Positions 1 through 64,000 of a stretch of 64,000 nt of DNA are shown here, one piece after another (the first letter of the stretch is position 1; each line of letters begins with the position of its first letter). The position numbers and the translations under genes were made by a program. A model generated the notes under the pieces. That model was not told the DNA's origin, did no database searches, and worked only from the letters and a program-made list of their open reading frames with translations. The DNA is from Acutalibacteraceae bacterium (GTDB taxonomy: Bacteria; Bacillota; Clostridia; Oscillospirales; Acutalibacteraceae), in NCBI GenBank assembly GCA_045580545.1, contig JAZNOA010000007.1, positions 65,007 to 129,006 on the forward strand, in the 5' to 3' direction.

Positions 1-757
1 TCGAGATTTTCCATATCCTACGGATGCACCTCATCAATATTAAGTACAAGTTGGGCTTTACGCCAAATTACCGTCCCTGAGGCACGGCAAATTTCCTTGC
101 CATTGAAAGAAGCAACGGCAGTAAATCCAAACCATCGGCATTTTCGGTTTCAGTTTCAATGAAAACAGTACCGTTTTTAAGGCTTGGAGTCATTTTAACT
201 GACCTAATATATGCATCGGGTGTGCTTTCAAGCCAAACCGTTTGCCAAATACCTGTAGTGCGGGTATAAAAGCATCCGTAAGATTTTAACTCACTTGACT
301 GCTTGCCGGAGGGTATGGAAAAATCCTGAGGATTATCTTTGGCACAAATTGTAATATCGTTCTCACCGTCAACAATCCAAGGAGTAATATCAATTCTTAT
401 GGATGTGTAACCGCCGAAATGGGTACCGGCTTTATTTCCGTTTACATAAACTATTGTTTCATAGTCGCAAGCACCGATATTTAAAAATGTCCTTTTATTA
501 TTACTTCTCCATTCATTAGGTAAAGTAACCTTTCTTTTGCACCAAACGCAGTACATAAAATCGGTGTTTTCAATACCCGAAAGTTTGCTTTCGGGACAGA
601 AAGGAACAATAATTTTCCCGTCAAATTTGTCTAAATTAAAGTATTCTTTGGGTTCGCCGCATTTTTCATTGTCAATCTTAAAATCCTATTCGCCGTTAAG
701 ATTGATCCAATTTGCTCTTTCAAATTGGGGAGTTGGATATTCAGGTCTAACACACAT
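1..757 (-). pseudogene. GH2-family glycoside hydrolase (N-terminal sugar-binding region), interrupted by in-frame stop(s); runs off the window start
   Basis: ATG 757-755 follows AAGGAG (772-767). The translation MCVRPEYPTPQFERANWINLNGE-[TAG 688-686]-DFKIDNEKCGEP... continues in the same frame into the 68..556 ORF, which has the GH2-like stretch VYVNGNKAGTHFGGYTSIRIDITPW. TAA at 70-68 is followed by an open frame (...KPNLYLI...) to the window edge. Confidence 0.6.
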
Positions 758-897
758 AATTCTTATCTCCTTATTAAAAAATTATTTTTCTATAGCATAA
801 TATAATTAAGTTATGCATAAATGAATGTGTTTTTTAAGCAGTTAAGTGAGGATTTTAAGCATTATGGAAATTTTTCCTTTTTTCGCACATAAATGAT

Positions 898-1101
898 TTA
901 GAAAACTCTTTGTTTTCGGTAAATCAAATTATAAGGTATACCGTAAATCTTCCAATGTATATGTTGTTGAATATATTGTGAAAGGTGAGGGGACTGTCCG
1001 ATGTTACGGAAAAAATACCGAATAAATTCAGGGTATGTATATATTTTGCCAAAGGATATGGAGCATCTGTGTTTTTCAAATAAGAACAATCCGTGGCTCA
1101 A
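898..1101 (-). pseudogene. Possible remnant of an AraC-family regulator C-terminus
   Basis: The 67-aa ORF contains ...FGKIYTYPEFIRYFFRNIGQSP..., which resembles the second HTH of AraC proteins (compare CGFSDPLYFSKVFRKTYGISP in the 32447..33241 gene). No N-terminal domain and no obvious RBS. Confidence 0.25.
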
Positions 1102-1138
1102 GAAATAGTTTAATGTTACGGGAAAACTTTGTAAAAAA

Positions 1139-1621
1139 TTATTTTATTCTTTTTTCCATTGTGATTTTCAGCGGTGTCATACCGCAATATTCGTAGAACT
1201 TATAGGCACTTTCGTTGAATGACCAAACGTTGAGGGTGATGTTATCAAAACCTTTTTCCTCAGCGAATTTTTCTACGTAATCATAGAGACTTTTGCCTAC
1301 GTGTTTACCCCTTGAATTTTCATCAACACAGATATCGTCAATATAAAGCGTTTTTTTGTCTTTTAAGAGTATACTGTCTTTGGTTTCTTCAAACATGCAA
1401 AAAGCATATCCTAAAATATAATCTTTTTCATCTGTGGCAACAAAAATAGGGGAGTTGTTATTACCGATTATCCCGACAAGTTCTTCATCGCTGTATTTTT
1501 TGGTTGCGGTTTTAAATATATCCGGTCTGCCTTCAGCATGTATTTTTGCCACCTGAAACAGAAGTTCGTTTATTCTTTCTGCATCCCGTGTTTCTGCTTT
1601 TCTAATTATTATTTTTGTCAT
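1139..1621 (-). CDS. GNAT-family N-acetyltransferase
   Basis: Start trimmed to MTKIIIRKAETRDAE (ATG 1621). The acetyl-CoA binding-like motif VDENSRGKHVGKSLY is typical of the GNAT fold. Confidence 0.8.
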   Translation of the reverse strand: MTKIIIRKAETRDAERINELLFQVAKIHAEGRPDIFKTATKKYSDEELVGIIGNNNSPIFVATDEKDYILGYAFCMFEETKDSILLKDKKTLYIDDICVDENSRGKHVGKSLYDYVEKFAEEKGFDNITLNVWSFNESAYKFYEYCGMTPLKITMEKRIK

Positions 1622-2315
1622 TCCATTTGTAACCGTTAACGGTTTTGTTAATTTTTTCCATTCGCTCGTCAAGGCTGGCACTCATTGTTGCACATTCAAG
1701 CAATTCTTTTCCCATATCCTCGGTAAATTCAAAATTTTTCTTGTATCTCATTTGATGTTCAAGACTTGCCCAGAAATCCTGTGCAATGGTGCGAAGTTGA
1801 ATTTCAACCTTAACCATATGTTTTTCGTGTTGTAAAAAGATAGGTATTTCAATAATTAAATGAAGGCTTCTGTAACCGTTGGGCTTTGGATTTTTTATAT
1901 AGTCCTTAACTCGAATAATTCTTATATCATCTTGTTTTAAGAGTGCTTCCGCTATATCATAAACATCGTCAAGGAAAGAACAGATAACCCTGACACCGGC
2001 AATATCGTTTAGTTTTTTTTCAATCTGGTCAGGCGTTGCCATAATGCCCTCCCTTTGCAGTTTTTCCCGTATGCTGGAGAATGACTTCAGTCGGCTTTTG
2101 ATGCTGTTTATGGGGTTTCTGTCATGTTTCAATGAAAATTCCTCGTTAAGCACCTTCAGTTTGGTTTCAACCTCCATAATAGCACAGCGATAGTAAACCA
2201 TAAGGGTGCTCATTTCCTCAGCCATTTTTTCAATCAAATCTGCGGCCTCGGTGGTTGTTGCCAAAAGTTTTTTAATACTCTTTTCTTCTTTATTGCTCCA
2301 TTCCAATTTTTTCAC
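1602..2315 (-). CDS. Small alarmone synthetase (RelA/SpoT-domain GTP pyrophosphokinase, RelQ/RelP-like)
   Basis: 237 aa with the synthetase motifs KNPKPNGYRSLHLII and VEIQLRTIAQDFWASLEH. No hydrolase or regulatory domains. Confidence 0.85.
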   Translation of the reverse strand: MKKLEWSNKEEKSIKKLLATTTEAADLIEKMAEEMSTLMVYYRCAIMEVETKLKVLNEEFSLKHDRNPINSIKSRLKSFSSIREKLQREGIMATPDQIEKKLNDIAGVRVICSFLDDVYDIAEALLKQDDIRIIRVKDYIKNPKPNGYRSLHLIIEIPIFLQHEKHMVKVEIQLRTIAQDFWASLEHQMRYKKNFEFTEDMGKELLECATMSASLDERMEKINKTVNGYKWNDKNNN

Positions 2316-2425
2316 ACCTCTATTACTTAACAGATACTATAAGTATTATAACATTCTTAAACCGATGTTACAATACCGATTTTAACAGATTAAATTTAAT
2401 AAAATATGAAAAGTCTTAAAATTTA

Positions 2426-2454
2426 TTGACAAAACTCGGCTTTTGATATATAAT
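2426..2454 (+). promoter_or_regulatory. Sigma-A type promoter upstream of the tRNA-Pro locus
   Basis: TTGACA (2426-2431), 17-nt spacer, TATAAT (2449-2454). Confidence 0.55.
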
Positions 2455-2478
2455 GATTTGGCTGTCAAAATCACACAA

Positions 2479-2604
2479 TTTTTCACCGCTCCAAGGTGTA
2501 AAAAAATTTGGGCACCGCAAGAGGGCTCCTCTGAATTGAGAGCAGAGTTTTTAAAAATTGAATATTTCCGGGTGTAGCGCAGTTGGTAGCGCGCCTGCTT
2601 TGGG
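2479..2604 (+). repeat. Repeat unit A: ~90-nt leader plus orphan 5' fragment of tRNA-Pro (2568-2604)
   Basis: 126 bp, roughly 93 percent identical by eye to 2666-2791. It ends in ccgggtgtagcgcagttggtagcgcgcctgctttggg and then diverges (tgaggttgcgag...). Confidence 0.85.
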
Positions 2605-2665
2605 TGAGGTTGCGAGTGCGTCCTGTGGACGGTTAAACGAGCAAAACGAAGCGTAGCGGTCAAAA

Positions 2666-2795
2666 TTTTTCACCGCTCCAAGGTGTAAAAAATTTTGGGC
2701 ACCGCAAGAGGGCTCCTTTAAATTGAGAGCAGAGTTTTTTAAAATTAAATATTTCCGGGTGTAGCGCAGTTGGTAGCGCGCCTGCTTTGGGAGCA
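2666..2795 (+). repeat. Repeat unit B: leader plus 5' half of the split tRNA-Pro(UGG) (2755-2795)
   Basis: Same leader as unit A. The tRNA acceptor 5' strand, D arm, anticodon stem 5' strand and loop are intact up to tttgggagca, followed by unrelated sequence. Confidence 0.85.
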
Positions 2796-2896
2796 CACAG
2801 CAGTTAAGACTCCTAAAATTCAACACCACCCCGAAAACCCTTTATTTATGCGGTTTTCGAGACTTCACAAAAATTAAAAAAGCGGTCAAAATTAAA

Positions 2897-2918
2897 TTTG
2901 ACCACAGTTTGTCCCACA
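2897..2918 (+). repeat. 22-bp direct repeat, left copy (tttgaccacagtttgtcccaca)
   Basis: Exact copy of 28614-28635. Confidence 0.85.
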
Positions 2919-2963
2919 ATTGAAAATTTTTTCAAAAATCGGGACGCAAAAACAACTTAATAT

Positions 2964-3039
2964 CGAGGTGTGGCGCAGTTGGTAGCGCACTAGTTTTGGG
3001 AACTAGATGCCGCAGGTTCGAGCCCTGTCACCTCGACCA
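2964..3039 (+). tRNA. tRNA-Pro (anticodon UGG), intact, CCA encoded
   Basis: Cloverleaf read by hand: acceptor CGAGGTG/CACCTCG, D stem GCGC/GCGC, anticodon stem CTAGT/ACTAG, loop TTTGGGA, T stem GCAGG/CCTGT, T loop TTCGAGC, then ACCA. Confidence 0.95.
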
Positions 3040-3042
3040 AAA

Positions 3043-3075
3043 ACGCTCAGGAACTACTTGTTCCTGAGCGTTTTC
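3043..3075. terminator. Bidirectional intrinsic terminator
   Basis: 12-bp stem acgctcaggaac/gttcctgagcgt, flanked by an A run upstream and a T run downstream. Serves the tRNA (+) and the 3115..5007 gene (-). Confidence 0.7.
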
Positions 3076-3114
3076 TTATTAAATTATATGTCAATTTAAT
3101 ATTCTATGCCAATT

Positions 3115-5007
3115 TTACTTTGATACGACCTTAACCAGCGTTTCTAGTCGTGCCTTATTTTCAGCACGTGTTTTTTTAGGATAGTTTAATTTATCACAAA
3201 TATATTCTATCTTTTGGCAGAATATATCTACACTTAATTTTGACATATAAAGTTCGCCGTCTGAATTCCTACGACTAATATGCCACTGTTGTTCGTCATC
3301 CAACGGATGTTCTGGTCTAAAATCATAAATATTAAATATTTTATGTTCAATTTGTGTAATCCACGCAGCTCCAACCTCTGTTAATGCTCCCCAAGACGTT
3401 TTGGTATTATTACTTGTAATGAAAATTACATACATTTTTTGTGTTGAATAACTATCAACAAAGAAATCTCTCAAATAATCATATATGCCGCTTTTCCCAA
3501 CATCACCTTCTGGTATTCTGGAAATTTCATCATCGCAGTTGGTATATATTATATCTTCGCCTGGCACTCCATTAAACAAAAGCATATTATATACTATATC
3601 AGCTAAATCCTTGTCGGGATACGTTTGGCTTATTAGAATTTTTTTCTTCTGTGAATCAATTATGCTTTTAATACCCATATCTGGGCTATTTGTATTTATT
3701 TCGTCCTCAAGAATTGATTCCACTTCTGATAAACCACTTACACCTATACCAAATTTTTCAGAAATTTTAGATGCTGCTTTTCTGGCAGTGTTTTTTCTAA
3801 ACCTGTCTACTGAACTTCGAAATGTTTCTTCATTTTTTCGTTGTTCTTCTAACTTTTTCTCTTCTTTTTTTCTTTTTCCTAAAGAAACAAACACATCACG
3901 CATTTTAAGTATATCAGGTAGAAGCGTTCCTCTAACATATTCTAATACCGCTTGGTACCTAGGATCATCAGATTTATACCCCTGTCTATTACTCAGTGCC
4001 ATATCTGGTAATTCTGTAAGCTCAAAAATATCTACATGCAATTGCCCCACAACATACACTTCTGAAAGTTTATTCTGGCCTACTACTGGAAGAATATTAA
4101 ACTCACCCATTTTTTGGTTTGCATATAGAGATATAAAATTATCCGGAAAATCTGTCATTTCCGCTTTTCGTCCACGAGTGCTTTTGTAAGTACCGATCCA
4201 TCCATGTATTTCTACATTATATGAATGCGATTCTCCGTTTTTATCTTTCATTTCAATAGGTACAGAAGCCATTGATAATTTTTTGCACAAATCACTCTTA
4301 TTGTTTTCAAAAGGCGTATTAAACAGAGAAGTTAATTCCGAAAAGTCTTTTCCTAGAGTTATAAGTGTTGATAATTCAGAAATTATTTCTTTGTCATACT
4401 CACATATAGTTTCTTGTTCTGTGCCTCTTATGATATGAATTTTAAACGACTCATCAACCAAAGGAAAAATTTTAAGCAAGTTTCTTTTTATTGCTTTTAA
4501 AGTACTATGTAATTTATATTCGGGTTTTTGCATAACTACAGCTGTCCCATTGCCAGTTATTTTTTCAAATGTAATTTTATCTTCTTCCAATGGCTTCAGC
4601 AAATTATCATCGCCTATATATCTAGAAAGAATAAATCCAGATTTTTCAGAATTAGAAATAGTTTTAACAATTACATTTTCAGAAACAGAAAGCGCCGCCA
4701 GTTTCCCTACTCCTTTGCGCCCCATTTTCTTTCTGTTAAGATCAGTCTGTGCTTCATCTTCAGTAGTGCGAGAAACTGCAGCAACATTCAAATATTTTCG
4801 TATATCACCATTTTGATATGACATTCCCTTGCCATCATCCTCAACCGTGATATCATCCTTATTAGCAATAATATAAACATTATGTGCATCAGCATCGTAA
4901 GCATTAGCAATTAATTCTGCTAGAACATAATAAATATTTGTATACAAACTAGGTCCTAACAATTCTAGAATTCGAGGATCAATATTTAATTTATATTCTT
5001 TTTTCAA
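3115..5007 (-). CDS. GHKL (MORC/Hsp90-like) ATPase with a C-terminal TIR-like (flavodoxin-fold) domain
   Basis: Bergerat-fold motifs ELIANAYDADA, VEDDGKGMS and GRKGVGKLAALS. Lys/Glu-rich linker. The C-terminus KKILISQTYPDKDLADIVYNML...MYVIFITSNNTKTSWGALTEVGAAW has a TIR/DUF1863-like pattern. TTG start, with RBS AAGGTGA overlapping the end of the upstream methylase gene. Confidence 0.7.
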   Translation of the reverse strand: MKKEYKLNIDPRILELLGPSLYTNIYYVLAELIANAYDADAHNVYIIANKDDITVEDDGKGMSYQNGDIRKYLNVAAVSRTTEDEAQTDLNRKKMGRKGVGKLAALSVSENVIVKTISNSEKSGFILSRYIGDDNLLKPLEEDKITFEKITGNGTAVVMQKPEYKLHSTLKAIKRNLLKIFPLVDESFKIHIIRGTEQETICEYDKEIISELSTLITLGKDFSELTSLFNTPFENNKSDLCKKLSMASVPIEMKDKNGESHSYNVEIHGWIGTYKSTRGRKAEMTDFPDNFISLYANQKMGEFNILPVVGQNKLSEVYVVGQLHVDIFELTELPDMALSNRQGYKSDDPRYQAVLEYVRGTLLPDILKMRDVFVSLGKRKKEEKKLEEQRKNEETFRSSVDRFRKNTARKAASKISEKFGIGVSGLSEVESILEDEINTNSPDMGIKSIIDSQKKKILISQTYPDKDLADIVYNMLLFNGVPGEDIIYTNCDDEISRIPEGDVGKSGIYDYLRDFFVDSYSTQKMYVIFITSNNTKTSWGALTEVGAAWITQIEHKIFNIYDFRPEHPLDDEQQWHISRRNSDGELYMSKLSVDIFCQKIEYICDKLNYPKKTRAENKARLETLVKVVSK

Positions 5008-5009
5008 CT

Positions 5010-6068
5010 TTAATCACCTTGTATTTTTAAATCATATTCTTGTAGATGCCTAATAATGGACAATCCTATAATCTCACCCAGTCTAACTGGAACAGCATTT
5101 CCTATATGACGAGCTATATCCCTAAATACAAATGGTACTTGCGGATTTATAAAATCATAATTATCAGGAAATGTTTGAAGCAATGCACCTTCTCGTAAAG
5201 AAAGTGCTCTATCTTGTTCTGGATGTCCAAAACGTCCTGTGCCATAACTAAAAAATTGTGTAGTAATTGTAGGACCGATTTGATTCCATGTCATTCGTCC
5301 ATATACTGAGCTATATGTCTGACCACTATCTTTACGATGACATTTACATCTTAATTCTTCAGGCCAATCCCTCCAAGTACCACCAGGAATAGAAGCTCTA
5401 ATACGTCGCAAATTAATTTCCGAAAGTACTGCTGAGCGATGAAGCGGATCATTCGGATCAACTTGACCTGCTTCAATAACTGGTAATCCTTGTATAAAAT
5501 CCGATACATGAACATCCTTTTTGTTGTGTGTATGTTCAACCAATTTAATTGGTCCTAATAAAGAAGCTATTAGGACAAAACGTCTACGCGTTTGCGGTAT
5601 GCCATAATCTGGACAAAATACAACTTGTTCATCAAAATGATATCCATTTTCTTTTAATATTTTAATGAATTTTTTATAAATACTTGTTTCACGAATTTGT
5701 GGTACATTTTCCATTGAAATAACTGTAGGCTTGACTTCAGTGATTAATCTACCAAATTCCAACAATAAATTATATTTATCATCTTTTTTGTTTTTAGCAC
5801 CAAGTTTAAAACGCATTTGAGAAAAAGGTTGACAAGGTGCACATCCAACTAGAACTTTTACGGAGTTTTCATCGTAAAGTTCAATGATTTCCTGACCTGT
5901 TACTTCACGAATATTTTTTATTTTATAAACAACTTGATTATTATGTTCATATGTATACTGACAAGTTTGGTCTATATCATATCCTGCAATAACATTGAGA
6001 CCTGCGTTAAGCAATCCGCGCGTTAGGCCTCCTATTCCACAAAACAAATCAACAATCTGTACTGGCAT
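5010..6068 (-). CDS. DNA (cytosine-5)-methyltransferase
   Basis: Motif I DLFCGIGG, motif IV GCAPCQPFS, motif VI ENV, motif VIII QTRRRF, motif X GNAVPV. Start trimmed to MPVQIVDLF (ATG 6068, AGGAG 6 nt upstream). Confidence 0.9.
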   Translation of the reverse strand: MPVQIVDLFCGIGGLTRGLLNAGLNVIAGYDIDQTCQYTYEHNNQVVYKIKNIREVTGQEIIELYDENSVKVLVGCAPCQPFSQMRFKLGAKNKKDDKYNLLLEFGRLITEVKPTVISMENVPQIRETSIYKKFIKILKENGYHFDEQVVFCPDYGIPQTRRRFVLIASLLGPIKLVEHTHNKKDVHVSDFIQGLPVIEAGQVDPNDPLHRSAVLSEINLRRIRASIPGGTWRDWPEELRCKCHRKDSGQTYSSVYGRMTWNQIGPTITTQFFSYGTGRFGHPEQDRALSLREGALLQTFPDNYDFINPQVPFVFRDIARHIGNAVPVRLGEIIGLSIIRHLQEYDLKIQGD

Positions 6069-6101
6069 TATATCTCCTACTATTCTATAAATCATTATGT
6101 G

Positions 6102-6314
6102 CTATTCCGCAGACTTTCCAGATTTGATCCAGTTATCTACTTCATCTAATTTAAATTTCCATTGTCGCCCTATTTTTTGTGCTGGCATTTGCTTATTTTC
6201 AATCCACTTGAAAATAGTATCTCTACTTACGCCCAAATAGTCACAAACCTCTTTTAGAGAATACCATCTGTTGATAATATCCAATATTGATACCCCTCTT
6301 TCTATTTCTAACAT
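6102..6314 (-). CDS. Excisionase/AlpA-type (HTH_17-like) DNA-binding protein
   Basis: 70 aa with YSLKEVCDYLGVSRDTIFKWIENKQMPAQKIGRQWKF, the typical MerR-superfamily excisionase HTH. Confidence 0.7.
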   Translation of the reverse strand: MLEIERGVSILDIINRWYSLKEVCDYLGVSRDTIFKWIENKQMPAQKIGRQWKFKLDEVDNWIKSGKSAE

Positions 6315-6415
6315 TATAACATATTTGTGAGAAAAAGCAATATTATAAAGTCGATTTTAATAGATTATAATAGAACAAAGGCGATTTAACTCATTTTCTC
6401 ATAATAATGATTTCT

Positions 6416-7822
6416 TCATCTTAATCGCCTCTTTTTTTCTTTTATCATCTCTGCCAGCAGTCTCTCGCATTCTTCTTTTGTCTTGGCATACACATTAAAT
6501 TTCTTACGTTTGCCATTGGGAAGACGCGGATAATAACTGCCCTCCCACAAGGTGTCGTTTATTTGATACACGCAACCTGTTCCTGACTTTCGAATCTTTC
6601 GCTCTAAGGGTTTGAAATCGGGTGCAGGTTGCGTTTTTATGTTCGGCTTTGGTGTTTGCTCTACCTCTGACATCTCGACGTCTGTACCGCCTATTTTGCG
6701 GTCTATGTTTATTGCCGCTTGCATCTGCATTGTGTCGGTCATATGGCTGTATATGTCAAGCGTTGTTGCGGCGGAGACGTGCCCTATTATTGATGATAAA
6801 GTTTTTACGTCCATACCGTTTTCAAGCGACCTTGTTGCGAATGTATGCCGTAGGTCGTGGAAGCGGATTTGTTTACAGTTGGCTCTTTCTAATAACCGTT
6901 TGAGTATGTGTGTTATGGAACTTGGGTGCCTTGGTTGGTTGAGTTCAAGCGGTGACGGGAATATCCACTCGGAATTCACCGTCTTTTTATATTCTCTGAA
7001 CACCTCAACCACCGCAGACGGTAGCACCAAAGTACGAATTGATGATTTAGTTTTAGGTGTTGATATTTGTATTGTGCCACGGGCGGCTGTCGCTTGTCGG
7101 CGGATTTTGAGTTCGCCTGTGCGGAAGTTTAGGTCTTCCCACTTGAGTCCGAGCATTTCACCTTTACGCATACCCGTTGAGAGTTCAAGCAAGAACATTT
7201 CATAAAACCCCTCTTGCTTTGCTTGTATTAAGAACCGTTTTGTTTCTTCTGTCGTCAACACTTGCATCTCTTGAGCTTTCTTAGGCGGTAGTTTGCAACC
7301 TATTGCAGGATTTACTTTTATCAGTCCCTCGTCAACCGCTTTTTGAAGTGCCGTTCTACAAGTCGTGTGACAAGCTCTTACCACTCTATCCGAAACTCCC
7401 TCACCGTACAGCTCAACATATTGTTTTCTACCACTCTTTTTAAGCTTTGCATAGAACTGTTGCAAGTCGTTTTGCGTTAACTTATTCAGTTGTATTTTAC
7501 CAATGCTAGGGATTATGTGATTGTATATTCTGCCCTCGTAACATACCATTGTGGATTCTCTGAGTGACGGTTTCGAGAAGTTCTCATACCAGAACTCAAG
7601 CCAATTTCCAAACGACATTTCAGGTGTACATCGTGTGCTAACTGTTCCGTATTCTTCTCTAAGTTTTTCTAACTTTTCAGCACACTCGGTTTTAGTTTTA
7701 GCAAGGACGTTTTTGGTCTTGGGCAAACCGTTTTCATCATAGCCGATTACGACTCTGCCTTCCCATCTTCCGTCCTTGCGTTGTCTTAGCATTCCTTTGC
7801 CATTGCTTCTTCTTTTTGCCAT
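6416..7822 (-). CDS. Tyrosine recombinase/integrase with N- and C-terminal arm-type domains
   Basis: Catalytic signature RFHDLRHTFATRSL...IGHVSAATTLDIYSH. N-terminal GRWEGRVVIGYDENGLPKTKNVLAKTKTECAEKL is repeated near the C-terminus as TLWEGSYYPRLPNGKRKKFNVYAKTKEECERLL. Confidence 0.9.
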   Translation of the reverse strand: MAKRRSNGKGMLRQRKDGRWEGRVVIGYDENGLPKTKNVLAKTKTECAEKLEKLREEYGTVSTRCTPEMSFGNWLEFWYENFSKPSLRESTMVCYEGRIYNHIIPSIGKIQLNKLTQNDLQQFYAKLKKSGRKQYVELYGEGVSDRVVRACHTTCRTALQKAVDEGLIKVNPAIGCKLPPKKAQEMQVLTTEETKRFLIQAKQEGFYEMFLLELSTGMRKGEMLGLKWEDLNFRTGELKIRRQATAARGTIQISTPKTKSSIRTLVLPSAVVEVFREYKKTVNSEWIFPSPLELNQPRHPSSITHILKRLLERANCKQIRFHDLRHTFATRSLENGMDVKTLSSIIGHVSAATTLDIYSHMTDTMQMQAAINIDRKIGGTDVEMSEVEQTPKPNIKTQPAPDFKPLERKIRKSGTGCVYQINDTLWEGSYYPRLPNGKRKKFNVYAKTKEECERLLAEMIKEKKRRLR

Positions 7823-7832
7823 ATCGCACCTC

Positions 7833-8987
7833 CTAGATTATGAAGTCGTCCACGAACGAGCCGATTATTTTTGATGCCCTTTGTTGCATATCGGTTGTTA
7901 CGTGAGTGTATGTATCGAGCGTGAAGCTCGCGTTTGTATGACCTAATATTTTTGAAAGTGTTTTGGCATCCACTCCGCTTATGAGCGAGTGTGTTGCAAA
8001 GGTATGTCGCAAATCGTGGAAGCGTATCAGCGGAAGTTCCGCGTTTTTAAGTATTACTTTGAGTTTGTTGTAGGCACTTGATGGTGCCATCGGCAGTTCG
8101 GGGTTGTATAAGTTTCGGAATATCCAATCGCCGAACGCAGTTTCTTTTCTTCGTCTTAGTATCGATGCGGTGCTTGGCGGAAGCAGAATTGTTCTCTTAC
8201 CAGTTTCGGTTTTTGTCTCTCCCCAGGCTAGTCCTCCACCGCGTTTTGCCGTTACCGAGCGACTGATTTTCAGTTTGCCTGACTGCTCATCGAAGTCATC
8301 CCACCTTAGTCCGCATATCTCACCGAGCCGAAGTCCTGTTGTGCATTCTGTGTAGAAGAAGTCGTACCATTCGGGATAAGACTTTATCGCTTCAAGGAAT
8401 ATTTTGAATTGTTCTTCATTTAGAATCTGCATCGGCGGATAATTATTTTTAGGTATTGTCGTACCATTTGTAGGATTTTTTACTATCAATCTTTCTTTTA
8501 CCGCCGCATCCATTGCTTCATGAAGCATCATATGTATCGAGCGAACCATACTGTCAGCAAGCTCAGTACCGTGCTTTTCGGTAGCTCTTTTTCTGCCGTA
8601 CTTTTTAAGATAGTTATACATTTTTTGTATTTCGGCTGTCGTTATAAATGCAATTTGTTTGTCACCAAGGTGAGGCTTTATATGATTTTCTATCATATTT
8701 GTGTAGCTATCAAAGGTGCTAGGTCTGATAGAAAATATCATATATTCGTTCATCCATTTGTCGAGCCAGTCGGCAAGAGTCATGTTACTTTCTTCGGTAA
8801 GTTCTACTCCACGGTACTCTTCAATTCGCAAATGCATTTTCTCTAGCGCTTCCTTTTGAGTCTTACCATAGACGTAACGGAAGATTGGAGTGCCGTCATT
8901 TTTATGACCGACAACGATTCTTCCTTCCCAAAGATTTTTACGTTTTTGCCTAATATTGCCGTCACCAGACGGTCTTCTTCCAGCCAT
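7833..8987 (-). CDS. Tyrosine recombinase/integrase
   Basis: RFHDLRHTFATHSL...LGHTNASFTLDTYTH. N-terminal arm-type domain NLWEGRIVVGHKNDGTPIFRYVYGKTQKEALEKM. Confidence 0.9.
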   Translation of the reverse strand: MAGRRPSGDGNIRQKRKNLWEGRIVVGHKNDGTPIFRYVYGKTQKEALEKMHLRIEEYRGVELTEESNMTLADWLDKWMNEYMIFSIRPSTFDSYTNMIENHIKPHLGDKQIAFITTAEIQKMYNYLKKYGRKRATEKHGTELADSMVRSIHMMLHEAMDAAVKERLIVKNPTNGTTIPKNNYPPMQILNEEQFKIFLEAIKSYPEWYDFFYTECTTGLRLGEICGLRWDDFDEQSGKLKISRSVTAKRGGGLAWGETKTETGKRTILLPPSTASILRRRKETAFGDWIFRNLYNPELPMAPSSAYNKLKVILKNAELPLIRFHDLRHTFATHSLISGVDAKTLSKILGHTNASFTLDTYTHVTTDMQQRASKIIGSFVDDFII

Positions 8988-9493
8988 TTTATCATCTCCT
9001 TTTTTTATTTGATTTTTTGGCTTCTGTTAGCCCTCACAATACCACATTTCATGCGGAATATCCAGCAATTTTGAGGCTTAATTTTATATGTCAGAAAATT
9101 AACCACGACCCCTCTCAAAACCCTTTAACCACGCGGGTTTGAGGGGGTTACGTGCAACCCAGAAACGCAAAACGGCCTCAGGGTGCTACCCAGAATTTTG
9201 ACTCTTCGAGGCCTCACAAAGCCTTTAACGGTCGGCATTGCCGTCCGTTGTGAAACGAAAAGGGGCGCCACAGCAACCCCTTTTCTTTCTCCTGCTTTAT
9301 TTTCGGTCGGTACCATATTTTCGTAATATTCAATTGTTATTTTTCCCTCAGTATTTCTTCGAATTTTTTGCAGGTCTTCACAAATCCTCAAATTTGCGTT
9401 TTAGCTTCTTTTTCGAGTATTTTCCTTAAGCTTCTATAAAAATCGCACACAGGCGAAATTACGGGCGAAATAATCGCAAACAGGTTCCATTGA

Positions 9494-9913
9494 CTATACT
9501 GCGTATTTCGATTGCTTTTCAAGTACTTTTTGAATTTTATAGTTTTTATCTAATTCTACTAGCTGTTGCTCGTGGTAATATTTAGATGCTTCGCCGATTG
9601 GACGGATAGTATAAAGCAAATTTCCGTTGCGAGTTTTTCCGTTTTTCAAACGAACCTTTGTAGGCTCTACCGTTATCAATTTCTTCTCGACTAAACTATC
9701 AACATATTTTCTTACTGTATTCACACTCATACCGAGTACCTTGCCTATGGTTTTATAGCTTGGGTAACACTGAAACGTTTTTCTATTTTCGAAATCCATA
9801 AGGCAAGTGTATACTGCAATTTCGCCACTGTTCAAACCTAACCTTATAATTTGTTTCGGCATTGGAATGTAATCTTTTACAGGGTCAGTTTTAGGATAGC
9901 GATAATATTTCAT
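9494..9913 (-). CDS. Winged-helix/HTH DNA-binding protein (element regulator or replication-initiator-like)
   Basis: 139 aa with ...GEIAVYTCLMDFENRKTFQCYPSYKTIGKVLGMSVNTVRKYVDSLVEKKLI.... Overlaps the upstream gene by 4 nt (ATGA). Confidence 0.6.
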   Translation of the reverse strand: MKYYRYPKTDPVKDYIPMPKQIIRLGLNSGEIAVYTCLMDFENRKTFQCYPSYKTIGKVLGMSVNTVRKYVDSLVEKKLITVEPTKVRLKNGKTRNGNLLYTIRPIGEASKYYHEQQLVELDKNYKIQKVLEKQSKYAV

Positions 9914-10119
9914 CGCTTTTCTCCTGACTTCTCATCTACCCAAGCTATAAATTTTTCTCGATTAATAAACATTCTGCTTCCGACTCTAAAGGATGGGAAA
10001 TCTTTTTCATGCATCAACTCATAAGCGGATGCAATACTGATACCTAGAACTTCCGTGAGGTTTTGAGCATTTAACATCAGCGGCAGTTCATCATAGGTTT
10101 TATACTTACAGTTGTTCAT
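9910..10119 (-). CDS. Excisionase-family HTH protein
   Basis: 69 aa with LNAQNLTEVLGISIASAYELMHEKDFPSFRVGSRMFINREKFIAWV (HTH_17-like). Confidence 0.65.
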   Translation of the reverse strand: MNNCKYKTYDELPLMLNAQNLTEVLGISIASAYELMHEKDFPSFRVGSRMFINREKFIAWVDEKSGEKR

Positions 10120-10467
10120 ATTGAATTTTTCCTTTCATTTTATTTGCCATATATTTTAGAACTTTTGGCACGTTCTTTTTTATACTGCCGCCTATCGCGG
10201 CGGCTATTCTGAGTTGGTCATTGTTATCACCCTTTCTATAATAATGTAATTTTTAAAATATTTTTCTTTGCAAAATCTTAGTGCTATGTTCCCACAAAGA
10301 AAAATAAAAGACTCATACATCAAAGCCGGAACGAAAATATAAAATCTTTCGATTCGCAGTTTTCGCATTAAGCGTTTTATGTATGAGTCTTAATTTATTG
10401 TCCTATTCTAAATGTATTTAGTTTATGTCTGAGAGACTTATTCGCAGATTTTATCAATCATAACGAA

Positions 10468-10557
10468 TTAATATTTGTTTTTAAAAAATATTCCTTTTAT
10501 CAGACCGAAAAGAACACCACCGATAAAAACATCGGCTTTTATTGATTTGTTAGACAT
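10468..10557 (-). CDS. 29-aa hydrophobic peptide translationally coupled to the 126-aa ORF
   Basis: TAATG stop/start overlap at 10559-10555. Translation MSNKSIKADVFIGGVLFGLIKGIFFKNKY. Below the ORF-track length cutoff. Confidence 0.35.
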   Translation of the reverse strand: MSNKSIKADVFIGGVLFGLIKGIFFKNKY

Positions 10558-10937
10558 TATTCTTCATCCTCTAAATCATATTTAATTTCGAGTGTTGATG
10601 AGTAACCGCTTGGGGTTTGAAATACAACAACATCTCTTTCGCCCATACATTGCCTCATTGCATTACATACAATAGGCATTAAATTTTTAAGATTTTTTGC
10701 CCTGTGGATATGTCCGGCTTTCAGTACCAAATACTTTTCACCGTTATTTCTTGCGTCTTCTTTTAGTTCTTCTATATATTGGCAAACTTCTTGTGTACTA
10801 ACCTTGGGTCTAATCACTGTCATATATTTAGACGTTGGTTTTTCAGGAATTTGTTTGCCATCCATTAAATAATCAACCTTTTCTTCTAAGTCCTTTATTC
10901 TTGATAACAACTCAACAATGATTTTTTCATAATTCAT
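10557..10937 (-). CDS. Hypothetical protein, N-terminal coiled coil
   Basis: 126-aa ORF in the same orientation as the island genes. No motif recognised. Confidence 0.55.
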   Translation of the reverse strand: MNYEKIIVELLSRIKDLEEKVDYLMDGKQIPEKPTSKYMTVIRPKVSTQEVCQYIEELKEDARNNGEKYLVLKAGHIHRAKNLKNLMPIVCNAMRQCMGERDVVVFQTPSGYSSTLEIKYDLEDEE

Positions 10938-11063
10938 AAGAATTACACCCCATATTCATAAATATTATATATGAATTTTAGCATAATTCTAAAAATTTGT
11001 CAAGGCCATTATTAAAAATTTTTTACACATAAAAAAGCGAAGCTGATTTAATAATCAACTCCG

Positions 11064-11099
11064 CTTATTCTTTGTTTACTGTGTATCAAATTTTGACAT
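11064..11099 (+). repeat. 36-bp direct repeat, copy 1
   Basis: cttattctttgtttactgtgtatcaaattttgacat matches 27280-27315 at 34 of 36 positions. Confidence 0.8.
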
Positions 11100-11180
11100 G
11101 CCAAATACTAATTAATATAACTTTTTATAAAGTAAATACATTTTTATAAAATCCACACTATAATACATAATTTGAAAATA

Positions 11181-12203
11181 TTAACTCCATGCAGGCCATA
11201 ATATTTCATCTAATTGTTCTAAAAATTTTTCTCCTTCTTCATTTTCAATCATATAAATATAGTAGGCTTTTCCATATAAATATTCACGATAATTAATAAA
11301 TTTTGTTGCATGACTGTTGTTGAGATGATTGGCAACACCAAATTTTTTACAAAAATATATTTCTTTTTTTAATTCTCTTTTAAAGCTTTTGGGAACACGA
11401 ATTCGACCATTTTGTACAACTAAACCTGTTATAAATTTAGGCTTTGCAACTGTATAATAAGATGTTTTTTTAGAATTTAAGTGAAATCCAAATTTTAAAA
11501 TTATTTCTTCTATTTTCGGTATTAAATATTCTATATCACTCTTAGAAGAAAATGTTATATCATCGGCGTAACGAGTAAAACTAGACTGATGCTCTTGAGC
11601 CAATTTATACAATTCACTATCCAATTTATCGCAAATGATATTTGCAATATGAGGACTAGTGGGAGCCCCTTGAGGAAGAACTCCGTTCAAACAACAAAGT
11701 TCCGCTAATCTTTCTGCCGCTGATTTTGTATATCCTAAATCAACAAACACCGATTCTACATTTTTTTGTTTTATAGATGGGAAGAAATCTTTGATATCGA
11801 TACATAGAACATAATCATTATTAGCATGCACAAGTGCATTTGTCTTAATGGATCTTTGCGGTTCAAAGCCATGAGCAAACTCAGAACATGATTTTTTATA
11901 CAAAATATTATCTAATATCCATCTTTGCCTTTTTTTGAGTTTTTTTGAGGGAGCAGATATTATCCTGTTTTTTGAATGTATAGAAACATTAAAAGTGTGA
12001 TAAGAATTTGATATTGTTTTACGACTTAAAAAACCATCAGAAATATTTAAAATCGCATTCAAATGATTTTCATCGAATATAACAGGTAAATCCTTTTTTA
12101 ATAAAACATCAGCGTAATGAGAACATTTTTTTATAAATTCCTGCGAATAATTTTCTGTTGTTAGCGCACTTTCTAATCTATTAATATATTCAGCATTATC
12201 CAT
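11181..12203 (-). CDS. Retron-type reverse transcriptase
   Basis: RT motifs IDIKDFFPSI, LPQGAPTSPHIANI and FTRYADDITFSS (YADD box). Start trimmed to MDNAEYINRL (ATG 12203), immediately downstream of the msr/msd inverted repeat. Confidence 0.9.
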   Translation of the reverse strand: MDNAEYINRLESALTTENYSQEFIKKCSHYADVLLKKDLPVIFDENHLNAILNISDGFLSRKTISNSYHTFNVSIHSKNRIISAPSKKLKKRQRWILDNILYKKSCSEFAHGFEPQRSIKTNALVHANNDYVLCIDIKDFFPSIKQKNVESVFVDLGYTKSAAERLAELCCLNGVLPQGAPTSPHIANIICDKLDSELYKLAQEHQSSFTRYADDITFSSKSDIEYLIPKIEEIILKFGFHLNSKKTSYYTVAKPKFITGLVVQNGRIRVPKSFKRELKKEIYFCKKFGVANHLNNSHATKFINYREYLYGKAYYIYMIENEEGEKFLEQLDEILWPAWS

Positions 12204-12228
12204 TGAATCACTTCTTCCAAAAATATAA

Positions 12229-12380
12229 TTCAGGTGTATGTTACGTAAAATAAATAATTGTTTCAAACAATTATTTTAATGTAAAATCGAAATTGAGCCT
12301 GCGAAATGAGATTTTACATTAAAAATGTAAGTGCCGTTTATAATTGGGGCGAATGCACCCCTAGCTAACATACACCTGAA
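12229..12380 (-). ncRNA. Retron msr-msd non-coding RNA (predicted)
   Basis: A perfect 15-bp inverted repeat (a1/a2), ttcaggtgtatgtta at 12229-12243 and taacatacacctgaa at 12366-12380, brackets two hairpins: GGGGTGCATTCGCCCC, and a 14-bp stem TTTAATGTAAAATC/GATTTTACATTAAA. Lies directly upstream of the RT. Confidence 0.7.
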
Positions 12381-12398
12381 ATTATATGTTAAATAACG

Positions 12399-12725
12399 TT
12401 AATCAAAAATATCTTTTGAAGGAATATAAATTCTTTTCCAATCATACATAGACTTATCCGATAATTTTTGATTATCACGATTTTTATATAAAAAAATTTC
12501 ATTTGATAATTTCTTTGATTTTCCGATGATTGTTAAAACGAAATTATTTTCCGAAATTTTTATATAACCCTTATTTATCAAATCATCAATACGTGAAACT
12601 ATAATAGATTTACTACATTTTAATTTTGAGGAAATTTGATTTAAATTTAAATCATTATTTTCTTCAATCTCATTTAAAATTATGCTATCATAAATCTCAA
12701 AATGGTCACTTTTAATAAGAATCAT
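12399..12725 (-). CDS. Winged-helix DNA-binding protein (retron accessory)
   Basis: 108 aa with LNQISSKLKCSKSIIVSRIDDLINKGYIKI (MarR/wHTH-like). Overlaps the upstream PRTase-like gene by 14 nt. Confidence 0.6.
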   Translation of the reverse strand: MILIKSDHFEIYDSIILNEIEENNDLNLNQISSKLKCSKSIIVSRIDDLINKGYIKISENNFVLTIIGKSKKLSNEIFLYKNRDNQKLSDKSMYDWKRIYIPSKDIFD

Positions 12726-13686
12726 CTCTTTTCAGTTCGGCAACAATATACGCATTGTTATCAGTAGCTTTTTTGGTAGCTTTTAAATGCTCTAAAGAAA
12801 GCCTTGGTTGATTTCCATCTCTTTTAAATGGCGGGAAGTTTTCTTTTGTTTCGCACCAGAAACTACTTAAAGTATTGTTAGGAGTATTATAATAAAATGC
12901 AACTCCCAATCTTGCTTCTTGAAATCCCATAAAGTATTTTACAGGTTTATCCTCAAAATATTTTTCAATCATTTTTTCATAATTTTCAAAAATAGTATAC
13001 TCTAAAGAATTTTTTTCAAACATATGATCAACAAACCAATTCTTTTTTATTAGCATTTTTATTTTAGTGTTACTATTTTTACAATTTCTTATAATTAATC
13101 TAACGCCACGTTTAGTAGGAGTTAAACAAGAACAATAATACTGTATGTTTTTATATCCCAGACTATTAAACTTACTTGTAACATTTTGTATTGTATGAGA
13201 TAACGTAATGCCACTACCAATCATATCATCTAGAAAAACAACGGCCTTAATTTTATTAAAAACCTTCAAATCAAACTTATCAAAAGAGGAAACTATATTT
13301 TCTTTAGTGATATTATTCTTTCTGTTTCTTTTATATAAATCTCCTATAATATCCTCTGCACCACTTTTGGTGCCTCGTGGTGACTCAACCACTACAAATA
13401 ACACTTCAGATATTTCTATGTTTAAAATTGAAATTTCCGTCTTTAATAGTTCAACAACTTCAACCCAATGATTCATACAATGTGCTTGTGTGAAATATGT
13501 AAACTTACTGAATACATCCAAAAATATTTCTCTATCTTCTGGTTGGATATTATTTAACCATTTTTCTAAATTGCTTTCCAAGCCAACAATATTATCATCA
13601 AAATCTGACGATTCTATATTAAAAGCACTGTTAAGATTTATTCTGTTGTTTTCATAGAATTTGCTTAACGCACTATTTTTATCCAA
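12712..13686 (-). CDS. Phosphoribosyltransferase-like protein (retron effector candidate)
   Basis: PRPP-binding-loop-like motif AVVFLDDMIGSGITLSHTI. Same operon as the wHTH, msr/msd and RT. Confidence 0.65.
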   Translation of the reverse strand: MDKNSALSKFYENNRINLNSAFNIESSDFDDNIVGLESNLEKWLNNIQPEDREIFLDVFSKFTYFTQAHCMNHWVEVVELLKTEISILNIEISEVLFVVVESPRGTKSGAEDIIGDLYKRNRKNNITKENIVSSFDKFDLKVFNKIKAVVFLDDMIGSGITLSHTIQNVTSKFNSLGYKNIQYYCSCLTPTKRGVRLIIRNCKNSNTKIKMLIKKNWFVDHMFEKNSLEYTIFENYEKMIEKYFEDKPVKYFMGFQEARLGVAFYYNTPNNTLSSFWCETKENFPPFKRDGNQPRLSLEHLKATKKATDNNAYIVAELKRDDSY

Positions 13687-13802
13687 TATATAAACACCTG
13701 CATTTTTTTTTATTATATCATAAATAGTAAAAAATTACAAATATAAATATGATGTTGTTGAAATTTGTAAATAAATGCAAATAATCCAACTATAAGTAGG
13801 CA

Positions 13803-14588
13803 TTATCCGCCATAGTTTTCAGCACTCATACATACGCAACCATACCAGTATTTATCCGTCTCGTTATAGGTGATTCCAACTGCTATATATCCATACTTTG
13901 AGTCGCCAACATAGTCCCAATGCTTTGCACTATTTTTAAATCCCTCAGCTATGTTTTTCGCTATCATATCGGCTGTACCAAACCATTCACCCTTGCATAT
14001 TGCCTCACGGTCATAGCCCTCGTAGTAATTATATTTGGCATTCATACCGTATTTGGTCATGTCAAAATATCTTCCGTATTTCAATTCTGCACACACTTCA
14101 CGGATATCAATATGTGCAAAATTATCTATTAACTGATTCGCTCTGTACCGTGCAACCTCTGTTAATCCTGGCAAAATAGTTGCGGTTTTATCGCCTTGTG
14201 CCACACGGAATTCGTTTATATATTTAACAAACAACTGTTCAACTTCTGCAGAATCGGCAATCACTTGCTCGACAACTTCTTCTATTGGTGTAGAATTCGT
14301 TTCCGTGGACGGCTCACTTGTCTCATTAATCTTTGCTGTCTCTTGAGGTTCATGGTTAGTTACAATGTCAGAACTCATATCCATAGGTTTACTCTCTACA
14401 TGGGTACTTTCTTCTTTTTTGGCTGTAATATATGCATCAATCGCAGATGAGACCTCTGTGTCACTTTCAGTTGTTTTTGTTTCCAATACCGTTATATCTG
14501 GTTTCTCCGTAGGCGTAGGCTCGGCTTTATTACAAGCCGAGCACATTATTAGCCCACAGCAGAGAAGAAGTAATATTGCCTTTTTCAT
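13803..14588 (-). CDS. Lipoprotein, possibly with a CAP/SCP-like C-terminal domain
   Basis: Signal peptide with lipobox MKKAILLLLCCGLIMCSAC, an acidic Thr/Glu-rich linker, then a globular C-terminus. Confidence 0.6.
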   Translation of the reverse strand: MKKAILLLLCCGLIMCSACNKAEPTPTEKPDITVLETKTTESDTEVSSAIDAYITAKKEESTHVESKPMDMSSDIVTNHEPQETAKINETSEPSTETNSTPIEEVVEQVIADSAEVEQLFVKYINEFRVAQGDKTATILPGLTEVARYRANQLIDNFAHIDIREVCAELKYGRYFDMTKYGMNAKYNYYEGYDREAICKGEWFGTADMIAKNIAEGFKNSAKHWDYVGDSKYGYIAVGITYNETDKYWYGCVCMSAENYGG

Positions 14589-14875
14589 ATTCCTTCTACC
14601 TCTTCCAATCCCTCCATCACCTCAACCATTATGCGAGTTGCAAGGATAAACCCTGCACTAAATGCCTCACGCTCGGTGATGCAGGTCAGTTCTCCCTGAC
14701 AATCTTTGAACTTATCAAAGGTTTCCTTTTGTTTCTCTGTTAGAGTCGAATTAAGATCTTCTTCGTTTTTGCATATCAGTTTAACGAGCTTATCCATTCT
14801 CGTTCCTCGCTTAATGTACCTTTCATGCGGACTGATGTTGCCATAGTATAAATCCTCAAGTGTTTTCATTTTCAT
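14585..14875 (-). CDS. Hypothetical small protein
   Basis: 96-aa ORF overlapping both neighbours, consistent with an operon. No motif recognised. Confidence 0.5.
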   Translation of the reverse strand: MKMKTLEDLYYGNISPHERYIKRGTRMDKLVKLICKNEEDLNSTLTEKQKETFDKFKDCQGELTCITEREAFSAGFILATRIMVEVMEGLEEVEGI

Positions 14876-15107
14876 CCCACCTTACATAAGAAGAGGACGA
14901 CTCGCAATCGGTCATTCCCGATATTGAGTCGCCCTCAATTTTCATTTTGTCTGCTGCAATCAGTGCGTGCTTTACTAGTAGCATATCCATCCAAGTCTGC
15001 TCGTCATACTCTGCTGGTCGACCATTCTTAAGATACTCTGCTACTGCCAAACTCATCACTTCATACTTTGCACCGTTGTAAACTTCTTCAATAGTTATTT
15101 GTGCCAT
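14856..15107 (-). CDS. Hypothetical small protein
   Basis: Start trimmed to MAQITIEEV (ATG 15107), preceded by GGAGGTG. Confidence 0.5.
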   Translation of the reverse strand: MAQITIEEVYNGAKYEVMSLAVAEYLKNGRPAEYDEQTWMDMLLVKHALIAADKMKIEGDSISGMTDCESSSSYVRWDENENT

Positions 15108-15294
15108 ATCAGCACCTCCTTTGCAGTACAAACATATACCACAAAGTTTTTCAAAAGTCCAGGAGATTTATTTATTTTTTCCTCTACTCTGATAATCAGT
15201 GTTGGTATCTCCACTCTAATTTTCATCAATGTTGGCATCAATGAAAAATCTACCAACCGTATTAATGGCATCTAACGTCAATTTTGTTATATCA

Positions 15295-16563
15295 TTACCC
15301 TTTTATTAAGTTGTTTTTAATTGTATTTATCATTGGTTTTCTAACGGTTGAAGTCATTTCCTCTATTTTTTTGCGAAAATCCAAATCCCAGTTACCTCTT
15401 TTTTCATAATCTGCCCATATTGGAAAGACGGAATTACAATATCTTACTCTCATCCCATAATCGAACGGTTCAAAAATTTCTTGTTTTTGAAATATTGGAT
15501 TTACAATCATAACTTTTAAGTTATCATTCAAATGCATTGCATGAGAAATCCTATGATTTATATGTTTATCTCCGAAACTATATCCAATAATATATAATTC
15601 ATCAATTTTTTCTAATCCGGAAGAAAACAACTCTATCTTTTCTTCGTTTCGATGGTTGGAAAACGTTGTGTGATATTTTTTACTTCCAGTCAAAATAGAT
15701 GGTTGCATAAATTGCATCGTTCTTTCAAAATCACTAAAACATATTTCGCCTTCAATGTTAGGTTTTTGACCATCGATGTAGTAATGAGGATTGTGAACAA
15801 ATTGCTCTAATCTTATTAGATATTCGAGAGAATTCTTACAATCGTTCTTTGGGAATAGTAACCGATATTTACCACTTTTTTCATCGCCCTGAAAATACTC
15901 ATTTAATCCACCATGTATTTTCAAAAGATTTATACCTTTAGTATTTGTCGCATAATTTAAGTTATCAACATTCTTTTCTGTAGCATCAATACGACCAAAT
16001 TCAAAAATGTCTTTCAAATTCTTATTAGATTGAGGAATTGGGAATGTATTAGAATACCCTTCGCATAACGGAATATTATAATCAATACACAACATCTCAA
16101 TAAGAATATCATGATTTAATGTAAAAATCCATAATTCATCTTTAGAAAACTCGTCGATTAACCATTTGTATTTATCTTTATTTAATAAATAATACAGATA
16201 TGTTTCCCTTTGATATATAAGAAACAACTCATTAATTATATTCCTTAGCTTTGCCAAGAAATATTGTCTTGTTTCTTGTGCTTCTCGACTCGATAAAGAC
16301 AGGTCCTCAATGATTTTAAACAGTTCTTCATAATTCTTATTGTCTGAGTTGAGAAATTCATTATAAATCTCAATAAACATATTTAAAGTTGTATTACAGA
16401 GCGTCCTGTCGATACTATAAGGTCTAAGTCCCTTCATTTTATTTATAATATAGGTCATCTTTGTAGCGTTAAAGAAACTAAACAATGTATCTGAGAATTC
16501 AGAAGCTAAGGGCATTCCTAAATCATAAGAAAATCCTGCACCTAATAATAATCCTTTTGCCAT
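15295..16563 (-). CDS. SIR2-family (SIR2_2-like) protein, putative NADase
   Basis: N-terminal LLLGAGFSYDLGMP, FTLNHDILIE, LLKIHGGLNEY and YIIGYSFGDKHIN match the defence-type sirtuin pattern. Confidence 0.8.
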   Translation of the reverse strand: MAKGLLLGAGFSYDLGMPLASEFSDTLFSFFNATKMTYIINKMKGLRPYSIDRTLCNTTLNMFIEIYNEFLNSDNKNYEELFKIIEDLSLSSREAQETRQYFLAKLRNIINELFLIYQRETYLYYLLNKDKYKWLIDEFSKDELWIFTLNHDILIEMLCIDYNIPLCEGYSNTFPIPQSNKNLKDIFEFGRIDATEKNVDNLNYATNTKGINLLKIHGGLNEYFQGDEKSGKYRLLFPKNDCKNSLEYLIRLEQFVHNPHYYIDGQKPNIEGEICFSDFERTMQFMQPSILTGSKKYHTTFSNHRNEEKIELFSSGLEKIDELYIIGYSFGDKHINHRISHAMHLNDNLKVMIVNPIFQKQEIFEPFDYGMRVRYCNSVFPIWADYEKRGNWDLDFRKKIEEMTSTVRKPMINTIKNNLIKG

Positions 16564-16581
16564 GACACCACCAGCATAACG

Positions 16582-17550
16582 TTAAATTTTCAATAGAACT
16601 TCTTCCAAAGAGTAGTTTTCAGAGAGTTCGTTCAATTTCATCTCATATATTGGAATCGATTGCTCTTTAGCAATCTTAATAAGTTTATTTCGATTTTGCT
16701 CGTTACAATTCATACCAATATAAATTGCTTTAGGAACTGCATCAATATACGGCATACCTTTCGCTGCTGCGCCCATAGAACATCTATATTCTTTTTCATA
16801 TTGCCATGTGGCTTGCTTTATATTGCATAAATACTGCGCTACATACACAATAGACATATCGCTTATATGTACGTTCTTTTTTCCTTGAGCAAGCTGAAGG
16901 TCAACCTCAGATGCAATCATTTCGGCATATTCTTTGATAAAACTTGTAATATCAAGTCGCTGATCCGTGTACTGAATCGGAAATGTACACGCAGACAGAG
17001 CAAGATTGTCATGATTTTCCATATCATAAGCGACGCAAAATCCATGATGATTGTTTGCATAATGTGCCCACATAGGCATACAACTTGTGTTATTTTCTGT
17101 TAATGCTGTACCCTTGTGAAACACAGTAAAATCATCAATAAATTTTCCATTGTGTGATGCCAATCGCTTTATACCTGCTAATTTTTTGTGGTCATAGAAA
17201 AACGCTTTTCCATCAAATGGATCATTAAAATCCTTGATATCAGACATGAAAATTTGTTTGTTTTTTAAAGTCGAAAGTTTTTTCTTATTCAATTTCTTAT
17301 CCGATGTTAGAGAATAGAACTTATACAGGGTATCTGGAATATACAATCTTGTTACTCTGTACAAAGCATCGAAAGTAGTTTTCATTACTATTTCATATGG
17401 TAGTTGAGGAGTTATATTTTTAGAAGTAAAAAGAATATATAAGAATTTAAAATAATCGACAGGGTTTTCTTGCAACCACTTTTCTTTATTAAAATCTTCA
17501 ACATCAATTTGAACCGTTGGGAGCGTATATTTAATATCTTCTATTTTCAC
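16582..17550 (-). CDS. DUF2971-like protein
   Basis: LYKFYSL...QIFMSDIKDFNDPFDG and MWAHYANNHHGFCVAYD resemble the DUF2971 signature. GTG start. Its stop is 18 nt upstream of the SIR2 start. Confidence 0.65.
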   Translation of the reverse strand: MKIEDIKYTLPTVQIDVEDFNKEKWLQENPVDYFKFLYILFTSKNITPQLPYEIVMKTTFDALYRVTRLYIPDTLYKFYSLTSDKKLNKKKLSTLKNKQIFMSDIKDFNDPFDGKAFFYDHKKLAGIKRLASHNGKFIDDFTVFHKGTALTENNTSCMPMWAHYANNHHGFCVAYDMENHDNLALSACTFPIQYTDQRLDITSFIKEYAEMIASEVDLQLAQGKKNVHISDMSIVYVAQYLCNIKQATWQYEKEYRCSMGAAAKGMPYIDAVPKAIYIGMNCNEQNRNKLIKIAKEQSIPIYEMKLNELSENYSLEEVLLKI

Positions 17551-17619
17551 AGCAACTACCTACCAATTTTTTGTGCATCTCAACAAGTTTTGCAACATGT
17601 TTAACTTTGACATTATTTC

Positions 17620-18033
17620 CTATATCAGAATCCCATCACAATGGTCAATTTCATGCTGGATTATTTGTGCCGTCCATCCAGTAAAGGTTTTAATACGTGT
17701 TTTGAATTCTGCAGTTTGCCACTGAACTTTAATGGACTTATAGCGTTTGCACGGACGAGGACCGCCGAGAAGAGAAAGACAACCTTCCTCAGTATCGTAC
17801 GGCCCTGATTTTTTGATAATTTCAGGATTAAACATCGTCATATATGTACCTTCATTATCAAATACAATAATCCTCTCGCACTCACCAATCATATTCGCCG
17901 CCATACCTACACAACCATCTTTATTGGCGATTAATGTATCTAATAAATCCTGTGCTACCTGCAAATCTTCTTTTGTCGCTGTCTCTGATTTTACCGCAAG
18001 AAAAATTGGGTCATGTATTATCTTTTTAATCAT
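17620..18033 (-). CDS. def: Peptide deformylase (short form)
   Basis: All three PDF motifs are present: GVGMAANMIG, EGCLSL and HEIDHCDG. RBS AAGGTGA. Confidence 0.85.
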   Translation of the reverse strand: MIKKIIHDPIFLAVKSETATKEDLQVAQDLLDTLIANKDGCVGMAANMIGECERIIVFDNEGTYMTMFNPEIIKKSGPYDTEEGCLSLLGGPRPCKRYKSIKVQWQTAEFKTRIKTFTGWTAQIIQHEIDHCDGILI

Positions 18034-18058
18034 ATTTTTTCACCTTAACGAACACTAA

Positions 18059-18793
18059 TTACCACAACCAAGGTTTTTTAAAACATTCTTCTGCAATATC
18101 AGTTCGTATTTCTTCGCGATATTCTTTATAAGAAAATTGGCGACTATCATATAACTTATCTAATGGTGCAAATAAAGGTTGTGTCCAATATCTTCCGTTA
18201 TCATCTTGCATTGTTATAGACATTATTGCGGATATTGGACCAGTAAGTACACGTTCCTTGTGATAACACAATTTAACCGTAACAGTTTCTCCAACGCGTA
18301 TCTTTTTATCGTGGCAATACCAATAATTCAACAAATTATGAGATGCCAATTTTTTTACATGCTCACAATCAAATATGCATGTATCCTTCTTAAAGTTACA
18401 AATTATATCCATAGAGGAAATATCTGTTTTGCCAGCGTTCTTAAAGGTGTATATTACACAGCACCAATCTTTTTTATCAAAGTCCTCTTCTCGATAATGT
18501 GCGTTAACTATATCGTTCTTTTTATCGCCTGAAATTGTTACATTTTCAATGCGTGCGACAAACAATTCTATATCGCACTTTTGCTTTATGCCATATCCGA
18601 TTCTTGATATATAATCTTTATAATCGATAATTGACATCTCGGGGCGATTTTCGAAAACGGTTTTTCTTTCTTTTCTCGCCTCTAATTTATCATTTCGTTT
18701 TTGCTTATAAAACTCTATAATCAAAGAAGTAAGTAATGTTATAGCTCCGCCGACAACACCGCTAATAAGTGCAATTATAATTTCGTTTTTCAT
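18059..18793 (-). CDS. Membrane-anchored hypothetical protein, Cys-rich
   Basis: N-terminal TM segment IIIALISGVVGGAITLLTSLIIEFY. No recognised domain. Confidence 0.55.
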   Translation of the reverse strand: MKNEIIIALISGVVGGAITLLTSLIIEFYKQKRNDKLEARKERKTVFENRPEMSIIDYKDYISRIGYGIKQKCDIELFVARIENVTISGDKKNDIVNAHYREEDFDKKDWCCVIYTFKNAGKTDISSMDIICNFKKDTCIFDCEHVKKLASHNLLNYWYCHDKKIRVGETVTVKLCYHKERVLTGPISAIMSITMQDDNGRYWTQPLFAPLDKLYDSRQFSYKEYREEIRTDIAEECFKKPWLW

Positions 18794-18828
18794 CTTTTTC
18801 TTTTAAATACTACCTCACATCTATATTG

Positions 18829-19152
18829 TTAGTCATTATCTAGTCCTAACCACTTAAGGCGAGATGATATGCTTCCTGTTGTTCTACCAAGTTCTTTTGA
18901 AATTTCTTTTTTGGGTAGTCCGCTATTATATAATTCTTCCAGGCGCCCTTCTTCATCTTTCGTCCATGGCTTTCCAGCATTTTTTGGAAGACTCTTTTGA
19001 ATTTTACAATCTAAAACTTTAATAACCGTATAAAAAGCCCGCACCACTTCGCCTTTATTGCACACATTATCTGCATCAAGTAGTTCTCCTGTTGTTGGGT
19101 CTATTCCTTCTGCCAATACAGATATGATTTCTTTAGCCTTATTAATATCCAT
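18829..19152 (-). CDS. Small HTH/Myb-like DNA-binding protein
   Basis: C-terminal PWTKDEEGRLEELYNSGLPKKEISKELGRTTGSISSRLKWLGL. Start overlaps the stop of the upstream methylase by 11 nt. Confidence 0.55.
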   Translation of the reverse strand: MDINKAKEIISVLAEGIDPTTGELLDADNVCNKGEVVRAFYTVIKVLDCKIQKSLPKNAGKPWTKDEEGRLEELYNSGLPKKEISKELGRTTGSISSRLKWLGLDND

Positions 19153-20098
19153 CCTTCATCACCTTCATAATATTCTCTGCTATGCACCTTATCACTGGTA
19201 CAACTACGCTGTTACCGCATTGCTTATATGCACTTGCCATTGGAATTTTAGGAAAACGATATGTTTTTGGAAAACCTTGCAATGCTAAGCACTCGTATGG
19301 TGTAAGTTTTCGAATACCAAAATTGTCTCGAATAATTGGCACCCGATCATGGTACGTTCCCATATTCGCTTTTAATGTAGGACATATATCCCATTTGCGA
19401 GTAGCCACACCACTGTCATCAATTCTATAAATACCTGTCTTATCGACAATTTTTGCATTCAGCTGTTTAAAATATCGGCTCTCAGAGCCGTAATAATAAA
19501 TATCATCGTGTTTTATGCTCCGGTCGATAATATCATTAATCGTTGTTTCTAACGTCACTGCTTCGGGAAATGAGAACCTGTCACAATCCTCTATATCGCG
19601 AAAAGCCACAATAAAAATACGCGCACGATTCTGTGGGATATTAACATCTGTAGCATTTATTACTTTATATTTAACTGAATATCCGAATTGTGCCAAAGTA
19701 TTATATATAACAAGAAACGTTTTTCCGTTATCGTGTTCCATTAAATTTTGAACATTTTCAAGAAACACAACTCTCGGCATTTTTGCTTCTATAAACCTTG
19801 CAATTTCAAAAAATAAATTGCCACGGGGATCATTAAACCCGCGTTTATATCCCATTACCGAAAACGGTTGACACGGAAATCCTGCCGTCAACACATCAAC
19901 ATTTGTAAGATTATCAGGATTAACATTTCTTACATCTTCGTCAATCAGCATAGTTTTCGGGAAATTATGTTTATACGTCCTACACACATCGGAATCTATT
20001 TCATTAGCCCATGCAATTTGAAAACCCGCTTGTTCAAAGCCAAGGTCAATGCCACCTATTCCCGAAAATAAACTTCCGACTTTAATAAAACTTGGCAT
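19142..20098 (-). CDS. DNA (cytosine-5)-methyltransferase
   Basis: SLFSGIGG, GFPCQPFS, ENV, QNRARIF, GNSVVVPV. Confidence 0.9.
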   Translation of the reverse strand: MPSFIKVGSLFSGIGGIDLGFEQAGFQIAWANEIDSDVCRTYKHNFPKTMLIDEDVRNVNPDNLTNVDVLTAGFPCQPFSVMGYKRGFNDPRGNLFFEIARFIEAKMPRVVFLENVQNLMEHDNGKTFLVIYNTLAQFGYSVKYKVINATDVNIPQNRARIFIVAFRDIEDCDRFSFPEAVTLETTINDIIDRSIKHDDIYYYGSESRYFKQLNAKIVDKTGIYRIDDSGVATRKWDICPTLKANMGTYHDRVPIIRDNFGIRKLTPYECLALQGFPKTYRFPKIPMASAYKQCGNSVVVPVIRCIAENIMKVMKDGY

Positions 20099-20101
20099 GA
20101 T

Positions 20102-20878
20102 TTATCTGCTTGCCCTTATGTGTAAAGCACCGCGATAATCTCCGCTATGATACTCAACCCAACGAGCAATACTTTCTGCATTCTTTCCGAAAAAAGTGTT
20201 TGGATTATAATTTTTAGGCATGCCTTTTTTTGCTCTGAGACTAAAAATTAATTTAGGCCATACATCGTTTACGGCATCTTCTCTGGTTAAAAGTCTATAT
20301 GTAGATTCATCCACAGGATTACCAAATTCTATAATATAATCTGCCGGAAAAGCAGAGCGCTTGCTACCTGTACCTTCAAAAAGAAAGTATTCCAGAATGG
20401 GACGCATATACTCTTTATAGCCTTTGAATGGACAATTGAAGTCACTTATACGAGTATCTTCAGTTATGATTCCATCCATGCGCTTATTCCAATAATCATC
20501 AACAATATTATCCAGAGTATCAATGGATGTATTGGCATTTAGACATGCAAATTCAAAACCCGGACGAGCGGTATGATTTACAAGTGCTGCAGGTGCTGCT
20601 GCCATTGATTTTAATGAATAACCTGCACCATCAATATAAACATCCGCTTTTGCACCGGTAGGAGCTTTAAGTATTCCCATGGAAGCAGCCAATCTGTTCA
20701 ATTCAAAATCATTCATCACTAATACCGCGTTCATATCTATACCATTAGGTAACGAACCATACTCTATTCTGTCAAAGCCAACACTTTTAACGGTTTCACC
20801 TAAAAGAGATTCGCCCCAATCTCTTTTTTGAGTCATATATATTTTAAAAATTAACTCGTCTCTTTCGCCAACGTTCAT
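20102..20878 (-). CDS. Probable Type II restriction endonuclease (cognate of the adjacent methylase)
   Basis: 258 aa, 3-nt gaps to both neighbours. Possible PD-(D/E)XK-like element KADVYIDGAGYSLKS. The call rests mostly on context. Confidence 0.45.
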   Translation of the reverse strand: MNVGERDELIFKIYMTQKRDWGESLLGETVKSVGFDRIEYGSLPNGIDMNAVLVMNDFELNRLAASMGILKAPTGAKADVYIDGAGYSLKSMAAAPAALVNHTARPGFEFACLNANTSIDTLDNIVDDYWNKRMDGIITEDTRISDFNCPFKGYKEYMRPILEYFLFEGTGSKRSAFPADYIIEFGNPVDESTYRLLTREDAVNDVWPKLIFSLRAKKGMPKNYNPNTFFGKNAESIARWVEYHSGDYRGALHIRASR

Positions 20879-20881
20879 TTT

Positions 20882-21868
20882 TTATTCTCCTTTTTCAAAC
20901 ATATGAATTTCACTTATGAACTTCTCGGGTGCAGATAAAATTTTTACCATTTTTTGATATTGAATAGGTTTACAATCACTATCTATATATTTAATAATTC
21001 TTTTTATATGTGATTCTGAATAAAAATACCAACCGTAAACAATGTCAAGTTCATTATCGGATACCCTTTTATACCTTTTCAATTCCGGCAAAAGTTTCTT
21101 AATTTCCTCTTCTGATTTTTCTATATTTGATTTTATTCCATCACGCTTCTTAATCGCTTTCGCAGAACATTCACTCAGATCTTTTTTATATTGTTTCAAC
21201 CTTTTCTGTAGACGCAATTTCTTTTTACGAAGTTTATCGTATTCTATAGCCACTTCTGTTTTTAAAGGGCATATTAAATGATTCCCCTGCGGAAGTTCGC
21301 CTCTTTTTCCGGTTAGTCTTTCTATATCATGCGGCAATCCTCTGGATGAAAACTGATATAGCCAAATACGAAATTCTTTGTTTTTATACTGTAATAACAC
21401 ATCAGTGTGGTCTCCGCTGTCTTGCTTTGCGTTTAATGATGTTTCTACAGCTGCATCTTTTGAAATCAAATTTTCCTTAATCATAAAAGCAAAATCAGGT
21501 TCACGTAATAAAGAAGTTAAAGTTCGGAGACCTCTTGCCAATGCCCCTGTAATTTGTGCTTCATCATTAGTTGTTTTCTTACATTCACAAAGTAATTTCA
21601 CAAGATAAGTTGCCGGTGAAAAATTAATTTTTTCAATCTCTTCATGGAAAATCTCACTATATGTCTTCTTTATTCCGGTTCTGGATTCCTCTGTTTTAGG
21701 TAAATGCTCACAAGAATATCCATCCATTGGTATATTAAGAATTTGAAGTTTTGAAAAAATTCTTTCAGCCAAAGAAAAAAGTTCCGGATCTTGTTCATAA
21801 AGATACTCTATTCCATCTTTATACGTTTTTTCGGACCATATTTTGCATAATTCTCTTATATTAGACAT
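20882..21868 (-). CDS. Hypothetical protein with a Lys-rich coiled coil (possible second endonuclease or specificity factor)
   Basis: 328 aa. GDHTDVLLQYKNKEFRIW is a possible nuclease-like D..D-x-K element. Coiled coil KLRKKKLRLQKRLKQYKKDL. Its stop lies 3 nt upstream of the start of the downstream 20102..20878 endonuclease-candidate gene. Confidence 0.5.
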   Translation of the reverse strand: MSNIRELCKIWSEKTYKDGIEYLYEQDPELFSLAERIFSKLQILNIPMDGYSCEHLPKTEESRTGIKKTYSEIFHEEIEKINFSPATYLVKLLCECKKTTNDEAQITGALARGLRTLTSLLREPDFAFMIKENLISKDAAVETSLNAKQDSGDHTDVLLQYKNKEFRIWLYQFSSRGLPHDIERLTGKRGELPQGNHLICPLKTEVAIEYDKLRKKKLRLQKRLKQYKKDLSECSAKAIKKRDGIKSNIEKSEEEIKKLLPELKRYKRVSDNELDIVYGWYFYSESHIKRIIKYIDSDCKPIQYQKMVKILSAPEKFISEIHMFEKGE

Positions 21869-21941
21869 TTTTATCTCCTATATATTTTAGTTACAATAAG
21901 AACAAGGCCTTTCGGCCGTACATGTTCATTTTTAAGTCGAC

Positions 21942-22772
21942 TTAAATAATATCGAGGGTTCTCAGCTGATTGCCAATAGCTTTAATAACTACCGTAGGCA
22001 CTGCATTTCCAACTTGTTTATATTGATTATCCTTATTACCCGCCAAATAAAAATCACGCGGGAATCCTTGAACTTCAAGACATTCTTCAACAGTTATATA
22101 GTGTAATTCGCCGTTAACGCGATAGCAATCCCAATTGTATTTATTGTCTATTCCGGAACGTCTGCCACCAATTCTTATTGTATATGCATATTCTCTTTCA
22201 GTATGTCCGTGCATAACATCAGAAAGCGTTTTATCGCACCCTGTCGGTTCAGGAAATACAAACTCTTTTTTTATATCGTTCCGTACTCCAACAATAAAAA
22301 CTCTCTTTCTTATTTGAGGTACTCCATAGTCCTTTGCTTCCAGAACATCATGATATACTTTATACCCGCATTTTGTAAGCTCTTCAATAATCACTTTAAA
22401 GGTTTCGCCCTTATTATGAGAGAGTAACCCCTTGACATTTTCTAAAATAAAAGCTTTAGGTTTGCATTCTTTCAGCAATCTTATCACTTGATATATAAGG
22501 GCACCTCTGGGATCATCAAGTCCACCTTTTTGACCTACATTGCTAAATGACTGACATGGAAACCCTCCACACAACAAATCAAATTCGGGAATATCCTTAA
22601 CGTCTATTTTACTTATATCACCTTTAGGTGTTATTCCATAATTTCTCTCATATGTTTCGATAGCAATTGGATCGATTTCCGAAGCCATAACACACTCGCC
22701 TCCGCATTGTGTCAGCCCGTAATGAAATCCTCCTATACCGGAAAATAAATCTATAAATTTAAAATTTAACAT
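21942..22772 (-). CDS. DNA (cytosine-5)-methyltransferase (compact, 276 aa)
   Basis: DLFSGIGG, GFPCQSFS, ENV, QIRKRVFIVG, GNAVP. Confidence 0.9.
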   Translation of the reverse strand: MLNFKFIDLFSGIGGFHYGLTQCGGECVMASEIDPIAIETYERNYGITPKGDISKIDVKDIPEFDLLCGGFPCQSFSNVGQKGGLDDPRGALIYQVIRLLKECKPKAFILENVKGLLSHNKGETFKVIIEELTKCGYKVYHDVLEAKDYGVPQIRKRVFIVGVRNDIKKEFVFPEPTGCDKTLSDVMHGHTEREYAYTIRIGGRRSGIDNKYNWDCYRVNGELHYITVEECLEVQGFPRDFYLAGNKDNQYKQVGNAVPTVVIKAIGNQLRTLDII

Positions 22773-22782
22773 CGTATTTCCT

Positions 22783-24267
22783 TTACATATTATCTTCTAC
22801 GTCGAATATTGTCATTTGTTCATTTTCTGTTACCGGTATCTCAATCGACGTTTTGCCTGTTTTTAACACACTTAATATTTGTTCTGCAATCGCCTCTATA
22901 ACATTTACTGTTACACTGTTACCAAACTGCTTATACAAATGTGTATCGGAAAGCGGCAATATAAAATCATCGGGGAACCCCTGAAGTCTTGCCCATTCGC
23001 GAGGTGTCATTTTTCGAATACCTTCTTTATTGATTTCGCCCTTAATATGTGTAGTTGGGGTGAGATTTTTCTGACGTTTATCTATAATGAGGTTTCTCTC
23101 ACGCCCCATTCCACCGCACACAATTGCACCTGCAATTCCATCCATTTCTCTGATTTCATAACCAAAGCCATTCCCCTTAGATGCATGTCTTGCTTTGTGT
23201 TGCCGTAACGTTTCCATATAAACATCGCTTAGGTAATACTTAGACGGCACCGCTTGTTTTTCTATAATATCCTTTATTCTTTTCGTATCATCCGTAATAT
23301 TAGGGAAGATAAATTTTTTAGGTGCGACATCGTTTCTGAACGCTACCATATAAATTCTTTCTCTGTTTTGCGGTACTCCAAAGTTTTTACTGTTTAACAC
23401 CTTGTGAAAGACTTTGTAACCAAGGTCTTCAAATGTTTTGCAGATTATTTTAAATGTTCTTCCTTTATCGTGAATCACAAGTCCCTTAACATTTTCACAG
23501 AATATCACCTTTGGTTTATGATGTTCGCAAATGCGTGCCACATCTAAGAATAATGTACCTCTACACAGACCTTTATAATTGTCATCGAATCCCATTCTGT
23601 GGCCTGCAAGGCTAAACGCTTGACAGGGGAACCCCGCTAAACATATATCAAATTCAGGAACATCTTTTTCATCTATTTTTGTTATATCCCCGGCTATATC
23701 AAAATCATCCTTGAAGTTTTCCTTATATGTTTTTTGTGCGTTTTTATCCCACTCACTCACAAACACTGTTTCGATTTGTTCTTTGAAGGCATTTTCAAAC
23801 CCTAATCGAATTCCGCCTATTCCGGCAAATAAATCAATCGATTTAAATATTGGTTTTCTTTGAGTTACAGCTTTTTCTATTATATCAGCACATTTTTTAG
23901 TGTTTTTCTTTATATCCTTACCCCAGAAGCGAAGCACTGTCCATCCTTCATCTTCAAGGCTTTTAGTTACTTCTTCATCTCTTTGCATATTACGCTCTAT
24001 TTTGGGAATCCAAAATTCTTGTCGAGATTTTATTTCCCTTTTTTTATTATCCCAATCATAGCCATGCCAAAATTCACTATCACAGAAAACGGCAACTTTT
24101 TTACTCACAAACACGATGTCGGGTTTTCCGGTTACCTTTTTATAGTTTTTTCTATAACGCAATCCACGTGACCATAATTCTTTACGCAATAATCGCTCGA
24201 TTTCTGAGTCCTTGTTTTTGACAGCTGTCATGTTTTTGTGTCGTTGCTCGGGAGTATGATTATCCAT
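22783..24267 (-). CDS. Vsr (very-short-patch repair endonuclease) fused to a C5 DNA methyltransferase
   Basis: N-terminus TPEQRHKNMTAVKNKDSEIE...KPDIVFVSKKVAVFCDSEFWHG...WTVLRFW is Vsr-like. C-terminus has DLFAGIGG, GFPCQAFS, ENV, QNRERIYMV and GNSVTVNV. Confidence 0.9.
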   Translation of the reverse strand: MDNHTPEQRHKNMTAVKNKDSEIERLLRKELWSRGLRYRKNYKKVTGKPDIVFVSKKVAVFCDSEFWHGYDWDNKKREIKSRQEFWIPKIERNMQRDEEVTKSLEDEGWTVLRFWGKDIKKNTKKCADIIEKAVTQRKPIFKSIDLFAGIGGIRLGFENAFKEQIETVFVSEWDKNAQKTYKENFKDDFDIAGDITKIDEKDVPEFDICLAGFPCQAFSLAGHRMGFDDNYKGLCRGTLFLDVARICEHHKPKVIFCENVKGLVIHDKGRTFKIICKTFEDLGYKVFHKVLNSKNFGVPQNRERIYMVAFRNDVAPKKFIFPNITDDTKRIKDIIEKQAVPSKYYLSDVYMETLRQHKARHASKGNGFGYEIREMDGIAGAIVCGGMGRERNLIIDKRQKNLTPTTHIKGEINKEGIRKMTPREWARLQGFPDDFILPLSDTHLYKQFGNSVTVNVIEAIAEQILSVLKTGKTSIEIPVTENEQMTIFDVEDNM

Positions 24268-24341
24268 TTGTGTTTCTCCTTTTTAACTTTTAACACAAGT
24301 ATATTCAAAAAATTTATTAAGTCCAGACATATTTTAAAAAA

Positions 24342-25265
24342 TTAATATTTTATCCTTTTAACTTGGCAAGTGCTGAAATCGCACTTGCTTCTTTGGTCAA
24401 TAAGAGAATCTGCCGATATACTTAAATCAATTCTATTTGGTTTGTCATGTCTTGTAACCAGACCCTGTACCGATTCAGATTTCATATTAAAAGTGCCTAC
24501 AGGTATATGTATTAGAATTATCTCATTTTTAAATTGATCATTAAGAATTAACGTCCAATCTTTATCAATACAATTGGTCTTTGGATTAATCCAGAAAACT
24601 GCTTTGTTGTCTTGTCTTTTAGAATAATTTACATTACTTCCTACTATAATACCGTTGTTTTCCAAAAACCTAATAGCCTCTTTTTTAGCTCTAATTTCCA
24701 GCTGTTCTTCAGAACAATTTTTTATGGAAGAAATTAATTCCGTTTTGTTCTTTGCAGAACGCTTTTTTTCTAAATCAGAAAAAACATTAATTCCTATTAA
24801 TTCAATAAGAAACAATGCTTCATCAAGATATTGTTGAAGTACAACTTCTTTAAATCTATTAATATTTGGTTTATTTCCTTGATTTTTGTTATCACAATCT
24901 AATCTACTGTTTTTACTTGCTTTTGATATTAGGCTTGCCTCAATATAATCAATATCTGCACGGTCAAAACTATTGTCTGATGTTGTAAGAATAACTACTC
25001 TTTCCCACCAAGATTTTCCTATTATATGCTGCTTGATCCTTTTTGACAAATCCGATGCTTGACCAACATATACCATATCTTCAGATAACAATAAATATAC
25101 TCCAAAACGATTACAAGCATCCGATGAGATTAAATTTTCTACTGATTCTCTGGGTGCAGAATAAAGCTCTCCTTTATTCCAACTGGAATCTGCTATACTT
25201 ATAACACCGTTTAATGTTCCATCTTCCAATAATAAATTTATCGTTTTTGCTTTTGGATTAGCCAT
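24342..25265 (-). CDS. GIY-YIG-like nuclease domain protein
   Basis: Start trimmed to MANPKAK (AGGAG upstream). Contains FGVYLLLSEDMVYVGQASDLSKRIKQH, a GIY-YIG-like motif. Confidence 0.6.
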   Translation of the reverse strand: MANPKAKTINLLLEDGTLNGVISIADSSWNKGELYSAPRESVENLISSDACNRFGVYLLLSEDMVYVGQASDLSKRIKQHIIGKSWWERVVILTTSDNSFDRADIDYIEASLISKASKNSRLDCDNKNQGNKPNINRFKEVVLQQYLDEALFLIELIGINVFSDLEKKRSAKNKTELISSIKNCSEEQLEIRAKKEAIRFLENNGIIVGSNVNYSKRQDNKAVFWINPKTNCIDKDWTLILNDQFKNEIILIHIPVGTFNMKSESVQGLVTRHDKPNRIDLSISADSLIDQRSKCDFSTCQVKRIKY

Positions 25266-25302
25266 AATAATATCTCCTAAAATCAAATATTTTTGACGTC
25301 AA

Positions 25303-25512
25303 CTAATTTTTATCAACGATTTCTACAATATCATCCATTGTGCAACCTAGTGCTGAACATATCTTAACCAATACATCACTGGATACCACCGCACCGTCTT
25401 TGCCCATTTTTGTGATGGTAGCAATACTGATACCGGCCTTTTCAGCGAGTTCCTTTTTCTTCATGTCGCGGTCAATTAAAAGCTTAAACAACTTCTTATA
25501 ACTTGCAGCCAT
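25303..25512 (-). CDS. XRE/Cro-type HTH transcriptional regulator
   Basis: MKKKELAEKAGISIATITKMGKDGAVVSSDVLVKICSALGCTMDDIVE. Start trimmed to MAASYKK (GAGGTG upstream). Confidence 0.75.
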   Translation of the reverse strand: MAASYKKLFKLLIDRDMKKKELAEKAGISIATITKMGKDGAVVSSDVLVKICSALGCTMDDIVEIVDKN

Positions 25513-25687
25513 AACACACCTCAAAATAGTTATATTTTTTGCAATTTATTATTAGTTCGTATTATACCACATTAAATTTGAAGACTCAACTGTTTTCAGC
25601 AAAAATATTGAGATTTCAGCATTTTTCTTTTTCTATTTTAAAATACGGCAATAGCCGATGAGGTTTGCTCATCGGCTTGGTGCTTTT

Positions 25688-26509
25688 TTATGACATAGTG
25701 AAGGTTCCATTTTGTTTGTTGTCAATAACGAATTCAAAGAAAGTTGTTTTGCTGACTGCGGCGAGGTAGGTGTTGGGATTGATATTGGGGTATTCTTTCT
25801 CAACAAGGTCGAGGGTTTCTTTTAGTTGGAGCATTGTTGCAAATTCGTGTTTACAAGTACCCGTGCAGTAACAGTTGCAAACAAGTCCGCTGATTTGACC
25901 GTTATCGTAATTAAACTCAATCTCATAGGGTTTGCTGCCTGTTACGATGGCTCTGCCTTTGCCGTTTTTGAGTTCAATATATTGCACTTGGTTTTCTATG
26001 TAGTATTCGTGACCTTTATCTGCTGTTGACTTATCAATTTTCATTCCGCTAAGGTCATTCAAATTGAACGTTTCGTCATCGCTTGAGGAGACAAATTCTT
26101 CATCTTCAGAAGCGGGTGCTTTGAACCAAGTGATAATCTGCTCGTAATTCAAAGCGCTTTCATCAGTTGTAATGAAATGTGAGCCTGCCAAATGGAATTC
26201 TCCAACAACATTAGTATTAGCAACACCAATAACACGCTTATAGTCGGATAGTTTAATTTTAAATGTATAATTTATATCTACTACTCGACCGCGCAAACCT
26301 TCGAGTTTGCCATCAACATAAACGATATCGCCGCGCTTCAAATCAAACATATCGTTATAGTAAGAGCAGGTCAGATGTCTGTCATGAAAGAAAACGTCAA
26401 CCACCGATTTTCTTGCGTTGCTTGTGACTTCCTTATTACTTTGTGCATTTTCAGAAATGCATTGTTCCTTTTTCTCTGTTTCTGCTGTAAATCCAATTTT
26501 AAAACTCAT
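25688..26509 (-). CDS. SWIM zinc-finger protein
   Basis: CxCxnCxH signature in GLVCNCYCTGTCKHEFA near the C-terminus. Confidence 0.6.
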   Translation of the reverse strand: MSFKIGFTAETEKKEQCISENAQSNKEVTSNARKSVVDVFFHDRHLTCSYYNDMFDLKRGDIVYVDGKLEGLRGRVVDINYTFKIKLSDYKRVIGVANTNVVGEFHLAGSHFITTDESALNYEQIITWFKAPASEDEEFVSSSDDETFNLNDLSGMKIDKSTADKGHEYYIENQVQYIELKNGKGRAIVTGSKPYEIEFNYDNGQISGLVCNCYCTGTCKHEFATMLQLKETLDLVEKEYPNINPNTYLAAVSKTTFFEFVIDNKQNGTFTMS

Positions 26510-26520
26510 TTTTATCCTCC

Positions 26521-26667
26521 TTAAAATTCTTCGTCTGTATCGTCTTCGCTGTTTTCTTCTTCCTCTGAATCGAGCAAGTTCATAAGTGCAGTAAATTCAG
26601 TCGCTTGCTCAAGTGTGTCCAATCTTCCATCGCCGTTAAAGTCAAACAAATCTCCAAACAGTCCCAT
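26521..26667 (-). CDS. 48-aa acidic protein with an EF-hand/dockerin-like Ca-binding loop
   Basis: MGLFGDLFDFNGDGRLDTLEQATEF...EEEENSEDDTDEEF. Below the ORF-track cutoff; read by hand. Confidence 0.4.
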   Translation of the reverse strand: MGLFGDLFDFNGDGRLDTLEQATEFTALMNLLDSEEEENSEDDTDEEF

Positions 26668-26683
26668 ATTAATACCTCCATTT

Positions 26684-26863
26684 TTATACTCGCGGATAAA
26701 TTTTTTTATCTACCCAAGAATTGAAACCAAAGTAATTAGTTTCAAAACGTTGTAGCACTTCGTATTTTTCAAGCCATACTACCACTCCGTTAACGTTTTT
26801 AGGAAATAAAGCAAATCTAGTAATTGTACGAGTATCACCTTTTTTATAAATAGAAAAACGCAT
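26684..26863 (-). CDS. 59-aa hypothetical protein
   Basis: MRFSIYKKGDTRTITRFALFPKNVNGVVVWLEKYEVLQRFETNYFGFNSWVDKKIYPRV. Fills the gap between two same-strand genes. Confidence 0.35.
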   Translation of the reverse strand: MRFSIYKKGDTRTITRFALFPKNVNGVVVWLEKYEVLQRFETNYFGFNSWVDKKIYPRV

Positions 26864-26896
26864 ATGTTTTCACACCCCTTAATGCAGACTTCTTTT

Positions 26897-27178
26897 TCAA
26901 CTTTGACAAATCCAAATAATAAATAAAATAATTGCAGGTATGATTAGAAACGGCATTTGCAAGCAAAACAGACTAATGATTATCCAATGCGTACCTGTCA
27001 TGTTTCTTAACCAACTGGTAAATCCACTTTGCTTTTGTGGTGTATAACCGCCTGAACTGTGCCCGTTTTTATAAATGTGCTCAAAGTCATAGCAATCACT
27101 ATCATACTCAACAAAATCCACTTTGCCGTCACGGTTGGTGTCCGCATAATCGCCTGTGATGCCCTTATAATCTTCCAT
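26897..27178 (-). CDS. Small membrane protein with an EF-hand-like loop
   Basis: DTNRDGKVDFVEYD loop and the C-terminal TM segment WIIISLFCLQMPFLIIPAIILFIIWI. Confidence 0.5.
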   Translation of the reverse strand: MEDYKGITGDYADTNRDGKVDFVEYDSDCYDFEHIYKNGHSSGGYTPQKQSGFTSWLRNMTGTHWIIISLFCLQMPFLIIPAIILFIIWICQS

Positions 27179-27279
27179 TTGTCAGAACCCCTTTCTTTAT
27201 TCTGACTTAATTATAAAATATTCACTGTCCTATAAAACGGACTTAAGCGGGGTGAAGTTGAAGATTTTTGAAAAAATTT

Positions 27280-27315
27280 CTTATTCTTTGTTTACTGCGT
27301 ATCAAATTTTGATAT
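27280..27315 (+). repeat. 36-bp direct repeat, copy 2
   Basis: cttattctttgtttactgcgtatcaaattttgatat matches 11064-11099 at 34 of 36 positions. Confidence 0.8.
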
Positions 27316-27466
27316 ACTTACCACCTCTAAACAGCCTGTTATATCTGCTCAATATATGGTACAAAAAACCGCCGAAGTTTTTACGCTTCAGCAGTTTTAA
27401 ATTTTTAAACTAAAATTATCTGTTTTTTACATTATAATAAATAACATTGTTTATACCTAAGGTAAC

Positions 27467-28339
27467 TCAAATTTCTTTTTCATTTACAAATACTCGGCAA
27501 TTTCTCGATTTAAACTTTTTAATAGTAAAATGAAAAATACCGCTTCGATATCGTTTGTAATCAGGATCAATTATATCGTATAATGCCCTTCCATTAGTAG
27601 TGAATTCCACATTGCCAGCCTTTATTTTGTTATCGTTCGATGGATCACCATATACAACTAACTTTTGTCTCCCTGAGACAAATACTTTTTTTGTTACGGG
27701 ATTTTCTTCATTTTTAAACACATATTCTGTTTTGAAATCACATTCAATCAAGCCCAATCTTTCTAATTCTTTTAGCTGGCTAGGTGTTATGCCCGTATCT
27801 TCATACGCTTTTCTATTGGTAGATATAAAAAGAAGTAAATTTACCTCTTCTTTGCCAAAAGTTCGCAATGCAAAACGTGAAATACTGCAAAATAATTCAG
27901 CATCTTCATAACGCATAATAGACAAAGTATGTAATAAAGAAAAACTTATCTTTCCTGGGTGGTTTGCTTCTTCTGCTAATAATTTTGCCCATATCAATTG
28001 CATGTCCGGATTTGATATTAACCTAGCCTTATCAAAGAAGAATTCAAGCCAATCATCTTCAATTTTTTCCGGTTCGGCAGAATCCTCTAAGAACTGAAGA
28101 GCCTTGAGTCCAATATCTTTTTTTCTTTTTTGCTGTTTAACTAATTTTTTATACCCACAAAGAAAATCAAACATTTCTGGATTAACTTTTTTTCCGTCAA
28201 TAGCACGATTAATTAATTCTTTATGACCTTCAACTATGACGACATCTAGTGGATCTTGCAAAAAGTTCATAATAACCTCTAAAAATTTTTCAGATGATTT
28301 CCCAGCATGTTTAGCAAGTTCCAAATTATCAATACTCAT
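27467..28339 (-). CDS. DUF2806-like protein
   Basis: Start trimmed to MSIDNLELAK (GGAGAAG upstream). EDDWLEFFFDKARLISNPDMQLIWAKLLAEEANHPGKISFSLLHTL matches the DUF2806 pattern as I remember it. Confidence 0.55.
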   Translation of the reverse strand: MSIDNLELAKHAGKSSEKFLEVIMNFLQDPLDVVIVEGHKELINRAIDGKKVNPEMFDFLCGYKKLVKQQKRKKDIGLKALQFLEDSAEPEKIEDDWLEFFFDKARLISNPDMQLIWAKLLAEEANHPGKISFSLLHTLSIMRYEDAELFCSISRFALRTFGKEEVNLLLFISTNRKAYEDTGITPSQLKELERLGLIECDFKTEYVFKNEENPVTKKVFVSGRQKLVVYGDPSNDNKIKAGNVEFTTNGRALYDIIDPDYKRYRSGIFHFTIKKFKSRNCRVFVNEKEI

Positions 28340-28527
28340 AAGCTCTTCTCCTCTCGTGACAAAACACATCTTATGCATTTCAAAATATCAATAATAGTAT
28401 AGAACAATTTTGTCAAAAAAGCAACACTTGTGGTGAATCGCTATATACTTTTATATTTTTTGTAAACAATTATTATTGTGAAAATCTTTTTATTTTGTAA
28501 ATACCCCTTGCAACGACAAAAATTAAC

Positions 28528-28556
28528 TTGACAAATCTCTTTCTCCAAGTTAAAAT
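28528..28556 (+). promoter_or_regulatory. Consensus-like sigma-A promoter
   Basis: TTGACA (28528-28533), 17-nt spacer, TAAAAT (28551-28556). Confidence 0.5.
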
Positions 28557-28571
28557 GCACCAAACAAATAA

Positions 28572-28616
28572 CTCCCCAAGGCGATAATTTTTATCGCTTT
28601 CGGGGAGGATTTTTTT
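28572..28616 (+). terminator. Intrinsic terminator about 15 nt downstream of the promoter -10 box
   Basis: Two-part stem ctcccc..gcgata / tatcgc..ggggag followed by gattttttt. Confidence 0.55.
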
Positions 28617-28635
28617 GACCACAGTTTGTCCCACA
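28614..28635 (+). repeat. 22-bp direct repeat, right copy
   Basis: tttgaccacagtttgtcccaca, identical to 2897-2918. Confidence 0.85.
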
Positions 28636-28749
28636 GACAGCTTTGGAGTATGTGGAAACAGTGGAGTAAAGAGTGCTAAAGAGCATTGATTTCCGAGTGG
28701 ATAGTGCTAAAAAGCGCTATATGTAGCCGATATAAAGAAAATATAGCCG

Positions 28750-28794
28750 TTTGGGAGCAGGATGCCGCAGGTTCGAATCCTGTCACTCGGACCA
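28750..28794 (+). pseudogene. 3' half of the split tRNA-Pro(UGG)
   Basis: tttgggagcagg atgcc gcagg ttcgaat cctgt cactcgg a cca: anticodon loop, 3' anticodon stem, variable loop, complete T arm, 3' acceptor strand and CCA. No 5' half lies upstream. Confidence 0.85.
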
Positions 28795-28796
28795 AA

Positions 28797-28840
28797 AATC
28801 CAAATTCGACTTTGTCGAGTTTGGATTTTTATTTTTTTTA
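28797..28840 (+). terminator. Intrinsic terminator of the original tRNA-Pro gene
   Basis: Hairpin tccaaattcgac/gtcgagtttgga followed by a long T run. Confidence 0.65.
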
Positions 28841-29010
28841 ATGTTTTTTCACATTCTCCTGTTGAATTTTACTGATTATAAATTATTAAACAAACAAATA
28901 ACATCACTCCTTTCTTATTGTTCTTTACCATAAAACAGTGCATGTTTACTATTGGAAAAATTTATGGTATAATTTATAAGTAATAATTTTAAAAGCGAGG
29001 TGCCGAAGTT

Positions 29011-31086
29011 ATGGCTGAAAAGAAATATGTAATTGATAATGCCGAACTGATGGCAGAATGGAATTGGGAAAAGAATGACGAATTGGGTTTTGACCCTAAA
29101 ACATTAACTCTTGGTAGTCACACAAAAGTCTGGTGGAAATGTAGCATGGACCACGAATGGCAATCGACAATATATAACAGAACAGCCTCCAAAGGATGCC
29201 CGCATTGTTCAGGTCGGTATGCTATTAAAGGTGAAAGTGATTTACAGACGGTTAATCCGACTTTAGCAAAAGAATGGAACTACAATAAAAATAACGGATT
29301 AACGCCTTCTGACGTAATGCCTGGTAGTGGGAAGAGGGTATGGTGGAAATGTAGCAATGGACATGAGTGGCAAGCATCTGTAAAAGATAGAAATAATGGG
29401 AATGGCTGTCCATACTGTTCGGGTCGATATGTTGTTAAAGGAGAAAGAGATTTACAAACGGTTAATCCAACTTTAGCAAAAGAATGGAATTACAATAAAA
29501 ATAACGGATTAACGCCTTCTGATGTAATGCCTAATAGCAACAAAAAAGTGTGGTGGAAATGCAACAATGGGCATGAATGGCAAGCAATAATAAATGGAAG
29601 GAACAAAGGTGTTGGATGCCCATATTGTGCTGGAAAACGCGCTATTAAAGGAGAAAGCGATTTACAAACGGTCAATCCCGCTTTAGCGAAAGAATGGAAT
29701 TTTGATAAAAATGACGAATTGACGCCTTCTGACGTAATGCCTAACAGTGGGAAAAAAGTGTGGTGGAAATGTAGCAAAGGACACGAGTGGCAAGCAACTA
29801 TAGATAGCAGAAACAGAGGAAATGGTTGCCCTGTTTGTAATTCTGAACGAAATACTTCTTTCCCTGAATATGCAATTTTATATTATCTGAAAAAATATGG
29901 AGTTGATGTATTACACTCATATAGAGGACAAGGTTACGAATTAGACATTTATATTCCATCAAAAAAAACTGCTATTGAATATGATGGTTATTTTTGGCAC
30001 AAAAATAAAGCAAAAAAAGATTTAGATAAAAATCTGAGGTGTCAGAAAGATGGAATCAAACTATATAGGATAAGAGAAGATTTGCCATTACTTAATGACA
30101 GTTCTATTGATTACGCTGTTCATAAAAATCAAAAAGATTTATCGAAAATCCTTGAAGATATTTTAAGCAAAATAACTGAAACTAACATTGATATTGACAT
30201 AGAAAGAGATGCTATCCATATAGAAAATTTACGAGAATTTACGGAAAAAGAAAATTCGCTTTTGTTTTCCAATGCTAAAATAGCAAAAGAATGGAATTAT
30301 GAAAAGAACGGTAGGCTAAAGCCAGAACATTTTTTAGCGAATAGCGATAAAAAAATATGGTGGAAGTGTGTCAAAGGACACGAGTGGCAAGCAACGATAT
30401 CAAATAGGAATAACGGAAACGGATGTCCATATTGCGCTGGAAAAAAAGTTTCAAAAGGCTTTAACGATTTGCAAACAGTTAACCCTACTTTAGCAAAAGA
30501 ATGGAATTATGAAAAAAACGGAAATTTAAGGCCTGTAAATGTTACTGCAAATAGTCACAAAAAAGTATGGTGGAAATGTAGCAAAGGGCACGAATGGCAA
30601 GCAACGATAGACCATAGAAATAAAGGGCGAGGTTGTTCATATTGTGCAGGTCAAAAAGTTTTAAGAGGTTACAACGATTTACAAACGGTTAATCCAATTT
30701 TAGCAAAAGAATGGAACTATGAGAAAAATACTGGATTATCACCTATGGATGTAATGCCTAATAGTGATAAAAAAGTATGGTGGAAGTGTAGCGAAGGGCA
30801 CGAATGGCAAGCAATGATAAGCAATAGAAATAAAGGGCGAGGATGCCCATATTGTTCCGGTCGATATGCTGTCAAAGGTACAAATGATTTACAAACAGTT
30901 AATCCAATTTTAGCAAAAGAATGGAACTATGAAAAAAACAATGGATTAACACCCATGGACGTAACACCTGGTAGCAACAAAAAAGTATGGTGGAAATGTT
31001 GCAAAGGACACGAATGGCAAGCAACGATATATAATAGAAACAAAGGAAACGGTTGTCCAATTTGTAGAAAAAACAAAAATCAATAG
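29011..31086 (+). CDS. Zinc-ribbon repeat protein (8 repeats) with a central restriction-endonuclease-like core
   Basis: Eight ~68-aa repeats of LQTVNP.LAKEWNY.KN..L.P.DV...S.KKVWWKC..GHEWQA.I..RN.G.GCPYC (4 N-terminal, 4 C-terminal). They flank YELDIYIPSKKTAIEYDGYFWHKNK...IKLYRIRE (Vsr/DUF559-like PD-(D/E)XK pattern). Confidence 0.8.
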   Translation: MAEKKYVIDNAELMAEWNWEKNDELGFDPKTLTLGSHTKVWWKCSMDHEWQSTIYNRTASKGCPHCSGRYAIKGESDLQTVNPTLAKEWNYNKNNGLTPSDVMPGSGKRVWWKCSNGHEWQASVKDRNNGNGCPYCSGRYVVKGERDLQTVNPTLAKEWNYNKNNGLTPSDVMPNSNKKVWWKCNNGHEWQAIINGRNKGVGCPYCAGKRAIKGESDLQTVNPALAKEWNFDKNDELTPSDVMPNSGKKVWWKCSKGHEWQATIDSRNRGNGCPVCNSERNTSFPEYAILYYLKKYGVDVLHSYRGQGYELDIYIPSKKTAIEYDGYFWHKNKAKKDLDKNLRCQKDGIKLYRIREDLPLLNDSSIDYAVHKNQKDLSKILEDILSKITETNIDIDIERDAIHIENLREFTEKENSLLFSNAKIAKEWNYEKNGRLKPEHFLANSDKKIWWKCVKGHEWQATISNRNNGNGCPYCAGKKVSKGFNDLQTVNPTLAKEWNYEKNGNLRPVNVTANSHKKVWWKCSKGHEWQATIDHRNKGRGCSYCAGQKVLRGYNDLQTVNPILAKEWNYEKNTGLSPMDVMPNSDKKVWWKCSEGHEWQAMISNRNKGRGCPYCSGRYAVKGTNDLQTVNPILAKEWNYEKNNGLTPMDVTPGSNKKVWWKCCKGHEWQATIYNRNKGNGCPICRKNKNQ

Positions 31087-31114
31087 CAAGAGATAAACAG
31101 GAGAACATATTTAT

Positions 31115-31840
31115 ATGAGTAAAAATGGTAAGAACAATGAGCAAAAAAACAATAAATCAATAGGAAAATATTTATTATTTAGAATAGCAATGATAACATT
31201 GATTTGCATAATATTTTTTGTGGGAATTTATTTTGTTTTTTCCACCAAAGGAATCATTCCCTCTGGTATTGGATTGGTGAAAACAGATTGGTTATCATTC
31301 TTAGGTGCATACCTTTCTTTTTATGGCACAGTTGTTGTTAGCTTAACTATTTATTGGCACACAAACTATGTTGCAAAGCAATCTGAAGAAAAAGCAGCAC
31401 TCGAAAGAAAAAAGCGTATTCAACCAGTGTTTTCAATTGAAATCGGTTCACAAAATACGACAATGGAAAAACATTCTTCATTTGTTAATATAGGAAACAA
31501 ACCTGAGCGACCTTCAAATGTCATAATCAAAGTTAAAAATGCTAATGAATATCCCATTACAAACGTTATTATTTTTGATAAATATATCATCCCACTCCTT
31601 GAACCCGGCGAAGAAAAATCTGTATACTGCACATATTCCGATCCAACAAACACTTACATATTTTACAGTTCAGTTGCTGTTATTAATGAAATTGACTATG
31701 AAAAAGATATTAGCGGATTGCCAAAATGGTTTAACATTAATTATGACGATATTGACGGAAATGCCATGTATCAAACCTTTGAATTAAAGCATTTTGATGA
31801 AACTGAATACTATTCATTAGAAGGACAACATGAAGCATAA
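31115..31840 (+). CDS. Membrane protein, hypothetical
   Basis: Two predicted TM segments (LLFRIAMITLICIIFFVGIYFVF, LSFLGAYLSFYGTVVVSLTIYW). Follows the zinc-ribbon gene after 28 nt. Confidence 0.55.
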   Translation: MSKNGKNNEQKNNKSIGKYLLFRIAMITLICIIFFVGIYFVFSTKGIIPSGIGLVKTDWLSFLGAYLSFYGTVVVSLTIYWHTNYVAKQSEEKAALERKKRIQPVFSIEIGSQNTTMEKHSSFVNIGNKPERPSNVIIKVKNANEYPITNVIIFDKYIIPLLEPGEEKSVYCTYSDPTNTYIFYSSVAVINEIDYEKDISGLPKWFNINYDDIDGNAMYQTFELKHFDETEYYSLEGQHEA

Positions 31841-31890
31841 CTAATAAATTTTTATAGTAATCAAGACCTTTGTACTGTTTTTGGCTGCGA

Positions 31891-31939
31891 AAAACCAAGT
31901 ATTTATGCGGGTTTACGCTTGATTACTATAACGCTACTC
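31891..31939 (+). repeat. 49-bp direct repeat, copy 1
   Basis: aaaaccaagtatttatgcgggtttacgcttgattactataacgctactc has one mismatch to 32163-32211. Confidence 0.85.
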
Positions 31940-31995
31940 CAACCAAAAAATTCAAGTCTTCGGACTTGGATTTTTTATTCAAGCCGATAGGCTTG

Positions 31996-32144
31996 GTATA
32001 TCATCACGCGATAGCGTGTATATCATTGCCGCATTTATGCGGCGTATATCATCACACCATAGGTGTGCATATCTCTATCGGCTTGATGAGATACAGTGGC
32101 TTTGCCACTGATGATATGCAAAACTAACGTTTTGATGATATACA
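31996..32144. repeat. Array of GTATATCATCA-type motifs (3 direct, 3 inverted) alternating with unique mini-hairpins
   Basis: Direct copies at 31996, 32018 and 32044. Inverted copies at about 32084, 32108 and 32133. The spacers are short palindromes (cacgcgatagcgtg, gccgcatttatgcggc, cagtggctttgccactg, aaaactaacgtttt, caaggcttcgccttg). Confidence 0.6.
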
Positions 32145-32162
32145 AGGCTTCGCCTTGATTTT

Positions 32163-32211
32163 AAAACCCAGTATTTATGCGGGTTTACGCTTGATTACTA
32201 TAACGCTACTC
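32163..32211 (+). repeat. 49-bp direct repeat, copy 2
   Basis: aaaacccagtatttatgcgggtttacgcttgattactataacgctactc. Confidence 0.85.
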
Positions 32212-32446
32212 GGACCAGTCGAGTGCCTCGACACGCAGACGCGTATTCGGGGTACTAATTTTTTGCAGTTTTTTCTCGCGTTAAATCGGCATCTTTTTGC
32301 TTCATCTTTACATAAATCTTGTTCAATAAGGAACAGCACATAAAAGCCCTTGATTTTTCAAGGGCTTTCAGTGATTTTAGGGATAATTTCAAGGTAACAA
32401 GGGGACGGGAGGCAATTTTATTTATTTAATTTATCAGTAAAATAGG

Positions 32447-33241
32447 CTATTGCAGTTTAGCAAACTCACCGGGTGAAATCCCGTATGTTTTGCGGAATAC
32501 CTTTGAAAAATATAAAGGGTCCGAAAATCCGCAGGAAAATGCGGTTGCTTTTACGGTTATTCCGTGGCTCAGCAGTTCTTTTGCCCGTTCCATACGGTAA
32601 TTTATAATATAAGCACCCGTAGAGATTTTGCAGTTGCTTATAAAACTACGATGCAGAGTGGCACGGCTGATATTAAGTTCCTTGCATATATAGTCAATAT
32701 TAAGTTCCTGCTTATGATAGGAACTTTGAATTATTGCACAGGCTGAATCAAAGTAGAAACTGTCCTTTGTTTTGTGAGAGAGGAGCGGGTGCAGTTCGGA
32801 ATATATTTTTAAAATTGAAAGTGCAATACTTTCCGGTGCTTCTGAAAACCGAAATATGCTATTGGGTGCACAAATACTGCATAGACAGTCAAATAAAGGC
32901 AGAATTGCTTCCTGTTCTATATAATCAATTACGCAGTTTCCGTCGCAGAATTCTGTTTTTTCGGTAATTAAGCGTGTGAAATTATCTCCTGTAAAATCTA
33001 TCCAAGTATACTCCCAGGGGTCATTACTGTCAGGATAGTAACTGATTTCCGTAAAAGGTCTAATAAGAAAACTTTGACCGGCGGTTATATGATATTTTTT
33101 TCCTTCACAAACATAATAACCGCTTCCGCGAATTATATAATGAATAATATAGGCAGTACGAAATTCGGGTCCACACGAGTGCATATCCGAACAATTTTGT
33201 CTGCCGGAAGCGATAAGTTTTGATTTTTCAAATTCTTCCAT
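32447..33241 (-). CDS. AraC-family transcriptional regulator
   Basis: Cupin-like N-terminus plus a C-terminal double HTH (...CGFSDPLYFSKVFRKTYGISPGEF). Confidence 0.85.
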   Translation of the reverse strand: MEEFEKSKLIASGRQNCSDMHSCGPEFRTAYIIHYIIRGSGYYVCEGKKYHITAGQSFLIRPFTEISYYPDSNDPWEYTWIDFTGDNFTRLITEKTEFCDGNCVIDYIEQEAILPLFDCLCSICAPNSIFRFSEAPESIALSILKIYSELHPLLSHKTKDSFYFDSACAIIQSSYHKQELNIDYICKELNISRATLHRSFISNCKISTGAYIINYRMERAKELLSHGITVKATAFSCGFSDPLYFSKVFRKTYGISPGEFAKLQ

Positions 33242-33362
33242 AAATAGTTATTCCCACCCCAATGAAACAATTTTCCATATAATTGAAATAATAAAACATT
33301 GAAAATAACCGTATTTACTTTTATTATAAGTTTACAATATTTTATTTAGGAGGTCAATAGAA

Positions 33363-34493
33363 ATGATTAAAAACACACCGCCTATGGGCTGGAACTCATG
33401 GAACACCTTTGGAGCAGACATCAATGAGCAGTTAATTTGTGACGCTGCCGACAAAATGGTCGAAACGGGACTTTCCGCTCTCGGATATGAATACATTGTA
33501 ATAGACGATTGCTGGTCCCTTAAAGAACGCGATGAAAACGGTCGCCTCGTAGCCGATCCCGAAAAATTCCCCAACGGTATGAAGGCAGTTGCCGATTATG
33601 TTCATTCAAAGGGTCTTAAATTCGGTATGTATTCCTGTGCGGGAAATCTTACCTGTGCCGGGTACCCGGGAAGTTTTGAGCATGAATTTGTTGATGCTGC
33701 AACCTTTGCAGAGTGGGGCGTAGACTTCCTTAAATATGATTATTGCTACCACAGCGATATAATCCACGGCAAATATCTCTACCGCCGTATGGGTTTGGCA
33801 CTTAAAAATTGCGGCAGAGACATTCTTTTAAGTGCCTGCTCTTGGGGAGCGGACAATACCGCCGAGTGGATTCGCGAAACAGGTGCAAATATGTGGCGTT
33901 CGACCGGCGATATTTTCGATACTTGGGAGTCGGTAAAAAAGTTGACCGACGAGCAGGACGCCATTCTTCCCTATGGCGGAGCGGGTTGCTTTAACGATAT
34001 GGATATGCTTGTTGTGGGAATGTACGGCAAGGGTAATGTAGGTCTTCAGGGACTTAACGATACTCAGTACAAAACTCACTTCTCTATTTGGGCTTTGTTC
34101 GGTTCTCCCCTTATGATAGGCTGTGATTTACGGAATATTAACAAGGAAACCCTTGATATTCTTTCAAATAAAGAACTTCTTAAAATCAATCAGGACGCCG
34201 ATTGCCGTCAGGTTTTCAAGTTGAATTTGACGTGGGGCGGTACGGATTTAAAAGGTTACGCCCGCAATCTTTCAAACGGCGATATAGCACTTGGCTTCTT
34301 CAATTTTAATGATAAAGAGGCTGTTGCAAGGCTCAATATCGACCAATTAGGCCTTCCCGAAAGCACAGGCAAGACCCTCGAAATGCAAGAGGTATGGACG
34401 GGTGAAACCGTAACAGTTAAGAACGGAACATTCATTGAGAAACTCGATGCCTTTGATAGTAAGGTATATCGCTGTAAGGTTGTTGACGCTTAA
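33363..34493 (+). CDS. Alpha-galactosidase (GH27)
   Basis: PPMGWNSWNTFG, IVIDDCW, KFGMYSCAG and FLKYDYC are classic GH27 motifs. Confidence 0.9.
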   Translation: MIKNTPPMGWNSWNTFGADINEQLICDAADKMVETGLSALGYEYIVIDDCWSLKERDENGRLVADPEKFPNGMKAVADYVHSKGLKFGMYSCAGNLTCAGYPGSFEHEFVDAATFAEWGVDFLKYDYCYHSDIIHGKYLYRRMGLALKNCGRDILLSACSWGADNTAEWIRETGANMWRSTGDIFDTWESVKKLTDEQDAILPYGGAGCFNDMDMLVVGMYGKGNVGLQGLNDTQYKTHFSIWALFGSPLMIGCDLRNINKETLDILSNKELLKINQDADCRQVFKLNLTWGGTDLKGYARNLSNGDIALGFFNFNDKEAVARLNIDQLGLPESTGKTLEMQEVWTGETVTVKNGTFIEKLDAFDSKVYRCKVVDA

Positions 34494-34684
34494 TGGAGCG
34501 CTGTATACATTGCGGAAAAGAACTCAAAAGTATTGACATAGGTGCTACCAAAAAGTTTATAAACCGAGGAAGTACTGAGTTTATGTGTAAATCCTGCCTT
34601 GCAAAGGACCTCAAGGTTCCCGAGGAACTTATAGACAAAAAAATCGAGTACTTCAAAAAACAGGGATGCACACTGTTTTTGTAA
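34493..34684 (+). CDS. Small zinc-ribbon protein
   Basis: 63 aa with CIHCGK...CKSC cysteine pairs. Start overlaps the stop of the GH27 gene. Confidence 0.5.
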   Translation: MERCIHCGKELKSIDIGATKKFINRGSTEFMCKSCLAKDLKVPEELIDKKIEYFKKQGCTLFL

Positions 34685-34872
34685 ATTTCCAAAAAAATCA
34701 ACTGCTGTTTGGCAGTTGATTTTTTTGCATTAAGGGAGCCCGAGGGGACGGTTCGAAACCACTGAAAAGGGGTGAGCCAATAATCGTTGATTTTCTTAAT
34801 AACAATATTGATTTTGCGATTGTATCATCATTTTAGTTTTAGTATAATGAAAGAAAAAACGGAGGTTTAGTT

Positions 34873-35889
34873 ATGAAACCGATTAAAGTTGTGCAATACG
34901 GAAGTTGGGGTATGACACACGCAGAGCATACAATGCTCACAATGCGAAGTCTTCCCGAGTATTTCGAGGTTGTCGGTTTTTGCCAACCAGACGAAGAACG
35001 CCTTAAATCCGCCTTGGAACGCCCTGCGTATCAAGGTATTCCAATCGTTTCAAAGGAGGAACTGCTTGCAGGTTTTCCCGCAGATGCCGTAATCGTTGAA
35101 ACCCACGAATTGGAGCAGGATAAGGATGCCCTTTTGTTTGCAAAGGCAGGTTATCATATTCATTCGGATAAGCCCTGCGGTGCTTCCGACGAGGTTTTTG
35201 CCGAACTTATGGAAACTGCCCGAAAAAACAACCTTGTTTTTCAAAACGGATATATGTATAGATATAATCCTGCGGTACAGAAAGCACTTGAAATTGTAAA
35301 GTCGGGTGAATTGGGTGAACTTATTTGTGTTGAAGCACAAATGAACCAGTGCTACCACGGTTTCGGGCGTAGTTGGTTAGGCGACCTTCCCGGAGGTATG
35401 ATGTTCTATCTCGGTTGCCATCTTGTGGACCTTGTGTATCAGTTTATGGGTGAACCGGACGAAGTGATTCCGATGAACAGGTCAACGGGTCTTGAATATG
35501 AAAATGTTACCGATTTCGGTTTGGCTATGCTCAAATACCCCCACGGCACTTCGATTATCAAAAGTGTGGCTTGTGAGGTTAGCGGCGACGCCAGAAGATA
35601 TCTTATGATTTCCGGTACTAAGGGTACAATTGAAATTAAACCTATTGAAAGCCCCTTTGAACTTGATGGTACCGTCTGCCCGAATAAAATATCTATGACT
35701 GTAACCCGCCCGGGTCACCCTGTTATGTTTGCCGACAGACCAGAAACCGTATCATTTCCGCCCTTTGGCCGATATGATGCAATGATGATTGATTTTGCTA
35801 AAACAGTTGCAGGAGAAAAACCCAACGAATTTGACTATGAAAAAGAACTTGCCGTACATAAATTGCTGACAAAGGTGTGCGGTAAATAA
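34873..35889 (+). CDS. Gfo/Idh/MocA-family oxidoreductase
   Basis: N-terminal Rossmann-like IKVVQYGSWGMTHAEH and typical length. Sits among sugar-utilisation genes. Confidence 0.75.
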   Translation: MKPIKVVQYGSWGMTHAEHTMLTMRSLPEYFEVVGFCQPDEERLKSALERPAYQGIPIVSKEELLAGFPADAVIVETHELEQDKDALLFAKAGYHIHSDKPCGASDEVFAELMETARKNNLVFQNGYMYRYNPAVQKALEIVKSGELGELICVEAQMNQCYHGFGRSWLGDLPGGMMFYLGCHLVDLVYQFMGEPDEVIPMNRSTGLEYENVTDFGLAMLKYPHGTSIIKSVACEVSGDARRYLMISGTKGTIEIKPIESPFELDGTVCPNKISMTVTRPGHPVMFADRPETVSFPPFGRYDAMMIDFAKTVAGEKPNEFDYEKELAVHKLLTKVCGK

Positions 35890-35915
35890 AATACAGATTA
35901 AAAAGATAACTTATT

Positions 35916-37769
35916 ATGAAAAACTTTATGATTGGGTGCAATTTTTGGGACTCAAAATCAGGAACCGATATGTGGCTGAACTTTGACGAAGAATCCCTCG
36001 CAAAAGACCTTAACGCACTTGCAGCAACGGGTATTAAATATATGCGTTGTTTCCCCAACTGGCGTGAGTTTCAGCCGGTTGTAGCATTGAAAGGTTGGGG
36101 TGGATTTCTAAATGAATACCGTCTTACCGGCGACCGTTTCCCCGAAAACGAGTATTATATTGACCCTGTAATGATTGAGCGTTTCAGAAAATTTGCCATG
36201 ATGGCACATGAGCGTAACATCAAACTCGTGGTTTCTGTGCTTACCGGATGGATGAGCGGAAGGCTTTTTTACCCGCAAATTCTTGAATCGAGGAATCTTA
36301 TAACCGACCCTTTGGCACTTATGTTTGAGGAAAAGTTTGTCAGAGGTTTTGTTACCTATACAAAAGACCTGCCCAATATTGTAATGTGGGATTTGGGTAA
36401 TGAATGTAACTGTATGGGTCAGGTGTCTAAACCCGAAGAGTCATATCATTGGACATCGACAATCCGAAATGCAATCCTTGCCGCCGACAGCAGCCGAAAA
36501 ATTTCTTCGGGTATGCACTCGCTCCGCTTTAATGAGACCGAACCCTGGTCAATCGGAGAACAGGGACTTCTTAGCGATATGCTTTCCAACCACCCTTATC
36601 CGTCCCCCACAGTCGGAGGGGATGTCGACCAGGCGAACCGCTTGAGAACCACTATGATTCCCACCGCTCAGTGCGAATATTATTCCGCTATTTCGGGCAA
36701 ACCCACAATGATTCAAGAGCAAGGAACCTTCAACGATATGCTTATTAACCGTGAGGGTGCCGCAGATTTTGCAAGAATAAATATCGCTTCTTCATACGCA
36801 AACGGATTCGGCGGATATTTCTGGTGGTGCTCCCACGAACATTTGAAACTTAATCAACCGCCCTATACTTGGTCTATGATAGAGCGTGAATTGGGTCTTT
36901 TGGATGCTGACCGAAATCCAAAACCTGTCGGAAAAGAGATTAAAAGAATGGGAGATTTGTTGGAGACACTTCCCGATATATCACCTAAAATTACCGATAG
37001 TGTAATTGTGCTTTCAAACGAGCAGGAACAGCAGCAGATTGGAATTACATCTTATATTTTAGCCAAGCGTGCAGGACTTACTCCCACCTTTGCTCATTAC
37101 AGGCACAATATTCCCGAAGCACCGTTTTACATACTTCCGTCAATCACCGGTTGGGCTCCTATGACAAAAGAATGTTACGATACACTTATTGAACGTGTAA
37201 TGAAGGGTGCAACCTTGCTTATCACGGTTAATACGGGTATGTTATGCGAATTTGAAAAAATTACAGGACTTCGCTCGGCAGGTATGACCTCGGGCGGAAA
37301 AGGAACCTTTACCCTCGACGGTCAGGAACTTCCCTTTGAGTACGGAAAGAAATATCACCTTTCCTCTATCGGAGCCAAAGTCCTTGCAACCGCCGAGGAC
37401 GGAAATGTTATCCTCTCAGAAAACACACTGGGCAAAGGCAAATTATTGTTCCTGAATTTCCCTCTTGAATTAAACCTTTGGAAACATCAGGGTGCTTACG
37501 AAAAGAGTGAGCCTACTTATCATCATATTTATGAGGTTGCCGCAAAGGACATCCTCGCAAATAAGCCGATGAAGTGCCTCAGCCCGGATATAGCCTTGAC
37601 ACTCCACGAGGAGGTTGACGGCTACTATGCGGTCGCAGTTAACTATATGAACGAAACGGCGGACAGCGAAGTTTCCCTTGCCAACGGCTGGAAATTAGAG
37701 CCTGTTTACGGCGATTTCACCGCGGTTGAAGGTTGCGGTATGGCAGTCGGAAAAATTGTTAAAAAATAA
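35916..37769 (+). CDS. Glycoside hydrolase (TIM-barrel, GH5/GH42-like architecture)
   Basis: NFWDS...MRCFPNWREFQP and WDLGNECN (catalytic acid/base-like NE) in the N-terminal barrel, plus a large C-terminal extension. Confidence 0.65.
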   Translation: MKNFMIGCNFWDSKSGTDMWLNFDEESLAKDLNALAATGIKYMRCFPNWREFQPVVALKGWGGFLNEYRLTGDRFPENEYYIDPVMIERFRKFAMMAHERNIKLVVSVLTGWMSGRLFYPQILESRNLITDPLALMFEEKFVRGFVTYTKDLPNIVMWDLGNECNCMGQVSKPEESYHWTSTIRNAILAADSSRKISSGMHSLRFNETEPWSIGEQGLLSDMLSNHPYPSPTVGGDVDQANRLRTTMIPTAQCEYYSAISGKPTMIQEQGTFNDMLINREGAADFARINIASSYANGFGGYFWWCSHEHLKLNQPPYTWSMIERELGLLDADRNPKPVGKEIKRMGDLLETLPDISPKITDSVIVLSNEQEQQQIGITSYILAKRAGLTPTFAHYRHNIPEAPFYILPSITGWAPMTKECYDTLIERVMKGATLLITVNTGMLCEFEKITGLRSAGMTSGGKGTFTLDGQELPFEYGKKYHLSSIGAKVLATAEDGNVILSENTLGKGKLLFLNFPLELNLWKHQGAYEKSEPTYHHIYEVAAKDILANKPMKCLSPDIALTLHEEVDGYYAVAVNYMNETADSEVSLANGWKLEPVYGDFTAVEGCGMAVGKIVKK

Positions 37770-37782
37770 AACAGGCTATAAA

Positions 37783-37810
37783 AACACCACTCTTGCGAGT
37801 GGTGTTTTTT
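37783..37810. terminator. Bidirectional terminator between convergent genes
   Basis: aacaccactc ttgc gagtggtgtt followed by a T run, with an A run upstream. Confidence 0.6.
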
Positions 37811-37814
37811 GATA

Positions 37815-38810
37815 TCAGTCAAGTTTACTCCAGTCAAACTGAACTCCGATTGGGAATTTCTTTGCGGCTAATCTTGAGTAAACTTCGGTTGCTTCTGCGG
37901 GAGAATGTTGTTCGCTGATTATGGGACCGAAATCGAGTCTTCCGGCCGAGAGATATGAAAGTATTACACGGCAATCATCCATTTCGGTGAAAACACCCGA
38001 ATGTGACTCAAGGGTGGGTCTCGCTCCGCTGTGGGCACCGATAAGTTCAATGCCCGGACGATGCACATCATTATAAAAATCAACTTCGGTCATATCACGA
38101 GTGCAGCCGAGCAAAATAACCCTACCGAATTTTGCCGTTACAGATAACACCTGCTTTAAGGCATTAGGGTTGCCGGTTACTTCTATTGCCGAATTTACAC
38201 CGCCGCCGAATGATTTGCACTGTTCGGCAAATGTTGGATCTGATGGGTCAAGTACAATATCCGCACCGAGTTTTTTTGCAAGTTCTCTGCGTTCCGGCAG
38301 GAAATCAGCGGCTATAACAGGGTAAGCACCCGAAAGTTTGGCAAACTGAACTGCAAAAAGACCGAGTATGCCAAGACCTGTTACGAGGCAACTTTCACCA
38401 AGGCAAATCTTTGCTTTGCGGATTGCCGACAGAGAAAAGCCGGCAATCACCGGAAGTGCCGCCTCCTCAAGGGAAACGTTATGGGGAATCGGCACGATTT
38501 CCTTTATGGGAACTGTGCAATACTGCTGATGTCCTCCCCCGTGCACCAAAACACGGTCTCCTACTTTATATTCCGAGACATCGGGACCGATATCTGTGAT
38601 AATTCCGCTGCCGCTATATCCCGAACTTGAGGGAAAACCGAAGCGGAAATTTTCTCCGCCCTCTTCATTTCCCGTAAGCAATGCTCGTTCGGTTCCGGCA
38701 CTAACAGTGGAAAAAGCCAGTTTTATTCGTACTTCACCGCTTTTGGGGGCTCTGTCCTCCACCTCAACAAGTTCTGCGGTATCTTTTTTGGTGAAAACTA
38801 TTTTCTTCAT
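37815..38810 (-). CDS. Zinc-type alcohol dehydrogenase / MDR-family oxidoreductase
   Basis: GVGDRVLVHGGGHQQY and the Rossmann motif VTGLGILGLFAVQFAKLSGA. Confidence 0.8.
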   Translation of the reverse strand: MKKIVFTKKDTAELVEVEDRAPKSGEVRIKLAFSTVSAGTERALLTGNEEGGENFRFGFPSSSGYSGSGIITDIGPDVSEYKVGDRVLVHGGGHQQYCTVPIKEIVPIPHNVSLEEAALPVIAGFSLSAIRKAKICLGESCLVTGLGILGLFAVQFAKLSGAYPVIAADFLPERRELAKKLGADIVLDPSDPTFAEQCKSFGGGVNSAIEVTGNPNALKQVLSVTAKFGRVILLGCTRDMTEVDFYNDVHRPGIELIGAHSGARPTLESHSGVFTEMDDCRVILSYLSAGRLDFGPIISEQHSPAEATEVYSRLAAKKFPIGVQFDWSKLD

Positions 38811-38851
38811 TTTTTCTCTCCTTGAAAAATATTCAAAAATAATATATAATC

Positions 38852-39066
38852 ATTATAATGGTTATAGTTAGTCGAAATAGTGATAAAAACGCTATTTCGA
38901 CACCAAATCTTCGATTTGGGATCAAATTTTCAAAGAAAATTTGACTATACCCATTGCAATGAATATCGAGCGAATTAAAATGAACATTCATTTTAATTCG
39001 CAAAAACCGATAAAATCGGTTTGTCGAAACGCTTTTCTGCGTTTCGAAATTCTATATTCATTATAG
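38852..39066 (+). repeat. 215-bp hairpin-mosaic MITE-like element, copy 1
   Basis: Imperfect terminal inverted repeats tataatggttatag / ctatattcattata. Six consecutive internal hairpins. Reverse-complement copy at 43248-43462. Confidence 0.8.
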
Positions 39067-39120
39067 TATGATTAAGAACCGAAAACAATGATTAAATCAA
39101 TTAGAAAGGTAAGATAATCA

Positions 39121-39951
39121 ATGGAAAATATATCGAAAAAACCATACCTACTTGCCACTTTTAATGATTATCGTACTAATGAACCCATTGTATTTTCAAC
39201 ACGAAAATATCCAAAAGAAAAAATAACACCCATTCACTGGCACAACTATTTGGAACTTGAGATAATTAAGGAAGGTTCTGCCCACCATATTGTCGCAAAC
39301 GGAACCTACGAAATTTCAAAGGGCTCGGCTTACATAATGACCGGAAGTGACTTTCACTCAATTGAACCAACAACCGACTTCACCATTCTGAATTTAGCAA
39401 TTGCAAGAGGTGTAATCGACAAAAATTTGGAAAATTTTCTCACTAATTCCATCAGTAAATTTCACTGTGCGCTTGAAAGAGAACATTTTGAATACATTGT
39501 GAATCTTTTTGATAAAGCAGAAAAAGAAACCTGTGATAAACCTTTTTCGGCAATTCTGAAGAAAAGCATTGCCGAGGAGTTGATAATATATGTGATACGT
39601 GCTTCCGGAAATGATATTGAAGCAACAAATCCCCCGCTCATACAAAAAGCCGTGAATTTAATCAACAAACGGTTTTTAGAACAATTGACCCTTAAACAGG
39701 TCGCCGAAGAGTTGTTTGTGTCACCCAATTATCTCGGTCTGATTTTTAAAAATATGGTTGGCGTTCCTTTTAATTCATACCTCACAATGACACGGCTTAA
39801 ATACGCCTGCGTTTTACTGGATTCCACTAATAAAACAGTCAAAGAAATCGCAGACGACAGTGGATTTAGTTCCACAGAATACTTTCTGTCAAGATTTAAA
39901 AAGTTTATGAAATGCACCCCGTCTGAATACCGAAAACTCAATTACAAATAA
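39121..39951 (+). CDS. AraC-family transcriptional regulator
   Basis: Cupin-like N-terminus (IHWHNYLELEII) and a C-terminal HTH pair (...SGFSSTEYFLSRFKKFMKCTPSEY). Confidence 0.85.
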   Translation: MENISKKPYLLATFNDYRTNEPIVFSTRKYPKEKITPIHWHNYLELEIIKEGSAHHIVANGTYEISKGSAYIMTGSDFHSIEPTTDFTILNLAIARGVIDKNLENFLTNSISKFHCALEREHFEYIVNLFDKAEKETCDKPFSAILKKSIAEELIIYVIRASGNDIEATNPPLIQKAVNLINKRFLEQLTLKQVAEELFVSPNYLGLIFKNMVGVPFNSYLTMTRLKYACVLLDSTNKTVKEIADDSGFSSTEYFLSRFKKFMKCTPSEYRKLNYK

Positions 39952-40212
39952 TGATTAGCATCTTTAAAAAACAACCAACCCGAATGCTTCGTTTAAAGGT
40001 AACAAATTTGCAAAACACAACCCGTTTATACCGAAAACGAATTCGCTATACTGAATGTTGTAACGTCTGATCAAATATGGAGAGAACAGGGGATATGTCA
40101 ATATCTGAAATACAATACAATTTATTAAATAGCGTCTCCCATCATAATGATTGTTTTTAGAACGCTTGGTTTGGTTTATAAATTAGCATAAAAAACATCG
40201 CAACTTCCTTGA

Positions 40213-40274
40213 TTATAATGAATGTAGAATGTCAAAACGCAGAAAAGCGTTTCGACTGACTATAACCATTATAA
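40213..40274 (-). repeat. 62-bp internally deleted mini copy of the MITE-like element
   Basis: ttataatgaatgtagaatgtcaaaacgcagaaaagcgtttcgac is joined directly to tgactataaccattataa. Both element ends are fused at the tcgac stems. Confidence 0.7.
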
Positions 40275-40326
40275 GGAATTGCGGTGTTTTCTGTTTGGCT
40301 TAAAAAAGTTGGTGTTCCGTTATAAA

Positions 40327-40476
40327 TTATAAATTGTACCGAAAAACATCTTTTTTGCCAATTATGTTACCGCTTTTCACCTGTAGTTCTACGAGCAGAT
40401 CAATGGCTTCGCTCTTGGATTTCGGAGAAGCATTGAGTTCAATGCTTTCCTTTTTGAGTAGGTCAACAATTCGCAT
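40327..40476 (-). pseudogene. Truncated PTS fructose-type EIIA N-terminus (fruA remnant)
   Basis: Hand translation MRIVDLLKKESIELNASPKSKSEAIDLLVELQVKSGNIIGKKDVFRYNL-stop. It starts 25 nt after the fruK stop. The PTS EIIA(Fru/Ntr)-like N-terminus breaks off after 49 aa. Confidence 0.5.
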
Positions 40477-40500
40477 AGATTTTCCACCTAAAATTTATTT

Positions 40501-41400
40501 TCAGAGTGTATTAAACAACTCTGTAATTTTGTCTTTGGTGGCAAGTCCGTCTGAAAATGCGGTGGCACCTCCTGCGGCAGTTGCGAGTTTTAAAGCATAT
40601 TCATAATCTCCGCTTTGTATTCCGGCAGTAAAGCCTGCTACCATGGAGTCACCGGCACCCACAGAATTTTTAACCTTACCTTTGCACACGCCCATACGGT
40701 GCATTTTTCCTGTTTCGTCTATGAGCATGGAGCCGTCTCCTGCCATGGAAATAAGTACATTAACAGCCCCCATATCCTGCAATTTCCTTGCATATTTTTC
40801 TATTTTTTCATCGGTTTGAAGCGTCACACCGAACATATCGCCCAGTTCGTGGTTGTTGGGTTTTACCAAAAAGGGTTTAAATTTCAGTACATTGAGCAGT
40901 AAATCTTTAGTTGCGTCAACAATAACCCTTATTTTTTTATCCGAGAGCCGTTCAAGTATTTTCTCGTAAATATCGGCGGGGAGAGACGAGGGAATACTAC
41001 CCGCTAAAATAAGGGTGTCGCCGTCGGTTAAAGCGTCAAGTTTTTGGAAGAGAAGCGTTACCGATTCATCGTCAATGTGCGGTCCCTGACCGTTAATTTC
41101 GGTTTCTTCTAAACACTTCAATTTAACGTTAATTCGGGAGTTTCCGGTCTTTAGGTGAACAAAATCCGTATCAACTTTCAAATCCTTAAGACCTTTTTCG
41201 ATTGCTTCACCTGTAAATCCTGCGACAAATCCAAATGCCTTTGAATTTACACCGAGTTCTTTCAAAACTACCGAAACGTTTATTCCTTTTCCGCCGAAAT
41301 ACATTTCTTCGCTGTCGGAATGGTTAGTAGCACCCACCCGAATATCTTTGATATGAACCACATAGTCAATAGCGGGATTAAAGGTAACTGTATATACCAT
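40501..41400 (-). CDS. fruK: 1-phosphofructokinase (PfkB family)
   Basis: MVYTVTFNPAIDY N-terminus, C-terminal GAGDSMVAGF, and DeoR/fruR context. Confidence 0.85.
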   Translation of the reverse strand: MVYTVTFNPAIDYVVHIKDIRVGATNHSDSEEMYFGGKGINVSVVLKELGVNSKAFGFVAGFTGEAIEKGLKDLKVDTDFVHLKTGNSRINVKLKCLEETEINGQGPHIDDESVTLLFQKLDALTDGDTLILAGSIPSSLPADIYEKILERLSDKKIRVIVDATKDLLLNVLKFKPFLVKPNNHELGDMFGVTLQTDEKIEKYARKLQDMGAVNVLISMAGDGSMLIDETGKMHRMGVCKGKVKNSVGAGDSMVAGFTAGIQSGDYEYALKLATAAGGATAFSDGLATKDKITELFNTL

Positions 41401-42159
41401 TTACAAAACCTCCTTAATATTTGATTTTGCTGTGTATTTTTTGTTATTTAGTTTATCGGTTATGATTTGCACGCATTCCGTTTGCGTAAAGGTAACCGAC
41501 GCAATTTGGTCAAATTTTGAGTGGTCTGCCAAAACGTATGCCATGCGACTGCGGTTTATGGCAGTTTCCTTAACCAAAGCCTCGTTGCGGTCGGGAGTTG
41601 ATATACCGGCAGTCAGCGATATACCGTTTGCACCCATAAAACATTTGGAAAAATTATAATTCTGAAGGCTCCTCACACATTCCGCACCGATAATCGCTTC
41701 GGTGGTTTTCTTGATTTCCCCAGCAGGAACGTATGTTTTAAAACCTTTTAACGCTAATTTCTTTGCGTGAACAAAACCGTTTGTCACAAAAGTGACATCC
41801 TTTTCGGGAAGAAAATCTATCAACTTCTCGGTGGTTGTGCCCGCATCTATAAAACAAAAGTCGCCGTTTTCAATCAGCGAGGCTGCATACCGTGCTATGG
41901 CAGTCTTTTCCTCGGTAAAAAGTTTTGATTTTGCCTCCACATCGTGCTCGACTAAGTTAAGCGAGCGTTCTTCAATTGAAATGGCACCGCCGTGAACCTT
42001 TTTTATAAGCCCCCGTTCATCCAATGCGGATAAATCACGCCGCACCGTGGATTCCGAAGCGTTCAACATAGCACAAAGTTCAGGTAACTTCACACTTCGG
42101 TTTTGTTTCACCGTTTTAAGTATCTTTTCATATCTTTCTTCAGTTAGCAAAATGAACAC
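41401..42159 (-). CDS. fruR: DeoR-family transcriptional regulator
   Basis: N-terminal HTH ELCAMLNASESTVRRDLSALDERGLIKKVHGG plus a sugar-binding C-terminus. Confidence 0.85.
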   Translation of the reverse strand: MFILLTEERYEKILKTVKQNRSVKLPELCAMLNASESTVRRDLSALDERGLIKKVHGGAISIEERSLNLVEHDVEAKSKLFTEEKTAIARYAASLIENGDFCFIDAGTTTEKLIDFLPEKDVTFVTNGFVHAKKLALKGFKTYVPAGEIKKTTEAIIGAECVRSLQNYNFSKCFMGANGISLTAGISTPDRNEALVKETAINRSRMAYVLADHSKFDQIASVTFTQTECVQIITDKLNNKKYTAKSNIKEVL

Positions 42160-42494
42160 CCCTTGGTCGACTGATTGACTGTTTTTGAATGGTATTGACT
42201 GTTTTCACAATTACATTAACACCTAAAAATGAAAAAATCAATAGATTTCTTTCAAAAACTTCCAAGAACAGTCAAATTTGCGACATCTCATAATTAGAAT
42301 ATGAGATATCTGTGCATTTTAACTATAAAAATTTATTAAAATATAATAAAAATTATTATAATTATTATATTATATTAGAAAAATGCGAATATGAGCCTTT
42401 TACTGAAATAAAACAAAAATTTCCCTACGGAAAGATGAATTCCATAGGGAAGAGAATAACATAATATTAGGATTTAACAGGTGTTTTTATTGTT

Positions 42495-43133
42495 TTAAGA
42501 ACAAAATCTGTGGGAGCCGATAGTGGTGATTATGGGTCGGCTGAAAATCCATTTGTTTGTTGATTTTTGCGGGTTATAATAATAAATTGCACCGCCTGAC
42601 GGGTCAAGCCCGTTTATGGCGTCGGTGGCGGCTTTGTATGCACTTTCGCTTACGGGTTCATTAAACTGTCCGTCATAAAGGCAGGAGAAAGCGCCCTGCT
42701 GATAAACGACACCCGAAAGGGTATCGGGGAAGGAGGGGTGTTCCACTCGGTTAAGCACCACCGCTCCCACTGCTACTTGACCCATATAGGGCTCACCTCT
42801 GGCTTCTGCCGATATAATTCTTGCCAGAAGATTATAATCCGATGAATTGCCTGTGTCATCAGCGCCGTAAATTCCCATTGCCGCCAGAGTGTTTTTGCCG
42901 GCAATTCCGTCGGCGGTGAGTCCGTTTTTCTTTTGAAAGGCTATGACCGATTTTTTTGTTTCGGACCCGAAAATTCCGTCTATTTGCCCCTCGTAATATC
43001 CCCAGTTTTTAAGTTTTTTCTGTATTTGCTTTACCTCTTCGGACTGTGAACCGAACTTTGACAGAGAAAAAACGGTTAGGGAAGACAGACATAAAACCAA
43101 AATAAAGGAAATAATAATTTTAATAACCTTCAA
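42495..43133 (-). CDS. sleB: Spore cortex-lytic enzyme (SleB/CwlJ-type cell wall hydrolase with a PG-binding domain)
   Basis: Signal peptide; PG_binding_1-like VKQIQKKLKNWGYYEGQIDGIFG; hydrolase domain ARIISAEARGEPYMGQVAVGAVVLNRV. Confidence 0.8.
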   Translation of the reverse strand: MKVIKIIISFILVLCLSSLTVFSLSKFGSQSEEVKQIQKKLKNWGYYEGQIDGIFGSETKKSVIAFQKKNGLTADGIAGKNTLAAMGIYGADDTGNSSDYNLLARIISAEARGEPYMGQVAVGAVVLNRVEHPSFPDTLSGVVYQQGAFSCLYDGQFNEPVSESAYKAATDAINGLDPSGGAIYYYNPQKSTNKWIFSRPIITTIGSHRFCS

Positions 43134-43247
43134 AATAAATCGCCCCTTTATTTACATATTTTACAATTTAACATTTTTTATTCTTTTTTTACAAATATAT
43201 TTTTTCTTAGCACCCCTCTTTTGACAAAATACTGGCGCCCAAAGGGG

Positions 43248-43462
43248 TATAATGACTATAGAATATAGAAACGCTCACAGGCGTTTCGATAAACCGATTT
43301 TATCGGGTTTTGCGAATTCGAATGAATGTTCATTTGAATTCGCTCTATAATCATTGAAATGGGTATAGACAAATTTTCTCTGAAAATTTGTTGCCAAATC
43401 AAAGATTTGGTATCTAAATAGTGTATTTAACCACTATTTAGACTATCTATAACCATTATAAT
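43248..43462 (-). repeat. 215-bp hairpin-mosaic MITE-like element, copy 2 (inverted relative to copy 1)
   Basis: Its reverse complement aligns end to end with 38852-39066. Stems are conserved, including compensatory substitutions, while loops differ. Confidence 0.8.
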
Positions 43463-43482
43463 TATTAGGATAAAAAATCGGG

Positions 43483-45801
43483 GTGACGGTTTTGAAAGAA
43501 AATGTGAAAATAACATCAAAAATCGAAAATTACACAACAAAAGAACTGAGTTTTGCCGTGATGACCCATGTGGTTGTAGGCATTTTTTCGGCACTTTCCG
43601 GCCGTGGAGTTATACTGGACAGGCTCATTCCTTTCGGTATTTCCTTTTTGGCAGGCAGTAATTCCTATTTTGTGCCGGCATCAATGATAGGTGCCTTTGC
43701 AAGTTACTTCCTGCCGGCGGCGGGAAATTCGGGTTTTAGGTATATAGCGGCACTGTTTGCGGTGTTATCCATAAAACTTTTGCTCGGGAATTACAGAAAA
43801 ATAGTGGGAAATCCCTTGTTTTGCGGACTGATTTCCGCCCTTGCATGTATATCAACGGGTTTCACTGCAGTTTCTACCGGTGACACAACACCCCTTACGG
43901 TTATAACCGAGGGTTTGCTGTCAGGTGGAGGAGCATATTTTATTTGCAAGACCTTTAAAGCGTTTGATAAAAATACAGTTGGTTTCACTTCCGACGAACT
44001 GACAAGCCTTTTGGTATCTGCAACCATAGTTTTAATGGGACTGTTTGGGTTTAATGTTGCGGGGATTTCCTTAGGAAAAATTTTGGCACTGCTGTTAATT
44101 TTAGTTGCCTCAAAATACGGGGGAATTTTATCAGGTTCCATAAGCGGTATATCTGTGGGTTTTGCACTGCTTTTAAGCGGACAGGACGGTGCTGTTGGCT
44201 TAACCTTTGCCGTAGCAGGTCTTCTTTGCGGTGTTTTTTCTGTGATGGGGAAATATGCCGGAATGGCGGTTATTTGTGTTTTAGGGGTTATAGGCAGTGC
44301 GTTTACAGGTGAGATTATAACTCTCTACTCAACCCTTGCAGAATCGGTTCTGGCTTGTGTGTTGTTTTTTGTATTGCCGAAAAATTTAAGTGTGAGTTTA
44401 GGAAAAATTCTTGTTGTTTCCCCTAAACTTTCGGATTCTTCAGGTATTAAAAAATCCCTGACAATGAGGCTGTCTATGTCATCCGACGCATTAAAGGATG
44501 TTACCGAAACGGTTGAGCAGGTGTCAAGCCAACTTTCCAAAATAAATGCCCCCGACTTTGGCAGGGTGATTTCTGCCATTGAGCAGGAGGCTTGTTCGGG
44601 CTGTAAACTGAGGGTTCACTGCTGGGAAAGTAAGAATAGGCAAACCGTGGATGCGGTTATGGAAATGACCAAGGCAATAAAACAGGGGAACAGCGATATA
44701 GAAAACTTTGCACCCGATGAATTTAAGGGAAGATGTCTTAGACCCGAAAAGGTAGCAATTGCAACCTTTAAAAAGTATTCGGATTACGCTTCCCGCATTG
44801 CCGCCGAAAACCGTATTGACGAGGTTCGAGGTGTGGTTTCCGACCAGTTGGGCGGAATTGCGGATATGCTGAGAGATTTAAGCGTTGACTTCGAAAACGA
44901 CCAGTTTTTTGATGCCGTTACAGCGGAAAATATGGCATCGGCACTTAAAAATTTGGATATTGTTGTGGACGAGGCGGGGTGCCGAATTGACAAATACGGC
45001 AGAATTACCTTGGAATTTAAACTTAAAAGGCAAAACGATTTGGTTATAAACAAACTTAAGGTTATGAAAACCGCCAACTTAATTTGCGGACGGGACTTTG
45101 ATACTCCCAACATCAGCGAGGTAGGGGGCGAGGTTTATATTTTTCTAAGTGAGAGGGCAAATTTAACCGCAGAGTTCGGTGCTGAGCAGATAAGTGCCGG
45201 AAACTCTCAAATGTGCGGAGATAATTATAAATATTTTAATGATGGCAAGGGACATTTCCTCATGGTTTTAAGTGATGGAATGGGAACAGGAGGCAGAGCC
45301 GCCGTGGACGGTGCCATGGCTTGCGGACTGATGACAAGACTTTTAAAAGCGGGCTTCGGATATGACTGTTCCCTTAAATTTCTCAATTCCTCAATGCTTT
45401 TTAAATCGACCGACGAATCCTTAGCCACACTTGATATTGCAAGTATTGACCTGTTCACAGGGCAGGTTCAGTTGTTTAAAGCGGGGGCGGCTCCCACAGT
45501 TATCCGCCGTTCGGGAAAGACCGGAAAAGCGGAAAGCACCTCACTTCCTGCGGGAATTTTGCGTGATGTAGGCTTCGATAAGGCAACGGTTAACTGTAAA
45601 GCAGGGGATATAATAGTTTTAATGTCCGACGGGGCAACAGGAGAAGGTTTAGACTGGATAAGGGACGAAATCGAGGCCTGGACCGACGGCACCGCCCAAG
45701 ACCTTGCCGAAAGACTGTGTGAGTGTGCAAAACGCCGCCGAACAGACACCCACGAGGATGATATAACTGTTCTGACGGCGATTCTTAAAAAGGCGGTATA
45801 G
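43483..45801 (+). CDS. spoIIE: Stage II sporulation protein E (PP2C phosphatase, polytopic membrane N-terminus)
   Basis: About 10 TM segments, then a C-terminal PP2C domain (MVLSDGMGTGGRAA ... IIVLMSDG ... DDITVL). GTG start. Confidence 0.85.
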   Translation: MTVLKENVKITSKIENYTTKELSFAVMTHVVVGIFSALSGRGVILDRLIPFGISFLAGSNSYFVPASMIGAFASYFLPAAGNSGFRYIAALFAVLSIKLLLGNYRKIVGNPLFCGLISALACISTGFTAVSTGDTTPLTVITEGLLSGGGAYFICKTFKAFDKNTVGFTSDELTSLLVSATIVLMGLFGFNVAGISLGKILALLLILVASKYGGILSGSISGISVGFALLLSGQDGAVGLTFAVAGLLCGVFSVMGKYAGMAVICVLGVIGSAFTGEIITLYSTLAESVLACVLFFVLPKNLSVSLGKILVVSPKLSDSSGIKKSLTMRLSMSSDALKDVTETVEQVSSQLSKINAPDFGRVISAIEQEACSGCKLRVHCWESKNRQTVDAVMEMTKAIKQGNSDIENFAPDEFKGRCLRPEKVAIATFKKYSDYASRIAAENRIDEVRGVVSDQLGGIADMLRDLSVDFENDQFFDAVTAENMASALKNLDIVVDEAGCRIDKYGRITLEFKLKRQNDLVINKLKVMKTANLICGRDFDTPNISEVGGEVYIFLSERANLTAEFGAEQISAGNSQMCGDNYKYFNDGKGHFLMVLSDGMGTGGRAAVDGAMACGLMTRLLKAGFGYDCSLKFLNSSMLFKSTDESLATLDIASIDLFTGQVQLFKAGAAPTVIRRSGKTGKAESTSLPAGILRDVGFDKATVNCKAGDIIVLMSDGATGEGLDWIRDEIEAWTDGTAQDLAERLCECAKRRRTDTHEDDITVLTAILKKAV

Positions 45802-45818
45802 GTTAGGCTCTCGCCAGC

Positions 45819-46319
45819 CTAAGTTATAACCTGTAAGCCCTTAAACATTATTAAATTTTCCTTTGAGTCTTTAATGCTGATGGGAAGTCCCCCTTGAGAA
45901 AATGTGAAACGATAGTCTTCTTTTCCGAGGGAAAATTCAGTAAAATATTCCCCGTTTTCGGTATATACCTTTTCGGGATTTCGGGCACTCTTAAACCCTT
46001 CATAAACCACTCTAAGGGGTGAATCCTCCTCAAAACTTTTGAGGGGGATTTCTTTTTCTAAATCGAGGTAGGTTACGGTCACACCGTCATCGCTGAATGA
46101 AAACTTTAGGTTTTTCAGTTGTTCGGGTTCTGTAACCGTAAAGTAAATATTGGAATTTCGGTCAGTTTCCCCATCCAAAATATATTGGGTTTTGTTCCAA
46201 ACAGTATGAACGCAAAACCTTAGATTTGCAGTTTGGGGAATTACCTCTTCTGCCTGACGGCAGGAGGTGAGAAGTAAAACTAAACCTAATGAGATAACAA
46301 TTTTTCGCAACCTTAACAC
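45819..46319 (-). CDS. Lipoprotein, hypothetical
   Basis: Lipobox LVLLLTSC. Confidence 0.55.
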   Translation of the reverse strand: MLRLRKIVISLGLVLLLTSCRQAEEVIPQTANLRFCVHTVWNKTQYILDGETDRNSNIYFTVTEPEQLKNLKFSFSDDGVTVTYLDLEKEIPLKSFEEDSPLRVVYEGFKSARNPEKVYTENGEYFTEFSLGKEDYRFTFSQGGLPISIKDSKENLIMFKGLQVIT

Positions 46320-46332
46320 ACCTTTAAAAGTG

Positions 46333-47781
46333 CTAAAGCCTCTCGATTATATCTGTGGGCAAAAGTGCGGTGGGACTTTTGCTTTTTAGTGCATTGTCAC
46401 CTGCCAAGGAATGGAGGTAAACCCCGTATTCCGCCGCTTCTCTGTCGCTGTATCCTTGGGCGGAGAGGGAAGTGATTACACCTGCCAAAACATCACCTGT
46501 ACCGCCTGTTGCCATTCCCGAATTACCTAAAATGTTAAAGAATATTTCACCTTTTGGGGTGGCAACAAGGGTATTACTGCCTTTAAGCACCACGTGGCAC
46601 TTATATTTAAGGGCAATTTTCTTGGCAAATTTGGGTCGGTTTTCCTCAATCTTTGTCACAGTTGTTCCGCACAGTCTTGCCATTTCACCGGGGTGAGGGG
46701 TTAGAATAACAGAGGCTTTGCTTTTCTCTAATAAATCTATGTTTAGAGAGAGTGCATTTATTCCGTCTGCGTCAATAATTAAGGTTTTTGAATAATTTAG
46801 GAGAAGAAATTCAAGGGTTTTGACATTAGATTTCGGGTTACCGATACCGCAGCCGAAAAGAACTGCGTCGGCAGACTTAATTTGTTCTTTTAATTCTTTT
46901 TTGTTATATTTAAGGGTTCCGTGTCTTGTTGCCTTTTTAGGAACGCAAACCGCCTCGGGAATAAATGAGGTGACGGGAGCGTATATGCTTTTTGGCATCA
47001 TACATTTTACAATACCCACACCGCTTCTGAGACACGCCTTTGCAGACATCATTAAGGCTCCTGCCATACCGTAACATCCGCAGATTAGAAGTGCGGTGCC
47101 GAAGGTCCCTTTATGGCAGTTGTGATTTCTTGGTCTTAGTATAGGCTTTTCAATGATTTCGTATGTTTTTTCTATAACGTCAACGCCTATGTCAATAACC
47201 TTAACTTCACCGCAATAATCACTGCCCGCTGGCAAAACAAAACAAGGTTTATAGGAAATAAAGGTGAGGGTAAGGTCACTTTCAATTGCAATGCCGTTTA
47301 CCGCCCCTGTGTCACATTCCACTCCCGACGGAATATCAACCGATATTTTAACGGCATTACTTTTGTTAACGGCTTCAATCAAGCGGGCAGTATCTTTATC
47401 GGGAGAACCCACAAAACCTATGCCGAAAAGAGCGTCAATTATATAATCGTATTCACCCTCAAATGTAGATAGAGTTTTAATGTTGTTAAGTTTTTCAAAG
47501 TAGTAATTTGCATTTTCGGTTTTAGGGGGACCGTAGGGGAGAATGAGTGTTACATCAGCCGACTTAGATAAAAGCAAATCGGCGATAACACAGCCGTCAC
47601 CCCCGTTGTTTCCTTTACCGCAGATAACGGCGATTTTTTTACCTTCAACTTCATAACGGGAAACGATTTCGCAAAAAGCCGATTTTCCCGCGGTATACAT
47701 CAGTTCCCTAAAGGAAAAGGTGCCGTGTGACACGGCTTTTTCCTCAGCAAGTTTAATCTGTGCTTTGGTTAGCACTGTCAT
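46333..47781 (-). CDS. nnr: Bifunctional NAD(P)H-hydrate repair enzyme (epimerase/dehydratase)
   Basis: YjeF_N region (CGKGNNGGDG) plus a carbohydrate-kinase C-terminus (GNSGMATGGTGDVLAG). Start trimmed to MTVLTKAQ. Confidence 0.85.
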   Translation of the reverse strand: MTVLTKAQIKLAEEKAVSHGTFSFRELMYTAGKSAFCEIVSRYEVEGKKIAVICGKGNNGGDGCVIADLLLSKSADVTLILPYGPPKTENANYYFEKLNNIKTLSTFEGEYDYIIDALFGIGFVGSPDKDTARLIEAVNKSNAVKISVDIPSGVECDTGAVNGIAIESDLTLTFISYKPCFVLPAGSDYCGEVKVIDIGVDVIEKTYEIIEKPILRPRNHNCHKGTFGTALLICGCYGMAGALMMSAKACLRSGVGIVKCMMPKSIYAPVTSFIPEAVCVPKKATRHGTLKYNKKELKEQIKSADAVLFGCGIGNPKSNVKTLEFLLLNYSKTLIIDADGINALSLNIDLLEKSKASVILTPHPGEMARLCGTTVTKIEENRPKFAKKIALKYKCHVVLKGSNTLVATPKGEIFFNILGNSGMATGGTGDVLAGVITSLSAQGYSDREAAEYGVYLHSLAGDNALKSKSPTALLPTDIIERL

Positions 47782-47798
47782 ACACGACACCACTCTTT

Positions 47799-48299
47799 CT
47801 AATCTTTAAAGCAACTGTTTGTTATGAATTTAGGAGCAAATTTCACAACAGCAGATTTTATTTTATCGTTGGGTGAAAACACAAAACTAACCGCAGACTG
47901 ACCTGATTTCTCGGCTACAACCAAATAAGCGTTGGGGTCGTCTTTGTCACAGGCGAAAACTGTGTTATTGCGGTTGATAGGAGCATTGGCGTTAAACTTC
48001 TCAAGTCTTGTAACGCCGCTAAGGTCGACCGATATCATTCGCTTTCGGGAACTTTTGTTTATGATTTTATCAATATCGAGAATTCCGTTGGTTATAATAT
48101 ATTCATATTCAACATTTAATTTAGAAGACAGTATATATGTTCCGTAACCTATACCGAATATAAATATTAAACTGAAACTTCCGAGCAAAACAAACACAAG
48201 GGCAGAAAGCAGTGCCGCTAAAACCCAAATTCCCAAAAATAAAGCAACGGTTTTGCCGGTCTTTTTAATTGGAATAATCTGTTCAAAAAAAACGTCCAT
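47799..48299 (-). CDS. Membrane protein, hypothetical
   Basis: Start trimmed to MDVFFEQ (GGAG upstream). Two TM segments. Confidence 0.55.
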   Translation of the reverse strand: MDVFFEQIIPIKKTGKTVALFLGIWVLAALLSALVFVLLGSFSLIFIFGIGYGTYILSSKLNVEYEYIITNGILDIDKIINKSSRKRMISVDLSGVTRLEKFNANAPINRNNTVFACDKDDPNAYLVVAEKSGQSAVSFVFSPNDKIKSAVVKFAPKFITNSCFKD

Positions 48300-48374
48300 A
48301 TAAATTCTCCTAAAAGTATTTTTACTTATTATACACTGAATTTTAAATACTTGCAATAAATAATTTCTAAACGG

Positions 48375-48653
48375 GTGAAAATAATGAAAATTAAAAAAGG
48401 TTTTAAACTTAAAAACATTTCAGGCAGACAAACCGTTGTTGCCGACCGAAGAAGGGTTAAGGACTTCAACAGTCTTATAATACTAAGCGAATCTGCGGTA
48501 ATTTTATGGGAAATGCTGGTTTCGGGGGAATACACAAAAGAGGAACTAACGGCGGGACTTATTGAAAATATGAAAATTTCCAAAACCCAAGCCTCGGGCA
48601 ACGTTAAGGTGTTTATTAAAACGCTAAAGGATAACGGAATTTTAGAAAATTGA
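48375..48653 (+). CDS. PqqD-family (RRE-like) small protein
   Basis: 92 aa. LSESAVILWEML.SGEYTKEELTAGLIE...VKVFIKTLKDNGIL resembles the PqqD/peptide-chaperone fold pattern. Confidence 0.45.
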   Translation: MKIMKIKKGFKLKNISGRQTVVADRRRVKDFNSLIILSESAVILWEMLVSGEYTKEELTAGLIENMKISKTQASGNVKVFIKTLKDNGILEN

Positions 48654-48854
48654 AATATTTTTTTAAAAATGACAAACGAGTATTTAAGAGTAAAATAGAG
48701 AAAATCGGAGAAATCGGGAGATTTAAAAAAATAAATTGAAATTTGGAAAATTAAGTGTTGACATCACGAAATTAGTATGGTATTATATTCAGGCTGATTA
48801 CTAAGGGAAGTGCGGAAATACACAGCATTTCTCAAAATTTTGGAGGTTAATTAT

Positions 48855-49283
48855 ATGTCAACATTTATGGCAAAACCTGCTGAAGTACAGCGTAAATGGT
48901 ACATCATTGATGCAGCAAACAGACCTTTGGGTCGCACTGCTACCAAGGTTGCGGATATTCTTCGCGGCAAATTAAAGCCCGAGTTTACTCCTCACGTTGA
49001 CTGCGGTGACCACGTTGTTGTTATCAACGCTGACAAAGCAGTTCTCACAGGCAAGAAGTTGGATAATAAGTATTATCGCCGTCATACAGGTTACATCGGC
49101 GGTCTCAAAGAGGTTAAGTATTCCACCCTTATGAAGACCCGTCCCGAACTTGCTATGGAATTGGCTGTTAAGGGTATGGTTCCCGATACAACCATCGGCC
49201 GTAAGGCTCTTACCAGACTTCACGTTTACAGCGGCACTGAGTACGCTCAAAAGGCTCAGAAGCCCGAATTACTCGAATTTTAA
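48855..49283 (+). CDS. rplM: 50S ribosomal protein L13
   Basis: [26 protein letters not shown]. Start at ATG 48855 after GGAGG. Confidence 0.95.
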
Positions 49284-49300
49284 GAAGGGAGACAGAAACT

Positions 49301-49699
49301 ATGTTTGAAGCAAAGCCTTATCTTTACGGAACAGGCAGAAGAAAGAGTTCTGTTGCCCGTGTTCGTTTATACAACGGTACCGGAAAAATTGTTATCAACG
49401 ACAGAGAGATGGACGATTATTTCGGTCTTGAAACCTTGAAACTTATTGTTCGTCAGCCCTTAACACTCACCGAAACTACCGACAAGTTCGATGTTATTTG
49501 CCGTGTAGCAGGCGGCGGTGTTACAGGACAGGCAGGTGCAATCCGTCACGGTATCGCACGTGCACTTCTCCAACACGACGAGGCATTAAGACCCGTACTT
49601 AAAAAAGCCGGACTCTTAACACGTGACCCTCGTATGAAAGAAAGAAAGAAATACGGACTCAAAGGAGCACGCCGTGCACCCCAGTTCTCAAAGAGATAA
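49301..49699 (+). CDS. rpsI: 30S ribosomal protein S9
   Basis: [14 protein letters not shown] ... C-terminal [14 protein letters not shown]. Confidence 0.95.
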
Positions 49700-49722
49700 T
49701 CTGTTATTTCAAAGAGTATTCA

Positions 49723-49757
49723 AAAACCCCGAAACCATCACGGTTTTCGGGGTTTTT
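49723..49757 (+). terminator. Intrinsic terminator after rpsI
   Basis: ccccgaaacc..ggttttcgggg hairpin plus T run. Confidence 0.7.
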
Positions 49758-49821
49758 GCTTGCATATAAGGCAGTTTTTTCTAATTATTGTGGATTTATG
49801 CACTTTTTTATTTTTTCCGAT

Positions 49822-49875
49822 GGCAGAAAAAACTCCTTATAAGCGAAAACCGCCTAATAGGCGGTTTTTAAGCAC
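49822..49875 (+). repeat. About 54-bp intergenic repeat, copy 1
   Basis: ggcagaaaaaactccttataagcgaaaaccgcctaataggcggtttttaagcac is similar to 55185-55239. Confidence 0.7.
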
Positions 49876-49890
49876 ATATTAGGGTGCATA

Positions 49891-50457
49891 TTAGTTTTCT
49901 TTATCGCTTTTTGTCAGCAAATCCAAAACGGTTGAATAGATTTCCGGAGCCTTTTCTAAAAATTTCTGTTTAATGAAAACGGCTTGGTCTTCGTCACCTA
50001 AAAGAAGTTTTATGCTCATAAAGGGTTTGCCTTGGTCTATGGCAGAGCAGGTGAGAAATGTGCGGTTGTCCTCTTTAGTGATTTTAAAATCGGTTTCCTT
50101 TGCATTTCTAACCTTAACAAGCATCTTAACAACCGCTGTGAAAGCCCGTTCCTTAACAATTACCGAGAGTTTTGTTTTTAAGGTTTCGGCAACATAGCGG
50201 CCGCTGTCGGTTACAACATAGCTTGCCGGTTCACTTTCAACCTCTTTAATGTGGCCGCTGTCGGTTAGGAAACTTATGGAATCGCTAACCTCAAAGGCAT
50301 TGGCAATTCCCTCTGTGTGGAGGGTTTCGCAAAGAAGTGTTGCAGGAACCGGATCGGAAACGGAGGACAACAAATAACATATTAAAATTCTAACATCCGC
50401 TGTGGTGAAAAGTCCGCCGATTTTTGAAACACCGGCAGAAATAGCATCTTTTTCCAA
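49891..50457 (-). CDS. Conserved hypothetical protein (DUF4364-like)
   Basis: 188-aa ORF of plausible size. Family assignment is from memory only. Confidence 0.45.
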   Translation of the reverse strand: MEKDAISAGVSKIGGLFTTADVRILICYLLSSVSDPVPATLLCETLHTEGIANAFEVSDSISFLTDSGHIKEVESEPASYVVTDSGRYVAETLKTKLSVIVKERAFTAVVKMLVKVRNAKETDFKITKEDNRTFLTCSAIDQGKPFMSIKLLLGDEDQAVFIKQKFLEKAPEIYSTVLDLLTKSDKEN

Positions 50458-50611
50458 AATAATTCTCCCTCTGATTTTTTACAATATTATTATATATGAA
50501 ATTTTGAAAAAAGCAAGTTAAAAAAGGCAAAGTGTCGGTGAATGTCTAAAAAATTTGCAAAATGCGGTGTTTTGTGATAGAATATACATAATAATTATTT
50601 GAGGTAAGTAT

Positions 50612-51853
50612 ATGATAAACGATTTAATTGTTATCGGCGGTGGTGCCGCAGGTCTTTGTGCGGCGGTTTACTTTAAAAGAGAAAACCCTAATGCCGCAGT
50701 ACGTATTTTAGAGGCACAGCCAAGGGTCGGCAAAAAGTTGGCACTCACCGGCAACGGCAGATGCAACATTACCAATAAGAGAATTCAACTTTCACGTTAC
50801 CACGGAAATGACGTGGAATTTTGCCGTGTAGCCCTCGAAAAATACAATATAGATTTTACCGAAAGTTTTTTTGAAAGCATCGGTGTGGTGTTTTCAAACG
50901 AGGGGGATAAGGTTTATCCCTCATCCTTTCAGGCCTCCTCTGTTGTGGATTGTTTGCGGTTTGCGGCTGACGAATCGGGTATTATAACCCACCTCGAAAC
51001 AGCGGTTACAAATATTCAAACCACCAAAGGCGGTTATAAGGTCATTTGCGGGCAGATGAGTTTTTTAGCCCGAAATATTATAATTGCCACAGGCTTGCTC
51101 TCCGGCGGCGACAGACTCGGTTGTGACGGGAAGATGCTTGAAGTTCTCAAAAAAGCAGGCTTTAAAACCGTTAAAACAACCCCTGCAATAGTCCAAATTA
51201 AAACCGAAACCGATATTGTTAAGCAGTTGAAGGGTGTTAAAATTGACGCCAATGCCACACTTTTGGCAGAGGGCAAAAAACTAAGAACCGACTTCGGTGA
51301 GGTGCTTTTCACCGATTACGGACTTTCTGGTCCTCCCATACTCCAAATTTCACGGGGTGTGTCTGTGAGCAAATCCGAATGTGAAGTATCTCTCGATATA
51401 ATGCCCGAAACCGACTATATAACATTGGAAGAGAAACTTAAGGTCAGGGCTCGGGAGCTGTCTCACCGAAATTTGGATGAATTTTTCACCGGTATGTTGC
51501 AAAAGAGAATAGGTCAGGTGTTGCTTAAAACCGTAGGCTGTCGGCTTAGTGATAAAACCGCAACTCTTGACGGTAAAAAAATAAAAAAAATAGTGGGTCT
51601 TATAAAAAACTGGAAATTTAAGGTTTTGGGAACAACGGGATTTTTAAACTCTCAGGTCACCGCAGGCGGACTTTCCACAGATGAATTTTTTAATACAACA
51701 ATGGAATGTAAAACCGCTAAAGGGCTTTACTGTATAGGGGAAATTCTTGATATCGACGGTGACTGCGGCGGTTTTAATCTTCAATGGGCTTGGTCTTCGG
51801 CATTTTGTGCTGCAGACAGTATAAAGGAAAACTTAAATGATATTGATAAATAA
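50612..51853 (+). CDS. FAD-dependent oxidoreductase, HI0933/BaiN-like family
   Basis: N-terminal dinucleotide motif VIGGGAAGLCAA. C-terminal GEILDIDGDCGGFNLQWAW is typical of this family. Confidence 0.8.
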   Translation: MINDLIVIGGGAAGLCAAVYFKRENPNAAVRILEAQPRVGKKLALTGNGRCNITNKRIQLSRYHGNDVEFCRVALEKYNIDFTESFFESIGVVFSNEGDKVYPSSFQASSVVDCLRFAADESGIITHLETAVTNIQTTKGGYKVICGQMSFLARNIIIATGLLSGGDRLGCDGKMLEVLKKAGFKTVKTTPAIVQIKTETDIVKQLKGVKIDANATLLAEGKKLRTDFGEVLFTDYGLSGPPILQISRGVSVSKSECEVSLDIMPETDYITLEEKLKVRARELSHRNLDEFFTGMLQKRIGQVLLKTVGCRLSDKTATLDGKKIKKIVGLIKNWKFKVLGTTGFLNSQVTAGGLSTDEFFNTTMECKTAKGLYCIGEILDIDGDCGGFNLQWAWSSAFCAADSIKENLNDIDK

Positions 51854-53402
51854 TTTAAAACTGCCTCTTGATACAGACTTTACCGATTTGAAATCTGCCC
51901 TTCAAAAGGCGATTAAGGGTAATGTTATTTCTGTAAAACTTTATAGAAAATCTGTTGATGCAAGGCGGAAAAATGACCTTCATTTTTGTTGCTCGGTTTT
52001 GGCAGAGGTTAAAAATGAGGAAAAATTTCTAAAAACCAACAAAAATGCCTCTGTCTATAAAAGACAGGAGTATAAATGGTTAAAATGCGAAAGAAAACCC
52101 GAAAACCGCCCTGTTGTTGTGGGCTTCGGTCCCGCAGGAATGTTTGCGGGAATCACCTTAGCACGTGCCGGTCTTTGCCCTTTAATAATTGAGCGGGGAA
52201 GTAAGGTTGAAGAAAGAACCGTTGCAGTTCGGGAGTTTTTTGCAGGCGGAAAGTTAAACCGTGAATGCAATGTTCAGTTTGGAGAAGGAGGAGCCGGTAC
52301 TTTTTCCGACGGTAAACTCAACACCGGCATTAAAAACCCTAAGTGCCGAACGGTTTTAGAGGTTTTACATCTAATGGGTGCTCCCGAAAAGATTTTAACC
52401 GATGCTAAACCCCATATCGGAACCGATATTCTCGTAGATGTTGTCAGAAATATCCGCAAAGAGATTCTTTCCCTTGGCGGTGAGATTTTATTTGACACTA
52501 AGTTGGAAAATATAAATATCTTAAACGGTAAAATAACAAGTATTATAGCAAACGGAAAAGAAATTCCCTGTGATAACCTTATTTTGGCAACTGGTCACTC
52601 CGCAAGAGACACATACAGAATGCTACTTGGAAATGATGTAGATATGGTGCAAAAGCCCTTTGCGGTAGGTGTTAGAATCGAGCATTTGCAGGAGGATATA
52701 AACAGGTCTCTCTACGGTGAAAACTACAATCATCCAAACCTGGGTGCGGCGGACTATAAACTTGCTTGCCATCTCCCAAACGGCAGAGGGGTTTATACAT
52801 TTTGTATGTGTCCCGGCGGTGAGGTTATAAACGCTTCAAGTGAAGAACTGATGACAGCCGTTAACGGTATGAGTAATTCGGGGCGTGACGGGGTTAATTC
52901 AAACTCCGCCTTGCTTGTGGGCGTTAACCCCGAAGATTTTGGCGGTGACGATGTTTTGGCAGGCTGTGACTTTCAGGAAAAAATCGAAAAATCTGCCTAC
53001 AATATAGGCAGAGGACGAGTGCCGGTAGGCACAGTTGGAAATTTTGTTTTCGGCGAGGAGTTTAAAATTTCCAAGGTAAAACCCTCGGTTAAACCGGATT
53101 ATGTTTATTCTGATTTTACGGATATTTTCCCACCCTTTGTGTTGGGAAGTTTAAAGCAGGGTATTTTGGAATTTGGCAAGAAAATCAAAGGTTTTGATGA
53201 CCCTCAGGCAGTGCTTACAGCACCCGAAACCAGAAGTTCCGCTCCCGTCAGAATAACAAGGAATGAAAATTTCCAAAGCAGCAATGTTTTAGGTTTATAT
53301 CCCTGCGGTGAGGGTGCAGGGTATGCGGGCGGTATTGTATCTGCGGCGGTGGACGGTATGACAGTTGCCGAAGAAATAATCAGTCAGGTAAATAAAGGTT
53401 AA
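51837..53402 (+). CDS. FAD-dependent protein (COG2509-like)
   Basis: VVGFGPAGMFAG dinucleotide motif and C-terminal YPCGEGAGYAGGI. Confidence 0.75.
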   Translation: MILINNLKLPLDTDFTDLKSALQKAIKGNVISVKLYRKSVDARRKNDLHFCCSVLAEVKNEEKFLKTNKNASVYKRQEYKWLKCERKPENRPVVVGFGPAGMFAGITLARAGLCPLIIERGSKVEERTVAVREFFAGGKLNRECNVQFGEGGAGTFSDGKLNTGIKNPKCRTVLEVLHLMGAPEKILTDAKPHIGTDILVDVVRNIRKEILSLGGEILFDTKLENINILNGKITSIIANGKEIPCDNLILATGHSARDTYRMLLGNDVDMVQKPFAVGVRIEHLQEDINRSLYGENYNHPNLGAADYKLACHLPNGRGVYTFCMCPGGEVINASSEELMTAVNGMSNSGRDGVNSNSALLVGVNPEDFGGDDVLAGCDFQEKIEKSAYNIGRGRVPVGTVGNFVFGEEFKISKVKPSVKPDYVYSDFTDIFPPFVLGSLKQGILEFGKKIKGFDDPQAVLTAPETRSSAPVRITRNENFQSSNVLGLYPCGEGAGYAGGIVSAAVDGMTVAEEIISQVNKG

Positions 53403-53934
53403 TCGGCGACAGCGGATTTTGAAGCATATAATATGCGTTTTCAAAGTCCGCTGATTTTTTGTCGGTTGCGGGGTAATTAAGTTTTATATACACGGTGTCG
53501 GTTTTTCTTTCTCTTAAAATATCACCTTTAAGTTTTTTTATTAAAAGAACAGCCTTTTTATTAAGAGCGATTTTTCCGCATATAACAATATTTCCGCAAA
53601 TTTCTAAAATCTTTATATATTCGGCATTGATACATATATTTAAAAGCATGGAAGTGTATGGTTTAATATCAAGCAGTCGGTTCCCTCTAATGTTTATTTT
53701 ATAGTTAAATTTCTTCTTTAGAATTACCGCTGTGAACAGTTGGGAAGAATATTTTTCAAGATTTATCGGGGCTATATTATCTTTGGCGGTTAAACATTCA
53801 AATTCATAAATTTTTTTGAGTTTTTCCGCAGTTTTATTTGTAATGCCGTGATCAAATATAAATTTTTGATATAGCAAACGCAAAGATGACGCATAATTTT
53901 CAAATTTATTGGGGAAATATATCAATTTTAACAC
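53380..53934 (-). CDS. Hypothetical protein
   Basis: 184-aa ORF. Its end overlaps the convergent upstream gene by 23 nt. Confidence 0.45.
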   Translation of the reverse strand: MLKLIYFPNKFENYASSLRLLYQKFIFDHGITNKTAEKLKKIYEFECLTAKDNIAPINLEKYSSQLFTAVILKKKFNYKINIRGNRLLDIKPYTSMLLNICINAEYIKILEICGNIVICGKIALNKKAVLLIKKLKGDILRERKTDTVYIKLNYPATDKKSADFENAYYMLQNPLSPINLYLPD

Positions 53935-54063
53935 CTCAAACTACTAATATATTATGCCAATATAGAAAAAATTTAAAATTTATGTTAAAAAGTTCACAAA
54001 TTACTTGCAAAACCCGACGGAATAGGGTATAATGTTTAAAGAAAATTTTAGGAGGTAATTCCA

Positions 54064-55074
54064 ATGGTTAAAGTTGCTATTAACGGTTTCGGTCGCATCG
54101 GTCGTCTTGCTTTCCGTCAGATGTTCGGTGCAGAGGGTTATGAGGTAGTTGCTATCAACGACCTTACCAGCCCAAAAATGCTCGCTCACTTGCTTAAGTA
54201 CGATTCTGCTCAAGGTAGATATGATCTTGCAGATACCGTTGTTGCCGGTGAAGACAGCATCACAGTTGACGGTAAGACAATCAAAATTTATGCTGAGAAA
54301 GACGCTAAGGATCTTCCTTGGGGCGAAATCGGCGTAGACGTTGTTCTTGAGTGCACAGGTTTCTACTGCTCTAAAGAGAAGTCACAGGCTCACATTGATG
54401 CCGGTGCTAAAAAGGTTGTTATTTCTGCTCCTGCAGGCTCTGACCTTAAGACTATCGTTTACAGCGTAAACGAAAAGACTCTTTCTGCTGATGATACCAT
54501 CATCTCTGCTGCTTCTTGCACAACCAACTGCTTGGCTCCCATGGCCGATACTTTGAATAAGTATGCTCCCATCCAGAGCGGTATTATGACCACCGTTCAC
54601 GCATGGACAGGTGACCAGATGGTTCTTGACGGTCCCCACAGAAAGGGCGACCTTCGTCGTGCACGTGCTGCTGCTTGCAACATCGTTCCTAACTCTACCG
54701 GTGCTGCTAAGGCTATCGGTCTTGTTATCCCTGAACTCAACGGCAAACTTATCGGTTCTGCTCAGCGTGTTCCTGTTCCCACAGGTTCAACCACTATCCT
54801 TGTTGCAGTTGTTAAGGGTAAAGACATTACTAAGGAAGGCATCAATGCTGCTATGAAGGCTGCATCTTCTGAGTCCTTCGGTTATACTGAAGAAGAACTC
54901 GTTTCTTCTGATATTATCGGAATTAAGTACGGTTCTTTGTTCGATGCAACTCAGACAATGGTTACTAAGATTGATGACGATACCTATCAGGTACAGGTTG
55001 TTTCTTGGTATGACAACGAGAACAGTTACACCAGCCAGATGGTTCGTACTATTAAGTACTTCGCTGAAATCTAA
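54064..55074 (+). CDS. gap: Glyceraldehyde-3-phosphate dehydrogenase
   Basis: INGFGRIGR and the active site [12 protein letters not shown]. Confidence 0.95.
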
Positions 55075-55184
55075 TCTTAAAAACTTTAGACCTCCCTTTT
55101 GGGAGGTCTCAGTCTGTAGAAAAATCTATATTCACTATTTTTTGCGGCGGTCAGCCGCATTTTTGTTTTTCTGGCGACATGTGC

Positions 55185-55239
55185 GGCAGAAAAACTCCTT
55201 ATAAGCGAAAACCGTTATTAAAGCGGTTTTCAAGGGCAC
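55185..55239 (+). repeat. About 54-bp intergenic repeat, copy 2
   Basis: ggcagaaaaactccttataagcgaaaaccgttattaaagcggttttcaagggcac. Confidence 0.7.
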
Positions 55240-55287
55240 GTGGGTGGCATTCCCGCCAAAAGAGTGTCGACTTTATCGAAACTCTCA

Positions 55288-55315
55288 GTCCTCCCGTTTG
55301 GGAGGTCTTTTTTTG
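55288..55315 (+). terminator. Intrinsic terminator
   Basis: cctccc gttt gggagg followed by tcttttttt. Confidence 0.55.
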
Positions 55316-55320
55316 ATTAG

Positions 55321-55393
55321 ATTCTTCGTCGCATTGCTCCTCAGAATGACAGTAAAAACTAAATTGCTATGTCATTCTGAGGAAGCGAAGAAT
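55321..55393. repeat. Long imperfect palindrome (cattctgagga-type repeat hairpin)
   Basis: attcttcgtcgcattgctcctcagaatgaca ... tgtcattctgaggaagcgaagaat. Confidence 0.6.
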
Positions 55394-55418
55394 TTTATAA
55401 AAAATGTATTAAGGCTTT

Positions 55419-57200
55419 TTATGATAACCTATTTGCCATTTGATAGAAATTGTAATAAATTCCTTTTTGCTCCATAAGTTCATTATGATTGCCTTCTTCG
55501 GCAATGCCCTTGTCGGTCAGCACCAAAATTCGGTCGGAATTTCTAATTGTGGAAAGTCTGTGGGCAATGGTAAGGGTTGTTCTGCCTTCGCTAAGGCGGG
55601 CAAGGGACCGGGCTACAATATATTCACTTTCATTGTCAAGCGCGCTTGTGGCTTCGTCTAAAATTATCATAGGCGGATTTTTAAGGAATACACGGGCAAT
55701 GCTGATTCTCTGCTTTTGTCCGCCGGAAAGTTTAACACCACGCTCACCTACATAGGTATCATATCCGTCCTTTAGTTCTCTTATAAACTCGTCGGCACCT
55801 GCCTTTTTTGCCGCCTCTATTACCTCTTCACGGGTAGCACTTGGTTTACCGTAGGCAATATTTTCAAAAACCGTTCCCGAAAAGAGATAAACGTCCTGCT
55901 GAACAATACCGATATTCTGTCTTAAAGATTTGAGGGTATAGTTTTTGATGTTCTCGCCGTCCAGAAAAATTTCACCCTCGGTAACATCATAAAAACGGGG
56001 AATCAGATTGCAAAGGGTGGTTTTGCCTCCGCCCGACGGACCTACAACGGCAATCTTTTCACCGCTTTTAATCTCAAGGTTAAGCCCTGTGAAAACTCGG
56101 TTGTGGTCATCAGGGTATTCAAAGGAAACATTTTTAAATTCAATGTTGCATTTGGGGTTCCTGAGAGGTTTGGCGTTTGGCTCGTCAAATATTTCAATAT
56201 CAGCGTCCATTATCTGCAAAAATCTTTCAATGCCCGTCATACCTCTTTGAAACTGCTCGGAAAATTCAATTATACGTCTCACGGTTGCGATAAATGTGGT
56301 AACGTACAAAAGGTATGCCACAAGGTCACCCACATTGATTTTGCCACTAATCATAAACAGACTGCCGGCAATTACCACAACCGCATAGATAAGTCCGTCA
56401 AAAAGCCTTGTTGAAGTGGAGAAAGCACCCATATATCTATAAGAAAGTTTTTTAACATCAAAAAACTGTTTGTTGTTACCGTCAAATTTTTTCTGCTCCA
56501 AATCTTCGTTAGCGAATGCTTTAACAACGCTCTGACCTAAAAGAGAGTCCTCAATACGGGCATTTAATTCACCTGTTATCTGCCTTTGCTCACGGAATGT
56601 CCGTTTCATTCTTCGGCTTAATTTTCCGCAAATTATCAGCATCAAAGGAATAATTGCAAAGATTATAAGGGTTAGGGGGACATTTATGTTTATAAGAATA
56701 ATAAATGATGCAATTCCTTTAATTCCCGCAATGAAAAATTCCTCGGGGCAATGGTGGGCAAATTCCGTAACATCAAAAAGGTCATTGGTAATGCGACCCA
56801 TTATTTGACCGATTTTCGTGTTATTAAAATAGGTGTTGGAAAGTTTTTGCAGATGTGCATAGGCATCATGTCTCATAGCAGTTTCCATTTTTGTGCCCAT
56901 AACGTGACCTGCGTAGGACATATAATAAAATGCTGCCGCATCAATAAGACGAAGCACAATGTAAAGTCCGCCGATTCTCAGAACGTATTCCACAGTCAAT
57001 GCGGCGAAATTTTCCACTCCTGTGTTGGTAATGTTTCTCATAATAAGGGGCAGTACTATTTCGCAAATCGTAGTAAGGGCGGCACAAAAAAGGTCGGTGA
57101 TTACCACCCTTATATTGTTTTTGTAATAAGGCAGGAACCTTTTAATCAGTTCCCTTGATTTATATTTTTTAGTGTTTTCCATAATAAACCTCAAAGGCAC
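55419..57200 (-). CDS. ABC transporter, fused permease/ATP-binding protein (exporter type)
   Basis: Six-TM N-terminus. Walker A GPSGGGKTT, signature LSGGQKQR, Walker B IILDEATS. Confidence 0.9.
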   Translation of the reverse strand: MPLRFIMENTKKYKSRELIKRFLPYYKNNIRVVITDLFCAALTTICEIVLPLIMRNITNTGVENFAALTVEYVLRIGGLYIVLRLIDAAAFYYMSYAGHVMGTKMETAMRHDAYAHLQKLSNTYFNNTKIGQIMGRITNDLFDVTEFAHHCPEEFFIAGIKGIASFIILININVPLTLIIFAIIPLMLIICGKLSRRMKRTFREQRQITGELNARIEDSLLGQSVVKAFANEDLEQKKFDGNNKQFFDVKKLSYRYMGAFSTSTRLFDGLIYAVVVIAGSLFMISGKINVGDLVAYLLYVTTFIATVRRIIEFSEQFQRGMTGIERFLQIMDADIEIFDEPNAKPLRNPKCNIEFKNVSFEYPDDHNRVFTGLNLEIKSGEKIAVVGPSGGGKTTLCNLIPRFYDVTEGEIFLDGENIKNYTLKSLRQNIGIVQQDVYLFSGTVFENIAYGKPSATREEVIEAAKKAGADEFIRELKDGYDTYVGERGVKLSGGQKQRISIARVFLKNPPMIILDEATSALDNESEYIVARSLARLSEGRTTLTIAHRLSTIRNSDRILVLTDKGIAEEGNHNELMEQKGIYYNFYQMANRLS

Positions 57201-57223
57201 CCTTAGGGTGCCTCAAAAATTAC

Positions 57224-57640
57224 TTATTTTGCTTCTGATTCGCAGTAAAGGCAACGGTAAACCCTGTTTTCTTTATCCGCAAGGGTGAAAATGTGGTCAA
57301 GTTCCTGCTCGGTTCCTGTTATGCAACGGGGATTTTTGCACTTAATAACATTTGTAAGCCTCTCGGGTAGTTCGATTGTCTTCTTTTCTACAATTTTACC
57401 GTCCTTAATAATGTTAACGGTGATGTCGGGGTCAACATATCCGAGAATTTCCATATTGACCTCAAAATCGCTGTCGATTTTAATAATATCCTTGCGGCCG
57501 GTCTTTCGGCTGGGGGCATTTTTAATAAGTGCCACCGAAGAATCAAGACAGTCAAGATTTAAAAGTTCGTAAATCCGCATACCCTTGTGGGCGGTAATAT
57601 GGTCAATAACAATTCCGTTTTTAATTGAATCAACGTTCAT
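57224..57640 (-). CDS. pyrI: Aspartate carbamoyltransferase regulatory subunit
   Basis: IKNGIVIDHI and the C-terminal zinc cluster CKNPRCIT...YRCLYCE. Confidence 0.9.
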   Translation of the reverse strand: MNVDSIKNGIVIDHITAHKGMRIYELLNLDCLDSSVALIKNAPSRKTGRKDIIKIDSDFEVNMEILGYVDPDITVNIIKDGKIVEKKTIELPERLTNVIKCKNPRCITGTEQELDHIFTLADKENRVYRCLYCESEAK

Positions 57641-58552
57641 TTATTTAACCTCCAATAACTTTAAAATCAATGCCATTCTCATATATTTTCCGTTTAAAAC
57701 CTGATCGAAATAGCAGGCTCTCGGGTCTTTATCAATAGCGACGCTTATTTCGTTAACACGGGGCAGGGGATGGAGAATTGACAAATCGGACTTTGCATTG
57801 TGTAGTTTTTCGGGGGTTAAAATATAACTGTCCTTAAGCCGTAAATACTCTTCCTCGTTAAAGAAACGCTCCCTTTGAACCCTCGTCATATAAAGAATGT
57901 CAAGGGTTGGCATAACCTTTTGTAAATCGGTGGTTTCGGTAAATGTTATGCCCTTCGCTGACAAGTTTTGCTTAATATATTCGGGAAGAACCAATTCTTT
58001 GGGAGAAATCAGCACAAAGTTAACATTTTCATATCGGCTGAGAGCCGCAATAAGAGAATGAACTGTTCTGCCGAACTTAAGGTCACCGCAAAGTCCCACG
58101 GTTAAATTATCAAAACGTCCCTTTTCGCGGTGAATTGTCAGCAAATCGGCAAGGGTCTGGGTTGGGTGATTATGTCCGCCGTCGCCTGCGTTGATAACAG
58201 GTATGGAAGCATTGAGGGATGCCACAAGGGGAGCACCCTCCTTAGGGTGACGCATGGCGATAATATCCGCATAACAACTAACGGTTTTAGCAGTGTCGGC
58301 AACGCTTTCGCCCTTTGCCGCAGAAGAACTTTGGGACTCGCTAAAGCCCAAAACATTTCCGCCCAGTTCATACATAGCCGCCTCAAAACTAAGCCTTGTA
58401 CGGGTGGAGGGCTCGAAAAACAGGGTTGCCAACTTCTTGCCATCGCACTTGTGGGCATACTTTTCAGGATTTGCAATAATATCGTCCGCCGTATTTATAA
58501 GTTCTTCTAACTCCTCGGTGGAAAGTTCTAAAATATCAATTAGACTTCTCAT
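57641..58552 (-). CDS. pyrB: Aspartate carbamoyltransferase catalytic subunit
   Basis: [17 protein letters not shown] and HPLPRV motifs. Confidence 0.95.
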
Positions 58553-58577
58553 TATTTAAAAATCCTTTCCTAAAGTT

Positions 58578-59234
58578 TTATTCTTTCGCACCGTTGACCT
58601 CTAAGTATTTCTTAATTCTGTCAACATTTTCTCTGTGTTTAGGGTCTTCTTCTAAGTATTCGATAATATCATAAACATCCACAACAGAGTAAACGGGGAA
58701 GCCGAATTCCTCACCGACTTCAGCCATAGCACTCTTTTCGGTCTGACCTTTCTCTTTGCGGTCAACCATAACGAATACGGCGGAAACCTTACTGTCCTTT
58801 AAGGAGGAAAGGATAGACATACTCTCTCTAATTGCCGTTCCTGCGGTGATAACATCTTCAACAATAACGATTTCTTCGCCGGCAGTGGGTTTGTATCCCA
58901 CGAACACACCGCCCTCACCGTGGTCTTTTTCCTCTTTTCTGTTAAAGAAGAAGGGAACATCTAAGCCGTTTTTGGCAAGTGCCACTGCCACCGATACGGC
59001 AATAGGAATACCTTTATAGGCGGGTCCGTAAAGAACGGTCCTTTTTTTACCCACCTTTTCAAAGTATGCCTTGGCGTAAAATTCACCTAATTTGCAGATT
59101 TGCTCGCCTGTTTTAATTTCACCGGCATTGATGAAATAGGGAATTTTTCTGCCCGATTTTGCGGTGAAGTCGCCAAACTTTAAAACACCGGCACCCTCTA
59201 AAAATTCAATAAATTCTCTTTTATAACTTTCCAT
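58578..59234 (-). CDS. pyrE: Orotate phosphoribosyltransferase
   Basis: PRPP motif IVIVEDVITAGTA, in pyr operon context. Confidence 0.9.
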   Translation of the reverse strand: MESYKREFIEFLEGAGVLKFGDFTAKSGRKIPYFINAGEIKTGEQICKLGEFYAKAYFEKVGKKRTVLYGPAYKGIPIAVSVAVALAKNGLDVPFFFNRKEEKDHGEGGVFVGYKPTAGEEIVIVEDVITAGTAIRESMSILSSLKDSKVSAVFVMVDRKEKGQTEKSAMAEVGEEFGFPVYSVVDVYDIIEYLEEDPKHRENVDRIKKYLEVNGAKE

Positions 59235-59247
59235 TTTAATTTCTCCT

Positions 59248-59610
59248 TTATAAAGCGGTTAAAATTATAACAACTAACAAAACAATGATAGAAACGGTAC
59301 TTAATATTAACCCTGCGGTTTTCTTTTTGAGCTTACAACCTTTGCTATGTGAAACAATACCAAAAATAAAAGATAAAACCCCAAAAATCATTATGTATAC
59401 AGCCATTGCTATTGTGGCAGCTTTAGGCATATCTGGTTCAGAAATAGTTGTAAGCATTGGGATTGAATATACACAAGAAATTATACCTAAAACCAAACTT
59501 GCTATTGCAAAACCTTTGCCTTTTTTCTTTAAAGGATAGCCACAATTTGGACAGGCTTTGGCTTGGTCGGAAATTTCTTTGCCACATTCTTTACAAGTAA
59601 TTAGTGCCAT
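59248..59610 (-). CDS. Zinc-ribbon membrane protein
   Basis: N-terminal CKECGKEISDQAKACPNCG followed by three TM segments. Confidence 0.6.
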   Translation of the reverse strand: MALITCKECGKEISDQAKACPNCGYPLKKKGKGFAIASLVLGIISCVYSIPMLTTISEPDMPKAATIAMAVYIMIFGVLSFIFGIVSHSKGCKLKKKTAGLILSTVSIIVLLVVIILTAL

Positions 59611-59623
59611 TTTCTTCTCCGTA

Positions 59624-60322
59624 TTATCCTATAAATTCTGCACAGCATCTTTCATATGCTGCAACGGGGTCTTCTGCGGCAGTAATAGGTCTGCCAACCA
59701 CGATATAGTCACTGCCTATCTTCTTAGCATCTGCGGGGGTCATAACCCTTTTTTGGTCACCTTTGTCACCGTCGGCAAAACGGACACCGGGGGTAACAGT
59801 CAAGAAATTTTCACCGCAGATACCGTGTACCTTTTCGGCTTCGAGGGGTGAGCAAACAACACCGTCAAGCCCTGCCTTTGCGGCATTTGAAGCGTAATGC
59901 ATAACAACCTTGTCAATAGGTTCTTTGATTAGCAGGTCATTTTCCATTCGCTCTTGATCGGTGGAGGTGAGTTGGGTAACGGCAATAAGCAAGGGTCTTG
60001 TACCGTCGGGACGGGTAAGTCCTTCCAACGCCGCCTCCATCATAGAAACAGTGCCTGCGGCGTGGAGATTGGTCATATCCACATCAAGTCGGGACAAAAC
60101 TGCCATTGACTTTTTAACCGTGTTGGGAATATCGTGGAGTTTTAAATCCAAGAAGATTTTATGACCTCTTGCTTTAATCTCTCTAACAATTTCCGGTCCT
60201 TCGGCATAAAAAAGTTCCATACCGATTTTAACAAAAGGTTTTCTGTCTTGGAATTTATCCAAAAAGTTTAAAACTTGCTCCTTGCTTGCAAAATCGCAAG
60301 CCACTATAACGTCCTTACCCAT
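59624..60322 (-). CDS. pyrF: Orotidine 5'-phosphate decarboxylase
   Basis: [12 protein letters not shown] motif and VVGRPI near the C-terminus. Confidence 0.9.
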
Positions 60323-61232
60323 TGTGTGCTCCTCCTATAATTTCAGTTAAACTGTGAATTCCGTATTTATCCATAACCATAGGTAAATTCTTAATGATTG
60401 TTTTGCAAGCAAAGGGGTCCACAAGATTGGCGGAGCCAACCTCAACTGCGGTAGCACCTGCAAGCATCATTTCAATAACATCTTCGGCAGTAGAAATACC
60501 GCCCATACCCACAATGGGTATTTTAACGGCTTCATAAACCTGATATACCATTCTGAGTGCTACAGGTTTAATTGCGGGGCCTGAAAATCCGCCTGCTTTG
60601 TTGGCAAGTATAGGCTTTTTGGTTTTAAGGTTAATTCTCATTCCCAAAAGGGTGTTTATAAGACTTACACCGTCTGCCCCCTCGCTTTCACAAGCCTTCG
60701 CAATCTCAGTAATGTCTGTAACATTAGGGGAAAGTTTGATAATAACGGGTTTTGTTGTAACCTTTTTAACCGCCTTTGTAACAGCGGCAACGTTTTTGGG
60801 GTCGGTGCCGAAGGCTAAACCGCCTCCGTGAACATTGGGGCAGGAAACATTAACTTCAAACCAACCGATTTGTGCCTCTTGGTCCAACTTTTCACAGGTA
60901 TAGGCGTAATCCTCAACCGAAAAACCGCTGACATTCGCCATAACCGGCTTCTTAAAGCAGGCTTTAAGACGGGGCAGTTCTTCACTGATAACCTTATCAA
61001 CACCGGGATTTTGAAGTCCCACAGAGTTTAGCATACCGCAGGGTGTTTCGGCGATTCTGGGTGTGGGGTTGCCGAAACGAGGTTCTTTGGTAGTGCCCTT
61101 AAAAGAAAATGTACCCAGTAGGTTAATATCGTAATTCATAGCGAATTCATAACCGAAACCGAAAGTACCGCTGGCGGGAATAACGGGGTTATCAATATCA
61201 ATTCCGCAAAGATTAACCTTTGTGTTTACCAT
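60315..61232 (-). CDS. pyrD: Dihydroorotate dehydrogenase, class 1B catalytic subunit
   Basis: [19 protein letters not shown] and GGISTAEDV. Confidence 0.9.
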
Positions 61233-61960
61233 ATAATTTCCTCCCTTTCAAGAACGGGACCGTCCTTACAAATTCGCTTGTTGCCGTATTTGGTTTTGCA
61301 ACTGCAACCCATACAGGCACCGAAACCGCAACCCATACGTTCCTCAAAACTGTACTGCCCGCTGGTTTTAACTGTGTTTTCTATTGCCCTAAACATCGGC
61401 ATAGGTCCGCAGGTATAGAAATAGTCATATTCCAAATCTTTCATAGCATCGGTAACAAAACCCTTAATACCGTAACTTCCGTCAACGGTTGTGACATAAA
61501 CATCTACCCCTAAAAGTTTGAACACTTCTTCGTAGAAAACTTCACTTTTTGTGTTAAAACCTAAAATAACGGTGGGCTTTTTGCCGAACTTAATAAGTTC
61601 TTTGCAAAGACCGTATAAAGGGGGAATACCCACGCCCCCGCCTATAACCAATGGGGTTTTGCAATCGTTCTCGGCGTTAAATCCGTTGCCGAGTCCGACT
61701 AATAAATCTAAAGTTTCACCCGCAGTCATCTGTGACAGTTTTTCGGTGCCTTCACCCACAACCTTATAAATTATGGTTATGGTTTCTCTGTCATAATCAG
61801 AGACCGAAATGGGTCGGCGAAGATAGAGACCGTCAATCTTAATATTAACGAACTGACCGGGGGACAAAAGAGCGGAAGTATCGCCCTTTAGCACCATTCT
61901 GAAAACACCCGGCGCCAACTGGAAATTGAAAAGAATTTCATAAATTCCTTGCTTCATCAT
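61226..61960 (-). CDS. pyrK: Dihydroorotate dehydrogenase electron-transfer subunit
   Basis: FAD/NAD-binding fold plus the C-terminal 2Fe-2S cluster CGFGACMGCSC. Confidence 0.9.
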   Translation of the reverse strand: MMKQGIYEILFNFQLAPGVFRMVLKGDTSALLSPGQFVNIKIDGLYLRRPISVSDYDRETITIIYKVVGEGTEKLSQMTAGETLDLLVGLGNGFNAENDCKTPLVIGGGVGIPPLYGLCKELIKFGKKPTVILGFNTKSEVFYEEVFKLLGVDVYVTTVDGSYGIKGFVTDAMKDLEYDYFYTCGPMPMFRAIENTVKTSGQYSFEERMGCGFGACMGCSCKTKYGNKRICKDGPVLEREEIIW

Positions 61961-61972
61961 AAAATTATCACC

Positions 61973-64000
61973 TTAAGCATCAATAGTTGAAATTGTTATT
62001 GTGTTTTCATCCAATACGTCGAGTAAAACCCTGACTGTATCAAGAGAGGTAAAGATTGTAACATTGTTATCGGTAGCACATCTGCGGATTTCGTAACCGT
62101 CACTCATATTTCCGGTCGAACTGATATCCCTTGTATTGATTACATAAGCGATATGACCTTGACGGATAGCCTCCGGAATTTCATCACTGTTTTCTCCGAT
62201 TTTCTTGAGAATATGGGTGCGAATTCCGTTTTTCTTAAGAAATTCTGCAGTGCCCTTGGTCGCCTGAATGTTAAATCCTAAGTTATAGAAACGGCGGATT
62301 AAGGGAAGGGCCTCCTCCTTGTCGTCATCCGCAATGGTGGCAAAAACAGTACCGTAGTTTTGAAGTTTCATTCCGCTTGCCTGCAAAGCCTTGTAGAGTG
62401 CACGGTTAAGTTTATCGTCATAACCGATGGCTTCGCCGGTAGACTTCATTTCAGGGGAAAGATATGCATCAAGCCCTCTGATTTTGTTAAATGAGAATAC
62501 GGGAACTTTTACATAGTAACGGTTTCTTTCTTCGGGATATATTTCGAAGATGCCCTGTTCTTTCAAGGACTTGCCGAGAATTACCTCGGTGGCAATATCT
62601 GCAAGACTGTATCCCGTTGCCTTTGAAAGGAAGGGAACGGTACGGGATGAACGGGGGTTAACCTCGATAATAAACACATTATCGTTTTTATCTACTATAA
62701 ACTGAATATTGTAAAGACCCACAATGCCGATACCGAGACCCAATTTTTTGGCATATTGGAGAATAATGCCCTTAACCTTGTCGGAAATGCTGAAGGTGGG
62801 GTATACGCTTATGGAGTCGCCGGAGTGGATACCCGTTCTTTCAACGAGTTCCATAATACCGGGAACAAACACATCCTTTCCGTCACAAATGGCGTCGATC
62901 TCAACCTCTTTACCAAAGATATATTTATCAACCAAAACCGGCTTATCTTCGTCGATTTCAACGGCAGTTTTAAGATAATGCCTTAACTGTTCCTCATCGG
63001 CAACAATCTGCATAGCACGGCCGCCCAAAACAAAGGAGGGACGAACTAAAACAGGGTAACCGATTTCATTTGCGGCGGCAACACCGTCCTCAATAGTGGT
63101 AACGGCTTTACCCTGAGGCTGAGGAATATTCAAGGATTTAAGTACTTTTTCAAAACTGTCTCTGTTTTCGGCTCTTTCAATGGCGGCACAATCGGTACCT
63201 ATAATCCTAACGCCGTGCTTCATAAGAGGCTCGGCTAAGTTAATGGCAGTTTGACCGCCAAGAGAAGCAATAACACCCTCAGGCTTCTCAAACTCGATAA
63301 TGTTCATAACATCCTCGGTGGTAAGAGGTTCAAAATACAGTTTATCAGAACAGGTGTAGTCGGTGGAAACGGTTTCGGGGTTGTTGTTGATGATAATAGC
63401 CTCGTAACCCGAATTTTTAATTGTGGTAACGGCGTGAACGGTGGAATAGTCAAACTCAACACCCTGACCGATACGGATAGGTCCTGCACCTAAAACTATA
63501 ATCTTCTTACTGTCGGTAAGAACAGATGCATTCTCACCTTGATAAGATGAGTAGAAATAGGGAATATATGCATTTGTATGGCAGGTGTCAACCATTTTGT
63601 AAACGGGGAAGATATTGTTTTCCTTTCTAAGGTCAAATACTTCACGCTCGGTAACATTCCAAAGCGAGGCAATGATTTTATCGCTAAAGCCCATAACCTT
63701 TGCGTCTTTCAGCACCTTAACATCGCCTTTGTTTTGGGCGACAACAGACTCCATTTTAACAATGCCCTCAAGACATTTGAGGAAGTATTCGGTAATCTGT
63801 GTTATCTTATGAAGTTGGGCGGTGGAAACACCTAAACGAATAAGTTGAGCAACCGCAAAGATGGTATCATCCTTAAATTCCTTGATATAATCAAGCAACT
63901 CTTCCTTAGACATATCTTTGAATTTTGGAAGATAGAAATGGTTAGCACCGTTTTCCAAAGAACGAACGGATTTGAGCAAACATTCTTCCAAGGTGGAGCC
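61973..64000 (-). CDS. carB: Carbamoyl-phosphate synthase large subunit (C-terminal about two thirds; continues beyond the window end)
   Basis: Second ATP-grasp domain (VLGAGPIRIGQGVEFDY, IIEVNPRSSRTVPF) and MGS-like C-terminus. The frame is open to position 64000. Confidence 0.9.
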   Translation of the reverse strand, partial: GSTLEECLLKSVRSLENGANHFYLPKFKDMSKEELLDYIKEFKDDTIFAVAQLIRLGVSTAQLHKITQITEYFLKCLEGIVKMESVVAQNKGDVKVLKDAKVMGFSDKIIASLWNVTEREVFDLRKENNIFPVYKMVDTCHTNAYIPYFYSSYQGENASVLTDSKKIIVLGAGPIRIGQGVEFDYSTVHAVTTIKNSGYEAIIINNNPETVSTDYTCSDKLYFEPLTTEDVMNIIEFEKPEGVIASLGGQTAINLAEPLMKHGVRIIGTDCAAIERAENRDSFEKVLKSLNIPQPQGKAVTTIEDGVAAANEIGYPVLVRPSFVLGGRAMQIVADEEQLRHYLKTAVEIDEDKPVLVDKYIFGKEVEIDAICDGKDVFVPGIMELVERTGIHSGDSISVYPTFSISDKVKGIILQYAKKLGLGIGIVGLYNIQFIVDKNDNVFIIEVNPRSSRTVPFLSKATGYSLADIATEVILGKSLKEQGIFEIYPEERNRYYVKVPVFSFNKIRGLDAYLSPEMKSTGEAIGYDDKLNRALYKALQASGMKLQNYGTVFATIADDDKEEALPLIRRFYNLGFNIQATKGTAEFLKKNGIRTHILKKIGENSDEIPEAIRQGHIAYVINTRDISSTGNMSDGYEIRRCATDNNVTIFTSLDTVRVLLDVLDENTITISTIDA

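What the first reader, a model, noticed from the sequence alone, without database searches (positions are those of the whole stretch)
2755..28794. tRNA-Pro(UGG) gene split in its anticodon loop by a ~26 kb insertion; the halves re-assemble into a perfect cloverleaf and neither junction is repaired
The 5' half (2755-2795, ccgggtgtagcgcagttggtagcgcgcctgctttgggagca) and the 3' half (28750-28794, tttgggagcaggatgccgcaggttcgaatcctgtcactcggacca) share a 10-bp core, TTTGGGAGCA. Joined through the core they give a 76-nt tRNA. It has a 7-bp acceptor stem with one G-U pair, a GCGC/GCGC D stem, a CCTGC/GCAGG anticodon stem, anticodon UGG, a TTCGAAT T loop and an encoded CCA, followed by its own terminator. 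The DNA between the halves is AT-rich, minus-stranded and full of integrase and defence genes. Anticodon-loop crossover is a known target sublocation for tyrosine integrases, but the element normally carries a tRNA segment that restores the gene. Here the 5' half is followed only by agcacacagcagttaagactcc, at best a degenerate echo of a T arm, so the host gene is left broken.
Basis: partly seen in the sequence, partly recalled or inferred. Interest (0 to 1): 0.65.

Follow-up and report, generated by a model that had tools for sequence, protein, structure and literature searches.

The report
Mobile island brings its own tRNA-Pro
A 26-kb mobile defence island has cut the host's proline tRNA gene in two at the anticodon loop, but it carries a complete spare tRNA-Pro gene just inside its left end, a repair strategy shared by a whole family of gut-bacterial elements and different from the textbook one.

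Summary
The split is real. Bases 2755-2795 and 28750-28794 join through TTTGGGAGCA into a 76-nt tRNA-Pro(UGG). ARAGORN calls it, and it matches more than 120 Oscillospirales genomes exactly. A complete, different tRNA-Pro(UGG) lies at 2964-3039, 168 bp inside the insertion. A second copy of the 5' half lies at 2568-2604. A perfect 22-bp motif sits on both arms. Eighty loci with relatives of the island's tandem tyrosine-integrase pair show the same layout: orphan host 5' half ending at the anticodon loop, conserved spacer, complete tRNA-Pro, integrase pair. The orphan halves vary with the host. The internal tRNAs fall into a few element-linked types, keep a perfect cloverleaf with compensatory changes, and always have the target's anticodon (UGG or CGG). 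One 7-kb relative (L312) shows both ends. So the element does not mend the junction. It replaces the gene, which frees it from needing its half to fit the host's half: a conventional chimera would be mispaired in 35 of 47 loci. Stacked orphan halves and scars show repeated use of the site. No empty site or circular form was found. This is a new variant of a known kind of element.

The parts
2426..2454 (+). Consensus sigma-70 promoter (TTGACA-17-TATAAT) of the resident tRNA-Pro locus. It probably also drives the element-borne tRNA by read-through.
   Evidence: 12/12 match. No + strand terminator was found between it and 3043. Relatives have the same promoter type upstream of their orphan halves.
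2568..2604 (+). Older orphan 5' half of tRNA-Pro(UGG) (copy A), ending at TTTGGG.
   Evidence: identical to copy B over 37 nt. Joining it to the 3' half also gives a tRNA that ARAGORN calls.
2605..2754 (+). Second-type spacer (older layer): a conserved ~110-nt segment with helix-preserving covariation plus a leader. A partial copy lies at about 2462-2566.
   Evidence: homologous unit upstream of the complete tRNA in 17 relatives; consensus fold with 7 of 21 pairs changed on both sides; no Rfam family.
2755..2795 (+). Orphan 5' half of the resident tRNA-Pro(UGG) (copy B), including the attL core TTTGGGAGCA (2786-2795).
2793..2963 (+). Element left arm (P' arm, or spacer): a decayed 3'-half echo, the hairpin CGAAAACC...GGTTTTCG, and an arm-type tandem motif at 2897-2918.
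   Evidence: 77-93% conserved next to different host halves in 10 loci; the tandem TTGACCAC-type motif is invariant in 44 spacers.
2964..3039 (+). Element-borne complete tRNA-Pro(UGG) (replacement gene). Its terminator is at 3043-3076.
   Evidence: ARAGORN; Rfam, 67.4 bits; perfect cloverleaf; family-wide, with covariation.
3115..6095 (-). Cargo slot 1: BbrUII/HgiDII-family restriction enzyme (3115-5007) and a C5 cytosine methylase (5010-6095).
   Evidence: Relatives L264 and L348 have other genes in this slot.
6416..7822 (-). Tyrosine integrase 1 (468 aa).
   Evidence: Phage_integrase 1.3e-29; XerA and Tn1549 Int; 80 relatives.
7833..8987 (-). Tyrosine integrase 2 (384 aa), a 40%-identical paralogue that always sits next to integrase 1.
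9494..10119 (-). Backbone: HTH_36 protein (9494-9913) and an HTH_17/AlpA-type excisionase candidate (9910-10119).
   Evidence: Shared with the 7-kb element L312. The identical Xis-like protein is on 13 other contigs.
11181..13686 (-). Cargo slot 2: type III-A retron (RT 11181-12266, winged-helix protein 12399-12725, PRTase 12712-13686).
   Evidence: L348 has a Gabija-like OLD-TOPRIM ATPase plus UvrD helicase here instead.
13803..15131 (-). Backbone block: CAP-domain protein, DUF6809 protein and a 91-aa ORF.
   Evidence: Conserved in L264, L267, L269, L273, L312, L348 and L352.
15295..28378 (-). Cargo slot 3: SIR2-like, PDC-S31 (DUF2971), peptide deformylase, three Dcm methylases, a Vsr-Dcm fusion, PDC-S14 (GIY-YIG), PDC-S62, DUF2806/Abi_alpha-like, and unassigned ORFs.
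28379..28749 (+). Element right arm (P arm) with the arm-type motif at 28614-28635.
   Evidence: perfect 22-bp repeat. (28631-28794 is homologous to the right arm of L312)..
28750..28794 (+). Orphan 3' half of the resident tRNA-Pro(UGG), including the attR core TTTGGGAGCA (28750-28759). The resident terminator is at 28798-28839.
   Evidence: The terminator and downstream DNA directly follow the complete tRNA in relatives L231, L261, L214, L230 and L210.
31880..32215 (+). Two further junction remnants: ...TATTTATGCGGGTTTACGCTTGATTACTATAACGCT followed by the last 10 nt of a tRNA (ACTCCAACCA at 31938-31947, ACTCGGACCA at 32206-32215). They are traces of other, older insertions at the same locus.
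   Evidence: Homologous pieces lie 2-3.5 kb downstream of the tRNA in L214, L258, L232, L207 and L227.

Best explanation
Bases 2793-28749 (cores at 2786-2795 and 28750-28759) are an integrative element of a family found in gut Oscillospirales. It encodes two adjacent paralogous tyrosine integrases, an excisionase-like protein and a small backbone, with anti-phage defence genes loaded into three cargo slots. Its attP core is the 7-nt anticodon loop of tRNA-Pro (TTTGGGA). Integration cuts the resident tRNA-Pro(UGG) gene in the loop. The 5' half stays with the host promoter at the left junction, and the 3' half stays with the host terminator at the right junction. Conventional tRNA-targeting elements carry a 3' half that rebuilds the gene at the junction. 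This family instead carries a complete tRNA-Pro gene with the same anticodon about 170 bp inside its left end, so the resident gene is replaced and not mended. The replacement tRNA is probably transcribed by read-through from the captured host promoter, and perhaps also from a weak promoter in the spacer. Tandem TTGACCAC-type repeats on both arms are the likely arm-type integrase sites. Because the element brings both halves of the tRNA, it needs only the conserved anticodon loop in the target, so it can move between hosts whose tRNA-Pro stems differ. Here an element that evolved in hosts with the CGAGGTG... type of tRNA sits in a host with the CCGGGTG... type. Later elements can insert into the element-borne tRNA, and islands can be lost between the internal tRNA and the right-hand half. 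That leaves stacks of orphan 5' halves as scars. Shown here: the anatomy, the family-wide association, and selection on the internal tRNA. Inferred: the recombination chemistry, the roles of the two integrases, the arm sites, how the tRNA is expressed, and whether the element is still mobile.
For: (1) The two halves belong together and to the host. The joined sequence is a called tRNA and is identical to a gene in more than 120 genomes. The leader before the 5' half and the terminator after the 3' half are homologous to DNA that directly flanks the complete tRNA-Pro in relatives. (2) The internal tRNA is one coherent separate gene and not a hybrid. It differs from the halves on both sides of each stem in a compensatory way: anticodon stem CTAGT/ACTAG against CCTGC/GCAGG, and acceptor CGAGGTG/CACCTCG against CCGGGTG/CACTCGG. 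(3) The same spacer plus complete tRNA follows 5' halves of a different type in L251, L231, L232, L208, L252, L246, L254, L237 and L206. (4) Among 80 loci with integrase relatives at 62-96% identity, the integrase pair is conserved and 65 loci have a complete tRNA-Pro on the opposite strand 0.2-4 kb beyond integrase 1. The other 15 have none called: most are short, L292 and L334 hold an orphaned 3' half there, and L295 and L327 have 10 kb of sequence on the tRNA side yet none was called, which was not looked into. An orphan 5' half ending at TTTGGGA or TTCGGGA lies mostly 186-209 nt upstream (about 245 nt in four loci), in 44 of 63 loci by a strict score and about 55 of 63 by eye. (5) Orphan halves are host-specific, whereas one internal tRNA sequence is shared by elements in 21 species. 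(6) The orphan's anticodon always equals the internal tRNA's anticodon, UGG or CGG. (7) Internal tRNAs keep the cloverleaf: 99.4% of cells pair, 14 of 21 pairs have changes on both sides, and 0 of 500 shuffles reach this. (8) L312 is a 7.2-kb element with both ends and the same anatomy, and its internal tRNA differs from both host halves. (9) L292 and L334 have an orphaned 3' half of an element-type tRNA beside the integrase (nested insertion). L264, L309, L314, L315 and L317 have stacked 5' halves. L231 has half-spacer-tRNA followed directly by the native terminator, which is a scar. (10) A conventional chimera would have at least 2 mispaired stem positions in 35 of 47 loci, and 1+3 in the window. 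(11) Both integrases keep HxxR...Y. The Xis-like protein is HTH_17. The backbone is 90-93% identical in L264 and L348 with different cargo, and L348 starts inside the same tRNA.
Against: No empty site was found for this species: two exact-pattern metagenome scans gave 0 hits, and the flank proteins are not on record. No circular or attP junction was found. Mobility of this copy is therefore inferred. The internal tRNA type is also a plain chromosomal gene in 34 species, so sequence alone does not mark it as foreign. The case rests on context. Only two right ends (the window and L312) could be examined, because fetched flanks are at most 10 kb. Expression of the internal tRNA is untested, and promoter-like sites in the spacer are weak (9/12). 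The resident split gene may itself belong to an older layer, since there is a second 5' half and spacer upstream.
Confidence: 0.85

Rival explanations
1. One reading: the island split the only local tRNA-Pro(UGG) and nothing compensates, so the host carries a broken essential gene.
For: Neither junction is rebuilt. The 5' half is followed only by a decayed echo of a 3' half.
Against: A complete canonical tRNA-Pro(UGG) with a terminator lies 168 bp downstream of the 5' half. Such a gene is present in all 65 of the 80 family loci where ARAGORN calls a tRNA-Pro beyond integrase 1, and it is under selection for the cloverleaf.
Confidence: 0.03
2. A conventional island: the tRNA at 2964-3039 is the host gene, regenerated in the usual way; the 3' half at 28750 is the usual displaced repeat; and the upstream 5' halves are unrelated decayed duplicates.
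For: The integrases lie downstream of an intact tRNA, and a 3'-half repeat marks the far end (84% identity over 49 nt). That superficially resembles an Islander-type island. The intact tRNA type is native in 34 related species.
Against: The distal 3' half pairs perfectly with the upstream 5' halves but not with the intact tRNA's 5' half, where the chimera has 1+3 mismatches. The intact tRNA shows no hybrid junction. The host leader adjoins the 5' half and the host terminator adjoins the distal 3' half. The same spacer-plus-tRNA unit follows host halves of many different sequences.
Confidence: 0.06
3. An assembly artefact: a metagenome assembler joined unrelated contigs at tRNA-like repeats, creating apparent halves.
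For: Relatives are mostly metagenome-assembled genomes. Many contigs break at or near these tRNAs.
Against: The shared core is only 7-10 bp, too short to mislead an assembler. The same architecture recurs in dozens of independent assemblies from different studies and hosts. L312 shows both junctions on a 236-kb contig.
Confidence: 0.02
4. The orphan 5' half plus spacer units are not integration scars. They are a functional, tandemly duplicating leader module of the tRNA-Pro gene (a structured RNA), and the island merely sits next to it.
For: The second-type spacer shows helix-preserving covariation. It occurs in 19 loci with no integrase within 1-7 kb. Promoters lie upstream of the orphan halves.
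Against: This does not explain the orphan 3' half at the far end of the island (window and L312), its perfect fit to the 5' half, or the strict link between spacer lineage and integrase lineage. Covariation in inverted repeats can also come from dimeric protein-binding sites. This reading is compatible with scars that later gained a leader function.
Confidence: 0.04

Closest known systems
tRNA-gene-targeting genomic islands and prophages with tyrosine integrases, anticodon-loop sublocation (Islander-type islands, PMC4383910; examples recalled from memory: phage 16-3 in tRNA-Pro(CGG) of Sinorhizobium, and Williams 2002 on sublocation classes)
   Same: A tyrosine integrase, a tRNA gene as target, crossover in the 7-nt anticodon loop, tRNA fragments marking the island ends, and tandem accretion at one tRNA.
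   Different: [quoted passage not shown] Here the junction is left broken, the junction-proximal 3' half has decayed, both host halves are orphaned, and a complete separate tRNA gene is supplied.
Phage HP1 of Haemophilus influenzae, whose attP shares a long stretch with a host tRNA operon (recalled from memory, not checked here)
   Same: The element carries more tRNA sequence than the minimal displaced segment, so tRNA function survives integration in an anticodon arm.
   Different: As I recall it, HP1 still rebuilds the target at the junction by homology. The family here does not rebuild the target, and its tRNA lies about 170 bp from the core behind a conserved spacer.
Tycheposons of Prochlorococcus (bioRxiv 10.1101/2020.12.28.424599)
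   Same: Small integrase-bearing cargo elements at specific tRNA genes (tRNA-Pro(UGG) among them), with modular cargo including defence genes, repeated integration at one site, and partial tRNAs left as remnants.
   Different: Tycheposons are described as flanked by a full-length tRNA and partial tRNAs produced in the conventional way. They have one integrase, no replacement gene, and belong to a different integrase lineage and host phylum.
Element with reversed target orientation that supplies the promoter and 5' part of the gene (Zhao and Williams 2002, recalled from memory)
   Same: It departs from the rule that the element supplies the 3' part of the tRNA.
   Different: That element still regenerates the gene at a junction. 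Here a whole gene is supplied, and the host promoter is probably captured by read-through.

Membership tests
Tyrosine-integrase genomic island in a tRNA gene (Islander definition) | Encodes a tyrosine recombinase of the phage-integrase family | tested here: met
   Pfam Phage_integrase plus Phage_int_SAM_3 in both 6416-7822 and 7833-8987. HxxR...Y retained. PDB relatives are XerA and Tn1549 Int.
Tyrosine-integrase genomic island in a tRNA gene (Islander definition) | Integration site lies inside a tRNA gene, with the crossover in the anticodon loop | tested here: met
   The halves end and begin at TTTGGGA. The shared core is 10 bp in the window and 7-8 bp in L312. Orphan halves in 44-55 of 63 loci end at the loop.
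Tyrosine-integrase genomic island in a tRNA gene (Islander definition) | Island sequence regenerates the target gene at one junction, leaving one displaced fragment at the other end | tested here: not met
   No tRNA is called across either junction. 2755-2834 scores 23.6 bits, below the tRNA gathering score of 29. Both halves are displaced. A separate complete gene is supplied instead.
Heterobivalent (lambda/Tn916-like) integrases with arm-type sites | Repeated arm-type sites on both attP arms, away from the core | tested here: inconclusive
   A tandem 8-9-mer motif occurs on both arms in the window (2897-2918 and 28614-28635) and in L312, and is invariant in 44 spacers. TTGACCACA occurs 3 times in 64 kb against 0.65 expected. 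Binding was not tested, and the motif also overlaps a hairpin and a weak -35-like hexamer.
Heterobivalent (lambda/Tn916-like) integrases with arm-type sites | Separate N-terminal arm-binding domain in the integrase | not tested
   Residues 1-60 of both proteins precede the SAM-like core-binding domain and are conserved between the paralogues. No Pfam arm-binding family was hit, and no structure was predicted.
Two-recombinase systems (paired tyrosine recombinases acting together, for example XerC/XerD or Tn554 TnpA/TnpB) | Two paralogous recombinase genes adjacent and co-inherited | tested here: met
   40% identity. The pair is adjacent in every locus long enough to show it.
Two-recombinase systems (paired tyrosine recombinases acting together, for example XerC/XerD or Tn554 TnpA/TnpB) | Both proteins required, each binding its own half-site | not testable with these tools
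   Needs genetics or biochemistry.
Defence island / cargo-carrying integrative element | Several recognised anti-phage systems as variable cargo on a conserved mobility backbone | tested here: met
   PADLOC and NCBIfam find a type II R-M system, a retron III-A (RT plus PRTase), SIR2, PDC-S14, PDC-S31 and PDC-S62. Cargo differs in L264 and L348 on a backbone 90-93% identical.
Retron type III-A (cargo) | Retron-clade RT with a winged-helix protein and a PRTase effector | tested here: met
   RT_III-A 7e-127 and PRTase_III-A 1.4e-55. Winged-helix hits for 12399-12725. The msr/msd RNA was not looked for.

The most novel reading that the evidence does not exclude
These elements are agents of horizontal tRNA gene replacement. 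After the island is lost, the element-borne tRNA stays behind as the host's working tRNA-Pro gene, behind a growing stack of orphan 5' halves. That would explain why one tRNA-Pro sequence is shared by many species, and why 19 species carry promoter, orphan half, conserved ~110-nt structured spacer and tRNA with no integrase nearby. On this reading the conserved spacer is a functional RNA (a processing or regulatory leader) and not only a fossil attP arm.
Probability: 0.3. Interest if true: 0.75.

Novelty: new variant of a known kind. Interest (0 to 1): 0.62.

Why it matters
tRNA genes are the classic landing sites for mobile islands, and the accepted rule is that the island mends the gene it cuts by supplying the missing part. 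This family follows another rule. It leaves the cut gene broken and brings a whole replacement gene. That removes the need for the element's half to base-pair with the host's half, so the only host requirement is a 7-nt anticodon loop, which should widen host range. There are practical consequences. Island finders that look for a regenerated tRNA plus one displaced fragment will misplace the ends of these elements. tRNA annotation will meet orphan 5' halves. And tRNA-Pro alleles in gut Oscillospirales may be partly of mobile origin. The family is also a compact, modular carrier of defence systems in ruminant and human gut bacteria.

Tried and rejected
(1) Empty site. None of the first 120 loci holding the uninterrupted tRNA share the window's flanks. 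Two exact-pattern metagenome scans, leader plus intact tRNA and intact tRNA plus right-flank terminator, gave 0 hits. Exact-protein look-ups for flank genes 32447-33241, 29011-31086 and 31115-31840 found nothing on record.
(2) Synteny through the left-flank RelA/SpoT-like gene. The best relatives are only about 70% identical and have no tRNA-Pro next to the gene.
(3) Circular or attP junction. A gapped pattern in viral contigs gave 0 hits. Small 'Bacteriophage sp.' records with the integrase pair are linear scaffolds without terminal repeats.
(4) The internal tRNA in viral contigs: 0 hits.
(5) The conventional-island model was rejected on stem complementarity.
(6) A known RNA family for either spacer: none, even with permissive Rfam scans.
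(7) Literature. Five full-text searches and four papers gave only the conventional reconstitution model. That is absence of evidence in an incomplete library, not proof of novelty.
(8) My first cloverleaf mask was out of register because of a gap column, so I repeated the count correctly.
(9) A fuzzy-regex scan timed out and I replaced it with a Hamming scan.

Full report
OBSERVATION. 2755-2795 reads CCGGGTGTAGCGCAGTTGGTAGCGCGCCTGCTTTGGGAGCA, and 28750-28794 reads TTTGGGAGCAGGATGCCGCAGGTTCGAATCCTGTCACTCGGACCA. After deleting 2796-28759 in silico, ARAGORN calls a 76-nt tRNA-Pro(tgg) with a canonical cloverleaf. The halves are therefore parts of one real gene and not two decayed copies. The DNA between them has G+C of about 0.33, against about 0.42 to the right of 33 kb, and every gene from 3115 to 28378 is on the minus strand.

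ARAGORN on the intact window finds exactly one tRNA, a complete tRNA-Pro(UGG) at 2964-3039, only 168 bp after the 5' half and inside the proposed insertion (Rfam tRNA 67.4 bits). It has its own terminator at 3043-3076. It is only 81-84% identical to the halves, and the differences are compensatory within it. Its anticodon stem is CTAGT/ACTAG where the split gene has CCTGC/GCAGG, and its acceptor stem is CGAGGTG/CACCTCG where the split gene has CCGGGTG/CACTCGG. It is therefore a coherent separate gene and not a hybrid made by a crossover. There is also a second copy of leader plus 5' half at 2474-2604, 95% identical to 2661-2791, and a perfect 22-bp repeat, TTTGACCACAGTTTGTCCCACA, at 2897-2918 and 28614-28635.

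WHICH PARTS ARE HOST AND WHICH ARE ELEMENT. The intact tRNA's exact sequence occurs in 63 species, all Acutalibacteraceae or unnamed ruminant-gut Clostridia. In those loci the window's leader (about 2661-2754) is found directly upstream of the complete tRNA, and the window's right flank (28795 onward, including the DUF4379 gene) is found directly downstream of it. In the window those same flanks adjoin the two halves, so the halves occupy the native position. In L251, L231, L232, L208, L252, L246, L254, L237 and L206, the unit of conserved spacer plus complete tRNA follows an orphan 5' half of the host's own type. The half ends at TTTGGGA and runs into GCACACAGCAGTTAA..., exactly as in the window. 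The same spacer-plus-tRNA unit next to two kinds of host half shows that the unit travels with the element.

THE FAMILY. The island has two adjacent tyrosine integrases, 6416-7822 and 7833-8987. They are 40% identical, and both keep HxxR...Y. Eighty loci encode relatives at 62-96% identity. The pair is conserved throughout. In 65 of the 80 loci a complete tRNA-Pro lies on the opposite strand 0.2-4 kb beyond integrase 1. The other 15 have none called. Most of those are short. L292 and L334 hold an orphaned 3' half where the tRNA should be. L295 and L327 have 10 kb of sequence on the tRNA side yet no tRNA-Pro was called, and I did not look into them. Upstream of that tRNA, mostly 186-209 nt and about 245 nt in four loci, lies an orphan tRNA-Pro 5' half ending at the anticodon loop. 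It is present in 44 of 63 scorable loci by a strict alignment score and in about 55 of 63 by eye, and it is followed by lineage-specific element ends (GCGTGyC..., GCAGGACACCG..., GCACACAGC..., AGCAAAyCACCG...). The orphan sequences differ from host to host. The internal tRNAs fall into 28 types, one of them shared by elements in 21 species. The orphan's anticodon always equals the internal tRNA's: UGG elements sit in UGG genes, and a CGG sub-lineage sits in CGG genes. Across 17 distinct sequences the cloverleaf is kept in 99.4% of cells. Fourteen of 21 pairs have changes on both sides, no shuffle of 500 reaches this, and slid controls fall to 35-50% paired. The internal tRNAs are therefore under selection as tRNAs.

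A SECOND COMPLETE EXAMPLE. L312 (DPOR01000005.1, on a 236-kb contig) holds a 7.2-kb element with both ends. Its order is: host 5' half, GCATAGAC... spacer with TTGACCACA repeats, complete tRNA-Pro, integrase 1, integrase 2, HTH_36 and Xis-like genes, DUF6809 block...CAAATGCG, then TTTGGGA plus the host 3' half. Its internal tRNA differs from the host halves in the D loop and the T loop. Its right arm is homologous to window 28631-28794. The window's 26 kb is this small backbone plus cargo in three slots. L264 (92.8% identical backbone) and L348 (90.6%) carry other cargo in the same slots, for example a Gabija-like ATPase and helicase where the window has its retron. L348's contig starts inside the same tRNA.

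MECHANISM. Shown: the core is the 7-nt anticodon loop. The identity between attL and attR is 10 bp here and 7-8 bp in L312. Neither junction regenerates a tRNA. The left arm starts with a sub-threshold echo of a 3' half (23.6 bits). This fits descent from a conventional element whose junction half decayed once a whole gene was on board. Inferred: the integrase pair, with the HTH_17 excisionase-like protein, recombines attP with the anticodon arm. The tandem TTGACCAC-type 8-9-mers, about one helical turn apart, are the arm-type sites. They occur on both arms and are invariant across 44 otherwise divergent spacers. A consensus sigma-70 promoter lies at 2426-2454, and there is no + strand terminator before 3043. 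The replacement tRNA is therefore probably made by read-through from the captured host promoter. Promoter-like sites inside the spacer are weak.

WHY CARRY A WHOLE tRNA. If the element supplied only a 3' half, the chimera with the host's 5' half would have one acceptor mismatch and three anticodon-stem mismatches in the window. It would have at least two mismatched stem pairs in 35 of 47 loci. A few of those halves are truncated or out of register, which inflates the count slightly. A self-contained gene removes that constraint. The window shows it directly. Its element is nearest to one living in hosts of the CGAGGTG type (L264, 96% integrase identity). That tRNA type is a plain native gene in 34 species. 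The element now sits in a host of the CCGGGTG type.

LAYERING. Stacked orphan 5' halves (at -416 and -208 and similar spacings) occur in L264/L252, L208, L246, L309, L314, L315 and L317. L292 and L334 have an orphaned 3' half of an element-type tRNA beside the integrase. Both patterns are expected if a later element inserts into the element-borne tRNA. L231 has half, spacer and tRNA followed directly by the native terminator, which is a scar after island loss. In the window, copy A (2568-2604) plus 2605-2754 is an older unit of a second spacer type. The same unit (promoter, orphan half, TGAGGTTGCGAGCGC...GGGCACCGCAAGAGGGTTACC, complete tRNA) occurs in 17-19 relatives with no integrase within 1-7 kb. 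That spacer has helix-preserving covariation (7 of 21 pairs) and no Rfam match. It may be a fossil arm, a set of palindromic protein sites, or a leader RNA. To the right, two more remnants end in the last 10 nt of a tRNA (31938-31947 and 32206-32215). Ordinary host genes, an AraC regulator and an alpha-galactosidase, resume at about 32.4 kb.

LIMITS. I found no empty site and no circular form, so the present mobility of this copy is inferred from intact genes and perfect repeats. Only two right ends could be inspected. Expression of the internal tRNA is untested. Whether the host has another tRNA-Pro(UGG) cannot be known from 64 kb.

COMPARISON AND NOVELTY. The element works like the tRNA-targeting tyrosine-integrase islands that cross over in the anticodon loop. 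[quoted passage not shown] Papers on tycheposons, archaeal tRNA disruption and tRNA gene fragments all describe conventional reconstitution. Five full-text searches found no description of a complete replacement gene with both host halves orphaned. I rate it a new variant of a known kind, of moderate to good interest. The mechanism is a neat and apparently undescribed solution, it is family-wide, and it has consequences for island mapping and for tRNA gene evolution. It remains within the known logic of site-specific integration.

Noticed in passing
window 2605-2754 (partial copy at about 2462-2566); L202, L207, L210, L212, L214, L220, L222-L225, L228, L230, L236, L239-L241, L247, L249, L253: A conserved ~110-nt segment lies between an orphan tRNA-Pro 5' half and the complete tRNA. 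It has helix-preserving covariation (for example TTGC..GCAA against TTGT..ACAA, and GCGGT..ACCGC against GCAGT..ACTGC) and matches no Rfam family. The loci have no integrase nearby. It could be a structured leader RNA or a fossil attachment arm.
   Followed up: partly
window 31880-31947 and 32160-32215: Two near-identical pieces (...AGTATTTATGCGGGTTTACGCTTGATTACTATAACGCT) are each followed by the last 10 nt of a tRNA (ACTCCAACCA, ACTCGGACCA) and a terminator. [quoted passage not shown] The TATTTATGCGG motif also occurs in the loop of the left-arm hairpin at 2840-2866.
   Followed up: partly
window 29011-31086: A 691-aa protein with eight DUF4379 (treble-clef zinc finger) repeats and a weak REase_MTES_1575 match. 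Its gene has 210-bp internal repeats. It sits directly downstream of tRNA-Pro here and in relative L210.
   Followed up: no
window 6416-7822 (residues 411-452 of integrase 1): The C-terminal extension of integrase 1 repeats the motif found at the N-terminus of both integrases (R.SG.G...LWEG....G.....VY.KT..E). This suggests a second copy of the putative arm-binding module.
   Followed up: no
L346 (MT835887.1) 2466-2542: In this human-gut scaffold the element-borne tRNA reads TTAGGGA (anticodon AGG), one base away from the CGG type carried by its relatives, while the orphan host half reads TTCGGGA. It could be a sequencing error, or a change that would also alter the element's own tRNA as a target.
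   Followed up: no
window 17620-18033: A short peptide deformylase homologue (137 aa) is embedded among the defence genes of the island.
   Followed up: no
window 11064-11099 and 27280-27315: A 36-nt repeat (94% identical; on the minus strand ATGTCAAAATTTGATACACAGTAAACAAAGAATAAG) sits at the borders of cargo regions. The block 10975-11096 is conserved in relatives (L348-L352) right at the edge of the variable slot.
   Followed up: partly
window 19142-24267 and 5010-6095: Five C5 cytosine methylase genes lie in one island, one of them fused to a Vsr mismatch endonuclease (22783-24267). They are interleaved with unassigned ORFs (20102-21868) that may be the cognate nucleases.
   Followed up: no
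window 2882-2905 (minus strand): A terminator-like hairpin on the minus strand (GTGGTCAAATTTAATTTTGACCGC plus a T run) overlaps the left arm motif. It would stop island transcripts from running out into the host leader.
   Followed up: no
L348 (Logan SRR28204463) and L349-L352: Elements with a backbone about 90% identical to the window's carry a Gabija-like OLD-TOPRIM ATPase plus UvrD helicase, or small DUF1232/YjzC genes, in the slot where the window has its retron. A Y4jQ/response-regulator/PNP_UDP_1 block sits where the window has its R-M system.
   Followed up: partly

What the first reader, a model, noticed from the sequence alone, without database searches (positions are those of the whole stretch)
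15295..17550. Candidate undescribed two-gene defence system: DUF2971-like protein coupled to a SIR2-family NADase
The 422-aa protein shows the defence-type sirtuin pattern: LLLGAGFS at the N-terminus, TLNHD, KIHGG and IIGYSFGDKHIN. It has no attached sensor domain (no SLOG, HerA, pAgo, STAND or Avs module). The upstream gene ends 18 nt before it and shares the same AT-rich composition. That gene encodes a 322-aa protein with DUF2971-like motifs (FMSDIKDFNDPFDG, MWAHYANNHHGFCVAYD). Described SIR2 defence systems, as far as I know, are ThsA/Thoeris, DSR1/2, SIR2-HerA, SIR2-pAgo and Avs fusions, and none pairs SIR2 with DUF2971. The DUF2971 protein is therefore a candidate sensor or partner for NAD+ depletion.
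Basis: partly seen in the sequence, partly recalled or inferred. Interest (0 to 1): 0.75.

Follow-up and report, generated by a model that had tools for sequence, protein, structure and literature searches.

The report
Aristaios-like gene stacked with orphan SIR2
Two adjacent anti-phage-type genes, a homologue of the known single-gene defence protein Aristaios (DUF2971) and a standalone SIR2 enzyme predicted to destroy NAD+, travel together as a small cassette in a few gut Clostridia, but each is usually found without the other, so this looks like two stacked defences rather than a new two-part system.

Summary
Two minus-strand ORFs lie 18 nt apart in a low-GC integrative defence island: DUF2971 (16582-17550, 322 aa) and SIR2-like (15295-16563, 422 aa).

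- **DUF2971 is already described.** It matches PADLOC single-gene candidate PDC-S31 (1.9e-34). It is 41% identical over its full length (E 1e-90) to Aristaios, a lactococcal protein shown to give abortive-infection defence when cloned alone.
- **The SIR2 is a standalone type.** It belongs to a ~420-aa family found across phyla, with invariant GAGFS, N150-H151-D152 and H217-G218 motifs. Its fold is closest to the SIR2 subunit of SIR2-HerA, but no HerA or any other recurrent neighbour is present.
- **The cassette is real but narrow.** DUF2971-18 nt-SIR2 occurs in four unrelated backgrounds, only where SIR2 is at least 78% identical.
- **Each gene usually occurs without the other.** One lineage deleted DUF2971 and kept SIR2 intact. 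More distant SIR2s follow other genes. None of six DUF2971 clusters looked up independently has SIR2 downstream.

Best reading (0.6): two autonomous abortive-infection genes stacked in one cassette. Main rival (0.25): a DUF2971-led bicistron with a swappable effector. Interest is modest.

The parts
16582..17550 (-). DUF2971 / PDC-S31 / Aristaios-family protein, 322 aa, GTG start. The literature predicts a DarT/AbiGi-like ADP-ribosyltransferase fold.
   Evidence: ORF. Pfam PF11185 4.7e-11. PADLOC PDC-S31 1.9e-34. 41% identity over 316 aa to Aristaios of pUCCL641D, E 1e-90. Invariant N109, D110, W161, Y164, G170, Y194, K245, W249, E252, E254 and G279 across 61 diverse members. dN/dS 0.05-0.15.
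16564..16581 (-). 18-nt spacer between the two genes with a Shine-Dalgarno-like GGTGGTG. The same length and similar sequence occur in all cassette copies and in the DUF2971-deleted lineage.
   Evidence: No promoter or terminator signal above background.
15295..16563 (-). Standalone SIR2-like protein, 422 aa, a predicted NAD+ hydrolase. Motifs: GAGFS 8-12, N150-H151-D152, H217-G218, G327-Y328-x-F330-x-D332.
   Evidence: ORF. Family alignment with invariant residues. AF2 pLDDT 92.7, pTM 0.91. Foldseek best hit is the SIR2 subunit of SIR2-HerA, 8sub/8uae, E 6e-10. Family profile against PDB sequences hits only SIR2-HerA SIR2s. PADLOC generic SIR2 models 3e-12, partial. dN/dS 0.07-0.17.
15289..17596 (-). 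Extent of the mobile two-gene cassette, meaning the limits of DNA homology with the copies in unrelated backgrounds L001, L169 and L171.
   Evidence: blastn of window 9000-24000 against the loci. Homology runs from 20-46 nt upstream of the DUF2971 start to about 6 nt past the SIR2 stop and nowhere else.

Best explanation
The locus is a small, evolutionarily labile cassette of two autonomous abortive-infection-type defence genes, co-transcribed inside an integrative defence island.

Gene 1 is a member of the Aristaios / PDC-S31 (DUF2971) family. By homology with Aristaios it should act alone. On phage infection it is inferred to poison a nucleic-acid or protein target, and published work predicts it does so by NAD+-dependent ADP-ribosylation. 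The reported effect of Aristaios is on phage transcription.

Gene 2 is a standalone ~420-aa SIR2-type enzyme. It keeps the conserved Asn/His NAD+-site motifs and is inferred to hydrolyse NAD+ once triggered, as in other SIR2 defence effectors. It probably works as a homo-oligomer without a dedicated partner.

SIR2 was captured once downstream of a DUF2971 gene. The pair then spread as a unit, while DUF2971 alleles and downstream genes kept being exchanged.

Shown here: gene identities, conservation of motifs, the SIR2 fold, the cassette limits, and the lack of conserved synteny. Inferred: the enzymatic activities, the triggers, and that each gene is sufficient for defence in this host.
For: - DUF2971 matches PDC-S31. 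It is 41% identical over its full length to Aristaios (E 1e-90), which sits between IS elements with no SIR2 and gave an abortive-infection phenotype when cloned alone (PMC11381338; PMC13064643).
- The DUF2971 family is very large (4,627 representative clusters) and almost entirely made of standalone ~270-320-aa proteins.
- SIR2 family members (30-83% identity) keep GAGFS, NHD, HG and GYxFxD invariant.
- In about 20 independent SIR2-family loci, none of 38 immediate neighbours belongs to a family seen more than twice. At least a third are defence types: ApeA, AbiEii, AbiJ, SoFic, IetS, a restriction endonuclease, HEPN, PDC-S58.
- L073/L080 retain a remnant of DUF2971 (about 22 N-terminal codons plus about 6 C-terminal codons) and the same 18-nt spacer upstream of an intact SIR2. 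That SIR2 sequence occurs on 23 contigs. dN/dS against its sister L001 is 0.165.
- SIR2s at 67-70% identity follow a different 243-aa gene at a 6-nt gap. The 59%-identical one follows Fic.
- Of six DUF2971 clusters at 66-73% identity sampled without reference to SIR2, none has SIR2. The downstream gene is a DUF2971 paralogue, a 184-aa membrane protein, an FRG protein, or nothing.
- Gene trees and dN values are incongruent between the two genes.
- Precedent exists for single-gene SIR2 defence: sole-Sir2 and the sirtuin-like AbiH.
Against: - The pair has a fixed 18-nt spacer with no detectable internal promoter or terminator.
- It has moved as a unit into at least four unrelated backgrounds, with homology limited to the two genes. 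That is what a functional two-gene unit would also look like.
- Close DUF2971 genes very often lead a tight bicistron (gaps of 17-39 nt) with a variable second gene. This resembles the conserved-component-plus-swappable-effector layout of several true multi-gene systems.
- Both proteins are predicted NAD+ users, so cross-talk is plausible.
- The ADP-ribosyltransferase fold of DUF2971 could not be verified here. The AF2 model failed at pLDDT 45, and neither the PDB profile search nor the Pfam scan gave an ART hit.
- No experiment exists for this SIR2 family.
Confidence: 0.6

Rival explanations
1. A genuine cooperative two-gene module. The Aristaios-like DUF2971 protein is the conserved first component (sensor, activator or first-line toxin) of a bicistron whose second gene is a swappable effector. 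Here that effector is a SIR2 NADase. Elsewhere it is a DUF2971 paralogue, a small membrane protein or an FRG protein. The two might also be coupled through NAD+/ADP-ribose chemistry, for example if the ART modifies or activates SIR2, or if SIR2 limits ART toxicity by lowering NAD+.
For: - Fixed 18-nt spacing, and cassette-only homology in four backgrounds.
- Close DUF2971 genes are followed at 17-39 nt by variable genes of effector-like types.
- In the same type III Mod-Res-DUF2971 background the downstream slot holds either SIR2 (L171) or the 184-aa membrane protein (L176/L177).
- One distant, reversed-order SIR2-DUF2971 adjacency exists (L121).
- In L169 a Macro-domain gene follows SIR2, which hints at an ADP-ribosylation cycle.
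Against: - Aristaios works alone (PMC11381338).
- DUF2971 also occurs with no tightly coupled downstream gene (L178, 209-nt gap to a backbone gene).
- SIR2 persists intact after DUF2971 was deleted.
- The SIR2 family has no recurrent partner in about 20 loci.
- DUF2971 is packed equally tightly against upstream restriction-modification genes (1 nt after MmeI), so tight spacing is a property of these islands and not evidence of partnership.
Confidence: 0.25
2. A toxin-antitoxin or addiction-type pair that stabilises the mobile island rather than defending against phage. One enzyme would be the toxin (the ART) and the other would neutralise it, by analogy with DarT-DarG.
For: - The location on an integrative element with two integrases.
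- The literature places DUF2971 near DarT/AbiGi toxins (PMC12522546).
- The operon layout is tight.
Against: - DUF2971 genes are commonly found without SIR2 and without any macro-domain partner, so SIR2 cannot be an obligatory antitoxin.
- SIR2 survives without DUF2971.
- SIR2 enzymes are not known to reverse nucleic-acid ADP-ribosylation (general knowledge).
Confidence: 0.07
3. One of the two genes is an inactive passenger, for example a decaying SIR2 left over from a SIR2-HerA-type system that lost its partner.
For: - The fold is closest to SIR2-HerA SIR2 but no HerA is present.
- One relative (L002) has a frameshifted SIR2.
Against: - dN/dS is 0.07-0.17.
- Catalytic motifs are invariant across phyla.
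- More than 250 clusters of full-length ~420-aa proteins exist.
Confidence: 0.05

Closest known systems
Aristaios (Lactococcus plasmid pUCCL641D, 316 aa; Grafakou et al. 2024, PMC11381338), which corresponds to PADLOC candidate PDC-S31 and Pfam DUF2971
   Same: Full-length homology: 41% identity, E 1e-90. Same size. Same conserved blocks: NDPF(D/E)GKAF, MPMWAHYANNHxGFCV, FPxQYT, WxYExE(Y/F)R. It is a standalone protein carried on mobile DNA.
   Different: Different host group (gut Clostridia rather than Lactococcus). Here it is followed at 18 nt by a SIR2 gene, whereas Aristaios is flanked by IS elements. No phenotype has been measured for this member.
SIR2 subunit of SIR2-HerA (Nezha) systems, PDB 8sub, 8uae, 8suw, 8wld, 8yhx
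   Same: It is the best structural match, and the alignment covers the full length (E 6e-10, TM about 0.5). It is also the only PDB family reached by the sequence profile. Size is similar at about 400 aa, and it shares the GYGFGDxHIN block.
   Different: Only 17-18% identity. No HerA ATPase lies next to it in the window or in about 20 related loci. PADLOC SIR2 models match only weakly and partially. NCBIfam SIR2_antiphage scores 28 bits against a cut-off of 500.
sole-Sir2 (bioRxiv 10.1101/2024.12.27.630466) and lactococcal AbiH, both single-gene SIR2-like defence proteins
   Same: The concept is the same: a ~350-440-aa standalone SIR2-fold protein acting without a dedicated partner. sole-Sir2 converts NAD+ to ADPR in vitro, and a homologue protects against T2 and T4. 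AbiH is described as sirtuin-like.
   Different: sole-Sir2 is described as having a C-terminal Sir2 domain resembling DSR2 plus a distinct N-terminal part. Here the SIR2 motifs start at residue 8 and the nearest fold is SIR2-HerA. No sole-Sir2 sequence was available for comparison. There was no Pfam or PADLOC AbiH hit.
DarT-DarG (ADP-ribosyltransferase toxin plus macrodomain antitoxin)
   Same: The literature places DUF2971 near DarT/AbiGi. The operon is a tight two-gene layout and the chemistry depends on NAD+.
   Different: The second gene is a SIR2, not a macrodomain. A macro gene appears only in one related locus (L169) and there it lies after SIR2. The ART fold was not verified here.

Membership tests
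Aristaios / PDC-S31 / DUF2971 (PF11185) | Match to Pfam DUF2971 above the gathering score | tested here: met
   44.3 bits against a cut-off of 22, E 4.7e-11.
Aristaios / PDC-S31 / DUF2971 (PF11185) | Match to the PADLOC PDC-S31 models | tested here: met
   PDLC04990 at 1.9e-34, plus three further PDC-S31 models.
Aristaios / PDC-S31 / DUF2971 (PF11185) | Full-length homology to the experimentally validated Aristaios protein | tested here: met
   129 of 316 residues identical, E 1e-90, covering residues 1-315. The hit lies on pUCCL641D and encodes a 316-aa protein, as in the paper's table.
Aristaios / PDC-S31 / DUF2971 (PF11185) | Conserved putative catalytic residues (a Tyr and an ExE motif, as described in PMC12522546) | tested here: met
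   Y164, E252 and E254 are invariant in 61 diverse members and in Aristaios.
Aristaios / PDC-S31 / DUF2971 (PF11185) | ADP-ribosyltransferase fold | tested here: inconclusive
   The AF2 model failed at pLDDT 45. The profile search of PDB sequences and a permissive Pfam scan of 61 members gave no ART hit. The assignment rests on PMC11381338 and PMC12522546.
Aristaios / PDC-S31 / DUF2971 (PF11185) | Single-gene phage protection | not testable with these tools
   Needs cloning and phage assays.
SIR2-type NADase defence effectors (Pfam SIR2_2 clan) | SIR2 Rossmann-type fold | tested here: met
   Model pLDDT 92.7. Foldseek hits bacterial defence SIR2s and then human SIRT2 and Sir2Tm. Pfam SIR2_2 itself scores 21.4 bits, below its 24.5 cut-off.
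SIR2-type NADase defence effectors (Pfam SIR2_2 clan) | Conserved NAD+-site residues (GAGxS loop, catalytic Asn, catalytic His) | tested here: met
   G8, A9, G10, F11, S12, N150, H151, D152, H217 and G218 are invariant in 35 sequences down to 30% identity. Assigning N150 and H217 as the catalytic pair is by motif analogy and is an inference.
SIR2-type NADase defence effectors (Pfam SIR2_2 clan) | NAD+ hydrolysis on infection | not testable with these tools
   Needs biochemistry and NAD+ measurement.
SIR2-HerA (Nezha) | Adjacent HerA-type ATPase partner | tested here: not met
   No HerA in the window neighbourhood or among 38 neighbours of about 20 family loci.
Thoeris ThsA | C-terminal SLOG domain and a ThsB (TIR) partner | tested here: not met
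   The model is a single SIR2-type fold of 422 aa. ThsA 6lhx matches only at E 1e-2, probability 0.63. A TIR-like neighbour occurs in only one distant locus (L004).
DSR1 / DSR2 | Large (about 900-1000 aa or more) protein with a C-terminal sensor region | tested here: not met
   The protein is 422 aa, and the whole family is about 417-450 aa.
AbiH | Match to the AbiH profile (Pfam or PADLOC) | tested here: not met
   No AbiH hit at E <= 0.01 in Pfam or PADLOC.
sole-Sir2 | Sequence homology to the published ~440-aa sole-Sir2 | not testable with these tools
   No sequence or accession is held. Only the single-gene concept is shared.
   Adjacency occurs only where SIR2 is at least 78% identical (window/L095, L001, L169, L171), plus one distant reversed case among roughly 55 sister-clade loci (L121). 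It is absent from L002-L012, L081, L096-L101, L136 and L172, and from six of six DUF2971-based look-ups.
DarTG-like toxin-antitoxin | Macrodomain antitoxin adjacent to the ART | tested here: not met
   No Macro hit among the window neighbours. Macro appears only in L169, after SIR2.

The most novel reading that the evidence does not exclude
Aristaios-family DUF2971 genes may define a modular two-component defence family. A conserved ART-like first gene would be translationally coupled to a swappable second gene: a SIR2 NADase, an FRG protein, a small membrane protein or a DUF2971 paralogue. The module is often appended to MmeI or type III restriction-modification operons. In this window the ART-like protein would then sense infection or prime the response, and the orphan SIR2 would execute NAD+ depletion. 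That would be a direct functional link between ADP-ribosylation and SIR2-mediated NAD+ collapse.
Probability: 0.2. Interest if true: 0.7.

Novelty: new member of a known kind. Interest (0 to 1): 0.33.

Why it matters
If the best explanation is right, the finding is mainly useful as annotation.
- It extends the experimentally validated Aristaios family from lactococcal plasmids to gut Clostridia.
- It flags a widespread ~420-aa orphan SIR2 family, with a fold like the SIR2 of SIR2-HerA but no HerA, which PADLOC 2.0 and NCBIfam do not assign and which would be a reasonable single-gene candidate to test.
- It is a clean natural example of defence-gene modularity. Homology breakpoints fall exactly at gene borders. 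A deletion scar of DUF2971 survives upstream of SIR2. The same restriction-modification backbone carries alternative downstream genes.

If instead the cooperative reading is right, it would add a new partner class for SIR2 effectors and a mechanistic link between ART and NADase immunity.

Tried and rejected
1. Structure of DUF2971. The AF2 run on a 26-sequence alignment of close homologues (65-87% identity) gave pLDDT 45 and was discarded.
2. Independent check of the ART assignment. A 61-sequence profile against PDB sequences gave only a spurious hit at E 0.64. A permissive Pfam scan of all 61 members found no DarT, AbiGi or Tox-ART hits. The question remains unresolved.
3. Promoter and terminator scan of 14.5-19.3 kb. 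Counts equalled those of shuffled sequence and no terminators were found, so it was uninformative.
4. Viral-contig scan with the DUF2971 alignment found nothing.
5. My own two-round DUF2971 HMM missed the 332-aa paralogue that Pfam detects weakly, so the census was backed up with Pfam and PADLOC scans.
6. The 184-aa ORF downstream of DUF2971 in L176/L177 was tested as a possible SIR2 remnant and is unrelated.
7. The same-frame arrangement of the two ORFs (a possible read-through fusion) was considered. It was rejected as insignificant because the stop codon is conserved in all copies and the chance of a shared frame is 1 in 3.
8. SIR2-HerA, Thoeris, DSR and AbiH membership were all rejected (see the membership table).
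9. The sole-Sir2 sequence was sought for comparison, but no supplementary files are held.
10. Literature search for 'PDC-S31' returned no papers.
Full report
OBSERVATION. The two ORFs are real and lie on the minus strand. DUF2971 is 16582..17550 (322 aa, GTG start) and the SIR2-like gene is 15295..16563 (422 aa). They are separated by exactly 18 nt, TAA-CGTTATGCTGGTGGTGTC-ATG, which contains a Shine-Dalgarno-like GGTGGTG. GC is 0.32-0.34 here against 0.42-0.45 in the right half of the window. A consensus promoter and terminator scan gave nothing above shuffled background.

CONTEXT. The pair lies in a low-GC integrative island next to tRNA-Pro (2964-3039).
- Two tandem tyrosine integrases sit at 6416-7822 and 7833-8987.
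- HTH_36 and HTH_17 genes follow them.
- There is a complete type III-A retron: RT 11181-12266, winged-helix 12399-12725, PRTase 12712-13686.
- The island also carries several Dcm methyltransferases, including a 494-aa methyltransferase (22783-24267), a DUF2806/Abi_alpha gene (27467-28378), and a peptide deformylase directly upstream of DUF2971.
- A 16.5-kb Logan contig (L095) carries the same element.

IDENTITY OF GENE 1. Pfam DUF2971 is above its gathering score. PADLOC assigns the protein to PDC-S31, a candidate single-gene system (1.9e-34). A tblastn search of plasmids found, as the only full-length hit, a 316-aa DUF2971 protein on Lactococcus plasmid pUCCL641D. This fits the 'Aristaios' entry (pUCCL641_199, 316 aa) of Grafakou et al. 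2024 (PMC11381338). The window protein is 41% identical to it over 316 residues, E 1e-90. Aristaios was cloned as a single gene and gave an abortive-infection phenotype. A later review lists phage transcription as the affected step (PMC13064643). In pUCCL641D the gene is flanked by IS6 elements with no SIR2 nearby. The family is very large, with 4,627 representative clusters at 50% identity, nearly all standalone proteins of ~270-320 aa. N109, D110, W161, Y164, G170, Y194, K245, W249, E252, E254 and G279 are invariant in 61 diverse members.

Two papers assign DUF2971 to the ADP-ribosyltransferase fold, near DarT and AbiGi, with a conserved Tyr and an ExE motif (PMC12522546; PMC11381338). I could not verify this. 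My AF2 model failed at pLDDT 45, and neither a profile search of PDB sequences nor a permissive Pfam scan of 61 members returned an ART family. The ART mechanism is therefore literature-based.

IDENTITY OF GENE 2. The protein belongs to a sharply defined family of ~417-450-aa standalone proteins. There are 253 clusters at E <= 1e-3, from Clostridia, Bacilli, Vibrio, Shewanella, Leptospira, Aliarcobacter, Sulfuricurvum, Flavobacterium and others. In 35 members down to 30% identity, the GAGFS loop (8-12), N150-H151-D152, H217-G218 and G327-Y328-x-F330-x-D332 are invariant. The AF2 model is confident (pLDDT 92.7, pTM 0.91). Foldseek places it nearest to the SIR2 subunits of SIR2-HerA complexes (8sub, 8uae, 8suw, 8wld, 8yhx; E down to 6e-10, TM about 0.5, full-length, 17-18% identity). 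These rank ahead of housekeeping sirtuins and far ahead of ThsA. The family profile reaches only those same PDB sequences. PADLOC SIR2 models match weakly and partially. NCBIfam SIR2_antiphage scores 28 bits against a cut-off of 500.

IS THE PAIR A SYSTEM? SYNTENY FROM THE SIR2 SIDE. Genome and metagenome scans with the family alignment gave about 23 independent loci of the true family and about 55 of a sister clade.
- Only the window's own lineage (L095) and L001 have DUF2971 upstream.
- Look-ups of close SIR2 clusters added L169 and L171.
- All four share the 18-nt spacer. blastn homology with the window is confined to the cassette, window 15289-17596.
- The flanks differ: peptide deformylase in the window, HsdR...YjbR upstream and Macro downstream in L169, and type III Mod-Res upstream with a Mob/integrase element downstream in L171. 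So the pair has moved as a unit.

Other relatives lack an intact DUF2971 next to SIR2.
- The 83%-identical SIR2 P0003 occurs on 23 contigs and follows HEPN-ApeA. The 156-nt 'intergenic' region there is a DUF2971 deletion scar. It keeps about 22 N-terminal codons (MKIGDISYTFQTAEISVKDFDKE) fused in frame to about 6 C-terminal codons (VLLNI*), followed by the same spacer.
- That SIR2 is intact and nests inside the DUF2971-linked clade. Its dN/dS against its sister is 0.165.
- At 67-70% identity the upstream gene is an unrelated 243-249-aa protein at a 6-nt gap. At 59% identity it is Fic.
- Further out it is AbiJ-like, TIR-like, a PstI-type restriction endonuclease, DUF6216, HEPN, an integrase or an unknown.
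- All-against-all BLAST of neighbours found no recurrent family. In a Pfam and PADLOC census of 38 neighbours no family occurred more than twice, while at least a third were defence types.
- One sister-clade locus (L121) has a DUF2971 gene (28% identical) downstream of a 24%-identical SIR2 at a 263-nt gap.

SYNTENY FROM THE DUF2971 SIDE. More than 120 clusters are at least 65% identical to the window protein, against about 10 SIR2 clusters at that level. I looked up six clusters without reference to SIR2, and none has SIR2.
- P0137 and P0187: MmeI-[1 nt]-DUF2971-DUF2971 paralogue.
- P0134 and P0140: the same type III Mod-Res-DUF2971 backbone as L171, but followed by an unrelated 184-aa membrane protein. 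Homology with L171 ends at the DUF2971 stop.
- P0173: DUF2971-[17 nt]-FRG protein.
- P0231: DUF2971 followed after 209 nt by the backbone gene DUF6809.

In NJ trees the SIR2-linked DUF2971s interleave with MmeI-linked ones. Pairwise dN values for the two genes are incongruent. For L001 against L171, SIR2 dN is 0.081 and DUF2971 dN is 0.199. The DUF2971 of L001 is closer to MmeI-linked L089, at 0.093. So alleles have re-assorted within the cassette. The MmeI genes that carry ApeA-SIR2 and those that carry DUF2971-DUF2971' are 68-77% identical. One restriction-modification backbone therefore hosts alternative downstream modules.

INTERPRETATION. The relationship is asymmetric. One SIR2 subclade is ancestrally linked to DUF2971, whereas the DUF2971 clade is mostly not linked to SIR2. 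Each gene occurs, intact and under purifying selection, without the other. Gene 1 has an experimentally autonomous homologue. Single-gene SIR2 defence has precedent: sole-Sir2 is ~440 aa, shows NADase activity in vitro, and a homologue protects against T2 and T4; AbiH is sirtuin-like. The most economical reading is two autonomous abortive-infection genes stacked in one cassette (confidence 0.6).

The main rival (0.25) is that DUF2971 leads bicistrons with a swappable second gene, as in true modular systems. The fixed spacer, the movement as a unit and the effector-like variety of downstream genes keep this alive. The equally tight packing against upstream restriction-modification genes, the autonomy of Aristaios and the survival of SIR2 after DUF2971 loss argue against it. 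A toxin-antitoxin or addiction role (0.07) and a decaying passenger gene (0.05) are less likely.

COMPARISON AND NOVELTY. Gene 1 is a new member of the Aristaios / PDC-S31 family. Gene 2 is a member of an unassigned orphan SIR2 family. It works like standalone SIR2 defences, but it is not a member of SIR2-HerA (no HerA), Thoeris (no SLOG or ThsB), DSR (too small) or AbiH (no profile match). The specific pairing is not in PADLOC 2.0 or the searched literature, but the evidence does not support it as an obligate system. Overall rating: new member of a known kind; interest 0.33.

Noticed in passing
window 11181-13686 (minus strand): A complete type III-A retron module: RT 11181-12266 (PADLOC RT_III-A, 7e-127), a small winged-helix protein 12399-12725, and PRTase 12712-13686 (PRTase_III-A, 1.4e-55). 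Rfam found no ncRNA, and the msr/msd locus was not located.
   Followed up: partly
window 17620-18033 (minus strand): A 137-aa peptide deformylase (NCBIfam PRK09218, 1.5e-57; PHROG 2890) is encoded inside the mobile defence island, 69 nt upstream of DUF2971. It is an unusual cargo gene, and its role here is unknown.
   Followed up: no
window 2964-8987: tRNA-Pro (2964-3039) is followed by a 630-aa HATPase_c_3 protein, a Dcm methyltransferase, and two tandem tyrosine integrases (6416-7822 and 7833-8987). This suggests two islands integrated in tandem at the same tRNA site. The att repeats were not searched for.
   Followed up: no
window 19142-24267 (minus strand): Three C5-cytosine methyltransferase genes: 19142-20098, 21942-22772, and 22783-24267 (494 aa; its N-terminal extension looks Vsr-like by eye and was not scanned). 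Two unannotated ORFs lie between them (20102-20878 and 20882-21868) with no Pfam, PADLOC or NCBIfam hits. They may be the cognate restriction enzymes.
   Followed up: no
window 29011-31086 (plus strand): A 691-aa protein with eight DUF4379 treble-clef zinc-finger repeats (4e-179) and a weak REase_MTES_1575 hit, at the strand switch that ends the island.
   Followed up: no
window 27467-28378 (minus strand): A DUF2806 / Abi_alpha-like protein of 303 aa, another abortive-infection-type gene in the same island.
   Followed up: no
L073:4845-5000 and L080:2373-2528: The 156-nt 'intergenic' region between HEPN-ApeA and SIR2 is an in-frame deletion scar of a DUF2971 gene. It still encodes a 28-codon mini-ORF, followed by the conserved 18-nt spacer.
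   Followed up: yes
L083:2222-7217 and L089:2237-7034: A recurrent MmeI-type restriction-modification gene is followed at 1 nt by an Aristaios-like DUF2971 gene and then by a divergent DUF2971 paralogue (21-32% identical, with Y and ExE conserved). This may be a restriction-modification-linked double-DUF2971 module worth its own analysis.
   Followed up: partly
L169:3011-6374: Here the DUF2971-SIR2 cassette is followed, after 79 nt, by a 341-aa Macro-domain protein. The trio of ART-like, SIR2 and Macro genes hints at an ADP-ribosylation cycle. It was seen in only one background.
   Followed up: no
L172:1996-3999 and L002:7245-9265: SIR2s at 67-70% identity are coupled at a 6-nt gap to a 243-249-aa protein with no Pfam or PHROG hit and only a marginal PADLOC hit (PDC-S29, E 0.0064). 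The two copies are 84% identical to each other. In L002 the SIR2 is frameshifted.
   Followed up: partly
window 16867-17103 (plus strand): A 78-aa ORF antisense to DUF2971. It has no support and is most likely spurious.
   Followed up: no
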